Origin: a virus
DNA length: 57,103 nt
Direction: 5' to 3' (one strand)
Virus record (IMG/VR): IMGVR_UViG_3300028666_000023
Coordinates: 1 to 57,103 of that record
Shown here: piece by piece, positions 1 to 57,103 of the stretch
Numbering within the stretch: the first letter of the stretch is position 1
Layout of the letters: each line of letters opens with the position of its first letter
Translations under genes and position numbers: made by a program
Notes under the pieces: model-generated
Seen by the model: the letters and a program-made list of their open reading frames with translations, nothing else
Told to the model about the DNA's origin: nothing
Databases searched by the model: none

Positions 1-891
1 CCCGAGGACGTTCCAGTATCGACCGGCGCCGGCGGAGCTGCCGCAGCGATCGCACGGCACCATCCACTCGCCCATCGTCGACATCGGTTTGCCGCGCGCG
101 GTGCCCGACCAGTAGTACTCGAGGGTGTTGTCGAGACTCTTGGGCGTGCCGGCGTAGACGAACGACTTCCAGTTCTCGGGTGCGTGTGAGCTTGACTGCT
201 CGATGACCGGGATGTTGTCCCCGAGAATGTCCTGGAGCTCGTCGATCATGATCTGCCACGCGGGGATACCGCGGCAGCGGTCGGCGTTGAGGAACGCGTA
301 GCGCAGCGTAATCTTCGAGCGGTTCACGAACTGCTTCTCGAAGACGTTCTGCTGCAACGCGGTCGTCGTGTACGAGCGCAGCACGTTGCTGGTCTCGAGC
401 GGCTCCTTGATACGGTCGACGCTGAAGGTCTTCGTCTGCGTGGCCGACGGCGAGACGTACAGCGTGCGGAAGCCGGGCACGAGGCACGAGAACGTGATCA
501 TGCGGTTGCCGAGGAGCGTCGACTTCTCGACCTGACGTCCGCACTTCAAGAGGATGCGCCGTGCAGGCGTGTCGTAGAGCCGCTTCATGTGACGGCGGCC
601 GTCGAAGGAGAAGTTCTCGTAGCCGAGACCCTCCTTGTCGATCATCCGAAACGCGAACTGCGTGAACTGTGAGGGGGAGATCGGGGGGATCTCGAGCTTC
701 GCCTTGGTCACATCGGTCTCGAAGATGGAGTCCTCGATGTAACCCGGCTCGGGGCACCAGGCGTTGCCGCGAACGATCTCCGAGAGCTCTTCATCCGAGA
801 GCTCGTCCTCTTCCCCGTAGTCGTAGTCGACGTCCGGCGGCGGAAGAAGATGAACTTGCTCGTGAGCGTGCGTATAACCGTAGTAGCTCAC
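1..891 (-). CDS. terL: Terminase large subunit, lambda GpA-like (3' end runs off the window)
   Basis: Hand translation (not in the ORF track because it has no stop in the window). Walker A-like LKCGRQVEKST, YVSPS, Walker B IMIDE, coupling motif AGTP, and CDRC. The GTG start at 891 is uncertain. Confidence 0.85.
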   Translation of the reverse strand, partial: MSYYGYTHAHEQVHLLPPPDVDYDYGEEDELSDEELSEIVRGNAWCPEPGYIEDSIFETDVTKAKLEIPPISPSQFTQFAFRMIDKEGLGYENFSFDGRRHMKRLYDTPARRILLKCGRQVEKSTLLGNRMITFSCLVPGFRTLYVSPSATQTKTFSVDRIKEPLETSNVLRSYTTTALQQNVFEKQFVNRSKITLRYAFLNADRCRGIPAWQIMIDELQDILGDNIPVIEQSSSHAPENWKSFVYAGTPKSLDNTLEYYWSGTARGKPMSTMGEWMVPCDRCGSSAGAGRYWNVLG

Positions 892-1224
892 GTGGACCCA
901 GTTCAACCTACTGCCACACCACAAGAGTGGCTAGAAAAATTGATTCTCTCCGTGAACCGCGCCGGCGAAACGTTCTCCGGATGGTGGGCCGGTGCGCCTG
1001 TCGATGCGCTGCGCCCAGAGTGGCGACTGACGGTGCGAACAACGCTGGGCGCGCTCACGAAAGAAGTACGAAAGCCGTTCGCGAAACTGGTGAAGGAACA
1101 CGCCAAGGAGAACGGCTGGCGTGTGACGCGAATCGACTACGCGCCGGGGTTCGTCGTGCTGTTCGTCGTGCCGCTCTTCATCACGGTGTCGAGCGCGGCG
1201 TCGAGCTTGTCGAAGAAGTTGTGA
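892..1224 (+). CDS. Hypothetical protein
   Basis: Part of ORF 850..1224 with coding-like codon usage from GTG 892. Overlaps the convergent gene by 88 bp. Confidence 0.45.
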   Translation: MDPVQPTATPQEWLEKLILSVNRAGETFSGWWAGAPVDALRPEWRLTVRTTLGALTKEVRKPFAKLVKEHAKENGWRVTRIDYAPGFVVLFVVPLFITVSSAASSLSKKL

Positions 1225-1583
1225 GCGAGCTTGTGCGGCTCGAGGACCATACCGGAGCCGAACGAGCGCATCCACCACGACGCCTGCTCTTCGACGTACG
1301 CGGCCTGTAGTCGCGGGTAGTCCGCCTTGAAGTACTCCTTCGCGAGGGGCTCGAGCATCGCAGGGAAGACCTTCAGCCAGTACTCGCGCGGGTCGGGCAG
1401 CTTCTGAATCTCGTCGGTCACGAAGAAGTGGAAGACGATGTCGCCATCCACGATCGCGTACTCCGCCTTGAACGTGGTGTAGCCGGTGACCTGCTGGAAG
1501 TGGAGCGGTTGTACGGGCAGCTCACGTTGTGCCTTCAGCTGCTGGTCCGCCACTACGTCCGGGATCTGATTCGCCATGCCCAT
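1137..1583 (-). CDS. Hypothetical protein
   Basis: 148-aa ORF with genome-typical codon usage and an AAGGA RBS-like sequence upstream. Confidence 0.75.
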   Translation of the reverse strand: MGMANQIPDVVADQQLKAQRELPVQPLHFQQVTGYTTFKAEYAIVDGDIVFHFFVTDEIQKLPDPREYWLKVFPAMLEPLAKEYFKADYPRLQAAYVEEQASWWMRSFGSGMVLEPHKLAHNFFDKLDAALDTVMKSGTTNSTTNPGA

Positions 1584-2493
1584 GTTCGCTGTCCTTCGGT
1601 TCTAGATCGACGGTGTGGTTTCCGCCAGTGAGCTGGTGCACATCGGGAAGCGGTTCCGCTTCGTTGGCGATGCTGAGCGCGCGAAGCTCCTCGTGCATCT
1701 GATCGCCCGGCTTGATGACCAGCTCGAGCATCTCGGAAAGCATACGCGCCCCGTTCACCAAGTTCACGAACTTCATGTGGTCGTTCGGCCCATCACGAAG
1801 AACTGCCTCGAGCGCCTTCTTCAGCGCGGCGTTGCGCGCGGAAGTCGCGCCGCTGCCGGCGTCGAAGTCCCGCGGTGCGAATCCCATGCGGGACTGCACG
1901 AGGAGCGCAGACTCGGGTGTATTCGGGAGCTCTGCGGCCTCCGCGCGCGCGTCCCGGTAGTACGCGCTCTTGAGGATGCTCTTGCGGTCCTTGAACTCCT
2001 TCAAGTCGTTCGAGAGGACTTCGATGCGCAACTGCATGAGAACCCGCAGGCCCGACGCGTCGAGCTTGTCGACGTCCCAGAAGCAGTGGGCATACGCGTC
2101 GATGGCGTCGACCGTACAAGGGATGCGCCACTGGAACCGGAGGAAGTTCGAGATCGCCTGCGCTGGCGCGTGCTGAATGAGCATCGCCTCGACGAACTCT
2201 TTGGCGCGCGCGTGGTCGAGGATGTTGAAGGCGATCTTCATCCCCATCTGTCGGTGGAAGAGGCGGAAGACGCCCTCATCGAGGAGGAAGTGCGCCGAGG
2301 CGCGGTGACGGTCGTCCTCTGGGTAGAACGGGCTCGGCGGCTTCAGCTTCTTCCGCAAGCGCTCGATGTACTCCTTGGAGATGTAGTCGAGCCCGAGATC
2401 TTGCAGCCTCTCCACGACCGCGTCGTCCGACAGCTTGTCGGGGAGAAGAAGCAGGTACTTGATATACGTCTCGGCGGGCGACCGAAGTCTCAT
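1522..2493 (-). CDS. Hypothetical protein (helical; possible packaging or head role)
   Basis: C-terminal part of ORF 1522..3240. The likely start MRLRSPAETY at 2493 overlaps the upstream stop (TGATG coupling). Confidence 0.75.
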   Translation of the reverse strand: MRLRSPAETYIKYLLLLPDKLSDDAVVERLQDLGLDYISKEYIERLRKKLKPPSPFYPEDDRHRASAHFLLDEGVFRLFHRQMGMKIAFNILDHARAKEFVEAMLIQHAPAQAISNFLRFQWRIPCTVDAIDAYAHCFWDVDKLDASGLRVLMQLRIEVLSNDLKEFKDRKSILKSAYYRDARAEAAELPNTPESALLVQSRMGFAPRDFDAGSGATSARNAALKKALEAVLRDGPNDHMKFVNLVNGARMLSEMLELVIKPGDQMHEELRALSIANEAEPLPDVHQLTGGNHTVDLEPKDSEHGHGESDPGRSGGPAAEGTT

Positions 2494-4712
2494 CAGGATT
2501 GCTGGAACGCGAGGATCTTGAGACCTTCGATGGTCTCCTCCGTCGTGCGGACGGCTTTCTCGAGTGCCGGAATGGGAATCTCGCGCAGACCGAGGCGCGC
2601 CGCAAGCAGAAGCTCGCACATCTTCTTCTGCGACTGGTCGATCGCCGGCAGGTACGAGATGAAGACGCCTAGGTTCTCGGGATTCAAGAAGCCGAGCGAG
2701 AGCACTGTGTCGACGGCGACCGGGTCGGGGATGACCGCCGCTTCCTTCATCAGATCGGCGCGCAGGTGCGAGACGTCCATCGAGACGACCTTCTTCGAGG
2801 CCTCCTTGACGGTCTCGTCCATGAAGTCCCTCGCCGTCTTGATGAAGCGGCCGACGCGGATGTCGGTGGGGCGGCTGAAGGCGACGGCCTCGCCGAGCTT
2901 CTTCATCGCGTAGTCGAGGTCCGTGCCGAGCGCGCCGAGGAGGAAGAGCGAGTCGTCCATCGACAAGAACTCGCACTCTTCCGCCGCGAGCTTCTCGATC
3001 GGGAACCCGGCGAACGAGAACGTCGAGCCGTCGGAGCGCACGGTGATCGACGCGAGCTTGCGTCGGACCTCGCCCTCCTTGTTGAACTCCTCGGGGGTGC
3101 TGACGAGCGCCGTGTTCTCGGCTTGGTCGAGCGGCATCCACGAGAAGGAGTCGGGGATCATGAGGTGGTCGCCGTCGGGCGACGCCATGATGTCCTCGAT
3201 GTTCGGCTGCACGACGATTTGCGCCGGGCGGCCATCCCACGTCTCAGCGTGGAGGATCACGCCGCCCTGCTCGGGGGAAGCGACGGTTGCCTTGACGGTC
3301 AGCGGCACGGTCGCCTTCGCGCCGGCCTCGCCGCCGCGGTAGAAGACACCGAGGCCGCGGGGGTGACCTTCGATGAGCTCTGCGCCCTCTCCGACGCCGA
3401 TGCCGACGATCTCTCCCTGCACCGCCATCTGGCTGCCGTTCGTGAAGAGCGCGATCGGCAGCTCCTTGCCGTCGATGTCGATGAGGTTCGGGAAGACGAA
3501 GCCGACGAGCTTGCGCCCGCCCTCGTCCTGGACCTCGTACATGCCGAAGTCCGAGATGAGCTCGGCAGGGCCCTGCTCGGCCTCACCCTCTCCAGCTGCA
3601 ACGCCATCGCCGAGCGACATCGTCGTGGAGCCCGCCATGTCCGCCGCGAGGACGACCTTGTCGCCGAAGATGTGCATGGCCTCACCGCGATCGATGCGGC
3701 GCTCCTTCGGCAGCCAGAAGCTCGCCGCAGCCGTCTTCAGCGTGTAACCCTGCGCCTCCTTGCGGAGCTGCGCAACGGTCGGCTTGATACGCTCGAGGAT
3801 CGCGGCCGCGCGCTTCTCGTTGCTCGGCTGCTGGTACACCGCGAGGGTCTCCAGCGCTTGCTTCGTGTACACCGCATTCGCGACGTACTGCGCCTCGAGG
3901 CCTTGGTCCGCGGCGATCTTCCCGAAGAAGCTGTTCACGAGCGTGAGATTCAGCGTCGGCCGAATGGCCTCGAGGAGCGACGGCATCTCGTCCTCCGCGG
4001 CCTTTGCCATGCGCTGCGCAGCAATGTTGCCTGCGAGGAGCGTCTTCTGACCCGCTGCAGCTGCGCCACTGGCGACCTGCTGCGCGCCGCGACCGAGGAG
4101 CGACTTCGAAGCGCTCGCGAGGCCCGCAGGGTCGGTCTGCTTCTTCAAGTACGAGCCGATGGTCGACATGTTGAGCGCTTCTTTGTCCGCGCCCTCCTTG
4201 CCCATGCCGACACTCATCGACGCGCCACCGCCGCCGAAGCCGTAGTTCTGGCGGTACGGCGGGTAGAGCTGCCCGATCATCGACATGTCACCCGGGCCGC
4301 GGCCCGTGATGTCGAAGGCCTGCGGGCGGAAGATCGCCTGACGCAGACGCGACTCCGTGAGCGGCAGAACTTCCGAGCCGTCGGTGACGAGGAGGTCCAG
4401 CGGCTGGAGCTTGCGCTCCTTGATGATGACGGGGATGCGCGCGTTCTTGATGCCCGCCGCTGCCATCGCATCCGCCGGTGCGCCGTGTTGAATCTCGGTC
4501 TTGTTCTGGACCTCGATGTGCCCGAAGCCGTAGCCGCGCTCCGCGTCCACCTTGTCCATGACGACTTGGGGCTCGAAGTCAGCAATATAAGGCACGCTTT
4601 TGTACAACTCTTGAACGATCTCACCAGGCCACTCGTTAGGGTCTTCGGGGAGCATCACTTCGGCGGACGTCTTCGTGAACGTCAAATCGGGCTCAAAGAA
4701 GAGCGGCTGCAT
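2493..4712 (-). CDS. Putative virion head protein rich in K-x-A motifs
   Basis: 739-aa ORF on the structural strand with repeated KEA, KAA, KIAA, KRAA, KTAA, KLAS and KEAS motifs. Function is inferred. Confidence 0.7.
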   Translation of the reverse strand: MQPLFFEPDLTFTKTSAEVMLPEDPNEWPGEIVQELYKSVPYIADFEPQVVMDKVDAERGYGFGHIEVQNKTEIQHGAPADAMAAAGIKNARIPVIIKERKLQPLDLLVTDGSEVLPLTESRLRQAIFRPQAFDITGRGPGDMSMIGQLYPPYRQNYGFGGGGASMSVGMGKEGADKEALNMSTIGSYLKKQTDPAGLASASKSLLGRGAQQVASGAAAAGQKTLLAGNIAAQRMAKAAEDEMPSLLEAIRPTLNLTLVNSFFGKIAADQGLEAQYVANAVYTKQALETLAVYQQPSNEKRAAAILERIKPTVAQLRKEAQGYTLKTAAASFWLPKERRIDRGEAMHIFGDKVVLAADMAGSTTMSLGDGVAAGEGEAEQGPAELISDFGMYEVQDEGGRKLVGFVFPNLIDIDGKELPIALFTNGSQMAVQGEIVGIGVGEGAELIEGHPRGLGVFYRGGEAGAKATVPLTVKATVASPEQGGVILHAETWDGRPAQIVVQPNIEDIMASPDGDHLMIPDSFSWMPLDQAENTALVSTPEEFNKEGEVRRKLASITVRSDGSTFSFAGFPIEKLAAEECEFLSMDDSLFLLGALGTDLDYAMKKLGEAVAFSRPTDIRVGRFIKTARDFMDETVKEASKKVVSMDVSHLRADLMKEAAVIPDPVAVDTVLSLGFLNPENLGVFISYLPAIDQSQKKMCELLLAARLGLREIPIPALEKAVRTTEETIEGLKILAFQQS

Positions 4713-4718
4713 ACAAGA

Positions 4719-4724
4719 AGCCTA
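4719..4724 (-). promoter_or_regulatory. Extended -10-like box (TGc-TAGGCT) 6 nt before ATG; possible leaderless promoter
   Basis: Same geometry as at 23908-23913, 42541-42546 and 49845-49850. Confidence 0.4.
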
Positions 4725-4746
4725 GCAACATCGACGCGGCGGGGGA

Positions 4747-4762
4747 ATAAGGATCATGGAGG
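4747..4762 (+). promoter_or_regulatory. ATAAG-type phage promoter candidate
   Basis: ATAAGGATCATGGAGG; the motif recurs at seven transcription-unit starts. Confidence 0.6.
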
Positions 4763-4768
4763 CCCCCC

Positions 4769-5251
4769 ATGAAGCAATGTTCAAAATGCGGCGGACCAGG
4801 GCCGTTCGGAAAACACCACGGCACCAAAGACGGGCTGCAGTACTGGTGCAAGACCTGTCAAAAGATTCTTTCAGCTGCACGCTACAAAGCGAACCCGACC
4901 GAGTATGCCCACAAGCACCAGCAGTACCGAACGACATTTCGGGAACGACACCCAGAACGGCTGCTGTGGACATTTGCGCGTCGCAGAGCGAAGGCGTTGG
5001 CGTACCCGTTCAATATAGAACCCGAGGACATCATCATCCCAGAAACCTGCCCGCTGCTGGGCATCCCTCTCATCAGGAGTAACGGCTACGCGACGGACAA
5101 TACGCCATCTCTGGATCGCAAGAACGCCCAACTTGGGTACATCAAGGGCAACGTCTGGGTCATCTCTTACAGAGCGAACAGGCTGAAGAGCGACGCCACC
5201 CTCGAAGAACTCGAGCTGCTCGTCAGAAATCTGCGGGCCTCCATGGGATAA
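4769..5251 (+). CDS. HNH-type homing endonuclease with N-terminal Zn ribbon
   Basis: CSKC...WCKTC N-terminus; CPLLGIPL...PSLDRKNAQLGYIKGNVWVISYRANRLK beta-beta-alpha-Me signature typical of phage HNH nucleases. Confidence 0.85.
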   Translation: MKQCSKCGGPGPFGKHHGTKDGLQYWCKTCQKILSAARYKANPTEYAHKHQQYRTTFRERHPERLLWTFARRRAKALAYPFNIEPEDIIIPETCPLLGIPLIRSNGYATDNTPSLDRKNAQLGYIKGNVWVISYRANRLKSDATLEELELLVRNLRASMG

Positions 5252-5263
5252 GAACTATGGAGG
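5248..5263 (+). promoter_or_regulatory. ATAAG-type phage promoter candidate
   Basis: ATAAGAACTATGGAGG; its TAA is also the HNH stop codon. Confidence 0.55.
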
Positions 5264-5273
5264 CAACACCACA

Positions 5274-5795
5274 ATGCGCATCAACCTGAAGGCCGCTGTT
5301 CTTCGAAGCGGACTCACACAATACCAAGTCGCACAACAAGTAGAGATGAACGAGTCCCGCTTCAGCCGCATCATGAGCGGGCGCATCTCACCCACAGCGG
5401 AAGAGCGCATCGCCATCGCACGCATCCTGAATGTGCCGCTCGAATTGAGCAGTGCGCTGTGGGACCCGCAGCAGAAAGTTCGGAGCGAACACGCAATGCA
5501 AAACGCGGTCGCAAAGGTAGCAGCACCCAACACCAGCCTCGATCTCGAGTCGCTGAGGAAAGATCACCCACAGGTAGTGGAAGCTATCGAAGGGGTCTTT
5601 GCTCAAGCCGACCTCAAACTGCGCTTTATTCTCCTGAGGCTTGCGTCGGAGCGTCTGGGCAAGGAGGCGCTCACGCAGGAGCTCAAGGCGCTGAACCAAC
5701 GTACTGCCGAAGTACTTCTACTCGATCTGCTCGAGTTGGAGATTCGGCATCGCCGGCACCAAATCGAACAACAGAAACGGGCGGAGGGGGCGTAG
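5274..5795 (+). CDS. XRE-family helix-turn-helix regulator
   Basis: LKAAVLRSGLTQYQVAQQVEMNESRFSRIMSGRISPT is a Cro/CI-type HTH. Confidence 0.8.
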   Translation: MRINLKAAVLRSGLTQYQVAQQVEMNESRFSRIMSGRISPTAEERIAIARILNVPLELSSALWDPQQKVRSEHAMQNAVAKVAAPNTSLDLESLRKDHPQVVEAIEGVFAQADLKLRFILLRLASERLGKEALTQELKALNQRTAEVLLLDLLELEIRHRRHQIEQQKRAEGA

Positions 5796-5815
5796 TTCGC
5801 CCTTTCTTAGCTACT
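5785..5815 (+). terminator. Hairpin plus CTTAGCTACT tail at a convergent junction
   Basis: AGGGGGCG-tagtt-CGCCCTTT, then CTTAGCTACT. The same tail occurs at 17766 and 40252. Confidence 0.55.
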
Positions 5816-7044
5816 CACGCGAGGACGTTGTTGTTGCCCGAGGCGATCTTTCCGACGAAGGGTCCCGTAGTTGTAATCGTTGCCACCGCCGGAACACCAG
5901 CCTGCGGGCTCGCGGAGAACGTGATGGAGCAGGGCGCGCTCACGAGATCGGTGTTCACCGTGTCTCCGATGCGGCCGACGGGAATCTGCCCTTCCTTCAA
6001 CCGGATGACGCTGCCCTTCAGCGCAACGAACTGCCCGCCGTCGATCGTTGCGCCGTTCACCGCCTTCAGCGCGAAGCTGTCCTTCGTCGAGACGGAGATG
6101 GCACCCTGCACGTCGAACGTCAGCGTCTTGTCGAGCTTGAAGTACACGTTGCCCTCGACGCGCAGGAGGGTGTTGCCCGCGCGGTCGAAGACGAAGCGCA
6201 GCACGGAGTTCGAGACGGTGCTCGAGTTGGCTTCTTCCCCGCTCTCGGCGACGAACCCCTTCGGGCTGACGGCGACCTCGTAGATGACAGGGCTGTTCGG
6301 GTCTTGGCCCACGCCAGCAGCGCTCGCGGCTGCGCCACCGTCCGGGTCGCTCATCGGCTGGTAGACCTTGCCCATCGACATGCGGATGTCGGCGTACTGG
6401 TCATCCGCGAAGATGCGCATCGTGTGTTGGTACTGCGTCGGGAACTTCGTGTTCGACGGACCGTCCTGCAGTCCCCACGTGATCGAGCCGCCGGCGTTGT
6501 CGTGCGAGTAGTTCTCGCTGATGTCGCGTATCTGGTTGTTGAGCGGCAGGTAGATGCGCTGCGCGAGCTCGGTGGCGCCAACCTGAAGAACGCCGCCGCG
6601 GTGCAGGATGACGAAGTTGCCGTCGCGCGTGCGCATCCAGATGTCGCCGAGCTTCGCTGTCGGGCGCCCGCCTTGGAACGACGCGTCGGTTGTATTGGGA
6701 GTCGTCGAGCTATGCGACGTGGTCCCTTGAGGCGCGTCGGTGCTCGAATCGTCCACCATCTCGTTGGCCATCACGAAGGCGATGACGAACGGAGGCGAGC
6801 TGTCGGAGGGGATGCAGACGACGGCCTTGCAGCCGATCTCCGGGATGACGTAGATGCCCTCGCCATTCGAGTGGTGCAAGTACGGCGAGCCGACCTGGAT
6901 GTTGAAGTACTTCATCCGGTCGAACTGCGCGGCCACGTCGATCGTCCACTTCACCAGGTTCACGTTCATCACGCGACCCTGCACGATCTTCGCTGCATCG
7001 TGCCCAGCGACACTCGTGAACGACGTTCTGAAGCGGGTGGTCAT
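5815..7044 (-). CDS. Baseplate central spike protein (gpV/gp5-like OB fold, beta-rich shaft, PAAR-like tip motif)
   Basis: N-terminal GRVMNVN...GEGIYVIPEIGCKAVV OB-fold pattern, repeated short beta strands, and C-terminal PVGRIGDTV...GKIASGNNNVLA. Confidence 0.65.
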   Translation of the reverse strand: MTTRFRTSFTSVAGHDAAKIVQGRVMNVNLVKWTIDVAAQFDRMKYFNIQVGSPYLHHSNGEGIYVIPEIGCKAVVCIPSDSSPPFVIAFVMANEMVDDSSTDAPQGTTSHSSTTPNTTDASFQGGRPTAKLGDIWMRTRDGNFVILHRGGVLQVGATELAQRIYLPLNNQIRDISENYSHDNAGGSITWGLQDGPSNTKFPTQYQHTMRIFADDQYADIRMSMGKVYQPMSDPDGGAAASAAGVGQDPNSPVIYEVAVSPKGFVAESGEEANSSTVSNSVLRFVFDRAGNTLLRVEGNVYFKLDKTLTFDVQGAISVSTKDSFALKAVNGATIDGGQFVALKGSVIRLKEGQIPVGRIGDTVNTDLVSAPCSITFSASPQAGVPAVATITTTGPFVGKIASGNNNVLA

Positions 7045-7047
7045 CTC

Positions 7048-10000
7048 TCAATAGTGGTGCGCGGGGACGTTCTTCAAGTATTCGCGCCCGGGCGTGGTGG
7101 AGTCCTTCGACGTCAGGCCGAACTCCGCACCGAAAGCCATGCCGGGAATCGGGTGGGTTCCGTGCAGGTGCGAGACGCCATTCTCCGAAGCAGCTTCGAG
7201 GAGGGTGTCCCGCAGGTGATTGTGCTGCAGCTTCGCCATCCAGTCATCCTGGATTTCGAGCGGCAGGACGCCAACGCCCTTCAGCACCGGCTTGTGGTCG
7301 ATGGGCTTCTGTTTTGCGGCCTTGAGCTCCTCGTTCATCCGGAAGATGACCGACGTCGGGCGGTACTCACCACGAAGCACCGTCGGGTGGTCGCCGGGGT
7401 CGGTGACCTCGCTGAGGTTGCTCATCGCCTTCACCGTGGTCTCGATGATGCGGCGCTTCACGCCCTCGCCCTTGTAGAGGTTCGAGATCTCGTTCGTCAT
7501 CTGGTTCTGGACCTTCTCGATGGAGCCCGTCGCCTTGTACAGGTCGTGGAGGTTCAGGATGGTGCGGTTGGGATCGGAGAGGTGTTGGCCTGCCTGCACG
7601 TGCAGACCGACCTGCGGCGGTTCCCACCGCACGTAGTCGGGCGACAGCCGCGCGCGCGTGAGGTCTTCGTGCAATGGTTGGCCACTCGTGTCCTTGCCGA
7701 CATGATGACGCTCGCCGCCGATGATGATGTCGACGCCGGTCGCCGTCGGTTCGATCTTCTCGATCTTGCCGCTCTTCATCGCGAGCGATGCCGCATTCGG
7801 CACCTTCTCCGGCAGGGTGTAGAGCTGCTGCAGACGGTTGAAGGAGCTGAGGAGCTTCGAGCCACCGAGCTCCTGCACGCCGCCGGTGTGGAAGCTCTTG
7901 AGCGTGAGCTGCATCGCGCGCTCGCCGATGGTCTGCGCGGACTGCAGTCCGATGTTCGTGCCGAGGGGGAAGTGCTGTCCGGTGGCGCCGAGACCCATGC
8001 ACTTCTGGCAGAGGCCCTTCTCCTCTTCGCACTTGAGTGGGCTGCGGACGACGACTTGCGTCTCCTTCGCCGCGCGCATCTTCCCGATGATGTCGGGGGT
8101 GAGCATCGTGTCCTTCGGGATGTGCATCTTCCCGTGGGTGAAGTCCTGCTGCATGTAGCGGCCGATGAGGTCGGGCTCGTCGATGCCGAGAGAGACGCCC
8201 TTGGTCGTCCCGCAGTCGTGGGAGTTCACGAGCATGTGCATCATGCTCGCGACCATCTGCTTCGAGAGGTAGCCCGGGTCGCGGACCTCCTGCACCTTCA
8301 TGACGGAGCCGCGCCGGGCGCCGTGCATCTGCGTCCAGTAGCCGCCGATGTCGAGGCCTTCGGCGTAGCTCTTCGTGACGGGCGTGGGGATGGTGCGATC
8401 GGCGGAGTCCTTGAGCAACATCGGCGCGAGCACCATCTGCTTGTACTGATCCCAGCCCGGCTTCACCTGCGCCTTGAGCATCGTGAAGAGGTTGCTCGCT
8501 TTGTCCTCGGCATCGAGCTTGTCGGCCTCGGACATGTGCAGCTTCTTCATCTCCTCTGAGGCCTTCGTGTAGAGGTCGATGGCCTGGCGATCTTGCTCGC
8601 TGCGGGGGAGCTTGGTGTTCTCGTAGAGCTTCTTCACCTGCGGCTCGTACTTCCCGAGAACGGCGTCGCGGACATGCTTGTCCGGAGTGAAGTCGTCGAG
8701 CGCCAACGTGTGCGTGCCGACGGGGATGAAGACCTGCTTCGAGAGGTCGTGCGTCGCGACGGGCGTCTGATCGAGCTTGCGGAAGGAGAGCGCGTGGCCC
8801 GCTGAGGTGGGACGGGGCAGCGCGACGGCGCCGAACGCGGTTCCGTTGCCAAGGTCCTTCAGTCGGTTGACCGCCGCGCCGAAGTCTGGCGAGTGGTCCT
8901 TGGCGATCGTCGTGAGCATCTCATCGAGTCCGCCACGATTGAGGCGGTAGTCCAAGTTCTCGAGGACGTGCTTCTGCATCGGCTGCGGGACTGCGCTCGC
9001 GATGAGGACGCGGCCCGGCGTCGTCTTCGCAGAGCCGAGACGCACGATGTCGTGCATCTTCACGTCGCCCTTCTTCATCGCGTCGATGACTTCACCGGGG
9101 TGGAAGAACTTCTTCCCCGAGTCCTTGCCCACGCGCGAGAGCTTGTAGAGACCGAGCGCGCTCTCGAGCGTCGGCTGGTACATCACCTTGCCCGTCGCCT
9201 CGCTGAAGAGGTTGTTCGACGGATACATCTTCTTTGCCTCGTCGATCGCCTCGCGCGTGATGGGCACGTAGATACTCATCGTGTCGCCGTCGAAGTCGGC
9301 GTTGTAGCCGGACGTGACGAGCGGGTGGATCTGCACCGCGTTGCCGACGACGGGTCGTGCCTTGAAGGCCTGCACCGAGTACTTGTGCAGCGCGGGGTCG
9401 CGCTTCATGAGCACGGGGCGCTCGGCCATCACACGCTCGAGGGCCTTCCACACGACGGGCGGCTTCTTCTCGAGCAGCGGGCCGTACTCGCCAAAGCCCG
9501 GCGTCTTGATCGCGCCCATCTGCTTCAGCTCGTGGACGACGAACGGTCGGAACAAGTCGAGCGCAGCGTTGCGAGGGATGCCAACCTCGTCGAGACCGAG
9601 CGCGGGTTCGGGCACGATCGTCGAGCGCATCGTGAGGTCTTGCCGGCGCTCCACCATCACGTTCTGGAAGAAGCCGTCCTTGGGCTTGCCGCCGGAGATC
9701 TGGTGGAGGATGCCCTTGTGCTTCACGTCGTCGTACGGGAAGCCGACGCCCATCAAGCGCCGCACGCCGTCATAGTAGTCCCGGCGGAGGTCCGACTTGC
9801 CGGCGTCGGTGAGGTTCTTCTTGAGGATCGGGTCCTTCAGCTTGTCGTTGATCTTGGCGAAGTCGGAGTACAGCTGGTTCAGGTCCGCGAACTTCAGCGA
9901 GCCGTCGGGCAACGTCGACACGGGGCGCATCACCGGTGGGATGACCGGCAGGTTGTGGAGGACGTAGGCCTGCGAGGGTTCGTAGTCGAGGTCCTTCAGC

Positions 10001-13000
10001 GCGCGTAGGTACTTCACCTTCTTCAGCGCGCGATCGAGACCCTGGTGTTGGCCCTTGCCGACCTTCATCGTCTTGAGAGCCTCCTCCGCCTTGGGGAGCT
10101 CCTTCTTGACGTTGATTCGCTTGAGCAGCTGGTCGATCGCTTCACCGCCCGTGACTCCTGCCGTCACGTCAGTGAGGTGGCCGTTCGCCGTGACGCCGCG
10201 GTTGCCGTGGATGACGTCGAAGTACTCCGTCTCGTTGAGACCGGTGAGCACCTGGATCGGCTTCTCGAAGATCGGGTTCGGCAGCGGCTCGGAGAGCGCG
10301 ATGCGCGTCCAGTTCCTGCCGCCATGACCGCCCGTGAGATGCTCATCGAAGAGACCGCCGCCGATGGGCATGGGGTCGCCGTTGCGATCGAGCTTCGAAT
10401 GGAGGATGCCGGCCGGGTTCGGCAACACGTTCTTCGCAAGCTGCTTCACCTGCGTGTCGGTGAACGGCGTGAGCACGAAGTCGTGCCCGCGCTTCTGAAG
10501 ATTCACGCCCGCGCCCCTGAGCAGCTGCGTGAACTTCTCGAAGACGAACGTCGGCTTCGGCGTCGGGTACTGGCGGTTCGTTTGGATCTGCGCCCAGATC
10601 TCTTTGTGGTCGCTCGGCCACGCCTTCGCCGGGTTCGTCTGCTTGTCCGGGCCCTGCGACTTGTACGACTGCATCTCGCGGATGTTCGCCTTGGCGCCGT
10701 GCGCGAGAAGAGCGTAGAGGCCGAGCGTGCCCATCGACTGGCCGCCTTGGCCGCCGCCGGACGTCGGCTGCAGGTTGCGGTCGTAGCCCTCTTGCGGGCC
10801 CGACGGCAAGCTCATGCCCGAGCGCACGGAGAGCTTCTTCTCCACCTGGTGCTCGAGCTTCAAGATGTGCTGGTAGCCGACGAGTGCCTTGCCGAGCGGC
10901 TGCTTCGTGACCGGGTCGTGGAGCTCCTCGGTGTCCGAGATGCCGTGGTCCTTGAGGTCCTTCTTCACCTGCGCGAGGTAGTCGACGTTCGGCTCGAAGT
11001 TCTTGACGATGTACGGCTTGCCCGTCTTCTTCGCGATCTTCGCGGCCGCGGTCTCGAGCACCTGCCCAACGTTCATGCGCCCCGGCACGCCGGACGGATT
11101 CAGCGCCACCTCGATGTGATTCCCATCGGATGTGTGCGGCATCTCCGCGTCGGGGAGGATGCGCGAGACGATGCCCTTGTTGCCGTAGCGGCCGGTGAGC
11201 TTGTCGCCGACCTGCATCGGTTCGACGGTGCGCACGTGCACCTGGATGCCGCCCTTCGAGCGGTGCACACCGACGACCTCGCCGTCGAACTCGCTGTCCC
11301 AGCGGAGGCTCTTGTCGGTGTGCGCGCCCGACATGCTCTTCCGAATCGCGGAGAGGCCTTGCTTGTCCTTGAGCTCGAACGGCTTCATGGCCGCGACGAT
11401 GACTTCTCCGGGGTGCACGGTCTGGCCGACGCGGATCACTCCATGGTCATCGAGCTTGCCCGCCTGGTCTTTGTTCAGCGCGCTCGGGTGCTGCTGCTGA
11501 AACTTCTTCTTGTTGAGCACGATGGACTCGTCGAGGGGCATCGACGGTTTGTTCATGTGCACGCTCGAGAGCTTGTCGGCGGCGGTCTCGCTGATGACGA
11601 CGCCGTCCTCGAAGTTGAGGCCCTTGAACGGGATGAAGGCGACGCGGAGATTCGTTCCGAGCGCGAGCGTGCCGTTCTTCGAGAAGTTCGTGTCAGCGAC
11701 GGTCTGCCCCTTCTTCACCGACTGCCCGACGGTCACGAGCGGCGTCGAGTGGTAGACGCCCTTCGCATCGTTGAGCGGGTAGTTGTTGTAGATCTGCACC
11801 TCGTGCGACTTGCCGTCGGGCGCGCGCACCACGATCGCATCGTTGCTGACGGCAGTGACCGTCCCTGCGACGGGCGCCTGATGCGACGCCTGCGCGCCCA
11901 TCAGCTTCTCGAACGTCTCGGCGCCGGGCGTCTCGACGCCGGTGCTGACCTGCACGAGCGGATTCTCGCGCTTCGCGAGGGAGATGGCCTGCTCGATCTG
12001 CCGCCCTGCCATAGAGGCGCGGCCGCCGCTCACGTTCCCGAGGAACGGAACGAGGTTCGACGTCATGTTGAAGAGCTGGCTCGGGTGGCGGAGCACGTAG
12101 TCCGCATCGGCGAACTTGCCGTGGCGGATCTCGTTGTCCTCCGTGCTCATCTTCACTTCGGCATCGACCGGCTTGGGAACGCCGCCCTCCCAGCGCACCT
12201 GGTCGGGAAGAACAACCTTCGAGGTCATGAAGGTGCCGGGACCAACGAACTCCGTATGGTGGGAGCGGAGGTTGTAGAGGGGGATCTTCGCTTCCTTGCC
12301 AACCTTCTTCACACCGATGGGCAGGCGGAGAGACACGCCGGTCTTCTCACCCTCAGGGGTGTGGATGGGGTCGAGGAAGCCGAGGTGGCTGGGGTTTACG
12401 AACTTGGCCTCGTTCGTAACCTGGCGATCGCTGCGAACGCCGCCCGGGCCCATGATGGTCGTCTGCATCGCCGAGCTCACCATCTCGACGGGGTTCGTCT
12501 GCGAGGGAGCGAGGGCCGCGGCGTTGTCGTGGAATGTGCTCTTGATGGGCCCGTTGAACATGTCGAAGCGCACGATGTCGCGGATGCGCGACTTCGAATC
12601 GACCTGCCGGGAGATCTTGGCGCGGATGTCCTTGCGCGCGCGGTTCAGCTTGTCGAGCGCGAAGTCACCCGTCGCGCGCAGGTCCTTGAAGACGAGGTTG
12701 TCGCGATCGTCCTCGGGATGACCACCCTGCACCTTCAAGATCTTCTGGGTCGCGAGCGTGAGCGCGTCGCCGTTGACGTGGTCGTGTGGGCGGCCGAGCG
12801 TGATCGCCGTCGCCTCCGGCCGCATCTTCGACTCCTGCATCGTCGTGTAGAAATGCTCGGCGGCTTGGTCCTTGGACGCGGGCGCGTTGTCGGTGGTCGT
12901 GCGGTAGAAGCGATCGAGCGCGCTGTTCACGTCCTTCGCGTTCTTGTTCGCGTCGAAGATCTGTGCCCCCCACGCGGCCTTCAGCGTGTCATCGCTGACG

Positions 13001-13536
13001 CCGAGCGTCTGCAGGAGCGGGTAGATCGGCGGCTTGGCCTTGTTGTACTCGAGGCGGAAGACCTTCGACGCGGGATCGAACGTGACGTGGAAGGCGCGCT
13101 TGCCCGTCACGTTGAAGTACGTCTCGAGCCCGCCGCTCGCGGAGCGACGTGTGTACGCGCCAGGCTTCAGCTGCCACTGACTCGCGACCTGGTACTCCTT
13201 CGAGCCGTCGCGTCCCGCCACGATGTAGCTGTGGCGTGAGGTCGTCTTCGGAATCTCCGCGATGCGAAGGCGCTGATGGTCGAGCGTCTTGCCTGACTCG
13301 TTGTCGAGGAGCGTGAGGTTGGCGTAGACGGGGACTGCCCACGATTCGCCCTCGACCTTCGCCTTGTGCTGGGCGCGCAGGTCGTCGGGGTGGAGATCGT
13401 CGACCGTCTCGAGACCATCGAGCCGGAGCGTTTGGGCGCGCCCCTTGAACTCCTTGTTGGGGAAGTAGCCTTCAATGCCTTCGAGAACGCGGCTTTGAAG
13501 GTGGTCGAACGCCTCTTGGGGGTTGAGAAAGGACAA
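7048..13536 (-). CDS. rpoBC: Single-chain DNA-directed RNA polymerase, fused beta + beta-prime
   Basis: Beta motifs: GPGG, PIHTPEG, NFEDG, GDKLTGRYGNKG, NPSGVPGRMNVGQ, GGQSMG. Beta-prime motifs: LPVIPPVMRP, RDPALH, catalytic YNADFDGDTM, bridge helix HGARRG...PGYL, Zn site RSPLKC...CQKC, trigger loop AQTIGERAMQLTLKSFHTGG. TTG start. Confidence 0.97.
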   Translation of the reverse strand: MSFLNPQEAFDHLQSRVLEGIEGYFPNKEFKGRAQTLRLDGLETVDDLHPDDLRAQHKAKVEGESWAVPVYANLTLLDNESGKTLDHQRLRIAEIPKTTSRHSYIVAGRDGSKEYQVASQWQLKPGAYTRRSASGGLETYFNVTGKRAFHVTFDPASKVFRLEYNKAKPPIYPLLQTLGVSDDTLKAAWGAQIFDANKNAKDVNSALDRFYRTTTDNAPASKDQAAEHFYTTMQESKMRPEATAITLGRPHDHVNGDALTLATQKILKVQGGHPEDDRDNLVFKDLRATGDFALDKLNRARKDIRAKISRQVDSKSRIRDIVRFDMFNGPIKSTFHDNAAALAPSQTNPVEMVSSAMQTTIMGPGGVRSDRQVTNEAKFVNPSHLGFLDPIHTPEGEKTGVSLRLPIGVKKVGKEAKIPLYNLRSHHTEFVGPGTFMTSKVVLPDQVRWEGGVPKPVDAEVKMSTEDNEIRHGKFADADYVLRHPSQLFNMTSNLVPFLGNVSGGRASMAGRQIEQAISLAKRENPLVQVSTGVETPGAETFEKLMGAQASHQAPVAGTVTAVSNDAIVVRAPDGKSHEVQIYNNYPLNDAKGVYHSTPLVTVGQSVKKGQTVADTNFSKNGTLALGTNLRVAFIPFKGLNFEDGVVISETAADKLSSVHMNKPSMPLDESIVLNKKKFQQQHPSALNKDQAGKLDDHGVIRVGQTVHPGEVIVAAMKPFELKDKQGLSAIRKSMSGAHTDKSLRWDSEFDGEVVGVHRSKGGIQVHVRTVEPMQVGDKLTGRYGNKGIVSRILPDAEMPHTSDGNHIEVALNPSGVPGRMNVGQVLETAAAKIAKKTGKPYIVKNFEPNVDYLAQVKKDLKDHGISDTEELHDPVTKQPLGKALVGYQHILKLEHQVEKKLSVRSGMSLPSGPQEGYDRNLQPTSGGGQGGQSMGTLGLYALLAHGAKANIREMQSYKSQGPDKQTNPAKAWPSDHKEIWAQIQTNRQYPTPKPTFVFEKFTQLLRGAGVNLQKRGHDFVLTPFTDTQVKQLAKNVLPNPAGILHSKLDRNGDPMPIGGGLFDEHLTGGHGGRNWTRIALSEPLPNPIFEKPIQVLTGLNETEYFDVIHGNRGVTANGHLTDVTAGVTGGEAIDQLLKRINVKKELPKAEEALKTMKVGKGQHQGLDRALKKVKYLRALKDLDYEPSQAYVLHNLPVIPPVMRPVSTLPDGSLKFADLNQLYSDFAKINDKLKDPILKKNLTDAGKSDLRRDYYDGVRRLMGVGFPYDDVKHKGILHQISGGKPKDGFFQNVMVERRQDLTMRSTIVPEPALGLDEVGIPRNAALDLFRPFVVHELKQMGAIKTPGFGEYGPLLEKKPPVVWKALERVMAERPVLMKRDPALHKYSVQAFKARPVVGNAVQIHPLVTSGYNADFDGDTMSIYVPITREAIDEAKKMYPSNNLFSEATGKVMYQPTLESALGLYKLSRVGKDSGKKFFHPGEVIDAMKKGDVKMHDIVRLGSAKTTPGRVLIASAVPQPMQKHVLENLDYRLNRGGLDEMLTTIAKDHSPDFGAAVNRLKDLGNGTAFGAVALPRPTSAGHALSFRKLDQTPVATHDLSKQVFIPVGTHTLALDDFTPDKHVRDAVLGKYEPQVKKLYENTKLPRSEQDRQAIDLYTKASEEMKKLHMSEADKLDAEDKASNLFTMLKAQVKPGWDQYKQMVLAPMLLKDSADRTIPTPVTKSYAEGLDIGGYWTQMHGARRGSVMKVQEVRDPGYLSKQMVASMMHMLVNSHDCGTTKGVSLGIDEPDLIGRYMQQDFTHGKMHIPKDTMLTPDIIGKMRAAKETQVVVRSPLKCEEEKGLCQKCMGLGATGQHFPLGTNIGLQSAQTIGERAMQLTLKSFHTGGVQELGGSKLLSSFNRLQQLYTLPEKVPNAASLAMKSGKIEKIEPTATGVDIIIGGERHHVGKDTSGQPLHEDLTRARLSPDYVRWEPPQVGLHVQAGQHLSDPNRTILNLHDLYKATGSIEKVQNQMTNEISNLYKGEGVKRRIIETTVKAMSNLSEVTDPGDHPTVLRGEYRPTSVIFRMNEELKAAKQKPIDHKPVLKGVGVLPLEIQDDWMAKLQHNHLRDTLLEAASENGVSHLHGTHPIPGMAFGAEFGLTSKDSTTPGREYLKNVPAHHY

Positions 13537-13601
13537 GGCTCACCCGACGCTCAGCGTACTCCACGCCCCGATGGCGCAGCAAGTCAGAACGAGCCGCAGG
13601 A

Positions 13602-13617
13602 ATAAGAAGTGTGGAGG
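13602..13617 (+). promoter_or_regulatory. ATAAG-type phage promoter candidate
   Basis: ATAAGAAGTGTGGAGG in the divergent gap upstream of the RNAP gene. Confidence 0.6.
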
Positions 13618-13643
13618 ACCTAAGCGACCTCTGAGGAGGAACG

Positions 13644-13799
13644 ATGGGACCCGATAATCGAAAGAACACCGGCGCCGAGTTCGAGAAGAAGATCGACAGC
13701 TTGTTTTTTGGGGAAGACGGCGCGGGAAAAGAACCAGCAGATGACGACTACATCGAGTTCATGGAAGTCGAAGCAGAAGAAAACAACAACGAGGAATAG
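13644..13799 (+). CDS. Small acidic hypothetical protein (51 aa)
   Basis: Hand translation MGPDNRKNTGAEFEKKIDSLFFGEDG...EVEAEENNNEE; GAGGAGG RBS. Confidence 0.6.
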   Translation: MGPDNRKNTGAEFEKKIDSLFFGEDGAGKEPADDDYIEFMEVEAEENNNEE

Positions 13800-13814
13800 A
13801 ACTCGTTCCACGCA

Positions 13815-13830
13815 ATAAGAAGAATGGAGG
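13815..13830 (+). promoter_or_regulatory. ATAAG-type phage promoter candidate
   Basis: ATAAGAAGAATGGAGG. Confidence 0.6.
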
Positions 13831-13835
13831 AGACG

Positions 13836-13943
13836 ATGATGACGTTCTGGCTGTTCTTCTTGGCGGGCGTGTTCAACGGGATGTTGATCTGGATCCGAGA
13901 GCGATTGAAGGAGGAGGCCTATGCTTTTGAACCCGTACCGTGA
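13836..13943 (+). CDS. Small single-TM membrane protein (35 aa)
   Basis: MMTFWLFFLAGVFNGMLIWIRERLKEEAYAFEPVP; GGAGG RBS. Confidence 0.5.
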   Translation: MMTFWLFFLAGVFNGMLIWIRERLKEEAYAFEPVP

Positions 13944-14508
13944 CCGCCCGACGGTCATCCCGGGAACGCGCCTCCTCGAATCTACGTTTGGAGTAATCGG
14001 CGGTCGAGTCGCCGACCCACACAACCCGATGCGCGTCTGGGAGGTCCACGGAGTGTTCGCTCCGCTTCCCGGGCGCGCCATCGGTGGTGTGCGCATCAAA
14101 CTCGTAGACCAAAAAGAGTTCGTGACGTTCTGCAACCAGCGCGACTTCGAAGTCTTGCTGGGCATGGGAGCTCCGGGCCAGTACTGCCCGTGGCTCGAGG
14201 GAAGATACGTCGGCTGGGACGATCCCACTTGGTGCGGCTTCTGCTGCGACGAGGAAGATCTCCGAGACGACCTCTTCGAACGCGAGATGCTCTTGCGCGC
14301 ATACATGCCGCCGCCGGGCGTCTTGATTCCTGGCTACGACATCGAGCGCAAGGTGCACATCGACAAGAACCGAGACGTCGCAGACCTCTTCGTTCTTCTC
14401 GCCGACATGGACCAAGAAACCGGCATGTGCCCAGACACGCGCTTCGAAACGGTCGAGCGCCGTTGGATGCGTGCAGAAAGGGCGCCCGTACGATGGGAGA
14501 AGAGCTAA
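13921..14508 (+). CDS. Hypothetical protein
   Basis: 195-aa ORF with GGAGGAGG RBS. Confidence 0.75.
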   Translation: MLLNPYRDRPTVIPGTRLLESTFGVIGGRVADPHNPMRVWEVHGVFAPLPGRAIGGVRIKLVDQKEFVTFCNQRDFEVLLGMGAPGQYCPWLEGRYVGWDDPTWCGFCCDEEDLRDDLFEREMLLRAYMPPPGVLIPGYDIERKVHIDKNRDVADLFVLLADMDQETGMCPDTRFETVERRWMRAERAPVRWEKS

Positions 14509-15116
14509 GAAGCGTCCCCTTCGATTGGGACAACGATCACGAAGAGGCGCCGGGAAGTTCCGGCGTCATCTGCGCGCAGTGCGAAGACTCGATCGAAATG
14601 ACCGAGGAGTGTTTCCTCATCCAGGTCGTGCAGCCGCAGAAGATCGGCGGTCAACTGTTCTTCTACCCTGTGAAGGACGAGTTCAGCATGGAGGGGGACT
14701 TCCTCTTCGAGCCGTACCACTTCTGTTTCTCGTGCTGGGAAGATCTGCTCGAAGATCTCCAGAAGGAGATGCGCGACGTTCCCCCCGTAGAGGACGCACT
14801 CTCCATTCTCGAATGCTCGTGCTGCGGAAGCGGCGTTCGGGAGTGGGAGTACTGCGCGACGTATTCACTCGGCGAGTTCCGACGCTCGAGTCGAGCGCCC
14901 GCGCCTGAGTGTTCCTACGGGCCCGTCTTCCAGCAAGACAGTGGGCCCGAAGTGCTCTGCACGTATTGTGCAGCGCTCCTCAATGAAGTCGCCATCACGA
15001 TGTGGGAAGACTTTTCTCACGAAGGCGAGTGCATCGATTGCATCCAGCTGCGATGTTGGCGCTACGGCGACGTGTGCGTGTGTTCGTGTCACGAAGAAGG
15101 AGAGAGCGATGAGTGA
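14493..15116 (+). CDS. Cys-rich, acidic putative Zn-binding protein
   Basis: C-terminal part of ORF 14190..15116 from MGEELRS; CAQC, CFSC, CSCC, CTYC, CIDC, CVCSCH. Confidence 0.75.
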   Translation: MGEELRSVPFDWDNDHEEAPGSSGVICAQCEDSIEMTEECFLIQVVQPQKIGGQLFFYPVKDEFSMEGDFLFEPYHFCFSCWEDLLEDLQKEMRDVPPVEDALSILECSCCGSGVREWEYCATYSLGEFRRSSRAPAPECSYGPVFQQDSGPEVLCTYCAALLNEVAITMWEDFSHEGECIDCIQLRCWRYGDVCVCSCHEEGESDE

Positions 15117-16374
15117 GAAATTGGAAGGAATCATGTCGGTCGCGATGCTCACCCCCATGGGAGATCCGAACGACAACGACTGCAGGTGGGGCGCCCCGAT
15201 TCTTCTCGAGGGCCCTCCCGGCATCGGCAAGAGCGGCATGATCGGCCAGGCCGCGCGCTCTGTCGACCTCCCGCTCCGGACTGTGTACCTCGGGCAGCGG
15301 CAACCTGAGGACCTCTCCGGTGCACCGATGCCCGACGGCAAAGGCGGCGTGAACATCGAGTGCATCCTGCCCGCCGTCCGCGAGCTCACCGCTCTCGGCA
15401 AGGGACTTCTCCTTCTCGACGAGCTCTCCTGCGCGCGCCCCGCAACACAAGGCGCTGGGCTCAGCACCGTGCAGGAGCGTGCCGTCGGCGACACGATGCT
15501 TCCGGGCAGGGTCCGCGTCTTCGCAGCGGCGAACCCTCCGGAGCAGAGCGCGGGCGGTTGGAAGCTCGCGCCTCCTATGGAGAACCGCCTCGTACACTTC
15601 AAGGTCGAGGCGCCGACGCCGGAAGAGTGGGGCGCGTACATGCTCCGCGGCCGCACCATCCAGGTGAAGAACCTCACGCTCGGCGAGGCACGCGTTGCCG
15701 AGAAGTGGGCCGAGTCGTGGGCGTACATCGTCGGCCTCACGACGACGTTCATCGCGCGCTTCAAACCGGAGGACCAGCCGGACATCAAGGACTCGTCTGG
15801 CAAGTCGCTTCGCGACACGCGCAGCGCGCTCATGCGCTTCCCGACATCGAACGATCGCAATCGCGAACACGCGTGGGCATCGCCCCGCTCATGGGAGATG
15901 GCGATGCGTTGTGCGGCGACGTGTTGGACGCTGTCTGACTCGAACGTCAGCTTCAAGATCTTGGCTGCCGACTTCGTCAAAGCGTGCGTCGGTGGTGCGC
16001 TCGCGACGGCATGGGCGGAGTGGATCGCGAAGGCGGATCTTCCCGACCCCGCACACATGCTCCACAACGGCTGGAAGCCGAACAAGTCCCGCCTCGACAT
16101 CGTCCACGCCGCTCTCGCGGCGGCGACGGCGTACGCTCTCGCGCTCCACGACAAGGACGAGCGCCGCAAGCACGTCATCCTCGCGTACAAGCTCCTCAAC
16201 CAGGCCGACAAAGAAGGCCTCGCTGACATGACGCTCGCGCCGGCGAAGGCGCTCATGGAGGCGGGCTACCGCGCGTCGACTGCTGGCACCGATAAGGAGC
16301 TCGCAGAAGCAGCGATGCCCCTCACCAAGAAGTTCGGAACCACTGGCATGGCGGCGTTCGCGCCGAAGAACTGA
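15109..16374 (+). CDS. MoxR-like AAA+ ATPase
   Basis: Walker A GPPGIGKS, Walker B LLLLDE, sensor AANPP, arginine finger ENRL; start MSEKLEG with AAGGAG RBS. Confidence 0.9.
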   Translation: MSEKLEGIMSVAMLTPMGDPNDNDCRWGAPILLEGPPGIGKSGMIGQAARSVDLPLRTVYLGQRQPEDLSGAPMPDGKGGVNIECILPAVRELTALGKGLLLLDELSCARPATQGAGLSTVQERAVGDTMLPGRVRVFAAANPPEQSAGGWKLAPPMENRLVHFKVEAPTPEEWGAYMLRGRTIQVKNLTLGEARVAEKWAESWAYIVGLTTTFIARFKPEDQPDIKDSSGKSLRDTRSALMRFPTSNDRNREHAWASPRSWEMAMRCAATCWTLSDSNVSFKILAADFVKACVGGALATAWAEWIAKADLPDPAHMLHNGWKPNKSRLDIVHAALAAATAYALALHDKDERRKHVILAYKLLNQADKEGLADMTLAPAKALMEAGYRASTAGTDKELAEAAMPLTKKFGTTGMAAFAPKN

Positions 16375-17738
16375 TGGTACAAGCCAATCACGAAGACAAG
16401 ATGGGGATGGCGAGGCTCTACACCACCTCGAAGGCCCCGTACTCCTCGACCATCGTCCATGGGTTCATCTACGTGGCGATGCCGGGAATCGGAACGATGC
16501 TCTGCACTGATGGGATGGTCCTCGGTTACGACCCCTCGTGGGCAGAGACGGCGAGCGTTGAGGAGCTCGGGGCCGACCTTTACCATGAGGTGAACCACTT
16601 CATGCGACGTCACTTCTGGCGTCGGCATGTCGCGCGTCCTGACCTCTTCAACAGAGCGGGAGATCTTGCGATCAACCCCGACCTGCGGAACGCGGGCTGG
16701 AAGCTGTCCACGGACCCGAAGATGGGAGCGATCTTCCCGAAGGATTACGGCTTCCCCGAAGGCCTCACCACCGAGGAGTACTACGACCTGCTGTTGAAAC
16801 AAGAACAACAGCAACAGCAGGAGAAGAAGGGTGGCGGTGGCGCAGGTGCTGGAAGTGCAGAAGCCGAAGGCGGCGCCGGTCCTCCGAAGGCGGGCGTCTG
16901 CTCCGGCAAGTGCGGTTCCATCGCCGGCGGCGAACGTCTCGAATGGGAGAACAAGCTCGCCACACAGACGGACGTGGCACCGCGAACAGATCTCGAGGTC
17001 CGTGCGATCGAGATGCGCGCCACACAAGAACTGCGGAACTGGCAGGAGAAACAAGCAAAGGCAGCTGGGCGCGGAAATGTGCCCAGCTACCTCAGCGAGT
17101 TCTTGAAGGCGCTCGAGGAAGATCCCGTCGTCTCCTGGCAGGACGAGCTCGCAACCATCACATACGACTGCGTCGGCATGATGCAGTCGGGCGGTGATGA
17201 CTACTCCCTTCGCCGACCGTCGAAGCGGTCCCACGCGCGCGGGTTCCCGCGTCCGGGACTCGTCGAGTACAAGCCGGAGATCGCCATCACGCTCGACACG
17301 TCGGGCTCGATGGGACTCGAGCAGCTCAAGGCCGTCGTGCGCGAGGTCGTGGGAATCATGGATGCCCTCAGCATCGATGAGATCTGGTGGTGTGAAGCCG
17401 ACGCGGGCGTTGCGCAGGACTGGCAACGCGTCCATCTCGACTTCTTCCACGAGCTCGCCATCCACGGTCGTGGTGGGACGGACTTCCGCCCCGCCATCCG
17501 TACGGCACTCGAGCTCTACCCCCGACCCGACCTCCTCTTCTACGGGACGGACGGCGATGGCACCGCGCCGGCGGCGCCGCCCGAAGGCATGGAGGTCATC
17601 TGGCTTGTTGTCCCCGGTCACTGGAATCGCGCGCCCGCTCCATGGGGCCGCACGATCTTCGCGACGGACGACAAGCGCCAGAAGCGTCGCTTCGAAGAAC
17701 AACACGCGGGTTCTTCTTGGGGCGACGAGGACGAGTAA
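16374..17738 (+). CDS. DUF2201-like HExxH metallopeptidase + VWA domain protein
   Basis: HEVNH, DLAIN, EEYY, MIDAS DTSGS, GRGGTDF, TDG; coupled to the AAA gene. Confidence 0.9.
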   Translation: MVQANHEDKMGMARLYTTSKAPYSSTIVHGFIYVAMPGIGTMLCTDGMVLGYDPSWAETASVEELGADLYHEVNHFMRRHFWRRHVARPDLFNRAGDLAINPDLRNAGWKLSTDPKMGAIFPKDYGFPEGLTTEEYYDLLLKQEQQQQQEKKGGGGAGAGSAEAEGGAGPPKAGVCSGKCGSIAGGERLEWENKLATQTDVAPRTDLEVRAIEMRATQELRNWQEKQAKAAGRGNVPSYLSEFLKALEEDPVVSWQDELATITYDCVGMMQSGGDDYSLRRPSKRSHARGFPRPGLVEYKPEIAITLDTSGSMGLEQLKAVVREVVGIMDALSIDEIWWCEADAGVAQDWQRVHLDFFHELAIHGRGGTDFRPAIRTALELYPRPDLLFYGTDGDGTAPAAPPEGMEVIWLVVPGHWNRAPAPWGRTIFATDDKRQKRRFEEQHAGSSWGDEDE

Positions 17739-17745
17739 TCGTCCG

Positions 17746-17774
17746 GAGAAGGCCCGCGCCTTCTCTTAGCTACT
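17746..17774 (+). terminator. Hairpin plus TTAGCTACT tail at a convergent junction
   Basis: Perfect 8-bp stem GAGAAGGC-ccgc-GCCTTCTC, then TTAGCTACT. Confidence 0.6.
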
Positions 17775-18517
17775 CAGGTGCCGACCTTCTCGCTCGTTCC
17801 GTCCCACACGAACTCGCCGCGCGCGCCAACCGGGAAGTGCGCTCCGCACTTCGAACAGAACGTGCCGCTGTAGAACCCTGGCTCGCGCGCATACGTCTCC
17901 GCAAGCTTCCGTCCCATCGTCGTGAGCCCCGCACACGGGTTGAGGAAGCGCGCGTACTCCGCCCTCGTCCAGTATCGCCCGACAGCACTCGAGCCGTCCT
18001 TCGGGTACTCGTCGTACTTCACGTAGTCCTCACCCTGGGTGCGCTCCTGCTCCTCGGGCGTGAGATCTCGCAGCGTGCCGCGCGGCTTCGGGCCAACGTG
18101 AACGTACGAGTCGCGCACGGGACGCACGAAGCCTTTCGCGCGCTCGCGCTCGGAGAGAACGATGTAGTCCTTCTGCTGACCGTTCTCTTTGAGCTCGGTG
18201 TGCTCACCGAGCGGCGTCCCATGAATCGTTTCGACCTTCGGACCGTGGACGATGCGCTCTTCGGTCTTCGTGAGATCTGGGTCCATGCGATCATCCTGCC
18301 GGGGCTTGCCCGGCGAAGGTGTCAACGACACGACGCAGAAGACCTCGCGGTACCCCCAGCGCGCGTCGGCCGGCTGCGTCTCGCGCACCGTGAACGTGCG
18401 GTCGCCCCAGATGATGACCTGCGGCATTCCCTTGTCGGGGAACGGCGGAATGTCGACGGTGGCGACGAACGCGGGGGCTTCGTGGCCGATCGCGGTCCAC
18501 AACTCTACTTCTCGCAT
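17774..18517 (-). CDS. Hypothetical phage protein with C-terminal Zn-binding motif
   Basis: 247 aa; CAGLTTM...AETYAREPGFYSGTFCSKCGAHFPV; AGAGG RBS. Confidence 0.75.
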   Translation of the reverse strand: MREVELWTAIGHEAPAFVATVDIPPFPDKGMPQVIIWGDRTFTVRETQPADARWGYREVFCVVSLTPSPGKPRQDDRMDPDLTKTEERIVHGPKVETIHGTPLGEHTELKENGQQKDYIVLSERERAKGFVRPVRDSYVHVGPKPRGTLRDLTPEEQERTQGEDYVKYDEYPKDGSSAVGRYWTRAEYARFLNPCAGLTTMGRKLAETYAREPGFYSGTFCSKCGAHFPVGARGEFVWDGTSEKVGT

Positions 18518-18526
18518 CGGTTCCTC

Positions 18527-20617
18527 TCAGACCAAGGGGTTCATGCGGCGGGGCGAGCGTTGTTCCGGGAGCGGCCGCGTGTCGACTTGCGGACCGCCAC
18601 CCCCACCGCCGCCTCCGCCCTTCTTGCCCTTCTTGTCTGACTTCTGCGCGGCGAGCATCTGCCGCACGAGGTCGGCGAGCTCGGGGCTCTGCGTTGCGAG
18701 GTTCTGAATCGCGATCTCTTGGTACTGCTCCGGCATCGTCGCGATGAGGTTCGCCTGCGCGGCAGCGAACGACGGAAGGTCGACGTTGAGCTGGTCCGGC
18801 TGCATCTTGTTGCCGCCCGAGAGCTGACTCGAGACCGCGCTGAGGTAGCTCGCCGGCGTGCCCTGTTGCTGCCCAGGCGGAGCGCCTTGGATGGCCTCGC
18901 CGTTCGGGCCCTGCACTTGGAGCTCCGGGGGCATCTGCTGCTGCTGCTGTGCGCCGCCGGCAGCATCGGCCATCGCGTTGGGTGCAGCACCGGTCGCGCT
19001 TCCGTCGCCGGGCTCGCCAGGGGCGGCGGGGGCCATCATCGCAGCCTGCTGCACCTGCTGCGCCTTCACTTGGAACTTCGCCATGACGAGCTGCGCTTCG
19101 CCCTGGACCGTCGCCATCGCGAGCTGTTGCTTCTTCGTCGCCTCGATGCGCGTGTCCGTCTCGCGAATCATGAGGCGGTTCTCTTCCTCTTGATCGAGAT
19201 CGTCGTCAGCGAGGAGCGTCGTGTCGGAGATCTTGCCCGCGGCGTTGAGCTGGAAGCGGAACGCCTTGCGCTGCAAGTCGTCCGCCATCTTGAACGGCTT
19301 GAAGCGAATCTTCACTTCGGGCCAGCCCATGAAGGCTGCGACCTGCTTCATGATGAAGCGCGCGTGTTGTTTCTGGCTGATGATGTAGCCGAGGAACATG
19401 TTCTCGAGCATGCGCATCGAGACGTTCGTGCCGGCGTAGCTGAGACCACCCTTGATGAACTCGATGGGCACCTGCATGCCGTTGATGATCTGCTCGCTCC
19501 ACTGCTGAATCTCGCCCGTGAGCAGCAGCGCGCGACCGTCACCACCGACCGTCTGCGTGCCGACGGGGAGCGGAAGAATCGGGATGTAGTTCACGTCGTA
19601 GCGCCAGCGAGCGATCTCCGCGGCGATCTGGTCGCGCCAGTCCATCAAGTTGATGGTCGTGTACGGGTCCGACGAACCCGAGCCCGCCTGCGGGAAGAGG
19701 ATGCGCAGCGGCACGACGTGCTCGAGGAGCACCGCCTCCTGCGCCTTCTTCATCAGCTGCAAGTAGAACGTGTCCTTGAGGACGGGGAGAAGAAGCGGCG
19801 TTCCCCAGCCGCGGTCCTGCGTCGCCAGCGTCGGGCGGCGCATGTGGAAGAAGTTCTCCTTCGAGAAGATCACTCCCTTCGACTCGCGCATCGCCTGGAT
19901 GAAGACCTGCGGCACGCCTTCGACGATGTCCTTGCGACCGATGACGATGTCGTTCCGGACGACGGAAGGAATCGTGTAGAAGTGCGTGTAGTCGCCGGTG
20001 ATGTCGTTGTACGTGATCTCGATGTCTTCCGGGTTCCAGCGGATGATTTTGATGCCGCTCGCGTTCTTGTAGTAGTAGTCCTGCGCGTGCGCGTCGCCGA
20101 TGAAGCCGCAGCTTGGGCACGTCAGACGGAACTGGTAGCTCGTGAAGATCCAGTTCGCGCGGCACTTTGAAGCGTCGTCGCGCCAGTTGCAGTTGCGGCA
20201 GTACAAGTACTTCCGGAACGGGAAGCCGAGGCTCGTGCAGCTGTTGCCGTAGCAGTGATAGTCGAGCCCGAACTCGACCTGCTGCGCACGGTACCGCAGG
20301 TGGTCTTGGAAGTACTCCGTCCAGCGCCGACGAACCTCAGGGCTCTCGTGCTCGATGATGATGTCGGTGACCGGGTACTCGGAGAGCTTGAAGATCGTCG
20401 CGTTGATGAGCGGGTTCGTGAGGAAGTAGTAGCGGCACCACTTGAAGAGCTGCTTGACCGTAACGGGCAAGTACGTGTGCGCGACGTCGAAGAACGGCGA
20501 CGGGTAATTGACGCCCGCGATGTTGCCGTTACCGATGCGGCCGCGCGACTGCGCGAAGCGGAGGCCCGATGCCGGACCAGACGCGACACCCATCGGACCT
20601 GCGCCGATGAACGACAT
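18527..20617 (-). CDS. Portal protein
   Basis: 696 aa; YYFLTNPLINATI, FFHMRRP...RGWGTPLLLPVLK...MKKAQEAV...PLRI portal-like pattern; low-complexity Q/A/G tail. Confidence 0.7.
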   Translation of the reverse strand: MSFIGAGPMGVASGPASGLRFAQSRGRIGNGNIAGVNYPSPFFDVAHTYLPVTVKQLFKWCRYYFLTNPLINATIFKLSEYPVTDIIIEHESPEVRRRWTEYFQDHLRYRAQQVEFGLDYHCYGNSCTSLGFPFRKYLYCRNCNWRDDASKCRANWIFTSYQFRLTCPSCGFIGDAHAQDYYYKNASGIKIIRWNPEDIEITYNDITGDYTHFYTIPSVVRNDIVIGRKDIVEGVPQVFIQAMRESKGVIFSKENFFHMRRPTLATQDRGWGTPLLLPVLKDTFYLQLMKKAQEAVLLEHVVPLRILFPQAGSGSSDPYTTINLMDWRDQIAAEIARWRYDVNYIPILPLPVGTQTVGGDGRALLLTGEIQQWSEQIINGMQVPIEFIKGGLSYAGTNVSMRMLENMFLGYIISQKQHARFIMKQVAAFMGWPEVKIRFKPFKMADDLQRKAFRFQLNAAGKISDTTLLADDDLDQEEENRLMIRETDTRIEATKKQQLAMATVQGEAQLVMAKFQVKAQQVQQAAMMAPAAPGEPGDGSATGAAPNAMADAAGGAQQQQQMPPELQVQGPNGEAIQGAPPGQQQGTPASYLSAVSSQLSGGNKMQPDQLNVDLPSFAAAQANLIATMPEQYQEIAIQNLATQSPELADLVRQMLAAQKSDKKGKKGGGGGGGGGPQVDTRPLPEQRSPRRMNPLV

Positions 20618-21669
20618 TAGGAGATCGCTCCAAGGTCAGGAGTCTGACCAGCAGCGGCAGGGCTCGTCACGCGTTCGCTCGGCATGTGTTGTCCTTCCGC
20701 CGGCTCGAGAGGAGGCGGTCCCAGCGTTGTAGGCGTCGGCTTCCGACCGCGCAAGCGATCTACGCCGCGCCCGACCGCGCTCCCCGCGCGCTCGAGTGCA
20801 CCACCCATCACGGCAGATCCAACGATCGGCATCGCTGCACCGGTGAGACCGCCGAGCGCCATGCCGACGTTCTTCCCCACCGACTCGCCCTTGCCCGCGC
20901 CTTCGGTCTTCTCCTTCGAGAGCGCGGCATGCGCAACGCTGGCTGCCGGCAGTCCGAGGGACATGACCGCCATGCCGGGGTGCATGTTGCGGACTTGGTC
21001 TTTCACGCTTGCCTCGAGCGTCGGGCGCAAGCCGTTGTCCTTCACCGACTTCAGGTAGCCAGGCACGCTCGTGAGGCCCATCGACTGGACCTTCTCGGCG
21101 GCCTCGAGACCCTTCTTTGCCTTCACTGCACCGCTGACGGCGGGGCCGACGGTCGAGGGATCTTTGATCCACGCTGCGTGGAGAGCGCCCTGCGCAGCCT
21201 CGTGCGCCTTGCGCGCGCCGTACGCGCCGCCGCGCACCTTCTCGAGCTCCGCCGGCGAGAGCGCGCCGGTGAGACTGTGCATCTGCCGCTGACCGAAGCG
21301 CGCGCCCGCGCCGATGATGCCGTCCCGCTGCGTCAGCCAGTCGGGGTTGAGCGCCTTGCTTGCCGCGCCGCCTGCGACGCCGCCGACAGCCGCGCCGAGC
21401 ACGCCGCCCTTCGCCGCGCCGCCGACGCCATGGAGAGCCGCTTGAAGGGCAGCATGTCCCGTCCCCTCTCCGCGCTCCTTCGCCTCCGTGTACCCCTGGC
21501 GCGCGCCGTAACCTGCACCGCCGAGCGCGCCGAGCGTGCCACCGACACCCGCGAGCTGTCCGACGTTCTTCAGGAGCGAGCCGTGTCGAGAGATGAGCGA
21601 GCTGAGGCTGGCCGCCTCTTTGGGCAGCCAGCGCTGGAACGCTTCGAAGAGAACCTCGGAGTCAGACAT
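20617..21669 (-). CDS. Gly/Ala-rich glycine-zipper protein (putative internal or ejection protein)
   Basis: GxxxG tracts such as GVGGTLGALGGAGYG and GGVLGAAVGGVAGG; N-terminal KEAA. Confidence 0.65.
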   Translation of the reverse strand: MSDSEVLFEAFQRWLPKEAASLSSLISRHGSLLKNVGQLAGVGGTLGALGGAGYGARQGYTEAKERGEGTGHAALQAALHGVGGAAKGGVLGAAVGGVAGGAASKALNPDWLTQRDGIIGAGARFGQRQMHSLTGALSPAELEKVRGGAYGARKAHEAAQGALHAAWIKDPSTVGPAVSGAVKAKKGLEAAEKVQSMGLTSVPGYLKSVKDNGLRPTLEASVKDQVRNMHPGMAVMSLGLPAASVAHAALSKEKTEGAGKGESVGKNVGMALGGLTGAAMPIVGSAVMGGALERAGSAVGRGVDRLRGRKPTPTTLGPPPLEPAEGQHMPSERVTSPAAAGQTPDLGAIS

Positions 21670-22417
21670 GGAGCTCGAGCTGCTTCTGGAGTCGGGCGCG
21701 GCTCTCCTCGAGGTACTCGTTCACCGAGAGAAGGCGGCGGAGTTGTTCATCCAAGATGGTACTCCCGGTCGGCGCCTTTCCAGAAGCTCGAACGTCGGGC
21801 CATGCCTTGAGGAGCGCTTGGGGGTCGACGGAGTCGGGCGCGGTGAGGGAGACGAAGTTCGCCGGCGGGAGCGCGAGGAAGATCTCGTCGTGCTCGTAGA
21901 CCGCGGTGATGTACGCCTTCACTTCGTCGGACCACGAGACGTCGTTGCGGATGCGCGCGGCGATGTCGCAGGCGACGAGCACCTGCCCGACGGCGGGGAT
22001 CTGCATGTCGCGGAAGTCGGGGAACTCCCCGTTGAACGCCATCAAGCACCACGAATAGACCTCCCAGCGCTCCCAAAAGGAGTCGACGAGATGGAGCGTG
22101 CGGCACGCTTGGATCTTCTCGAGGTTGAGGTCGCTGAGGGACGGCGTGTTGAAGTCGTGTGGGATGGTGAGCTGGAGCGTCTCCGCTTCCCACGTGAGCC
22201 AGTCCGCGCCGTAGCGGCCGACGAGCGCGAGATCTAGCGCGATCGGGTGCGCGTCGGGGTGCTGCCAGATGTTGACCTTCGTCACCGCGCCCGCCGCGGC
22301 AGTCGACGTAGGAGCGACCTCTTTGTCGTGGCTGAGATCCTCGACGATGGCCGTCTCCGCCATCTTGATGCCGACGCTTTTCAGGGCGTCGAGGAACGCA
22401 TGCTCCGGGGTCGTCAC
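21662..22417 (-). CDS. Hypothetical protein (head module)
   Basis: 251-aa ORF between coupled neighbours; GAGGGG RBS. Confidence 0.75.
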   Translation of the reverse strand: MTTPEHAFLDALKSVGIKMAETAIVEDLSHDKEVAPTSTAAAGAVTKVNIWQHPDAHPIALDLALVGRYGADWLTWEAETLQLTIPHDFNTPSLSDLNLEKIQACRTLHLVDSFWERWEVYSWCLMAFNGEFPDFRDMQIPAVGQVLVACDIAARIRNDVSWSDEVKAYITAVYEHDEIFLALPPANFVSLTAPDSVDPQALLKAWPDVRASGKAPTGSTILDEQLRRLLSVNEYLEESRARLQKQLELHV

Positions 22418-22424
22418 GTGCCCC

Positions 22425-23900
22425 TCAGCCGATGTACGTACGTTCGACGCCGGGCTGCGTGCTGACCGCCATGCGCATCAGCATCTTCTTTTGGTCGAGC
22501 GGCAGGCTCTTGAAGATGCCGACCGGGTCCTTGAGGAACTCTTCCTGGAAGTCCGAGCCGAAGGTCGTCTTCACAGAGAAGGCGCCGATCTTGGCGAGGC
22601 GGTGCAGGTCCTCCGCGGTGACCATGTCGTTGCCGATGACCTCGCTCCACGCCTCGTCGGCGCGCTTCTCGAAGCCGAGCACCGAGTAGTACGGGTCGGG
22701 GATCGAGCGGTCGTAGTGGTGGTTGAGGCCGGCAACCTTGTCGAACTCGGAGAGGATCTCAGCGGCGCGCTCGGCGGGGATGAGCTCGATCGTCTGCCCT
22801 TCCTTCCACATCTTCTCGCGCGTGAGGCGCTCGACGCCGGCGAGGAGATCCAACGCGTCGTCGTTGCCCTGAAGCTCGAGGCGTCGCGCGTCGAAGGCGG
22901 CCTTGATCTGTCCTTCCGGCGCGTAGTCGTTCGCACCGTACTTCATCGCGAGATCGCTCACGCGGATGTCGAGCGCCAGCGCGCGTTTCACCAAGTTCGA
23001 CGCGTACTCGTGCCGCGTCGCAGGAGCGAAGCCGCGGAAGTTCTCGTCGAAGTACGCGCTCGCGGTCTTCACCTGCGCGTAGCTGTCGAGCGGGTATCGC
23101 TTCTGGGAGGGGACGGCGAAGGCCGAGGCTTCCTTCTTCGTCACCATCGTCGGCGGCGCGCTGTTGGAGACGTCGACCGTCGGGCGGAGGTGCGCGGCCT
23201 GCGGGTGCTTGGCCGGTTGCTCCTTGTGCTCCGTGTGGAGGTTGTCGTCCGGACAGTTTTCTTTTCCCTTGTGGGAGACGAGGTGACCGACCGAGGAGGT
23301 CTTGGCGATCACCGAAAGCTGCGGGCGCACCTTCGGGTCGGATGATGGCGCGTAGGGCATCACCGACGTGCCCGACGCTTCGGCGGTCTTGCCGAGTGCG
23401 GCGTCGCGCATCTGCGGCGTCACGATGCCAGCGCCTGCTCCCTCGAGCGCGCGCGTCGCGCTCATGTTCTGTTTGATGGAAGCGGCCGTGCCCTTCGCGA
23501 TCGGGAGGGCGGTGAGAGCCGTCATCGCCGTGCCGAGGCCGAGGGCGATCTTCTCGATCGGCTCGGGTACCTCGAGGTCGTACCAGCTACACGCCGTCTT
23601 CAAGTTCTCGGCGGCGGTCTTCTGCGCCTCGACCGGGAGCTTGAACGCGTTCTTCAAGAAGTACTGGAGCGAGAGCTCGGTGTTGCCGGGGTCGGTGCAC
23701 GCGAACTTCCGGAGCTTCTCGCCGTGGTTGATGAGGACGAGAGCGAAGACGTCGTCGGGCAGACGCGCGAGCTCGTCGCCGACGAGAACGTGCGCAGTCT
23801 TCACCTGCGCAGGGACGTCGTCGAACGTCGGCCAGATCTCCCGGAGGACGTTTCCGTTGAAGTCGTCGAACACGTCGAGAACAAGGCCGCCCATCTCCAT
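22425..23900 (-). CDS. Putative virion head protein rich in K-x-A motifs
   Basis: From ORF 22425..24014, probable start MEMGG at 23900; KTAH, KTAA, KTAC, KIAL, KTAE, KEAS, KTAS, KRAD. Confidence 0.7.
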   Translation of the reverse strand: MEMGGLVLDVFDDFNGNVLREIWPTFDDVPAQVKTAHVLVGDELARLPDDVFALVLINHGEKLRKFACTDPGNTELSLQYFLKNAFKLPVEAQKTAAENLKTACSWYDLEVPEPIEKIALGLGTAMTALTALPIAKGTAASIKQNMSATRALEGAGAGIVTPQMRDAALGKTAEASGTSVMPYAPSSDPKVRPQLSVIAKTSSVGHLVSHKGKENCPDDNLHTEHKEQPAKHPQAAHLRPTVDVSNSAPPTMVTKKEASAFAVPSQKRYPLDSYAQVKTASAYFDENFRGFAPATRHEYASNLVKRALALDIRVSDLAMKYGANDYAPEGQIKAAFDARRLELQGNDDALDLLAGVERLTREKMWKEGQTIELIPAERAAEILSEFDKVAGLNHHYDRSIPDPYYSVLGFEKRADEAWSEVIGNDMVTAEDLHRLAKIGAFSVKTTFGSDFQEEFLKDPVGIFKSLPLDQKKMLMRMAVSTQPGVERTYIG

Positions 23901-23907
23901 GAGGCTC

Positions 23908-23913
23908 ATCCTA
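23908..23913 (-). promoter_or_regulatory. -10-like box TAGGAT 7 nt before ATG
   Basis: Lies in the divergent gap at the head of the portal operon. Confidence 0.4.
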
Positions 23914-23963
23914 CACGCTGGAACGTCGAATTGGTACTGGCGATTCGGAAGGAGAAACAAGGA

Positions 23964-23978
23964 ATAAGGACTGCGAGG
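23964..23978 (+). promoter_or_regulatory. ATAAG-type phage promoter candidate
   Basis: ATAAGGACTGCGAGG at the head of the plus-strand DNA metabolism operon. Confidence 0.6.
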
Positions 23979-24007
23979 CAGTACTGCTTCCAGCAAGGAG
24001 TCACAAC

Positions 24008-24646
24008 ATGACAATGGCGGTTCCTATGCAACCGCAGAAGGATGTAGTCCCCCCATGCTTTGGAAAAGAGTGGGACCACAACGAGCCGGAATGCGCCGGC
24101 GGTCCCGACCCGAATTTCCAAGCAGCTGATGGTGGGCACATCCGTCCGCAATGTGCGGTCTTCGCGCGCTGTGGCGCGCGCACTCAAGCAATGAAACAAG
24201 CGACGGCACCGAACGTAGTGCCGGCGTCGTCTCTCACTAGACCTCCGATGGTCACGCCTCCCCCGCAACAAGCTCCGCGTACGTGGCCCGACTACATCGC
24301 GCAGCAAGCGCAACGACAGAACGCGCCTCCGCCTCCCTCAGCTTGGGTAGAGCGGCAGCGCTTGGAAGCGATGACGGCCGCACGGCCGCCCCTACAGCCA
24401 CCGATGCACAGCGCTCCACCGACGTTCCAGCACAACTATCCGATCCACTCGCCGGCGGTTCGGTACGAGTTGAACTACACGATGCCGGGTTACTTGACGA
24501 CTCCGGAAGAGCGTGGTCAAGGAGAGAGTCTGCTGGCCGTGATCTTCCGGGAGATCATCCGCGCCATCTTCAAGGCAGTCGGCCACACCGTGGCGCACTC
24601 GTTCGACACGAGGACGCTCAAGGGGCCGCCGCCCAACGACAAGTGA
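24008..24646 (+). CDS. Hypothetical protein with Cys4 N-terminus and Pro/Gln-rich linker
   Basis: PPCFGKEWD...ECAGG...QCAVFARC; AAGGAG RBS. Confidence 0.75.
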   Translation: MTMAVPMQPQKDVVPPCFGKEWDHNEPECAGGPDPNFQAADGGHIRPQCAVFARCGARTQAMKQATAPNVVPASSLTRPPMVTPPPQQAPRTWPDYIAQQAQRQNAPPPPSAWVERQRLEAMTAARPPLQPPMHSAPPTFQHNYPIHSPAVRYELNYTMPGYLTTPEERGQGESLLAVIFREIIRAIFKAVGHTVAHSFDTRTLKGPPPNDK

Positions 24647-24664
24647 AAGGACCATAGGGCACAC

Positions 24665-26443
24665 ATGAAGCTGTTGGTTCGTCGGCCGGACACCGGCTAT
24701 CTCGACACAAGCCTCTGGGTGCCCAAGTCCGCCATCAATCTAGAGGGAGTACAACGGGCACTCACCTTCCAGCTCTTCGAGCGCGGAACTACAACCGTCC
24801 TCACGATGTGGAAAGAGACGGCAGACCACATCGTTGTACCGCGTGAGTTCTGGCAGCCCTCGGACTTCACGTTTCCTGTCGTCGACTGCCGACAGCAGTC
24901 GTACCCGCAGGTCGACATCAAGAGCCGCATCCAGCTGGACCACCGACGCGCCAAGGACGGGTCGGTGGTTCCGACGGGCGACACCGTCCAGCGCGAGGCG
25001 ATGAGCGCGCTCCTCTCTTCGCGCGGCGGCATTCTGCAGCTCGCGTGTGGCAAGGGAAAGACGGTGGTGGCGCTCGACTGGATTGCGCGGCGGGGCGTGC
25101 CGGCGATCATCATCCTCGACACGACGATGCTCGTGGAGCAGTGGGCGGGGGAGATCGCACTGCACCTCGACGTTCCGGATGGAGTCGGCCGCATCCAAGG
25201 GCCGATCTTCGACTGGAAGAAGCCGATTGTTCTTTCTACCTACCATACGCTGGCGAACATCTCGTCTTCAATGCCAGAAGAAGTACGGCGCTGGTTCGGC
25301 AGCATCGTCTGGGATGAAGCGCACCACGTCGGCGCGCCGATGTTCTCGAAGTCAGCGGACATCTTCGATGGAATGCGTCTCGGGCTCACCGCAACGCCCA
25401 AGCGCGACGACGGCTCTGACGTCATCCACAGCTTCCACATCGGGCCGATCATCTACAAGAACTTGAAGCAGGCGATGAAGCCGCGGATCTACTTCAAGTG
25501 GAGCGGGTTCGGCATCGACACACAGGACCCGTACGTGAAGTCTCAGGTCATCGACTCGACCGGTGAGGTCCACATCGGCAAGGTGGCCTCGTACTTCGCG
25601 CGCGTGAAGGCACGCATCGACTTCACCCTCAACGAAGTCCGGCAGGCAGTCGCCGCAGACCGACGCGTGCTCGTCGTCTCGAAGTCGGTCGACGCGCTCG
25701 TGAACATGCTCGCGGTGTGGAACAACTACCCCTCGCTCATGACGGACATCCCGTTTCCGCATCAGTCGGAAGTGGGGGGCGCGGTGCCGCCGGTGGAGAT
25801 GACGGCGAAAGATCTCCGGCGGTCGGGCAAGACGCTGGGGATGCTGCGGGACAAGCTCGCGCAGAACCGCTCGAAGGATCCCGTGAAGGATGGGATGACG
25901 GTCTCGTATCTCGAGCAGAAGTTTGCGGCGCACGAGGTCTGGAAAAGGTGCAGCCGACTGTGGGAAAAGAAACGTGGGGAGTACCTGAAGAAGCTCCTCC
26001 AAGTGCAGAGCACCGCCGGCCTCATGATCGGCGACATCAAGCCTGCCGAGCGCATGAAGATGCTCCGCGAGAAGCAGGTGAACTTCTGCATCGCGAAGTA
26101 CGGCCGCGAGGCCCTCGACGAGAAACGCTTGAACACGATGATCGTGAACGAGCCTGCGTCACGCAAAGAAGGAGTGCAGCAGCTCCTCGGCCGCGTGCTC
26201 CGCGAGCTCGATGGTGACGACACCGAACGCATCGTTGTCTTCATCGAAGACGACGTCGGACCGTTCATCGGCATGTGCCAGAAGATTCGCAAGACGCTGA
26301 GGGAGTGGCCCGACGACGAAGGCGGGCGCCTCGAATACGAGAACCTCGGCCATCCAACCAGCAAGGGAAAACAAAAGCAATGGAACAAGAGAGACCTCTA
26401 CCAGACGCGGATGACCTCACTACGGGGACCTGGATCGTCGTAG
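24665..26443 (+). CDS. Superfamily 2 DNA helicase (UvsW/XPB-like)
   Basis: ACGKGKT, WDEAHH, GLTATP, QLLGRVLR. Confidence 0.9.
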   Translation: MKLLVRRPDTGYLDTSLWVPKSAINLEGVQRALTFQLFERGTTTVLTMWKETADHIVVPREFWQPSDFTFPVVDCRQQSYPQVDIKSRIQLDHRRAKDGSVVPTGDTVQREAMSALLSSRGGILQLACGKGKTVVALDWIARRGVPAIIILDTTMLVEQWAGEIALHLDVPDGVGRIQGPIFDWKKPIVLSTYHTLANISSSMPEEVRRWFGSIVWDEAHHVGAPMFSKSADIFDGMRLGLTATPKRDDGSDVIHSFHIGPIIYKNLKQAMKPRIYFKWSGFGIDTQDPYVKSQVIDSTGEVHIGKVASYFARVKARIDFTLNEVRQAVAADRRVLVVSKSVDALVNMLAVWNNYPSLMTDIPFPHQSEVGGAVPPVEMTAKDLRRSGKTLGMLRDKLAQNRSKDPVKDGMTVSYLEQKFAAHEVWKRCSRLWEKKRGEYLKKLLQVQSTAGLMIGDIKPAERMKMLREKQVNFCIAKYGREALDEKRLNTMIVNEPASRKEGVQQLLGRVLRELDGDDTERIVVFIEDDVGPFIGMCQKIRKTLREWPDDEGGRLEYENLGHPTSKGKQKQWNKRDLYQTRMTSLRGPGSS

Positions 26444-26910
26444 TCCCGGCGACGCCGCGTTCTTTCATCGGGCGCGTCATGGAGCTCGACGGCGCGCGCG
26501 ACTTCGACGACACGCAGTCGTTTCAGTGGTCGCGCGGTCGCATCATGACGGCGTCCATCGTGACGCTCTTCCCCGCTTTCGACTTCCTCGTGCAGCAGCG
26601 CTCCGTCCCCCTCCTGGGCGAGGATCGCAAGCCGAGGGTCGATCCGAGCACCGGCTTGCCCGAGCTCGGCATCGAGCGCCAGCCGTACGTGAACTCGCTG
26701 GACTTCACGATCTACCCGACGCCGTTCGACGTCCGCCTCTCCATGGCTGTGGGTATCTACCACTTCAGCCAGATGCATCAGGCCGACGTCGCGCAGTACC
26801 GCGCGTTCCTGAAGACCGCCATCGAGCACCAGAAGCGCTACCGCCAAGCTGCTTCGAACATCGTCGCGCCGACAGACAAAGAACGCGCGGCGATCGTCCG
26901 TGGTCGCTAA
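26380..26910 (+). CDS. Hypothetical protein
   Basis: From ORF 26275..26910, start MEQERP. Confidence 0.7.
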   Translation: MEQERPLPDADDLTTGTWIVVVPATPRSFIGRVMELDGARDFDDTQSFQWSRGRIMTASIVTLFPAFDFLVQQRSVPLLGEDRKPRVDPSTGLPELGIERQPYVNSLDFTIYPTPFDVRLSMAVGIYHFSQMHQADVAQYRAFLKTAIEHQKRYRQAASNIVAPTDKERAAIVRGR

Positions 26911-27757
26911 CGCGAACAAGACGCTCCCCCAGCTTCGAGACGAATGGTCCAGTTGCACGAAGTGCAAACTCGGCGAGCGGCGGCTCGCTGAAGAGGGCTC
27001 GTTCGTCTTCGGCTACGGGGCGCGGCGGGCCGTGATGTTCATCGGCGAAGGCCCTGGCGTCGAGGAGGAGAAGCAGGGCATCCCGTTCGTCGGGCGGAGC
27101 GGCAAGCTTCTCCACACCGTGCTGCAGGCGCTGAAGCTCGAGCAGTACTACATCTCGAACATCGTCTCCTGCCGCTCGTGCGAACCGCGTGTGGATGCCA
27201 AGGGCAACCCGATGCTGCGAAAGAACTGGGAGACGAAGAAGATGGAGCTCGCCTACCAGGACATCCCTCCACTTCCGATGTTCATGGAGGCGTGCTTCCC
27301 GCGGCTGTACGAGGAGATCTACCTCGTCGACCCGGTCATCGTCGTAGGTCTCGGCGCCACCGCCTGCGAGGCGCTGCTGAAGAGGCCCGTCACCATCACG
27401 CGCATGCACGGCAACATGACGCACATCGATGTGCCGGGGGCAGTACACCGGCCGTCGCTCACTCCCGGCGGGAAGTGGGCGCGCAAGTCGCTCGGCGTTC
27501 TCAACGCGCCGACGGAGCAGAACCAGGTGCAGTACTTGTTCATGCCGACGCTGCACCCGGCGTTCGTCCTCCGCAGCATCCAGGACAAGGACGCGCGGAG
27601 TTGGTTTCAGCAGTTCTACGCCGACGTCGCGAAAGCGGTGCAGACGTACAACGCGTATCTCGAAGCTGTGGTGGGCACGCCGGCCGGGCCGGAAGCCCCG
27701 AACGGCGATGACGTGTGGGAGACGTATCTCAAGACACTGGAGTCAGAAAATGGGTAA
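26900..27757 (+). CDS. udg: Uracil-DNA glycosylase family 4 (Fe-S type)
   Basis: [43 protein letters not shown]. Confidence 0.9.
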
Positions 27758-28184
27758 GGCGATTCAAAAGGCGAACATGACCGACTTCCCCGAGGTCATG
27801 GCGTTCGAGCAAGCGAAGTCCGACATCGAGGAATACAAGGCGATGCACAAGGAGGTCTTCGAGACCTTCGATGCACTCGTCGAGCGCTACAACACTTCGC
27901 TCGAGGCAGCCGACAAGTCCTGCCGCGCCGCTGAAGTGAACTGCGGACCGTTCGACTTGTATCAGTACAAGACGACGTACGACGCGGAGAAGTTCTACAA
28001 CGCGGTCGGTCGCAACCAGTTCCTCGAGCTCGGTGGCAGCACGGGCACGAAGACGACCTACGAGATCGACAAGGCTCGTTTCGAAGCGAGCGTCGCGGCG
28101 AAGAAGATCTCCAAGGAGGTCGTCGACATGGTCCGCAAGGAATCCCCCGCGTACCACACACCGAAGAAGGCGGTCATCCCGTGA
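27750..28184 (+). CDS. Hypothetical protein
   Basis: From ORF 27429..28184, start MGKAIQK with GGAG RBS. Confidence 0.75.
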   Translation: MGKAIQKANMTDFPEVMAFEQAKSDIEEYKAMHKEVFETFDALVERYNTSLEAADKSCRAAEVNCGPFDLYQYKTTYDAEKFYNAVGRNQFLELGGSTGTKTTYEIDKARFEASVAAKKISKEVVDMVRKESPAYHTPKKAVIP

Positions 28185-28495
28185 CGAAGGCCCGCGGGAT
28201 CGTCACCGCGGAGGAGAAGAACGGCCGGGAGAGAACGCTCGTCGACACACCGCTCGATGCGTTCCCCGGCCTCTACACTCCGGGACCGCACGCGCACGCG
28301 CGCGTGGAGATGAGCATCGCCAAGGCCATGGGCTACGGGGAGCTGCGTGTTGTCTCACGGGTGGTTCTCGAGTGCGACCAGCAGAAGGCGGTGATAGAAA
28401 AAGCCGGAGAGCTGGCGTTCGAGGAGGCGAAGAACCTCGCGATAACGGGCTTCGAAATCCTCCTCGCGGAATCAAGACAAGAAGGCAGCGGATGA
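28181..28495 (+). CDS. Hypothetical protein
   Basis: 104-aa ORF with GTGA overlap. Confidence 0.7.
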   Translation: MTKARGIVTAEEKNGRERTLVDTPLDAFPGLYTPGPHAHARVEMSIAKAMGYGELRVVSRVVLECDQQKAVIEKAGELAFEEAKNLAITGFEILLAESRQEGSG

Positions 28496-28824
28496 TCAAA
28501 GGCACTCCGAAGATCGACGGCATCGCGGTGGGAGAGTTCGTGGTGAAGTTCACTGGACCTCAAGTCCAGTTCACCGCGAAGGCCGCCTTCGTCAACAACA
28601 AGACTGGGGAGACACACGGGTGGACGGACGCTCTCTCCGCCTCGTGGTCCCCCACAACGATGGAGAAGCTGCAAGAGCTGCGAGCGCTGATGGAGATCGA
28701 TCTCGGTCGGCTGCATCTCGAGGGCGGTGGTGAGGTTCTCGTCGGGCCGAGGAGCGCTGCACCGGTGGCGCAGCAAGCGCATGAAGGCGGCCTCGGCGAG
28801 CACCTCGGCGTGAAGCAAGTCTAA
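28492..28824 (+). CDS. Hypothetical protein
   Basis: From ORF 28033..28824, start MIKGTPK with ATGA overlap. Confidence 0.7.
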   Translation: MIKGTPKIDGIAVGEFVVKFTGPQVQFTAKAAFVNNKTGETHGWTDALSASWSPTTMEKLQELRALMEIDLGRLHLEGGGEVLVGPRSAAPVAQQAHEGGLGEHLGVKQV

Positions 28825-28826
28825 CC

Positions 28827-28950
28827 ACTACGGGTTGTAGTCGCACCGTAGATCCAGCCCGATTCGTGGGCTGAGCGCTTGGACACGTTGACAGCCTGCG
28901 TGGGCGTGACGCAGGCTGGTTGGTCCGGGCGGTGCGTGTTTTTTTCTAGC
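28827..28950 (+). other. Multi-stem intergenic structured element ending in a T tract (ncRNA, terminator or origin candidate)
   Basis: Stems ACTAC/GTAGT, CGCACCG/CGGTGCG, CAGCCC/GGGCTG, GGAC/GTCC and CAGCCTGCGT/ACGCAGGCTG, then TTTTTTTCTAGC. Confidence 0.5.
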
Positions 28951-28976
28951 ACCCCAAAGACCAACAACTCGTTGGC

Positions 28977-28994
28977 ATAAGGGCGTGCGGGAGG
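28977..28994 (+). promoter_or_regulatory. ATAAG-type phage promoter candidate
   Basis: ATAAGGGCGTGCGGGAGG upstream of dnaB; spacer is 1 nt longer than in the other copies. Confidence 0.5.
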
Positions 28995-29029
28995 ACCCGC
29001 ACCGGAAAACCCGGTTTGCAGGAGGCCAG

Positions 29030-30454
29030 ATGTCCGCAGAGCTCTCCCTCATTCGACGCATCATCGATACACAAGGAGTACAAGGCGCACTCGACTATGG
29101 AATAACCGAGTCCGACTTCACAGAACAACAGGCGAAGGTCGCCTGGCAAATCGTCTACAACTGGTTCCTCGATCCCGCGACGCGCGGCTCGACGATCTCA
29201 CTTCACGTCTTCCAGAAGCACTTCTCGAGCGTGCCTCTTCAAGACATCTTCCCCGGGCAAACACTCGACACGCTCTGCTTCCTCGTGCGTACGAACCGCA
29301 TGCGCCGCGAAGCTTCACAGGCGATGGTCGATCTGGCGTCTGAGATGGAAGCGCCGAACGCCGACATGATCACCGCGATGGCGCGGTTGAGCGGGAGGAT
29401 GAACAGCCTCATCGCACTCGGCCAAACGAAGAACTCGGACTTCGACAGCGCAAAGGGCTTCTCCCGACAGCTGCAGAGGATCCTCGATATTCGCGCGGGC
29501 ATCGACAACGCCGTCGCGCCATGGCCGTGGGAGGCGCTCCAGCGCGCGACGCTCGGCGTACAGCCAGACGACTACGTCGTCTTCTACGGCCGACCGAAGC
29601 AGATGAAGTCGTGGGTGCTCGCGTATCTCATCGCGTTCTACTTCGACCAGCAGATCCCCATCGTCGTCTACACGAAGGAAATGACGCCGGACAACATCTA
29701 CCAGCGCGTCATCTCGGTCCTGCTGAAGCAGGTGTACCAGAACTACCGTCTCGGAAACGTGAGCGAAGAAGAGCTGGCGTACATCCGTGACAGCGCGAAC
29801 GCAATGATGCAGGACCAGATCCTCTCGCGGACCCTGGTCGTGCTCTCAGGCCGTGACGTCCCCGCCGGCGCCGACACGGTCGAGTGGTACAAGAGCAAGC
29901 TCGAGAAGTACAAGCCGAAGATCGGCATGGTCGACGGGCTCTACTTGCTCGCGGGCTCTGCCCGCTCGAAGCAGCAGAAGGACAACGAGCGCGTGCAGAG
30001 CATCTCACGCGGGCTGCGTGGCATCCCCCTCGAGCTCGGCATCCCCATCATCGCGACGAACCAAGCGAACCGCGCCGCTGCCAAGAACCGCGACGCGAAC
30101 CTCGACGAGCTGGCCTTCTCGGACGCGCTGGCGCAGGACGCAACGCTCGCCGCGCGCGTCATCGCAGACAAGGCGTCTCCGACCATCAGCATCGTCATCG
30201 GCGGTAGCCGCGAGTTCAAGATGCACGGCTTCCGCATCAACGCCCAGCCCGCAGTCGACTTCTCCTACCACTCGGAGCTCACCGAGGAGGACATCACTGC
30301 GGCGAAGGCAGCCGAGCAAGCCGACGAGGAAAACAAGAAGGGCAAGAAGACGAAGCGTCAGCCGACGGACAACCCGAACGCGGTGGACGACGCCAAAGAG
30401 ACGCAGCAGCGCTTGATGGAGGCTGCGAACGCGCAGCCGGCCATTCCTTCATGA
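29030..30454 (+). CDS. dnaB: DnaB-like replicative helicase
   Basis: Walker A variant YGRPKQMKS, KEM, Walker B MVDGL, NQANR, LAFSDALAQDA; AGGAGG RBS. Confidence 0.85.
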   Translation: MSAELSLIRRIIDTQGVQGALDYGITESDFTEQQAKVAWQIVYNWFLDPATRGSTISLHVFQKHFSSVPLQDIFPGQTLDTLCFLVRTNRMRREASQAMVDLASEMEAPNADMITAMARLSGRMNSLIALGQTKNSDFDSAKGFSRQLQRILDIRAGIDNAVAPWPWEALQRATLGVQPDDYVVFYGRPKQMKSWVLAYLIAFYFDQQIPIVVYTKEMTPDNIYQRVISVLLKQVYQNYRLGNVSEEELAYIRDSANAMMQDQILSRTLVVLSGRDVPAGADTVEWYKSKLEKYKPKIGMVDGLYLLAGSARSKQQKDNERVQSISRGLRGIPLELGIPIIATNQANRAAAKNRDANLDELAFSDALAQDATLAARVIADKASPTISIVIGGSREFKMHGFRINAQPAVDFSYHSELTEEDITAAKAAEQADEENKKGKKTKRQPTDNPNAVDDAKETQQRLMEAANAQPAIPS

Positions 30455-31473
30455 CGCCGCTCGTAGATCTCGTCCGGCCGTATCTCAAGAAGATCAAGAA
30501 GACCGGCACCGAGAACATCATGGCCGTCTGTCCCTTCCATCGGAAGTCGGACGGCAGCGAGGAGCGCAGCGGCTCCTTCGCGATGAACATCTACAACGGC
30601 CTCTGGTACTGCCACTCCTGTCATGAGGCAGGGACGATCCGAACTTTTCTCGAGCGCATCGGGATGTCGGACTTCGCCATCAAGCAGTACTCGCCGCTCA
30701 TCCAAGAGGCTGCGAAGGCCCTCCCCGCGCCGCGCTCGCCGCTGCAACCCATCGAGCCTACGGAGACACCACTCGAGGAGAGCTTCCTCGGCGTGTTCGA
30801 TGTCGTCCCCGAAGAGATCTTGAGGGACCCGCAGTTTCTCGGCGGCTTCACGAGCGAAGTACTGCAGCACTTCGACATCGGCTTCGACAGCCTGCACCAG
30901 CGCATCACCTTTCCCCTGCGCGACATGCAAGGACGACTCGTGGGCATCAGCGGCCGCACCCTTCGCGGCAACGTCAAATACAAGGTCTACGACAAGGAAT
31001 ACGAGGAGTGGGGGTTGCCGTCGCGTCCGACGGAGAAACGCGCCCTGCTCTGGAATGCGCATGCCGTCGAGCAGCGCATCCTTCTTTCGACCGACGAGAC
31101 GGAGAAGTACGTCGTCCTCGTCGAAGGCTTCAAGGCCTGCATGAACCTCGTGCAAGCAGGTGTGGAAAACACCGTGGCGCTTCTGGGCTCGTACCTCGCG
31201 GACGAACAGAAGTGGTGGGTCCAGCGAATGGGAGTTCCCGTCTACATCATGCTCGACAACAACGAAGCCGGCTTCAGCGGTGCACTTCAAACTGGTCGAG
31301 CACTACCAAGTGGACTATTCTCTCCGGTCAGCATCGTGGCTTACGACAAGCCACAACCATCGGACCTATCAGCAGCAGAAGTCATCGAAGCACTACTACA
31401 AGCAACAGCATTCGACGCGTGGTTCGTTCAGCAGATGATGGAACACGCCGATCTAAACAGTCTCAGGAGTTGA
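30451..31473 (+). CDS. dnaG: DnaG-like primase (CHC2 Zn finger + Toprim)
   Basis: CPFH...CHSC, RITFPLRD..GRLVGISGR, VEGF, VALLG, LDNNEAG. Confidence 0.85.
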   Translation: MTPLVDLVRPYLKKIKKTGTENIMAVCPFHRKSDGSEERSGSFAMNIYNGLWYCHSCHEAGTIRTFLERIGMSDFAIKQYSPLIQEAAKALPAPRSPLQPIEPTETPLEESFLGVFDVVPEEILRDPQFLGGFTSEVLQHFDIGFDSLHQRITFPLRDMQGRLVGISGRTLRGNVKYKVYDKEYEEWGLPSRPTEKRALLWNAHAVEQRILLSTDETEKYVVLVEGFKACMNLVQAGVENTVALLGSYLADEQKWWVQRMGVPVYIMLDNNEAGFSGALQTGRALPSGLFSPVSIVAYDKPQPSDLSAAEVIEALLQATAFDAWFVQQMMEHADLNSLRS

Positions 31474-31477
31474 AAAC

Positions 31478-32758
31478 ATGGCATACGGTAAAGACGACGC
31501 GGGCCGCGCAGCGGTCCAGCAGGGTGCGTTTCGTGGGACGTCAGGACGGACATTCAATCAGGCCTCGCGCGCGCTCTCGCGCAACCGCTTCCCGGGTCAG
31601 GGCGGCGAAGGTGGACGTGGCGGTTCGATGTACTGGATCGACCAGTACCAGCCGCCGATCGGCTACGACGGACAGATTCGTCTGCTCGCCGGGCAGTTCA
31701 AGCAAGAGGAGCTCGTGCAAACCGGACCGGGCTACAACGACGTCGATGTCGTCGAGGTGGACTCCGAGTTCGTGAAGTTCGTGGAGCACTTCGACGGGCG
31801 CAACCAGAAGAGCACGATCTGCTCGGCCGGCGCGCTCGCGAACTACCGCGACAAGCGCAAGGACTGCTACGGCTGCGACATCTACTGGGAGACCGCCGAG
31901 CGTGGCCAGAACGGGCGCGTCGACTCGAAGCGCATGTCGAAGCAGAGCAAGTACGCGTTCGCCGTCTTCGACTACCGCCCGTACCACCAGGTCGAAGTCA
32001 TCGACAAGGAGACGGGTCGACCGAAGGTGAACAACTCGGGCCAGTCGTACAAGGACTGGAAGGTCTGCGTCGGCCGCGGCTGCGACTACTGCAAAGCCGG
32101 CATCGAAGTGAAGGTCGGTCACTCCACGCACTGGGCGATCAACTACACCCAACTGCAGGCCTTCCGCGCCACCGAGCGCGACGTGGGTCGCTCGTGCGCC
32201 GTGTGCGGCGGCGTCGACTGCGTTCAAAGCCTCGGCTGGATGTGTGGGTCGTGCGGCGAGTGCGTCATCGACATGGCAACGACGGAGCTCCAACCGAAGG
32301 AGCTCATCGATCGCACGGAGAACGAACAGGTCTGTCCGTACTGCAACTTCACCGACTTCCTCACGGAAGTCTACGAGTGTCCGCCGTGCGCGGCGCGAGG
32401 GGTGAGCGGCCTGCGCGCTACGCTTTTCGACGTCGACCTCTGGGTCACGATGATGCAGCTCGAAGGGAACAAGAAGCAGCTCGTCATCAAAAAGTTCAGT
32501 GCGCCCCATCAGATCCCCCCGGAGTTCGTCGAGGCCGCAAAGCCCATCGAGCTCCTGAAGAAGTACCGCCCCGACTCGCTCGACGCGCAGGCGAAGAAGT
32601 TCGGGCACGCACCGGGCGCAGCGCAGCCGCCGCAAGGACAGGAGGCGCAGCAGCCGCAAGGCGCGCCGCCTCCGCAACAGCCCACGCAGCAGTTCGGCTC
32701 TCGCTTGGGGACCAACATCCCCTACCAGAACCCGAACACTCCGAAGCTCACCGGTTGA
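31478..32758 (+). CDS. Putative ssDNA-binding protein (gp32-like) with multiple Zn ribbons
   Basis: Lies between primase and polymerase; H...TIC...CYGC pattern and six CxxC pairs. Confidence 0.5.
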   Translation: MAYGKDDAGRAAVQQGAFRGTSGRTFNQASRALSRNRFPGQGGEGGRGGSMYWIDQYQPPIGYDGQIRLLAGQFKQEELVQTGPGYNDVDVVEVDSEFVKFVEHFDGRNQKSTICSAGALANYRDKRKDCYGCDIYWETAERGQNGRVDSKRMSKQSKYAFAVFDYRPYHQVEVIDKETGRPKVNNSGQSYKDWKVCVGRGCDYCKAGIEVKVGHSTHWAINYTQLQAFRATERDVGRSCAVCGGVDCVQSLGWMCGSCGECVIDMATTELQPKELIDRTENEQVCPYCNFTDFLTEVYECPPCAARGVSGLRATLFDVDLWVTMMQLEGNKKQLVIKKFSAPHQIPPEFVEAAKPIELLKKYRPDSLDAQAKKFGHAPGAAQPPQGQEAQQPQGAPPPQQPTQQFGSRLGTNIPYQNPNTPKLTG

Positions 32759-32764
32759 CGACGG

Positions 32765-32802
32765 AGCGGGGGCGCGCCACGCGCGCTCCCGCTTTCTCTT
32801 AG
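32765..32802 (+). terminator. Hairpin plus TTCTCTTAG tail before polA
   Basis: 12-bp stem AGCGGGGGCGCG/CGCGCTCCCGCT; the tail overlaps the polA RBS. Confidence 0.5.
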
Positions 32803-32812
32803 GAGCGAAAAC

Positions 32813-34897
32813 ATGTGGAACGTATCCATTCCGGATGCCCAGTGGGTACCGGACGGGAACGAGGCACTCGATGGCCTCGTTCGTGAAGTGCTCGATCAAG
32901 ACGTCGTCGCGATCGACACCGAGACTACCGGCCTGAGTGTGTGGGGTGACCACCCGCTCTACTGGTCTATGGCGTGGGGCGACAAACGCCGCGTCGCGAT
33001 GCCGATTCAAACGCTTCGGCACTTCGAAGATGCCTTCAAAGAAGAAGGCAAGCGCTGGGTGTTTGCGAACGCGAAGTTCGACATGCACATGCTCGCAAAC
33101 GTCGGGGTCGACTTCGCAGGTGAGTGCGTCGACACCCAGGTGATGCACGCGCTGCTCTACGAGGAAGATCCCCACGGCCTGAAGGAGATGGCGAGTCACA
33201 TCCTCGGCTGGCGTTGGTCGGACTTCTTCGACACGTTCCCCCCGCAGCTCGTCCCCGATTACAACCAGTCGCCCAAGGTGTTGAAGACGGGCCGGCTGTC
33301 GCAGCCGACGCGCCGTGAGACGAACGCGGAGCTCTTCAAGCGTATCGAGGAGACGAACCTCTACAAGCTCGTCGACTATGCTTCGAACGACGCTTACGGC
33401 ACGCTGCGCATCTACGACAAGCTCCTCGACGAGCTTCGGCGCACGCCCATCCACAGCTTCTACCCGGAGTGGTTGCCGAACATGGAGGCGCTCTTCTTTC
33501 GCACCGAGGTGCCCTTCACGAAGGTGCTCTACTCGTGCGAGCGCAACGGTGTCTACGTGGACTCGCAGTACCTCGAGTCCTTGCGCGAGCCCATCGAGCG
33601 GGAGATGGACAAGTTGAAGCGCGAGGCGGTTGCGATCGCCGGCACGAACTTCAACATCAACTCCGACGAGCAGATGCGCTGGTACTTGTTCGACAAGCTC
33701 AACCTCCGCCCGATCTCGTGGACGAAGGGCGGCAAGAAGGGCATCAAGAAGCCCTCGGTCGACGCGAACACACTCGAGCACTTCGCCGGCGAGATTCCTC
33801 CCGGACCCGGCGCGGCCATCTGCAAGGTCGCGCTGCGGCACGGCGATCTCGACAAGACGCTCGGCACGTACATCAACGGCCTCAGCAAGCACATGGATCC
33901 ACAGGGGCGCGTCCACTGCCGTTTGAATCAGGACATCGCGCGCACGGGGCGCCTGAGCTCATCGAACCCGAACCTGCAGAATATCCCCAAGCCCGAGAGC
34001 GACGCGTTCAAACTTCGTGGTGCGTTCCGTGCGCAGCCTGGGAGCGGCAACGCTCTCCTCGTCAACGACTACGAGCAGCTCGAGATGCGCCTGCTCGCTG
34101 CCGCCACCGTGTCGAAGGAGCACCCCGAGGGCGCGAAGGAGATGATTCAGATCTTCCTCGATGGCAAGGACATCCACATGGGCAACGCGGCCATGGTGTA
34201 CGGCCCGCTCTACCAACGCGACCACGGCTGGCTGATGACGTACGACGACCTCGTCAGCGCGAAGAAGACCGACAAGAAGGTGAAGGCCGGCGAGCTCCCC
34301 GCGAGCGCGATGGACGAACACGTCATGTTGGCGCTCGAAGCCCGCAACGCGATCAAGTCCGTCGGCTTCGGTCTCAATTACGGGATGAAGGAAAATAAGT
34401 TGGCTCGGCAGCTCGGCATCACCACGGAAGCTGCAGAGAAGATCATCGAAGCTTACCTCGACACGTACCCCGCGGTGAAGAAGTTCTACGGTGCCTGCAT
34501 TGCGGAGACGCAGCAAGACGGCTTCTCGTTCTCCATTCTCGGACGCCGACGCTTCCACCCCGCCATCAACGGGTACAACGCGTACGAGCGTTGGAGCGAA
34601 GAGCGCAAGTGCGTGAACATGAACATCCAAGGCGGAGCGGCCGACGTCGTCCGCATGGCGATGATTTGGATTCACCAAGCCGGCCTCGACAAGAAGCTCG
34701 GATGCCGGATGCTGCTCCAGGTGCACGACGAGCTCATGTTCGAGTGCCCTGAAGAGACGATCAAAGAAGCACAGGCCATCATCGGCCCCATCATGGAGCA
34801 CGCGCTCGCGATGTGCCCCGCGCAAGGAGCTCGCGATCTCGCGGTTCCGCTTACGACCTCTACGGGCATCGGGCCCAGCTGGATGGAGGCGAAGTGA
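32813..34897 (+). CDS. polA: DNA polymerase family A with 3'-5' exonuclease
   Basis: Exo DTETT, NAKFD, YASND; RTGRLSS..PNLQNIP; motif A DYEQLEMR; motif B RNAIKSVGFGLNYG; motif C VHDE. Confidence 0.97.
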   Translation: MWNVSIPDAQWVPDGNEALDGLVREVLDQDVVAIDTETTGLSVWGDHPLYWSMAWGDKRRVAMPIQTLRHFEDAFKEEGKRWVFANAKFDMHMLANVGVDFAGECVDTQVMHALLYEEDPHGLKEMASHILGWRWSDFFDTFPPQLVPDYNQSPKVLKTGRLSQPTRRETNAELFKRIEETNLYKLVDYASNDAYGTLRIYDKLLDELRRTPIHSFYPEWLPNMEALFFRTEVPFTKVLYSCERNGVYVDSQYLESLREPIEREMDKLKREAVAIAGTNFNINSDEQMRWYLFDKLNLRPISWTKGGKKGIKKPSVDANTLEHFAGEIPPGPGAAICKVALRHGDLDKTLGTYINGLSKHMDPQGRVHCRLNQDIARTGRLSSSNPNLQNIPKPESDAFKLRGAFRAQPGSGNALLVNDYEQLEMRLLAAATVSKEHPEGAKEMIQIFLDGKDIHMGNAAMVYGPLYQRDHGWLMTYDDLVSAKKTDKKVKAGELPASAMDEHVMLALEARNAIKSVGFGLNYGMKENKLARQLGITTEAAEKIIEAYLDTYPAVKKFYGACIAETQQDGFSFSILGRRRFHPAINGYNAYERWSEERKCVNMNIQGGAADVVRMAMIWIHQAGLDKKLGCRMLLQVHDELMFECPEETIKEAQAIIGPIMEHALAMCPAQGARDLAVPLTTSTGIGPSWMEAK

Positions 34898-35214
34898 CAT
34901 GCCCGAGCGACGACTGCCCGATGTGCACGGGCGAGGCGTGCGCGAAGTGCGGCGCCGGGTGCTGGAACGGGAGTCCGGCCAACCGCGGCGAGCCGCCGTG
35001 TGAGCACGACGTCATCGAGAGACACGAAGAGCCAACAAGGAGAGAGACCATGGAGAAGTTCGGAGTCGACGAAGGTGTGGATCAAGACGCGCTGGAGAAG
35101 GCGGCCGCAGAGGGCTGTCCGAAGTGCGGCAAGGCGCTCGTGAAGCACGGCAGCGTGCTCATGTGCCCGGAGCACGGGTCGGAGCCGTTCGAGAAGCAGG
35201 AGGAGAAGAAGTAA
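34894..35214 (+). CDS. Small Cys-rich Zn-ribbon protein (alternative start at 35050)
   Basis: CPMC, CAKC, CPKC, CPEH; GTGA overlap with the polA stop; a second RBS-like sequence precedes ATG 35050. Confidence 0.6.
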   Translation: MTCPSDDCPMCTGEACAKCGAGCWNGSPANRGEPPCEHDVIERHEEPTRRETMEKFGVDEGVDQDALEKAAAEGCPKCGKALVKHGSVLMCPEHGSEPFEKQEEKK

Positions 35215-36483
35215 ATGCCGCGGATGCCAGTCACTGACCTGAACAAGCAGATCGCGCAGCTCGAAGCGCGCATGAACAAGAACCCGGCGGTGAAGGGCGC
35301 TTCGGTGATGGCGGACATCCACACCGCGCCGAACACGTACTTCCTCCGCCGGCCGAGCGGCATCATTCAGCTCGACATCGACACCGGTGGTGGTCTGCCC
35401 GCCGGTGGGCTCACGTACATCTCGGGGCCCGACAACGTCGGCAAGAGCGTGCTGCTCTACAAGTACACCGCGATGAACCAGAAGCTCCTCGGCAACAAGT
35501 CCGCGGTGGCCCTGGGCTTCGCGGAGTCGGCGCCGGACCACTTCTTCATGCGGAAGTGCGGTGTGCAACTGCGCATCCCCGAGGACATGATCGAGGAGCG
35601 TGTCGCCGAGCGAAAGGTGCGTGGCCAAGCGCCGTTCACGAAAGAGGAGCTCGCGGCCTTTCGCCAGCCGACGGTCGGTGCATTGAAGATCGTGCGCGGC
35701 GCGACGGGCGAGGAGATCTTGCAGGGCATCCTCGACTGCTTTGAGGCGAACTGCTTCGACATCGTCTCGTGCGACTCCATCTCGGCGATTCTGCCGGAGT
35801 CGGACGCAGGCAAGGCGATCGACGAGAACGAGAAGCGAGCGGCCGCGGCGGGCCTCGTGACGAAGTTCTTCAAGCACTACTTGAACGGGACGACCGGCTA
35901 CTCCTGCAGGAACGAGACGACGGTCATCTTCATCTCGCAGGTGCGGTCGAACTCGAAAAAGGCGGAAGCGCCAGCGCACATCGCGAAGTACCTGCCCGAC
36001 TACGCTCCGCAGGGCGCGTGGGCGGCGAAGCACGGCAAGCTCATCGACATCCTTCTCAAGCCCGGCCAGAAGGAGAAGGAGAACGCGGTGGCTGCGGAGC
36101 CCGTGACGACGTTCGGCGCGTTGCTGAAGAGCAAGGACGCGCGGACGAAGCGCGTGCAGGTCGGCAAGGCGGTGAACTACGAGATCATCAAGGGTAAGGC
36201 CGGCACGCACGACGGCATCACGGGCGAGTACGACTTCGACTACGACAAGATCGTAGATGACCAGCGCTTGCTCCTGGTGACCGCATTCGCGCGCGGCATC
36301 GGCATCGAGCGCGACGGCAAGGTTACCGTCCTGAACCACGCGACGGGCAAGCCCTTCGACCAGCTGCACAACGTCGTTGGCATCGAGAAGGCCTGCGGCA
36401 TGCTGCGCGACGACTTCGAGCTCGAGCTCGCTGTTCGGCGGTCCGTGCTCTCAGCTGTCGGCGTCGAATGCGCCTATCGCTGA
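35215..36483 (+). CDS. recA: RecA/UvsX-like recombinase
   Basis: LDIDTGGGLPAG..TYISGPDNVGKS, CDSI, IFISQVR. Confidence 0.9.
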   Translation: MPRMPVTDLNKQIAQLEARMNKNPAVKGASVMADIHTAPNTYFLRRPSGIIQLDIDTGGGLPAGGLTYISGPDNVGKSVLLYKYTAMNQKLLGNKSAVALGFAESAPDHFFMRKCGVQLRIPEDMIEERVAERKVRGQAPFTKEELAAFRQPTVGALKIVRGATGEEILQGILDCFEANCFDIVSCDSISAILPESDAGKAIDENEKRAAAAGLVTKFFKHYLNGTTGYSCRNETTVIFISQVRSNSKKAEAPAHIAKYLPDYAPQGAWAAKHGKLIDILLKPGQKEKENAVAAEPVTTFGALLKSKDARTKRVQVGKAVNYEIIKGKAGTHDGITGEYDFDYDKIVDDQRLLLVTAFARGIGIERDGKVTVLNHATGKPFDQLHNVVGIEKACGMLRDDFELELAVRRSVLSAVGVECAYR

Positions 36484-37013
36484 CAGTGGAGGCGCGCGAG
36501 GGGACCTGCTCCAAGTGCGGAGAGGGTCCCCTGCCCGTCATCCCCTTTCTCTTCATCACCGAGCAGCACTCGGGAGAGGCAACACCCCTCTGCAAAGGGT
36601 GCCTGTTCGACCCCGGTGGCCTCGCCGCGGAGGTCGAGATGGAGGAGCTCGCGCCGGGGCGCCGCAAGCACAAGTTCAAGAAGAACAAGAAACGCTCGCT
36701 CCAACAAGAAGTCGACATCATGGACGAGCTCGGCGGCCGAACGCAGCCAGGCTCCGGCAACCAGGCCGGGGCCAAGGGTGATGGACGGAAGAAGGGCGAA
36801 CTACGTGTAGAGGCGAAGTTCACCGAAGCCAACTCCTACAGCCTGGTGCTCGACGACCTCTACAAGATCGCCGGCGAGGCCACGTTTGGGGAGCTCCCGC
36901 TCTTCGTAATTGACTTCCTCGAACCGGGAAAAAGAAGCCTGAAGGACCGATTCGCGGTCCTCCATTTCACGGACCTGAAGGGACTACTAGATGCCGCTCG
37001 TAACCATCGCTGA
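36468..37013 (+). CDS. Hjc-like PD-(D/E)xK nuclease / Holliday junction resolvase with N-terminal Zn finger
   Basis: QE...GGRTQPGSG...KGD...VEAK; CSKC...CKGC. Confidence 0.7.
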   Translation: MRLSLTVEAREGTCSKCGEGPLPVIPFLFITEQHSGEATPLCKGCLFDPGGLAAEVEMEELAPGRRKHKFKKNKKRSLQQEVDIMDELGGRTQPGSGNQAGAKGDGRKKGELRVEAKFTEANSYSLVLDDLYKIAGEATFGELPLFVIDFLEPGKRSLKDRFAVLHFTDLKGLLDAARNHR

Positions 37014-37866
37014 CCTCAACGGCCCGGCCGAGGAGGTCACGGAGTGCGTGCAGCTCGCAAAAGAGCTCTCGCTCATGTACGACCACGTCGCCAGCACGGA
37101 CGATGAGGGGAAGAGCCGCGCCCCCGGCATCCACGCCTCCGAGCTGTTCCCCTGTCTCCGGCGCGCGGTGTACTCACTCCAGGGTGTGGAGAGGCGGCCG
37201 CGCATCGCCAAGTTCTGGAGGCAGCGTTTCAAGATGGGGCACGCCGTGCACGCGTTCGTGCAAGCCGACTTCCACGAGCTCGCGCGACGATCGGCCATGG
37301 ACAACGCCTGGCGGCAGGCGGAGCTCGTCGCGAAGGCGCACGACTACATCATCGAGTTCGAAGACGAGGTGACCGTCGCGCCCGACAAGCAGGAGGTCGC
37401 GCGCGTCTTCAACGTCCACTCCCACTGCGACGGCCTCTTCAAGTTCTACAACCGGGTGACCGGGGAGCTGAAGCTGCGCGTGGGCTTGGAGATCAAGACC
37501 GAGGCGCCCGACGGCTACGAGAAGCTGAAGGAGCCGAAGGAAGAACACGTCCGGCAGACGCACCTCTACATGGCGTGTCTCGATGTTCCCCTCATGTGGT
37601 TCTTCTACATGAACAAGGGGAACCAGAACAACACGGCGTCGACCGCTCCGTACCTCATCGCGTTCAACACGGCGAAGTGGATGGAGATCGAAGCGCAGTG
37701 CAATCAGGCCCTCGAACACGCTCGCAACAACGTCCTTCCCGATAGAGCGGAAGGCATCTGGTGCGAGTTTTGCCCATGGAGTTACACGTGTCAGCCGAAC
37801 AACATGATGAAGCTGCAACAGCGCCCGCAGAATCCCAAGAAGGTCAGCCTCCGCGTCAACAAGTGA
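36991..37866 (+). CDS. Cas4/RecB-like PD-(D/E)xK exonuclease
   Basis: ASELFPCLRR, GHAVH, DG, EIKT, QTHLY, CEFCPWSYTC Fe-S staple pattern. Confidence 0.85.
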   Translation: MPLVTIADLNGPAEEVTECVQLAKELSLMYDHVASTDDEGKSRAPGIHASELFPCLRRAVYSLQGVERRPRIAKFWRQRFKMGHAVHAFVQADFHELARRSAMDNAWRQAELVAKAHDYIIEFEDEVTVAPDKQEVARVFNVHSHCDGLFKFYNRVTGELKLRVGLEIKTEAPDGYEKLKEPKEEHVRQTHLYMACLDVPLMWFFYMNKGNQNNTASTAPYLIAFNTAKWMEIEAQCNQALEHARNNVLPDRAEGIWCEFCPWSYTCQPNNMMKLQQRPQNPKKVSLRVNK

Positions 37867-38516
37867 CGATGCCTCCGCGCGTACCGCGCACGCCGGTACT
37901 CGGAGGCAGTCTGAAGCTGCCGCCGGCCAAGGCGCTCATGATCGGCGAGACCTCGGTGGTCCAGGCCGCCGAGCGCTGGAACACCCTTCCTCAGGTCGAG
38001 CAGGACCTAAAGAACAAGGGCGTGCCGGGCATCATCGCGCCCGACGTCGAGTACCACCCCGTCACCAAGGAGCAGCTGCTCACCGCGGACATCAACGTCT
38101 ACACGGCGATGTACGTGAACCAGTTGCGCTGGTTCAACTACGCGAACCGTGTCCTCGCCGACTGCAAGGCGGAGCTCCTCCAGGTGACGAATCAGATCAA
38201 CGACCTCGAGTCGGAGGTGAAGAAGAAGCTCCGTGAGTTGAAGGTCGAGGGCAAAAAGCTCGGCGTCGCGGAGATCAAAGAGCAGGCGGAGAACGACGGC
38301 GGTACTCTCGACCTCCGTCAGCGGCAGCAGTACCTCGAGCAGACGAAGCTGAAGCTCGAGGCCTGGGTAGAGGAGTGCGACGAGAGCAAGAAGGTCGTCT
38401 CCCGACAGATCGAGCTCCGACGCGAGGAAGGCGCGGGCGGCAGGCGCGAGGGCAACCTCACCGCCGGCAACCACGGTCCTCCGCAGAACAACTGGCGGCC
38501 GCGGGGGCCGGGTTGA
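37863..38516 (+). CDS. Coiled-coil protein, possible UvsY-like recombination mediator
   Basis: Helical heptad-like sequence ending VSRQIELR, within the recombination cluster. Confidence 0.55.
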   Translation: MTMPPRVPRTPVLGGSLKLPPAKALMIGETSVVQAAERWNTLPQVEQDLKNKGVPGIIAPDVEYHPVTKEQLLTADINVYTAMYVNQLRWFNYANRVLADCKAELLQVTNQINDLESEVKKKLRELKVEGKKLGVAEIKEQAENDGGTLDLRQRQQYLEQTKLKLEAWVEECDESKKVVSRQIELRREEGAGGRREGNLTAGNHGPPQNNWRPRGPG

Positions 38517-38962
38517 TCCGCATCGAGCTGCCCTGGCTGCCGCCATCCTCCAACCACGCGTACATGAACGTGCGCGGGGGAGGCGGACGGACGCTCACCG
38601 AGGCGGGCAGGGAATTCAAGAAGAGGACGACGGTACACATCCAACAGAAGTACCCGACGGCCATGCGCCTGTTCGTCAAGAACAAGCCCTACATGATCGT
38701 CTTCCGCTTCTACTTCGAAGAGGTGGAGAACAAGTCGTTCGGCCAAGGAAAGGCCGAAAACCGGTATAAGACGTTCGATGGCGGAAACAGAACGAAGCTG
38801 TTGGAAGACGCTCTGAAGGACGCTGGAGGCATCGACGACTCCCAGACGATGATCTCCATCTGGCAAAAAGAACAAGGCACCCCCGAGCGCACCATCATCT
38901 GGGCCTGGTCGCTCGAGGACGAGAAGCCTCTCCCCTATGAACTTCTACGAAGCCTTCAGTAA
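38513..38962 (+). CDS. rusA: RusA-family Holliday junction resolvase
   Basis: LPPSSNHAY...DGGNRTKLLEDAL...IDDSQ. Confidence 0.85.
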   Translation: MIRIELPWLPPSSNHAYMNVRGGGGRTLTEAGREFKKRTTVHIQQKYPTAMRLFVKNKPYMIVFRFYFEEVENKSFGQGKAENRYKTFDGGNRTKLLEDALKDAGGIDDSQTMISIWQKEQGTPERTIIWAWSLEDEKPLPYELLRSLQ

Positions 38963-39287
38963 CTGCAACCACACGGAGTTGTGCCAGGTCGCCCGGAGAG
39001 CCGGGCACAACATCCGTCCTACTATGACGCGCGATGAGCTGATCAAGATCATCGTGCTGGACGCGCCGCCCAGCGCTGAAGTAAACGACTTCGACGAGAC
39101 GCGGCGAGCCATCATGCGGTTCCTCATCGAACACCGCAAGAAGCTCGAGACGCAGATCACGTGTCCCGCGAAGTCGTTCGAACCCGATGCCTGTTTTGGG
39201 TGCGTGGACGCTCAAGTCATCTGTTGCCTCGTGAGCAACGGACCTGAAACACAACAACTCATCACCCTGCACAAGAAGAACACATAG
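38937..39287 (+). CDS. Hypothetical Cys-containing protein
   Basis: 116-aa ORF; CPA...CFGC...C. Confidence 0.7.
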   Translation: MNFYEAFSNCNHTELCQVARRAGHNIRPTMTRDELIKIIVLDAPPSAEVNDFDETRRAIMRFLIEHRKKLETQITCPAKSFEPDACFGCVDAQVICCLVSNGPETQQLITLHKKNT

Positions 39288-39296
39288 GAGAATCTC

Positions 39297-40028
39297 ATGG
39301 CTGCTAACCAACCCGCCCTCGAAATCCCCACGGCTCCCCGCGACATCGAAGGGCTCAAGGCTATCGCCCCGTTTCAACTGCGACTACTCGCGACCAAGCT
39401 CGGCGCGTTCGCGACTCCGGAGAAGCAGCAGGCGTGGCATCAGCTCGGGAACAAGGAGGCGCAGGCCGACTACGTCCTGAAGCTCCTCAAGGACCACGAT
39501 GCGGCGAACGGAGCGAACGGCGTCGGCACCAACGGCGCGGCTCACATGCCGCAGCTCGCAGCTCCGTCCGCCGTACCGGCCGTCAACCCGGTTGCTACCG
39601 CGCTCGCAACGGCGGCCGCTGCACCGGACAAGAAGGCCGCTCCGAAACGCACTCCCGTCGCTCCGGGCGCGCAAGCCATGGCGTCACCAGGCCCGGCAAC
39701 CGGTCCGAGCATCGACCTCGGAGCCGCCGTGCTGGAGAAGCTCGAGGAGCTCGCGAAGGCGATCGCGGCGAACACTGCTGCCATCCACGGTCTCGCGCAG
39801 CACGTGGGCGCGCGCGACCAGAAGACGAGCGAGGCGTTCGCAGCGATCGCGTCTGAACAGGCGAAGCAGACCGCCCTGTCGACGTGGACGCTCACCACCC
39901 TCCTCACGATGGGCGAAGGGCAGCTCGGCGCGACGCCGCTCGACCTCCTTCGCTCGGCCGTCTCCGACGCCAGCATCCTCGAGAGCCTCGTCGCTCAGGT
40001 GCAGCAGGAGCTCGGCGGGGGAAAATAG
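39297..40028 (+). CDS. Hypothetical Ala-rich protein ending at a slippery site
   Basis: 243 aa; AGGAG RBS; ends GGG GGA AAA TAG. Confidence 0.8.
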   Translation: MAANQPALEIPTAPRDIEGLKAIAPFQLRLLATKLGAFATPEKQQAWHQLGNKEAQADYVLKLLKDHDAANGANGVGTNGAAHMPQLAAPSAVPAVNPVATALATAAAAPDKKAAPKRTPVAPGAQAMASPGPATGPSIDLGAAVLEKLEELAKAIAANTAAIHGLAQHVGARDQKTSEAFAAIASEQAKQTALSTWTLTTLLTMGEGQLGATPLDLLRSAVSDASILESLVAQVQQELGGGK

Positions 40029-40231
40029 AGACCTCCGTCCCCGACCCGCCATGGCCAGGGTGCGTGTGGCCGGCGCAGGACACGGAGAAGATCGAGCTCA
40101 CCGAGAGCCAACTCGACAACATGGCGGACTTCGCCGTGCTCGAGTTGGCCGCTCGGGTGGGCCTCTTGGTCGAGGACGAGAAGGGATTCCCGAATCTGAT
40201 TCGGGCACGCATGAAGAGGGCGCTGCGTTGA
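40019..40231 (+). other. Probable -1 programmed frameshift site and C-terminal extension
   Basis: Heptamer G GGA AAA at 40019-40025; the -1 frame is open to 40231 with coding-like codons. Confidence 0.6.
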
Positions 40232-40286
40232 GCGGCGCCTTTCTTTTTTCTAGTAGCTAAGAAAAGGGACTACGGCGTCCCTTCTC
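40217..40286. terminator. Back-to-back terminators at a convergent junction
   Basis: Plus strand: AGGGCGCTGC/GCGGCGCCTT then TCTTTTTTCTAG. Minus strand: GAGAAGGGAC/GTCCCTTTTC then TTAGCTACT. Confidence 0.65.
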
Positions 40287-40515
40287 CCACGCGCTTCTCG
40301 GCAGCGCGCACCTTGTCGAAGAGCTCCTTGAGTTTGTCGGTGAACTCGGAGCGGCGCTCCATGGGCAGAAGACTGACGGCAGTCTCGAGAGTGCCGAAGC
40401 ACTCGCGGATGCCCTCGAGGTAAGCGCGATCGCGTTCCAGCGCTGCGCTCTTCGAGTGAACCCCCGACACTTCTTGCTCGGGGAACTTGCTCGCCGACTG
40501 CCCACGGTTCTTCAT
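40270..40515 (-). CDS. Hypothetical protein (81 aa)
   Basis: MKNRGQSASKF...; GGAGG RBS; ATGA overlap with the thyX stop. Confidence 0.65.
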   Translation of the reverse strand: MKNRGQSASKFPEQEVSGVHSKSAALERDRAYLEGIRECFGTLETAVSLLPMERRSEFTDKLKELFDKVRAAEKRVGEGTP

Positions 40516-41411
40516 GTGCCTGCTGCCTCCTTCATCCACGGTTGCGGAAAGAGATTCGGAGCGAAGTCCATCGCGACCTTCGCCCACGTGCGTGCAAGAC
40601 GCTGGATCTCGAGGTCGGCAGATCCATCCGCGCGCTCGCGCACGAACTTGGCGATCGCCATAGGATTCGTCGACCAGATGAAGCTCGTCTCCGCCTGATG
40701 CGGTAGGAAGCTCGAGGCCGCCTCGTAGATGCGCTTCTTCTCGATGCCCGTCGGCTCGCGGCCGTTGTGCACCTTGTAGTTCTCGACCTCGCTCGCGATT
40801 GCCTCGCGGTACGCCCCATAGGCCAGCTCCATCGACGTCTTGAACTGGTGGCGCATGTACTCTGCGTTGGGCGTGTCGGTGAGCTGGTACCGCGGCGGTT
40901 CGATGAAGAAGCCGTAGTGGTGCGTGAAGCGCGTCGACTCCTGCGAGGGGCTGCCCTCCTCGTCGCGGTCGGCGCCCACGTAGTTCCGAATGAGCTCGTG
41001 GCTCACGCGGCGCGAGACGCCGGCGATGAAGAAGCTCATCTTCGCATGGTACAGGATGCTCGCATGCGGAACCGCGCCGGCCTGCGTGTTCTTGATGTAC
41101 TCGCTGTTGGTCTTCTTCCCCGCCTTGAGGCCGAAGCTGTCGTAGCACTTGCGGCCCGCGAGCTCGACGAGGAGCTCGTTGTCTGTGAGAGCACGCGCTT
41201 GAAGGACCCGCGAGTCGTTGTCGTTCAACGTCGGCTCGGTGAGGTCGTGCGGAAAGAGCGACTGCCAGTTGTCCGCGTTTTCGGGGAGGCACTCGGGTCG
41301 GTGAGAGCCGACCCACTCCATCATGGCTTCGATGCCGATGGGCAGAAGCTTCATCGTTGCGATCGGAACCACCGTAGGCGGACCCGTGAGAATGGTGACT
41401 TGTTTTGCCAT
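40512..41411 (-). CDS. thyX: Flavin-dependent thymidylate synthase (ThyX-like, non-canonical motif)
   Basis: ELAGRKCY.S, HASILYH...F.I.GVSR..SHELIR, SQESTR, EAASSFLP, ADLEI. Confidence 0.8.
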   Translation of the reverse strand: MAKQVTILTGPPTVVPIATMKLLPIGIEAMMEWVGSHRPECLPENADNWQSLFPHDLTEPTLNDNDSRVLQARALTDNELLVELAGRKCYDSFGLKAGKKTNSEYIKNTQAGAVPHASILYHAKMSFFIAGVSRRVSHELIRNYVGADRDEEGSPSQESTRFTHHYGFFIEPPRYQLTDTPNAEYMRHQFKTSMELAYGAYREAIASEVENYKVHNGREPTGIEKKRIYEAASSFLPHQAETSFIWSTNPMAIAKFVRERADGSADLEIQRLARTWAKVAMDFAPNLFPQPWMKEAAGT

Positions 41412-41423
41412 CGCAGCCCTTAT
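41409..41423 (-). promoter_or_regulatory. ATAAG-type phage promoter candidate (near-leaderless)
   Basis: Minus strand reads ATAAGGGCTGCGATG, ending at the thyX start codon. Confidence 0.55.
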
Positions 41424-41442
41424 CCCCACAGGGACATCGAAC

Positions 41443-42186
41443 TTACGAGGTCGCGTACTTCTGGAAGCTCAGCGGACCTTCGGGGTTGACCAAAGGGTAC
41501 AGCGTACTCGATCCCGCGACTTCGAAAAAGTCCGACTCGGCATCGTCGAGAAGAACGTCGCGATCGACGAGCCGGATGCCGTGCGAGTAATCGCAGTACT
41601 CGATGTCATGTGAGCTCGCATTGAGCGACTGAATGGGGCGGCCGTTGGTCTGGTGCCAGCCGTAGATCGCCACCTTCCGCGGCGCGGCCGCGAGGGCGTT
41701 CGTCAGCACGACGTCCTTCTTGTGCCCGGCGACGAGCCCGAGGCGACCGGCTCGCGCGAGCTCCACCTTCTGGTTGTGGTCGACGAACCACTTCGTGGAA
41801 CACATCTCCGATGTGGGAGCCATCGGGAAGGGCGAGAGCATGACGTCGGAGAGCTTCCAGATCGTGTCGGAGAGGAAGCGCGTGATGAGCGTCGCGTTGA
41901 AGAGCGTGGCGACGCGCTGCGCGACCGGCGCGCCCATCGGCACGCGTACGAAGTCGTCATCGGTCCCGATGCACAACACGTCGGGGAGCACGCTGAAGGT
42001 CACGTGGTGCTCGCCCGACGTTGTAGTGATGGACTTCGGCGTCCGCATGAAGCTCGGCACGTTCCCGAGCTGGAACTGCCCGAGGACCGCGTTGTCCCGC
42101 ACCGGGCCCATCGGCACGTTGAGGATGGACGCGGCGAACTGCGAGCCCGTCATGTCTCCGACGCGATCCGGGATGGTGAAGCACAT
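41443..42186 (-). CDS. Hypothetical enzyme-like protein; endolysin candidate
   Basis: AGHKKDVV, IYGWH, H..EYCDYSHGIRLV; directly downstream of the holin-like gene. Confidence 0.55.
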   Translation of the reverse strand: MCFTIPDRVGDMTGSQFAASILNVPMGPVRDNAVLGQFQLGNVPSFMRTPKSITTTSGEHHVTFSVLPDVLCIGTDDDFVRVPMGAPVAQRVATLFNATLITRFLSDTIWKLSDVMLSPFPMAPTSEMCSTKWFVDHNQKVELARAGRLGLVAGHKKDVVLTNALAAAPRKVAIYGWHQTNGRPIQSLNASSHDIEYCDYSHGIRLVDRDVLLDDAESDFFEVAGSSTLYPLVNPEGPLSFQKYATS

Positions 42187-42201
42187 GTCGGCCTCAGCGC
42201 G

Positions 42202-42534
42202 TCAGGTGTCCGGCTTCTTCTCTTCGGGCTTCGCGTCGAGCGCGGGCGGAGGAACGCTGGCGGCCTTCACGGCCTTGGACGCGAGAACCGGCTTGCCCGT
42301 CGAGTTCGCCGTCGAGCCCGTGATGAGCTGGCGCGCGCCTTCGAGGAGCTTCGGGATGTCGAGGCCGAGCGAGCCGACGAGCTTCAAGAGCGCGGCGATG
42401 CGCGGATTCATCGCAGCGTATTGCTCGGGGGTGCGCGGCTTGAAGAGCCACGTGATCAAGCCGGTGATGGCCGGCCAGATGACGAGCTGGAAGAGGACGG
42501 GGTGCAGCGAGATCCAGGTGGACACGAACGACAT
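42202..42534 (-). CDS. Holin-like membrane protein
   Basis: 110 aa; hydrophobic PVLFQLVIWPAITGLITWLF, a second amphipathic helix, and a charged C-terminus. Confidence 0.55.
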   Translation of the reverse strand: MSFVSTWISLHPVLFQLVIWPAITGLITWLFKPRTPEQYAAMNPRIAALLKLVGSLGLDIPKLLEGARQLITGSTANSTGKPVLASKAVKAASVPPPALDAKPEEKKPDT

Positions 42535-42540
42535 GCCACA

Positions 42541-42546
42541 ATGATA
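42541..42546 (-). promoter_or_regulatory. -10-like box TATCAT 6 nt before ATG
   Basis: No RBS between the box and the start codon. Confidence 0.45.
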
Positions 42547-42570
42547 CCGCCGCGATCGCCGGAACTACAA

Positions 42571-44406
42571 CTAGTTGAGGGCGAAGAACGTCAGGTAGCC
42601 CGCAGCGCCTTTGCTGCCCGCGCCGCCGGTGCCTTGGCCCGTGGCCCCAGAGCCGCCGCCGCCGCCGCCCGCACCACCCGCGCCGGAGTTCGCGACGGGG
42701 ACGGTGACACCAGGGCTGCCGTTGCTGCCGACGCCACCGCTGGAGCCGTTGCCGCCCGCGCCTCCGGTCGCGCCGAAGGCGCTGTCGAAGTAGCCACCGC
42801 CACCACCGCCACCACCGCCGCCGCCTTCGTGCGCGCCACCGAGCGAACCGGACGCGCCGCCGACACCGCCGGCCCAGGACGTCGGACCACCCTTGCCCTC
42901 GTTCGGCCACGTGTTCGCGAAGACCTTGTTCATGCCGACGCCGCCGTCTCCCGACTTCACGAGCCAGGGGACGCCGACCCACGCGCCGCCGCCGTTGACG
43001 AGCGCGGCCGGGATGCCCGGAACGCGGCCCTCGCCTGCGTAGGTGCCGCCCGGCGCGGTCGCAGCAGCGACGCTCGTCACGTCGACTCCGGCGCTGCCCG
43101 GGCCGCCTCCGTTAGCGTTGTATGGCGTCGCCGCGGTGCCGTTGTCGAAGAAGCTGGAGGGGTTGCCGGGGTTGCCGTTGCTGTTCGCGCCGCCGCCGGT
43201 GCCGCCGTCGCCAGCGGTGAGGGTGTACGTGTGCCCCGGGGTGACCGGGACGATCTGGCAGAGGAACTGCCCCGAGCCGCCACCGCCACCGCCGCACGTC
43301 TCGGAGGAGCCCGTCGTCGCTGTGCCACCGCCGCCTCCACCGCCTCCACCGCCCCAACCCGTGACGAGGACCGTGTGTACGTTGGCGGGGCAGACCCACG
43401 TGGTGCCCGCGGTCGACGTAATCGTCTTTCCGTATGTCGTGACGTCGTCGGCGTACCAGCGTCCGGAACCAGTCGTCGGCGTCACGATCGCCGGCTGGTC
43501 CTCGGTGTCCGTCGCGGCCGCGTGGAAGACGTAGCGACCGTAGTACTTCACGATCTGCGAGGTGCCATCCGCGAAGCCCGTCGTGTTGATCGCCTTCAGC
43601 GCGGCGAGGGTCGCGAGCGGGAACGTGAGCCCGTAGATCGTGTTGTCCCACGTCGCGTTGTACGCCTCGCTGTTGCCGTGGAGGTTGGCGAGGAGCGTAC
43701 GGAGCTCGAGGATGCCTTGGTTCAACGTGTAGATGTCGCTGTCCCAGGCCGCGTTCCACGCCTCGCCGTTGCCGTGCAGCAGGCGGAACAACTCCTCGGT
43801 GACCGCATCGACCTGCACCGCCGAGCGCACGCGCATGGAGACGAACGCGTCCGACGGGAGGTTCGCGAGATTGCTCCGCGTGCCGTACCAGACGCGGTAC
43901 GTCTGGCTCGAGGGAATCGCGACGGTGAGCGCGATCGTGACGTTGCCGGCGGAGAAGCCGCTGCCGAGTGAGCCGCCTGAGGAGATGCTTGCAGCAGCGA
44001 CTTTCGTCCCGGTGACCTCGATGTCGTTGTCGTTTCCGTCGGTGATGTGGAAGAGGTCTTGGAGCTCGTCGGAGATGTTGCCGAGGAAGATGCCGGGGCC
44101 GATGATCGTGATGGACGCGACAGGGCCGCCCGGCGTCACGTTGTTCGTGCGTGTCGGGACCGCGAGATCTTGGTGCAGCAGATCGTCGATGAAGTCCGTG
44201 TTCTGCGAGAGCGCCTTGTTCGCGCGGTTGAAATCCGAGCTCGTCGCGTCCTCGCCGAAGGCGACGAAGTACGTCCCTGCGTTGGGGCCGCCCGACTTGG
44301 CGCCGTCGGCGTTTGCAGGCGTGCCGCTGATGGCGTTGTTGATGTAGTCGTAGCCGCCGGGGAGGCCGCCGAAGTAGCTGGGAACGCCGAGACGATGGAA
44401 GGGCAT
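42571..44406 (-). CDS. Tail fibre protein with glycine-rich C-terminal domain
   Basis: NRANKALSQNTDF head, TWVCPANV...GWGGGGGGGGG and poly-Gly tracts; internal repeat LHGNxEAxNAxWD. Confidence 0.8.
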   Translation of the reverse strand: MPFHRLGVPSYFGGLPGGYDYINNAISGTPANADGAKSGGPNAGTYFVAFGEDATSSDFNRANKALSQNTDFIDDLLHQDLAVPTRTNNVTPGGPVASITIIGPGIFLGNISDELQDLFHITDGNDNDIEVTGTKVAAASISSGGSLGSGFSAGNVTIALTVAIPSSQTYRVWYGTRSNLANLPSDAFVSMRVRSAVQVDAVTEELFRLLHGNGEAWNAAWDSDIYTLNQGILELRTLLANLHGNSEAYNATWDNTIYGLTFPLATLAALKAINTTGFADGTSQIVKYYGRYVFHAAATDTEDQPAIVTPTTGSGRWYADDVTTYGKTITSTAGTTWVCPANVHTVLVTGWGGGGGGGGGGTATTGSSETCGGGGGGSGQFLCQIVPVTPGHTYTLTAGDGGTGGGANSNGNPGNPSSFFDNGTAATPYNANGGGPGSAGVDVTSVAAATAPGGTYAGEGRVPGIPAALVNGGGAWVGVPWLVKSGDGGVGMNKVFANTWPNEGKGGPTSWAGGVGGASGSLGGAHEGGGGGGGGGGGYFDSAFGATGGAGGNGSSGGVGSNGSPGVTVPVANSGAGGAGGGGGGSGATGQGTGGAGSKGAAGYLTFFALN

Positions 44407-44413
44407 GTTGTCC

Positions 44414-45067
44414 TCAGAACTGAACCGTCCAGTCCACCTGGAGCTGGAAGGCGTTGGTCTTGGAGATCGTGTCGAACGTGTCGTACGCGACGCCGGTGTT
44501 GTTGTACGTCCCGGGCGCGGCCGCTGCGGTGAAGAGCATGATCTCGCTCATCGGCACCGTGAGGAACGGGCTGTAGCTGATGTCCGTCGTCGAGAAGAGA
44601 CGGCTGAAGGTGACGCTAGTCGCGACGGGGTGCGTCGCCGGCGCCACAATCTGTCCGATCCAAACGTCGCCGCCGGAGCCCGGATACGCCGTCGAACCAC
44701 CGGAGATGCGCACAGGGCGTTCGAGGGCCGTGACCGTCGGGTCGGTGTCGGTCTGCGCGTTCGAGCCCGGATATGCCGTGACGAGGGGGGCGCTGTTCGC
44801 CGTCGAGAGCGCGAGCTGGCGCGTGCCACCGATGCCGACGCCCATGTACTTGATACGATCGTTGCGCTCGGGGGTGTCCGGACCAAACGACGTGTACGCG
44901 AGAAGGCTCGCGAGGTACTCGCGGCCGAGGTTCAACCAGATGTTGTGCCCCTCGACGTGCCTCTTCAACTTGCCGCGCTCGTACACGCGGAGGTGAAGGT
45001 TGTTCTTGACCTCGATGAGCTCGTTCCTCCGCACTCCGGAGAAGATGTTCGAACGACCCTTCATCAT
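44414..45067 (-). CDS. Tail collar / fibre-attachment baseplate protein
   Basis: HNIWLNLGREYLA...YMGVGIGG...SEIMLF...ISKT...VDWTVQF pattern typical of this module. Confidence 0.65.
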   Translation of the reverse strand: MMKGRSNIFSGVRRNELIEVKNNLHLRVYERGKLKRHVEGHNIWLNLGREYLASLLAYTSFGPDTPERNDRIKYMGVGIGGTRQLALSTANSAPLVTAYPGSNAQTDTDPTVTALERPVRISGGSTAYPGSGGDVWIGQIVAPATHPVATSVTFSRLFSTTDISYSPFLTVPMSEIMLFTAAAAPGTYNNTGVAYDTFDTISKTNAFQLQVDWTVQF

Positions 45068-45549
45068 GCGCTCCAGTCCGAGGCTATATTACTCAGCTCC
45101 TCCGAGAAAGACAGCCAAGTAATGTGGGAGATCTTGTGCAGCTGCTTCCCGCTGTCGGCGAGCGCTTTGAGCCGCTCGATGGGGACTTTCGAGATGGGGC
45201 CGAGGAACTTCGGGTCGTCGTAGTGCTTCAAGTACGCCTTGCGCGCGAGGTCCTCGGACTTGAAGCCGACCATGACCTTGTCCTCGTCGTACGTCTTGCC
45301 GTCTTCCTTGTTCTGGTGGACGACGAACGCGTGCGGCGCGTCTTTGGACGGACCGACGTACACATCAACTTCTTCTCCGTCGTGGCCCTTCGTCCCCTTC
45401 AAATAGCCGTACGGGTGCTTCATCACCGTGCGCCACGGCTTGCCGTCTTTGCCGACGCCCGAACGCACCGAGCCCTTGCGGTTCTCGATGGCGATCTCGA
45501 GACCCTGGTGGGTCGTCTCACCTTGAAGTTTGTGTTCGGGGTCCGGCAT
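45064..45549 (-). CDS. Inorganic pyrophosphatase-like (InPase) domain protein
   Basis: GLEIAIENRKGSVRSG...W...M..PYGYLKGT.GHDGEEVDVYVGP...FVVHQ...YDEDKVMVGF. Confidence 0.8.
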   Translation of the reverse strand: MPDPEHKLQGETTHQGLEIAIENRKGSVRSGVGKDGKPWRTVMKHPYGYLKGTKGHDGEEVDVYVGPSKDAPHAFVVHQNKEDGKTYDEDKVMVGFKSEDLARKAYLKHYDDPKFLGPISKVPIERLKALADSGKQLHKISHITWLSFSEELSNIASDWSA

Positions 45550-48500
45550 CACAAGACTCGCGGGCTGCAGTACGTTCCAGCAGAGAGGGCGGTATCGACC
45601 GCCCACGCGACCGACATCCCCACGTCGACCTCTATCGTAGACCAATCGACGGAGACCGAGGAGCCGCCTGCGGTGCTGCGGATGAACGCGGTGATGACGT
45701 CGCCGTTGAGAACCGCGATGGAGATGGGGAACGACGCGACGATGCCGCCTGCCGTGAGCGTGAAGGGAATAGTAGCGACCGTGCTTCCGTTCTTCTGAAG
45801 AATGAGATCGTAGGTCGCGGGGCTGCCGATGGTCACGGCGTTGATGTTGAGCTCCGCTGTATCGAGCGTTCCGCCTGCGGTCATCGTGACCGGGCCGCTG
45901 ACCTGCATTCCCGGCGTGCTCGTGGGAACGGTGAACCAGTTCGCGTCCGCGAACGTCGCCGCGTCATCGGTGAAGACCGGCAGGTCGACCTGAAAGACAC
46001 TGTCCACCGTTGGCACCGTGGGCGCGCCGAACGTCGTACAAATCAACCCCGTGATGATGTCGCCGGGGCACAAGTACTTCTTGTCGACGCCCCACACCGT
46101 GGGAAGAGTCGGCGTCGGGAACGTCGGCGTCGTGAGCGGCGCGGTATCGACGTGACTCATCCAGCCGCCGCCGGCAGGGTTCGGCTGGTCGACCATCGTC
46201 GCCTCGCCGAACGTGTTGATGAAACACGCGCCGGCGTAGAGACTGAGGACGCCGCCGTACAGCACCTCGTCGGAGACCGCGACCTCCGTGTCGCCGATGG
46301 CCTCGCGCACGACGAAGAGCGGGTACGTGTACGTCGGCTTGATGAGCTTTACGAACGACTGCACGAAGAGCAGCGCCGAGAGGTTGAAGGCGCTCGAGTC
46401 GACGCGGACGAGGAACTTGAAGAACTTCTCGACCTCGAAGAAGCTGCCCTGATTCAGGTAGCCGCCGAACCACTCCGGGCTGTTCACGTAGTCGAGGACC
46501 TCGACGCCGGTGACGAGCGGTTGGAACTGCGCGACGGAATCACCAACGGCGAAGGGCTGGCCCGTCGCTGGGTTCGTCGCCATGGAGAGCGTGACGGGAT
46601 ACGAGTACTCGCGGACGATGGTCGTGTCGGCGGTGTCCTGTACGAGGATGCGGCCGGTGGTCACGGAGAAGTCGTTGCGAATCTCGACGATGACGCCGGC
46701 GACTTCTGCGAAGGGCAGGCCGAGGAGAATCTGCGTGCCCGCACGGAGATTGAAGACCGTCGGGCCGTTGAAGTACGCGTACCAAAGGCCCTGCACCGCG
46801 CTGAGGTAGTCGACGTTGCTCGGCAGCTGCGCGAGGTCGTCGAGGGTGAAGTTCGCAGGGATGCCGAAGTTCGCTTCGATCGTGGGGCGGTTGTCGAGGT
46901 ACGTGTACTCGGCCCACATCTGCGCGGGCGGTGACGTGTCTTGCCAGACATCGAGCGCGTCGGGGTCGTCGAGCGGCGTCTTCGCGATGAAGCGAATGCA
47001 CGGCAGCCCTCGGAACGTCTCGAGGAAGTAGTCCACGTTTCGGCGGAGGACCGCGGTGTCGTCAGCTGCGACGATGAGCTCTTGCAGCAGCGGCACGTCC
47101 ACGACGAGAGGGTCGACGGGGATGTACTTGTGCCGGAGCACGCCCTTCAGGAAGACGGAGTACAGCGACGGGTTGTTGAGGTAGAAGCCGAGCGCGCTCG
47201 CGTCGACCGGGAGAGAAGACGCAAGGATGGCTGAGGACCCGAGGACCGGGCAGACGATCTCTAGCGTCTGGTGCGTGACGAGCTGGGTGACCTCGTACTC
47301 GGCCTCGTCGCCAATCTCGGTCATGCCGAGGTAGAAGTTCAGGTCTTGCGAGGTTGTAGTCCCCGAGATGCTCCACGTCGTGTCCGTCACCGTCGGGAGC
47401 ACGTCGAGAAGCGTCACGCGCATGAAGAGGAACGGGTCGTTTGGATCGTCGACCACGCGCGCGATGCGATACGCGATGCCGTCGATGCAGAGGAAGTCGT
47501 TCGGCTGGATGTCGAGGAACTGGAGGCTGCGATCGCAGCGGTACGTCTGCACGCCGATGGCCGCGCCCACGGTGCCTGTCGGGGCCGCGTTCGTAGCATT
47601 GGCCGTGTAGATCGACAGCGTCGAAGTCGAAAGAACGGTGACGGGATACGGCGCATCGATGCGCACGCGGAACGCCGTGCCCGCGCGGTTCGAGATGAGG
47701 TTCACCTTCAGCTGCGTGTCGAACTGGCTCAGCGCAGCTTGGATGGCCGCGGCAATCGCAGCCGGCGTGAACGGGTTCGGGCCCGTGAAGGTGATGATCG
47801 TCGGGACGGACTGCGACGCGAGCTGAAGGTCGAGATGACTGCCGGAGACGCCCGAGATGCCACCCACGGCGACGTCGCTCGACTCGATGCCGGCGAAGAC
47901 CGCGCGCGTGGACGTGAGCTCGCTGAAGCTCGTGTCCTCCTGCATGAGGAGGTCGTAGTGCAGCCACTTCCGCTGGAAGGTGCGCTGGATATCGCGGAGG
48001 CTCTTCGCGTAGTCCGTCTGCCAGAGGTTCAGGAGCTCGGCGGCGGCGACCTGCGCGAGGCCCTGCCAGAAGCACGTGATGCGGTCCTTGTCCTCGACGA
48101 GCGACCAGAAGTCCGAGATGTAGTTCCAGAGGAATGACACGTCGGTCGTGCAGCCCTTGGCGACACCCGACTCCTGCACGTTTGCGATGACGCTGACCGT
48201 CTCGCTGAAGAGGGCGCCGTCAAAGACGGTGAGATCGAATTTGTAGATGCCGGGGACGTCCGGGTAGAACGTAGGCTTCTTGTCCGTCGGCGTGTTGAGC
48301 CCGCGCTGGCGGATGTACTTGAAGGCCGTGTTCGACGAGAAGCTGTCGGGGATCGTGTACGACGTCACGCGAACGTAGAAGCCGTCGCCATCCGTGCCCG
48401 TCGAGTCGACGTCGTAGGGGACGCCCTGCACAACGAGTACTTCTCCCGCGACGAGCGGGTCGATGTCATTCAGCTCCGAGAGCGCCACCGAGTAGAAGCG

Positions 48501-49487
48501 ATCGGTGAAACCGGTCGGCATCATGAGCGGGAGGGTGTGGCCGTCGGCGCCGTCGAAGACGTACTGGTCCCCGGGAGGCGCGTCGATGAGGCGCCACTTG
48601 TAGAGGAGCGGCGCGTTCTGCGGGTCGAAGCTGCGAGAGGCGTCGAGCTGCAGAATCGAACAGAGCTGGATGGCTTGGTCCGGGCCAGCGTCCGCGTGCG
48701 GCTGCACTGTCGGGATGATGAGGCCGGTGCCGAGGCAGATGTTGTTGATGCCGACCGACGACATCTCGCCGGCGGTGCCGCGCACCGCAACTTGCGACTG
48801 GCTCGGGGGAACAGTAGCCGCCGAGGCAGAGGGAATCGCGGGCAGCACGTAGCGGAGCTGGTGGCCGATGGAGAGGAGCTCGTCCGACTTGGTGACGTAG
48901 ATGTACACCGCGCCGGTCGAGAAGCTCATCGCGATGCGGATGGTCCAGTACTCGTTCTCGCTGACGAGGACCTGGCTGCCCGCGAGCTGCTGTAGCGGTG
49001 TGTCGAGCGCGAGGTCGCTGCTCCCGTTGATGTGGACGCAGCCGGTGTACGCGAGGCCGATCTTCGAGAAGAACAATCCCGCGCAGCCGCCCGCGGCCGC
49101 ACTCGTCCCGAAGAAGATGTGCTTGTTGATGATGTTGGAGAAGTCGTTCGGCAGGCTCTGGAAGCGGACGGAGAACTCGAACGTCCAGTTCTCCGGGACG
49201 GCCTCGTCGATGATCATCGCCGCTTCGGTCGGGTCGTACGTCCCGCCACCGGATGCGATGATCTGGTCCATCGTCGTGATGTCGATGGGGAACTGTCCGC
49301 CGCTACCGATGGTCGAGACCTCGGGGTGCGTGAGGATCGTGGAGATGGGGCCACACGGACCGCAGCAGTAGATGTCGAACGGCGGAACGTTCGGGATCGG
49401 TCCTCCCGTAACAGGCGCGAGCGAGCCACCCCACGGGGTCTTGCCCCAGGGGCCAGTGCCCCATCCCGGGATGACGCAGTTACTCAT
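45549..49487 (-). CDS. Large baseplate wedge-like protein with PKD/Ig domain
   Basis: Start MSNCVIPGWGTGPWG; PKD-like ADAGPDQ...LDASRSFDP...YKWRL; GLWYAYFNGPT and IKPTYT wedge-like motifs. Confidence 0.65.
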   Translation of the reverse strand: MSNCVIPGWGTGPWGKTPWGGSLAPVTGGPIPNVPPFDIYCCGPCGPISTILTHPEVSTIGSGGQFPIDITTMDQIIASGGGTYDPTEAAMIIDEAVPENWTFEFSVRFQSLPNDFSNIINKHIFFGTSAAAGGCAGLFFSKIGLAYTGCVHINGSSDLALDTPLQQLAGSQVLVSENEYWTIRIAMSFSTGAVYIYVTKSDELLSIGHQLRYVLPAIPSASAATVPPSQSQVAVRGTAGEMSSVGINNICLGTGLIIPTVQPHADAGPDQAIQLCSILQLDASRSFDPQNAPLLYKWRLIDAPPGDQYVFDGADGHTLPLMMPTGFTDRFYSVALSELNDIDPLVAGEVLVVQGVPYDVDSTGTDGDGFYVRVTSYTIPDSFSSNTAFKYIRQRGLNTPTDKKPTFYPDVPGIYKFDLTVFDGALFSETVSVIANVQESGVAKGCTTDVSFLWNYISDFWSLVEDKDRITCFWQGLAQVAAAELLNLWQTDYAKSLRDIQRTFQRKWLHYDLLMQEDTSFSELTSTRAVFAGIESSDVAVGGISGVSGSHLDLQLASQSVPTIITFTGPNPFTPAAIAAAIQAALSQFDTQLKVNLISNRAGTAFRVRIDAPYPVTVLSTSTLSIYTANATNAAPTGTVGAAIGVQTYRCDRSLQFLDIQPNDFLCIDGIAYRIARVVDDPNDPFLFMRVTLLDVLPTVTDTTWSISGTTTSQDLNFYLGMTEIGDEAEYEVTQLVTHQTLEIVCPVLGSSAILASSLPVDASALGFYLNNPSLYSVFLKGVLRHKYIPVDPLVVDVPLLQELIVAADDTAVLRRNVDYFLETFRGLPCIRFIAKTPLDDPDALDVWQDTSPPAQMWAEYTYLDNRPTIEANFGIPANFTLDDLAQLPSNVDYLSAVQGLWYAYFNGPTVFNLRAGTQILLGLPFAEVAGVIVEIRNDFSVTTGRILVQDTADTTIVREYSYPVTLSMATNPATGQPFAVGDSVAQFQPLVTGVEVLDYVNSPEWFGGYLNQGSFFEVEKFFKFLVRVDSSAFNLSALLFVQSFVKLIKPTYTYPLFVVREAIGDTEVAVSDEVLYGGVLSLYAGACFINTFGEATMVDQPNPAGGGWMSHVDTAPLTTPTFPTPTLPTVWGVDKKYLCPGDIITGLICTTFGAPTVPTVDSVFQVDLPVFTDDAATFADANWFTVPTSTPGMQVSGPVTMTAGGTLDTAELNINAVTIGSPATYDLILQKNGSTVATIPFTLTAGGIVASFPISIAVLNGDVITAFIRSTAGGSSVSVDWSTIEVDVGMSVAWAVDTALSAGTYCSPRVL

Positions 49488-49837
49488 TTCGAGGCGGCTT
49501 CCTGCAAAATCGTCTGGCAGTTGTCGGTGGAGTACGTGTCGGCGGAGATGCCTGCGAGCGCGGTGAAGAGCGTGGCAAGACCGCCCGCGGCAGCAGTTGC
49601 GATGCCGATGCCGAGTTTGACGCCCTGGTCGTCGGTCGCGATTGTACTCACACCGCTGGCCCCGGAGCCAGCTCCGAAGAGCGCGCCGAGCACGATCCAC
49701 CAGTTGTGCGCTGTGCGAACGCCCTGACAGTGCGAAACCTGCTGCTGCGTCGGGACCTCAGCGCGGAAGACAGGGCTGTGCGCCGTCACCGGCTGGATGC
49801 AACCCGCGAGGAGCAAAAGAAGCAGGAGCTTGCTCAT
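49484..49837 (-). CDS. Lipoprotein with hydrophobic helical hairpin
   Basis: Lipobox signal MSKLLLLLLLAG-C; two Gly/Ala-rich hydrophobic segments flanked by Cys. Confidence 0.7.
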   Translation of the reverse strand: MSKLLLLLLLAGCIQPVTAHSPVFRAEVPTQQQVSHCQGVRTAHNWWIVLGALFGAGSGASGVSTIATDDQGVKLGIGIATAAAGGLATLFTALAGISADTYSTDNCQTILQEAASK

Positions 49838-49844
49838 GGCACCC

Positions 49845-49850
49845 ATTCTA
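49845..49850 (-). promoter_or_regulatory. -10-like box TAGAAT 7 nt before ATG
   Basis: Overlaps the stop codon of the upstream gene; no RBS. Confidence 0.4.
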
Positions 49851-50405
49851 CTGGGTCCACTGTCCTTCAACAGTGAGTCTCGTGGGTGGGTTGGTTGAGG
49901 CCGGGGCGCCTCGAAGCGAAATCTGGGTGTCGACCCACGGCCCGACCTTGGCGTTCGTGACAGAGTCGAAGGCGAGGAGCTTGTACACGGTCGTTGGCGC
50001 TTGCGTGAGCGGGGTGATCGGACCACCTGTGTGCGGAAGCTCGGACGTGGCCTGTCCGAATACTTCTGGCGTGGCTCCGAGAAACGTCTTGTTCGCTTCG
50101 TTGACGCCGCGTCGGCCCGTGACTCCGTAGTCCGCGCCATCGATCGTCATCTTCGTAGCCGCCTGCGAGCGACTTTGCTGCGATGTCGTCTCGACCACAC
50201 CTGAACCGATGGGTGTGATGTTCGCCTCGCCTGCACCTGGAAACTTCGATGCGCCGTAGTCGACCTGCGAGAAGGGGGTGAAGGTCATCGCAGCCAAGGA
50301 CTCGCTAGACGACTCCTTCGGCGAGATGGTGCTTGCCTGATTCAGAACGCTGTTTCCATCGTTCGTCAGGCTGCGTCGTTGCGATGCTCCGTTGTCGACA
50401 GGCAC
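49848..50405 (-). CDS. Hypothetical Ser/Thr-rich virion protein
   Basis: 185-aa ORF with GAGG RBS. Confidence 0.65.
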   Translation of the reverse strand: MPVDNGASQRRSLTNDGNSVLNQASTISPKESSSESLAAMTFTPFSQVDYGASKFPGAGEANITPIGSGVVETTSQQSRSQAATKMTIDGADYGVTGRRGVNEANKTFLGATPEVFGQATSELPHTGGPITPLTQAPTTVYKLLAFDSVTNAKVGPWVDTQISLRGAPASTNPPTRLTVEGQWTQ

Positions 50406-50412
50406 GAGTACC

Positions 50413-52116
50413 TCACTGATTCAAGGGAATCGTTGCTCCATCCCACGGACCGATCACGACAGAAATCGTGGAGCTGGAGAACTGGGCCCACTTCTTCGAA
50501 TCGTACGTGTCCGTCGCATTGCCCCCCATGACCCAGTAGATCCAGCGGAGCGTTCCCTTGCGACACTTCGTGAGCACAGTCGAATCGTTGACGACCCAGA
50601 TAGGCTCGCGAACGGGCACAGGCGTTGTAGAGAACGTGCACGCGACGGAGTCCCGATTGCCGAGGTTCGTGTTGATGGCGAACGCTGCGGCGACGTTCTC
50701 CAGTGCCGCACCGCCGAACGTTGAGAAGGTGTCGCCGGTCGGGAATCCTCTGCGGCGGAAGCCGTAGTAACTCGTGGCGGTCTGGAGCCACGTCGAGTTC
50801 CAGAAGTCGGTGACTGCCGTTCCACCGTTGTTGCCCGTACGCGCCTGCCCGTAGTTCGCTCCACCGAACGCGAAGAGCCAGACGAAGGGGTCGAGGTCGC
50901 CGTCTTCTTGGTCGTCGAGACGCTGAAAGCCACACCCACTGAAGGCGACGTTGCTCGTCGCGGGGATACCCATGACGAGTAAGAGCGAGCCGTCCGCGGA
51001 CGTGTTTGTGTCCTCGATCATGCTCGCGCACAAGATCTGCCCGAGCCCGAACGTGGTGGAGGTCGAATCGTTGGTCCACGGTCCTGCGCTCGTTCCAACG
51101 GCTCCCGAGCCTCCGGTGCCGGGCCCAGCGACGTACGTTCCCACCGTCGGGAAGCCGTTCGTGAGAGGGCTTCCGCCGGATGCGCCACCAGGACAGATCG
51201 TCGCCGTCGCCGTGCCGAGTGCGGCCATGGTCGAGAAGCGTCCGGTGGTCGCCGTTGTCGTTGCCTCGGTGATGCTTTCGATGACCTGGAAGTAGATGTG
51301 CCCGGTAGTGGTCGTCGCTCTCCAGAAGACAACCTCGCGCACGTACTCGAGCAGCGTGGCTGTCGGAGTGACGGAAGTGCCCGAGACGGCGCCCGTGACG
51401 CTGTGTGTGGAGTCCCATCCACGAACGCCTGCACCCGTTCCGCTGACGCGCGGCGAGATGACGAGCCACCCGCCGTTCACCGTATCGACGTAGACGCCGA
51501 TGACCTCACCTGTCGCGCCGGTGGTTGCCTGCGTGACGTTCTCACCCTTCACGAAGACCGGCGTGGCCGTACCGATCGGAAACTTGATGGTGGATGGTCC
51601 CTGGAGGTTGATCCACGCACCCGCGCCGAGGGGCACACCAGAGACTGCGTACGTGTCGAGGAGAGCGCTCTTCTCCGTCCAGGCTGCCGTGCCTGCAGAC
51701 GTCTCGGCGATCGCCGCAGGGTTCTCTACCTGAACCGACGTCGTGCTGAGGAACTTCGTGATCAACCAAGTGCCGTTGTTCGCGCTGTTGGTCATTCCTG
51801 AAAGAACGAGGAAGTGTCCGGGCGAGCTCGACGTGAAGTTCGCTCCAGACATTCCGGAGATGGTTGTTCTCCCCCCGAATGCCGTGGACGACGGACTCGA
51901 AACGGTGATCGCTGCCGTGCCCGTCTGGGAGCCGACCTGTTGTCCCGCGCCCCACTTGTCGTTCGACGGATTGCCCGTCGTCTCTTTGGTGGTTCCGTCC
52001 GACGACGCCTTGTAACGCCAGCCGGCCGCCTTCATGGCGCGCGTCAGCCACCAAATGAACGTGAACTGCTCGTTGGAGCTGTTCGGGGGGATGTTCAGAA
52101 CTTGAACGTTCGACAT
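50413..52116 (-). CDS. Tail fibre-like paralog (copy 4 in transcription order)
   Basis: Shares W.LTR.M..AGW.YKAS, LQGPST, REVVFW, E.GD.DP, REP.W and GPWDG with its neighbours. Confidence 0.75.
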   Translation of the reverse strand: MSNVQVLNIPPNSSNEQFTFIWWLTRAMKAAGWRYKASSDGTTKETTGNPSNDKWGAGQQVGSQTGTAAITVSSPSSTAFGGRTTISGMSGANFTSSSPGHFLVLSGMTNSANNGTWLITKFLSTTSVQVENPAAIAETSAGTAAWTEKSALLDTYAVSGVPLGAGAWINLQGPSTIKFPIGTATPVFVKGENVTQATTGATGEVIGVYVDTVNGGWLVISPRVSGTGAGVRGWDSTHSVTGAVSGTSVTPTATLLEYVREVVFWRATTTTGHIYFQVIESITEATTTATTGRFSTMAALGTATATICPGGASGGSPLTNGFPTVGTYVAGPGTGGSGAVGTSAGPWTNDSTSTTFGLGQILCASMIEDTNTSADGSLLLVMGIPATSNVAFSGCGFQRLDDQEDGDLDPFVWLFAFGGANYGQARTGNNGGTAVTDFWNSTWLQTATSYYGFRRRGFPTGDTFSTFGGAALENVAAAFAINTNLGNRDSVACTFSTTPVPVREPIWVVNDSTVLTKCRKGTLRWIYWVMGGNATDTYDSKKWAQFSSSTISVVIGPWDGATIPLNQ

Positions 52117-52123
52117 GGCTCAC

Positions 52124-54088
52124 TCACGCGTTGGCTGCGACCGATGCGCCGTCCCACGGGCCGGCAACGAGAGGCGAAATGTTGGTACCTCCACTCAGCT
52201 GGACGTACTGACCGCTATTGTACGTCATGCTCGACACACCACCTTCGGTGATGGCGAGCCAGCGCATTGTCCCTTTGCGCATCTTCTGACCGGACTGCGT
52301 TGAGATGACCCACAGCGGCTCGCGAATCATCTGCTCCTGCACCGAGTGCATCACGCGCGCGATGCCGGTGATCTGAGAGAAGACAGTCGACGTACGCCCG
52401 ATCTGGTGACCTTGAAATTGCTGGAAGGTGTCGCCCGTGGGAAAGCCGCGGCGGCGGTACCCCTTCCAGTACGTGTTCGCAACACCGGTGCCGAAGATGA
52501 CCTGATTGAAGCCGTCGTTGTCGCCGATGTTCGTGATGCCCGTTGTTCTCGTGCCGTCGTACACAGCTGCGCACGGGCTGAAGGACACGTACGGATCGAC
52601 ATCGCCCTCCTCGCTGTCGTCACAGCGCTGGTAGACGATGGGCGCGTACGCGTAGTTCGCAGTCGCCGGTTGACCCATCGCGAGGATGTAACTCCCATCC
52701 GCATCGGCCCCTGCGAGGGCGATGTTGCTCGCACACAGGAAGTGGCAGTTACCCGCGATACCGACGGACGTGACGCTGAACCAGTTCGCCGCTCCGGTGC
52801 CGACCGCGGATGTATTCCCCGTGCCGGTCACGGTGTACGTGCCGAACGGCGAGAACCCCACCGACGCATTGCTTCCGGGCGCGAGCACGTTCGTGACCGC
52901 GGCGTTCGCTGCGACCGTCGAAAAGCGATACGTCGCCTCTGCGCTTTGATCGATGCACTGGACGTAGATGTGCCCCTGCGCCTGGGTGCTCTTCCAGAAA
53001 ACAACCTCGCGGATGAACTCGATGGGCGTGATGTTCGCCGTCGTGATGGCCGCAGCGGAGATCGCGCCCGTAAGCGTGTCCGTTCCACCCGTCGTCCATC
53101 CGTGAACGCCGCTGCCGGTGCCGTCGAGGCGGGGTGCGATGACCGCGAAGCCGAGGCCGTTCACCGTGTCGGTAACGATGCCGAGAAGCGTTCCAGTCGC
53201 GCCGCTCGTCGTCTGCGTCACGAGCTCGTTGCGAACGAAGGTCCCTGTGGGGGTATTCGTTCCGAGAGGGATCTTGAGCGTGGACGGACCCTGGAGAACA
53301 GTCCACGCGCCCGCGCCCGTCGCGCCCTGCAGGCTCGTCGGGTACGCCATCGAGAGCGGGCTCATCTCGGTCCAGATCAACGCGCCGTTGTTTGCGTCGG
53401 TCGTCGCAGCTGAGTTGTCGATCTCCACCGAGGTCGTCGAGATCACGCGCGTGATTCGGAACGTCCCGTTGTTCGCGCCCGTTGCCGCACCGATGATCGT
53501 GAGCGAGTCACCTGCGCTGCCACGAATCAACGGCACCGACTGCCCCGGCACCATACCCGTGAGGCCGGTGACGATCGCGCGCTTCGGCGTCGCTCCGTTG
53601 GTCCCGGCGGCGAAGATGTTCGCGACCGCGCCGCCCTGCATTTCCTTCCACGTGATGTTCGCGCCCGACTCCGCGACTGCTCCGGGGTTGAACACCGTAA
53701 CCGTCGTTCCGGCCTGGGCGGTGATCCTGAAGATGCCGTTGTTGTTTGCATTCAACGCACCAGCGATCTGCACCCAGCGGCCGACCGAGTTCGCGACAAA
53801 TCCGCTGACCGAGGAGATGACCGACGTACCCGTCGCGCCCGCTGCAGCGATGCTGGGGTTCGTGCCCGTCTGTGCGCCAACCTGCGTGATGTTCACGCCG
53901 CCGCCGATACCCCATTTGTCGTTCGCCGGATTGGCCGAGGTGTCCTTGTTCGCCGTCGTCCCGAGCGCATCAGCGCTCGCCTTGTAGACCCACCCAGCCG
54001 CGAGCATCGTACGCGTCAACTTCCAGATGGCCTGGAAGTACTCGTTCGTTGCATTGAGCTGGAAGTTCGGAACGACTGCGTGGCCCAT
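52124..54088 (-). CDS. Tail fibre-like paralog (copy 3)
   Basis: Same motif series with a duplicated NNG.FRIT module. Confidence 0.75.
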   Translation of the reverse strand: MGHAVVPNFQLNATNEYFQAIWKLTRTMLAAGWVYKASADALGTTANKDTSANPANDKWGIGGGVNITQVGAQTGTNPSIAAAGATGTSVISSVSGFVANSVGRWVQIAGALNANNNGIFRITAQAGTTVTVFNPGAVAESGANITWKEMQGGAVANIFAAGTNGATPKRAIVTGLTGMVPGQSVPLIRGSAGDSLTIIGAATGANNGTFRITRVISTTSVEIDNSAATTDANNGALIWTEMSPLSMAYPTSLQGATGAGAWTVLQGPSTLKIPLGTNTPTGTFVRNELVTQTTSGATGTLLGIVTDTVNGLGFAVIAPRLDGTGSGVHGWTTGGTDTLTGAISAAAITTANITPIEFIREVVFWKSTQAQGHIYVQCIDQSAEATYRFSTVAANAAVTNVLAPGSNASVGFSPFGTYTVTGTGNTSAVGTGAANWFSVTSVGIAGNCHFLCASNIALAGADADGSYILAMGQPATANYAYAPIVYQRCDDSEEGDVDPYVSFSPCAAVYDGTRTTGITNIGDNDGFNQVIFGTGVANTYWKGYRRRGFPTGDTFQQFQGHQIGRTSTVFSQITGIARVMHSVQEQMIREPLWVISTQSGQKMRKGTMRWLAITEGGVSSMTYNSGQYVQLSGGTNISPLVAGPWDGASVAANA

Positions 54089-54096
54089 GAGAAATC

Positions 54097-56265
54097 CTAC
54101 TGGTTAGCGGGGACAGTTGTACCGTCTCCCGGACCCACTACGATGTTCGGACTCGTCGAAGATAGCTGAACCCACAGCTTCCCGTCGTACGTATCCGTTG
54201 AGGCGTTCGTCTGCACCACCTGCCACCACCGCGTCGAACCCTTTCGAGATTTGTTTGGCCCTGCTTGTCCGACGGTCGGGCTGTACGCAATCAGGAAGAA
54301 CGGCTCTCGCACAGTCACGGTCGCGGGCGTGGTGGCAACGAGATCGGGTGAGGCCACATTTGTCTGTGCAGCGGGTGCGTTCGCAAACCCGACCAAGCCA
54401 CCCTGATACTCCTGGAACGCGTCGTTGAACCCACCCGAGTTCGGCAGGCCTCGATGCTTGAACCCCATGAAGCCTGAACAGGCACTCCAGCCCGAGTTGG
54501 TGCCCGATGCGATCGCAGTTCCCTGATCGGCCAGTGTTGCCTGACGAACCGTATTCTGGAGGCGGTCCCTGTTGTAGGCGGAGGTCGGGTTGTCCGTGAA
54601 GGCCCACGCGTACGGGTCGACGTCACCTTCTTCCGTATCGTCCAAACGCAAGAACCCACCGAGCGTGAAGTAGCCCGCGGTGACGAGTCCTCCGTTCGAT
54701 GTGTTTCCCACACCACCCGTACATCCAGTGAGTGTAGTCGCACCGGTACCCGTGTACTTGACGATCTGAACGCCGCTCGACGTTGTGATGAGAACGATGC
54801 CCGCGCTCAAAAGACCAGAAGCATTTCCGGAAGCGACGTTGATCGTCCCCGTAGGGAGCGCCTGCACTCCAGTGGTCGTTGTATTCCCGGCGTTCGTTGT
54901 GGCGACGCCGATCGCCATCGTTGCACTTCCGTCAGCCGAGATGTTCGCATCCTCGATGCAGTTCGCTGCGAAGAGCTGCGCTTTCCCAGCCGAGACCGAG
55001 CTGGAGTAGTTGTTCCAGTTGGCTGAGTTGGTCGCGGCTGTTCCGGTACCGGCGCCGCCGAGCGCGGTGAACGCCCCCACGGTCGGGAAGCCATTCGTCG
55101 TCGTATCGTTGCCCGCGATCGCTCCGGGCGGATGGATGAAGTCGGCAACCGTTCCGGCCATCGTGGAGAAACGACCCGTCGACCACTTCACCGCGTTGCC
55201 AGTGGCCATCGCAGACGTACCGCCCTGGCATCCCGTGAAGCTCGTTGGCGTGACGCCGGTGTACGTGATCGTCTCGCTGCGCGTGGCGGTTGCAACAACG
55301 ATGGTGCCTGACGTCGGGAACCCCGAAGTCGAGCCGACGAAGATGGTGCCTTGCGGAAGCGTCTGTCCGTTCGACGCTGCTGCGATGGTTGTCGAGGCCG
55401 ACGCTGTCGATGCTTCACCGACGCTGTCGATGCACTGGTAGAAGATGTGCCCCGAGTGGATGTCGTTGTACCAAAACACCACTTCGCGCACGTACTCGAT
55501 GACCGTCGCCGTCGGGGTGACCGTCGCGCCGGAGGCGGCGCCCGTGATCGTGTGCGTGTGGTCCCAGCCACGCGGGTCACTGCCCGTTCCGCTCACACGA
55601 GGGCAGATGACGAGGAAGCCACCGTTCACCGTATCGATATAGACGCCGATGACTTCGCCCTGCGCCCCCGACGTCGCCTGGGTAACGTTCTCGCCCTTGA
55701 TGAACTGGCCCGTCGTGTTCGCGATGGTGCCGATGGGCACGCGCATCGTGGACGGCCCCTGAAGGAGAAGCCACGCCCCCGAGGCGGCGACCCCCGCCGG
55801 CGGATACGTGTCCGTGAGCGCGCTCAGCTCGGTGTACGTCGCAGTCCCGGGAGTCGTCTCTGCAACGGCGGCGGGGTTCTCGATTTGAACCGACGAGGAC
55901 GAGATGAACTTCGTGATGAGCCACGTTCCGTTGTTTGCCGAGTTCGTCGCACCGGTGATCTTCAGGAAGTGACCGACCGAGCTCGTTGCCATCGAGGCTA
56001 GGCCGGTGAGAGTCGCGCGGCCGCCGAACGACGTCGAGTTCGGAGAGCCGATGGTGAACGCGACGGTCGTGGGGCCTTGTACTGTTCCCCCGCCGCCCCA
56101 AAAGTCGTTGTTCGGATTACCCGTCGAGTCGACGGTGGTCGTGCCGTTGCCGCTGGCCTTGTAGCGCCAACCTGCGTGCTTCATCAAACGCGTGAGCTTC
56201 CACAACGCCGTGAACTGTTCGTTCGACGAGTTGAGCGCGAAGTTCTCTGCTTGGATGTGCGACAT
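54097..56265 (-). CDS. Tail fibre-like paralog (copy 2)
   Basis: Same motif series with two inserted LP.GTI.V.S...YTG...TGC.GG modules. Confidence 0.75.
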   Translation of the reverse strand: MSHIQAENFALNSSNEQFTALWKLTRLMKHAGWRYKASGNGTTTVDSTGNPNNDFWGGGGTVQGPTTVAFTIGSPNSTSFGGRATLTGLASMATSSVGHFLKITGATNSANNGTWLITKFISSSSVQIENPAAVAETTPGTATYTELSALTDTYPPAGVAASGAWLLLQGPSTMRVPIGTIANTTGQFIKGENVTQATSGAQGEVIGVYIDTVNGGFLVICPRVSGTGSDPRGWDHTHTITGAASGATVTPTATVIEYVREVVFWYNDIHSGHIFYQCIDSVGEASTASASTTIAAASNGQTLPQGTIFVGSTSGFPTSGTIVVATATRSETITYTGVTPTSFTGCQGGTSAMATGNAVKWSTGRFSTMAGTVADFIHPPGAIAGNDTTTNGFPTVGAFTALGGAGTGTAATNSANWNNYSSSVSAGKAQLFAANCIEDANISADGSATMAIGVATTNAGNTTTTGVQALPTGTINVASGNASGLLSAGIVLITTSSGVQIVKYTGTGATTLTGCTGGVGNTSNGGLVTAGYFTLGGFLRLDDTEEGDVDPYAWAFTDNPTSAYNRDRLQNTVRQATLADQGTAIASGTNSGWSACSGFMGFKHRGLPNSGGFNDAFQEYQGGLVGFANAPAAQTNVASPDLVATTPATVTVREPFFLIAYSPTVGQAGPNKSRKGSTRWWQVVQTNASTDTYDGKLWVQLSSTSPNIVVGPGDGTTVPANQ

Positions 56266-56268
56266 GCG

Positions 56269-57102
56269 TTACTGACTCGCCGGGATCGAGAAGCCGTCCC
56301 AAGGCCCACATACGACGGGCGACGGATTGCCGTTGTTGCCTCCGCCGAACTGGACCCAGAACGACCCGTTGCTGTTGAACATCTTGTCGGTGTTGCCACC
56401 CTCCGTCATCCATGCCCACCGCAGGTATCCCTTCCTCATCCGCTGGGCTGTATTGGTCGACGCGATCCAGATGGGCTCCTTGATGAACTGCTGCTGGACA
56501 GCGCCCTGCGCGCGACCGATCCCACCTTGAGCGCCGGTGTTGATCGGAGCGGTTGTGCCTACGGTCCAACACATGCCGTGGAACTGCTGCCAGGCATCTC
56601 CGGAAGCGAAACCGCGGCGCCTCCAACCGGCGTACACCGTTGCGTTGCCGCTGGAGCCTGCAACCAGTCCCGTGTTGACCGCGGACGAGAAGAAGTCTTC
56701 GAGGTTCGTCTGCGGAACAGACGGGCCCGTGCGAACGCCCGTGTACGCGCCGCCGCCCGTGTAGCCGACCGCGACGTAGGGATCGACGTCGCCATCTTCA
56801 CTCCCATCGCAACGCATGTAGAGCATGCCTGCGTACGAGAAGTTTCCGGACGTTCCGTTTCCGTTCGGCGCGCCTAGCGCCGCAACCCAACTGCCATCCG
56901 CATCCGTGGTCGAGTCCTCGATGCAGTTCGCGCAGAGCGCCTGCAGCAGTCCACCGACACCGAGGCCGTTGCTCGTGTTGTAGAAGTTCTGCGGGGCGGT
57001 GGTCACAGCAGCGGAGCCCCCCGTGCCGAGCATGATGTACGAACCTGCCGTGGGAAAGCCGCCTGCCGCGGAGCTCCCCGGGGCGATCGTCGCTGTGATG
57101 CC
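56269..57102 (-). CDS. Tail fibre-like paralog (copy 1; 5' end beyond the window)
   Basis: Frame is open to the window edge; CANCIED, EDGDVDP, RRRGF, KEPIW, RKG.LRW, GPWDG. Confidence 0.75.
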   Translation of the reverse strand, partial: GITATIAPGSSAAGGFPTAGSYIMLGTGGSAAVTTAPQNFYNTSNGLGVGGLLQALCANCIEDSTTDADGSWVAALGAPNGNGTSGNFSYAGMLYMRCDGSEDGDVDPYVAVGYTGGGAYTGVRTGPSVPQTNLEDFFSSAVNTGLVAGSSGNATVYAGWRRRGFASGDAWQQFHGMCWTVGTTAPINTGAQGGIGRAQGAVQQQFIKEPIWIASTNTAQRMRKGYLRWAWMTEGGNTDKMFNSNGSFWVQFGGGNNGNPSPVVCGPWDGFSIPASQ

Positions 57103-57103
57103 A

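Follow-up and report, generated by a model that had tools for sequence, protein, structure and literature searches.

ATAAG sites in the genome of a 193,844-bp uncultured phage belong to a two-part word, GCAA-N16-GG(R)ATAAG-N5-Y-G (class A), rather than to a single element. We consider it likely that class A is the early promoter of a packaged phage sigma-RNA polymerase (RNAP) holoenzyme, with polymerase and sigma probably made late and the first to act once a new host is entered. Judged from sequence pattern throughout, the word is likely a promoter, and its predicted +1 is probably the G after the pyrimidine. The window discussed below is the whole stretch of 57,103 nucleotides at positions 1 to 57,103 of IMG/VR record IMGVR_UViG_3300028666_000023. 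It holds 11 ATAAG altogether, among them, at unchanged positions and with unchanged letters, all seven sites from which a sequence-only reading had proposed a short single-element promoter for the phage's fused RNAP.

The word is not a product of chance. Against 100 codon-preserving and intergenic shuffles, GG-N-ATAAG-N5-YG occurred 24 times in the genome versus a mean of 1.4 (maximum, 5 in coding and 3 in intergenic shuffles), and GGAATAAG was the most overrepresented minus-strand 8-mer (12 versus 0.3 expected). The single short element has to be replaced by two boxes. In three genomes pooled, GCAA lay exactly 19 nt 5′ of ATAAG in 23 of 63 sites (range, 18 to 20 nt, with a peak at 19), the top result among 8960 word/position tests. 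In this genome, GG at −14/−13 accompanied 24 of 29 ATAAG-N5-YG sites versus 5 of 14 other ATAAG, and a GCAA or GTAA upstream box accompanied 10 of 29 versus 0 of 14. Class A thus has the −35 and −10 boxes at constrained spacing of a sigma70-family bipartite promoter, with G at −7 in every site and A-11 kept. It does not have the T at −12 and T at −7 of a housekeeping sigma70 promoter, and a relaxed scan of the genome found no T-at-−7 variant with the surrounding context. The −35 box is missing from 19 of the 29 sites, mostly in minus-strand small-gene units.

Other features assigned to the word from the window fared less well. An RRNNR spacer, present in 6 of 6 sites there, was overfitted, since only 13 of 29 sites genome-wide have it. 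Overlap with a Shine-Dalgarno sequence is indeed common, with GGAG exactly 6 nt past ATAAG in 20 of 43 genome ATAAG (0.28 expected) and at gaps of 2 to 5 nt in 0 of 43; it is not part of the word, however, because many sites in relatives have GA or GT after the G. A conserved Y-G(R) stands where a start is expected, 6 to 7 nt past the −10 box, and is suggestive of one. Depletion of ATAAG inside genes (6 versus 55 expected) was discarded as evidence because other TAA-containing words were depleted as much. Likewise, a 5′ hairpin after the predicted +1 was not used because it is seen in Vibrio phage D69 (6 of 22 sites at z < −2) and not in this genome (1 of 24).

Called genes make up 90% of the genome, yet 23 of the 29 ATAAG-N5-YG sites lie outside them. 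Gene-to-site distances are approximate because our home-made gene caller misses some genes. Zero consensus sites were found on the minus strand of 1-41422, 41424-70306, and 134268-193844, and these arcs carry portal, RNAP, capsid, terminase, and tail genes. Consistent with a promoter-like word heading nonvirion units, 14 of 17 non-particle genes have a class A site upstream in their own block, while 14 of 16 particle-class genes have none. No exact site was found upstream of the GroES, dNMP kinase, and dCMP deaminase genes; for the latter two, ATACG at 167122, one mismatch away, may do the job. In this genome, the sigma gene has a class A site (134267) 2.1 kb to its 5′ side, which a scheme of purely late synthesis would not require; the relative G001 has a TANNNT head, not a class A site, at its sigma gene. 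The 17 sequencing runs listed are all DNA runs from rhizosphere metagenomes, with no RNA run among them.

On the plus strand of the window, a class A site at 4725..4758 (GCAA at 4725-4728, N18, ATAAG at 4747-4751, GG at −14/−13, predicted +1 G 4758) heads an endonuclease gene (4769-5251), and another at 5226..5259 (GAAA-N18-ATAAG, ATAAG at 5248, predicted +1 5259) heads an HTH repressor-like gene (5274-5795). The site at 13579..13613 (GCAA-N19-ATAAG, ATAAG at 13602, predicted +1 13613) is divergent from the RNAP gene and has a counterpart at the same place in L009, L010, L013, and G020. A weaker one follows at 13812..13826 (ATAAG at 13815, N5-TG), with GC for GG and without a GYAA box. The helicase/UDG unit is headed by a class A site without a −35 box at 23961..23975 (GGA-ATAAG-N5-CG, ATAAG at 23964; orthologous sites in G001 at 97648 and G002 at 72152), and the DnaB-primase-PolA-RecA unit by 28954..28989 (CCAA-N19-ATAAG, ATAAG at 28977; G001, 102503; G002, 67102), where the predicted +1 falls one base later or at C. 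On the minus strand, 41412..41446 (GTAA at 41446-41443, N19, ATAAG at 41423, predicted +1 G 41412; G001, 119170; G002, 46126) precedes thyX. Its GTAA overlaps the stop codon of the upstream gene, and the thyX ATG directly follows the predicted +1, giving a predicted 1-nt leader. The gene-internal ATAAG had been described as lacking context. One of them, listed at 4588, is really at 4587, and the one at 38766 in the RusA gene fits the full word (38743..38777, plus strand; CCAA-N19-ATAAG, GG, CG). This possible internal class A site is kept in G001 and G002 but is codon constrained and hence ambiguous.

Particle genes and the polymerase gene are preceded by a separate class of host-type TANNNT boxes (class B). 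TANNNT was found 6 to 7 nt 5′ of the start codons of 6 genes in G000 (0.7 expected), 6 in G001 (0.7), and 7 in G002 (2.2), and several of these boxes stand back-to-back with ATAAG sites. In the window, all on the minus strand, the host sigma70-type box TACGCT (13553..13558) before the RNAP gene lies 20 bp from the −35 box of the 13602 site and also occurs in G001 and G003; TAGGCT (4719..4724), 6 nt 5′ of the ATG of a leaderless gene (2493-4712), abuts the GCAA of the 4747 site; and TAGGAT (23908..23913), 7 nt 5′ of the ATG of the portal-block head gene (22425-23900), is back-to-back with the 23964 site. A generic sigma70 scan of 4500-24400 returned 1 site versus 2.1 expected. The sequence ATATATAA of Salmonella phage Arash was ruled out as a late promoter, as it belongs to five dispersed repeats.

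The genome encodes both a polymerase and a candidate sigma. The fused beta-beta′ RNAP (7048..13536, minus strand; 2162 aa) has the catalytic NADFDGD motif, is an ortholog of Arash Gp206+Gp216, and has alignable beta flap and beta′ clamp helices; 1391 of the scored candidates were relatives at E ≤ 1e-50. Beyond the window, a gene at 131330-132154 encodes a 274-aa sigma70-family protein with sigma2, sigma3, and sigma4 domains. It matches a PHROG sigma family (4.8e-6), Sigma70_r3, and PDB sigma entries, and its regions 2.3 to 3 align with SigA, FliA, and WhiG. The predicted structure is all-helical and confident (pLDDT 88.9), with a C-terminal helix-turn-helix, and the 50 Foldseek matches listed are sigma-factor or initiation-complex entries. 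Among its 54 homologs, 2 carry PF04545. Six-frame searches of G000 to G003 found no second sigma. The reader of class A is likely a sigma-RNAP holoenzyme, given the second box at fixed spacing and the sigma70-family gene; the tie to the phage's own transcription system stands, with the fused RNAP probably acting with sigma and not alone.

The word follows this sigma family among viruses. A single-sequence scan found no sigma relatives in viral contigs, whereas an alignment search found 16. Across 15 sigma-bearing viral contigs, the ATAAG word had 145 matches versus 11 for reversed-pattern controls and was clearly above control in 12; the strict pattern did not exceed its control in G009, G019, and G020, and G009 and G020 carry a few two-box variants. 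RNAP was present in 12 of these 15 contigs and in all 8 near-complete ones. Arash, in which the sigma profile hits Gp10 at 4.6e-40, had 34 matches versus 3 in the control, 31 of them on the strand opposite RNAP/sigma. In D69, the strict GG pattern gave 5 matches versus 5 in the control, and de novo counting yielded the form GTTATAAG, with 22 G[GT]TATAAG-N5-YR sites, 21 of them on the strand opposite RNAP/sigma. The −35 box is looser in Arash and D69, and between these two phages and the clade of the present phage it has diverged along with the sigma4 helix-turn-helix. The 204-kb contig G022:C1 had 31 sites (28 on the strand opposite RNAP/sigma), compared with 256 matches versus 373 in the control for the whole bin G022. 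Three RNAP phages without this sigma family showed no enrichment (Carin-5, 4 versus 2; GN1, 4 versus 2; RHph_TM30, 7 versus 6).

In phage N4 and the crAss phage phi14:2, a packaged phage RNAP transcribes the first genes and host RNAP the late genes. Thermus phage P23-45 follows a similar programme (PMC10770324). The RNAPs of these three phages are highly divergent or single-subunit enzymes without a sigma70-family partner, in contrast to the present genome with its sigma gene. Early promoters of phiKZ/AR9-like jumbo phages resemble class A in that presumed early operons begin with a conserved motif around −10, which has been attributed to a multisubunit RNAP carried in the particle, but they are described as single AT-rich elements of ~10 nt read by a five-chain enzyme with no recognizable sigma (PMC7598289); here, we found a one-chain bacterial-type RNAP, a sigma70-family gene, and two boxes. 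As in mReC phages, this is a tailed phage with recognizable beta and beta′ (PMC7481178), but its capsid protein falls in PHROG 2522 (major head protein) without PF07068 (no Pfam match at E ≤ 1); the words "sigma" and "promoter" occur 0 times in the mReC paper (PMC7481178). Arash (OQ632216) is closest, with orthologous RNAP, sigma, portal, capsid, and terminase and the same ATAAG word on the non-structural strand, although its RNAP is in two genes and its second sigma, Gp196, is absent from our genome. Arash particle spectra rank beta as the top protein (3516), with 1210 for beta′ and 467 for sigma Gp10, in a proteome of 116 proteins that includes metabolic enzymes and for which the authors allow for carry-over; in the text, Gp196 is not named among particle proteins, and "promoter" occurs 0 times (PMC10585845). 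A description of this promoter class was not found in the open-licence literature searched.

In the scheme we favor, the class A word would comprise a −35 box, an extended −10 box with G replacing the usual T at −7, and a start at G, and sites without GCAA would act as extended −10 promoters through GG. The sigma at 131330-132154 would read it with the phage beta-beta′ core rather than the host core. RNAP and sigma would be made late and packed in the head; for this phage, particle presence is presumed from that of the Arash orthologs. The injected holoenzyme would then transcribe the non-particle genes first in the next host, with the host housekeeping holoenzyme presumably reading the TANNNT class later.

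Phage sigmas such as T4 gp55 and SPO1 gp28 work with the host core, and this one could do the same while the fused RNAP does other work or uses other promoters. Such redirection is common (PMC7824862, PMC7598289), the protein is of a recognizable sigma2-3-4 type, and the genome yielded no alpha subunit C-terminal domain. We nevertheless regard host-core use as improbable: the sigma family never occurs without RNAP in the eight near-complete genomes, both proteins are in Arash particles (PMC10585845), one family serves hosts as far apart as Salmonella, Vibrio, and a high-GC bacterium, and the RNAP retains its flap and clamp-helix segments. Timing could also differ, with host RNAP making RNAP and sigma from TANNNT, the new holoenzyme then reading ATAAG as middle promoters, and packaging incidental. 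The conserved host-type TACGCT box of the RNAP gene and the class A site upstream of the sigma gene fit that order, as does a relative's RNAP annotated in the Pendulispora rubella chromosome, since a prophage must start without injected enzyme. We give this order little weight, as the capsid, portal, and tail genes share strand and promoter class with the RNAP and sigma genes, no other protein is as abundant as beta in Arash particles (PMC10585845), and an N-terminal NP-L-x-H/Y-L-xx-K-x-A word of the sigma recurs in a head-cluster protein.

It is very unlikely that the fused RNAP alone reads ATAAG as a single element while sigma serves the late TANNNT class. Although GYAA is missing at two-thirds of sites here and the phiKZ/AR9 early motifs are such −10 elements (PMC7598289), a GCAA box at a fixed 19 nt has sigma4/sigma2 geometry, the sigma found in Arash particles is an ortholog of this one, TANNNT resembles ordinary housekeeping extended −10 boxes, and sigma4 and the −35 box diverge jointly, as noted above. 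The consensus of sigma-28 (FliA, a group 3 sigma) is TAAAGTTT-n11-GCCGATAA (PMC2859248; group 3, PMC4598750), and its TAAA-to-ATAA distance is also 19. Class A shares this two-box geometry (19 nt from the upstream AA to ATAA), the ATAA core, and a composite −10 with an extended G-rich part, and its predicted reader is of sigma2-sigma3-sigma4 size. However, TAAA and GCCG are both absent: the upstream box is GCAA, YCAA, or GTAA (CTAA once in G001, with no TAAA peak), the extended part is GG(R) at −14..−12 with an invariant G at −7, and the candidate reader is phage encoded and only distantly related to FliA (E of 0.008 to 0.3). A host sigma-28/FliA-like reader thus seems far-fetched, and so does a Shine-Dalgarno-tied translation or processing signal, for which the frequent GGAG past ATAAG would speak. 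Phages whose hosts are unrelated share the word, and bin G022 outside contig C1 is without it; in relatives, a Shine-Dalgarno fails to follow at many sites; and one would not expect an mRNA signal to include a box 30 nt upstream.

To our knowledge, phages described so far rely either on a phage sigma that partners the host polymerase or on a divergent phage polymerase that works with no classical sigma; in this genome, a bacterial-type polymerase seems to be paired with a classical sigma, the two having a promoter of their own. A bolder and more doubtful proposal is that a widespread phage lineage of ~180 to 200 kb injects a complete alpha-less, bacterial-type sigma70 holoenzyme with a private promoter code fixed across distant hosts (Salmonella, Vibrio, and myxobacteria) and that back-to-back early sites also keep late genes off by occluding their host-type promoters. 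The private code would consist of A-11 kept, G at −7, and GCAA at −35, and the proposal, if true, would mean an orthogonal transcription system of sigma type, made up of two or three proteins. The word gives exact predicted start sites in the cultured phage Arash and a handle on a sigma2 domain that would accept G at −7. It may also serve as a marker of early versus late genes in a large uncharacterized lineage and as a candidate orthogonal expression system.

A total of 43 ATAAG words occur in G000, the 193,844-bp phage contig (63% GC, from rhizosphere metagenome runs) whose first 57 kb form the window. ATAAG is followed by N5-Y-G in 29 cases (7.9 expected) and by GGAG at exactly 6 nt in 20 of 43 (0.28 expected; none at gaps of 2 to 5 nt), and GG-N-ATAAG-N5-YG was found 24 times versus 1.4 in codon-preserving shuffles. 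The ATAAG feature proposed by the sequence-only reading is thus real, and all seven of its sites are present as described, but its RRNNR spacer fits just 13 of the 29 ATAAG-N5-YG sites genome-wide and is not general. The sites head replication units, thyX, and small-gene units at 70 to 134 kb (minus strand) and 147 to 151 kb (plus strand). In a genome-wide scan, the three structural arcs had none on their minus strand. Within the window, the replication genes (helicases, primase, PolA, RecA, RusA, and UDG) are on the plus strand, while portal and tail genes and the fused beta-beta' RNA polymerase (RNAP; 2162 aa, 7048 to 13536) are on the minus strand. If +1 is at 41412, the junction at 41411 to 41412 would give thyX a single-nucleotide leader (G, then ATG) lacking a Shine-Dalgarno sequence. 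A one-mismatch site, TCAA-N20-ATACG-N5-TG, at 167122 (minus; L006:14859) heads a dCMP deaminase and dNMP kinase block, is back-to-back with a TACAAT box, and is orthologous to an exact site at 125129 in the related contig G002. A single tRNA-Phe(GAA) gene lies at about 74.2 kb (L001:17953-18028, minus).

The sequence-only reading was right in part: its proposal of a single-element promoter overlooked an upstream box. When sites were picked by their downstream part alone and compared with other ATAAG words of the same genome, G(C/T)AA lay 18 to 20 nt upstream of ATAAG at 10/29 selected sites versus 0/14 others in G000, 9/26 versus 0/40 in the related contig G001, and 15/42 versus 2/59 in G002. 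Among pooled sites with both GG and YG, GCAA stood exactly 19 nt before ATAAG in 23 of 63, the top result among 8960 unbiased word/position tests. Placing +1 at the G would put ATAAG at −11 to −7, GG at −14/−13, and GCAA at −34 to −31, a layout that, judged from sequence, is sigma geometry. The word shares A at −11 with sigma70 promoters, whereas T at −7 is replaced by G (for the roles of A-11 and T-7, see PMC7598289). Its 19-nt distance is identical to that of the sigma-28 consensus (PMC2859248), but it is not a sigma-28 promoter, because two defining sigma-28 boxes fail; its mode of action would resemble that of group 3 sigma promoters. The 19 of 29 G000 sites that have no G(C/T)AA box would act as extended −10 promoters (concept in PMC4598750). 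The early promoters of phiKZ and AR9 are unlike this word, which has two boxes and a classical sigma. We consider GCAA-N16-GG(R)ATAAG-N5-Y-G (class A) very probably a promoter and, granted this, very likely one read by the phage's own sigma.

The candidate reader is a 274-aa sigma70-family protein with 54 homologs (131330 to 132154, minus). Across the aligned homologs, T97 never varies, and K105 and R108 hardly do; an alignment with known sigma factors places the three at sigma70 T429, Q437, and T440 (E. coli numbering). This is consistent with an A-11 pocket that is kept and basic residues facing GG. The RNAP retains the beta flap and the clamp helices of beta', both with altered residues; its consensus is missing the beta' zinc-binding segment. 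Searches of G000 found no alpha-CTD and no second sigma. The sigma (L004:18239-19063) and a head-cluster protein (190224 to 190736; L007:18745-19257) both start NP-L/F-x-x-H/Y-L/M-xx-K-x-A, a possible head-targeting or cleavage signal that in G000 and G001 is limited to these two proteins; an N-terminal K-x-A(S) word occurs in many further particle-strand proteins.

TANNNT boxes (class B) precede the particle genes and RNAP gene of G000, in many cases 6 to 7 nt from the start codon. TG-N frequently stands directly ahead of them, and they look like housekeeping extended −10 boxes. The simplest programme would have a packaged sigma-RNAP holoenzyme acting first on ATAAG promoters and the host holoenzyme acting later on TANNNT promoters, the order seen with other enzymes in P23-45 (PMC10770324). 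In particles of the cultured Salmonella phage Arash, beta has the most spectra of all proteins, and beta' and the sigma Gp10 are also there, with carry-over possible according to the authors; the available portions of that paper (PMC10585845) do not name a second Arash sigma, Gp196. The more distant YerA41 has a late-expressed, particle-associated sigma, but PMC7354516 places the RNAP subunits of this phage in the early class, so it fits a packaged/late scheme only in part. A class A site 2.1 kb upstream of the G000 sigma gene counts against a purely late scheme, as does a prophage relative, which would have to start with the host enzyme. Overall it is probable, though less certain than the word's role as a promoter, that the phage sigma and the phage RNAP read class A sites together as a packaged enzyme acting early.

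Four class A sites (4747, 13602, 23964, and 147450) are back-to-back with class B boxes of divergent genes. TANNNT falls on the opposite strand within 70 nt of 7/24 class A sites in G000 (7% expected), 5/14 in G001 (13% expected), and, weakly, 11/25 in G002 (29% expected); mutual occlusion between the two promoter classes is speculation. A hairpin plus T-tract ending TAG(C), possibly a lineage terminator, often lies just upstream of promoters (6/24 sites in G000; 94815, 102573, 109678, and 64438 to 64574) and also occurs in Arash and Vibrio phage D69; TTTT(N0-2)TAGC has a 15:0 strand bias in Arash.

The class A word tracks the sigma family rather than any host. A sigma profile found 16 viral contigs (with near-duplicates G006/G007 and G008/G001), of which 15 were scanned for the word, the 16th being G001. 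Over these 15, matches to the strict pattern numbered 145, versus 11 in reversed controls, and 12 of the contigs were clearly above control; counts in G009, G019, and G020 were no higher than control. G009 and G020 have a few two-box sites with GAG/GAT ahead of ATAAG, one again divergent from the RNAP gene. RNAP is present in all eight near-complete sigma-bearing contigs. Arash, whose RNAP is 32% identical to that of G000 and whose Gp10 is the ortholog of the G000 sigma (4.6e-40; each of these two sigmas is encoded in a tail operon), has 34 sites versus 3 in the control, 31 on the non-structural strand, and its top 8-mer is GGTATAAG (30 versus 2.1). D69 has the variant GTTATAAG at 22 sites, 21 on one strand, and CAA is enriched 18 to 21 nt upstream in both phages (Arash, 9/30; D69, 8/22). 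Carin-5, GN1, and RHph_TM30, whose RNAPs are more distant and which gave no match to this sigma, had word counts at background; because Carin-5 carries an annotated sigma of its own, RNAP plus any sigma is insufficient for the word. The lineage also includes a phage binned with Bacteroidales, the 204-kb contig G022:C1 (L076), which has 31 motif sites, two sigma-like genes, and an RNAP at 36%. Arash also has five dispersed copies of an AT-rich, origin-like repeat of ~70 bp (L034 to L038: 26687, 66434, 100190, 138537, and 173311), each containing ATATATAA twice.

The 13.6-Mb chromosome of the myxobacterium Pendulispora rubella has an annotated fused-RNAP relative (P0133, WP_394831783; 61% over residues 600 to 1400), which hints at the host group of the G000 phage but does not prove it. 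Some lineage members may be temperate in myxobacteria; an HTH repressor-like gene lies at 5274 to 5795. The word GCGATCGC, which we take to resemble the HIP1 octamer, occurs 52 times in the whole of G000 (13.4 expected), 0 to 1 times in the related contigs G001 to G004, and 10 times in G005, and its abundance may reflect a host methylation system.

Searches of the open-licence literature found no description of the class A promoter, and the available portions of the Arash and mReC papers (PMC10585845 and PMC7481178) do not mention promoters. A cultured phage offers a direct test of the class A word.
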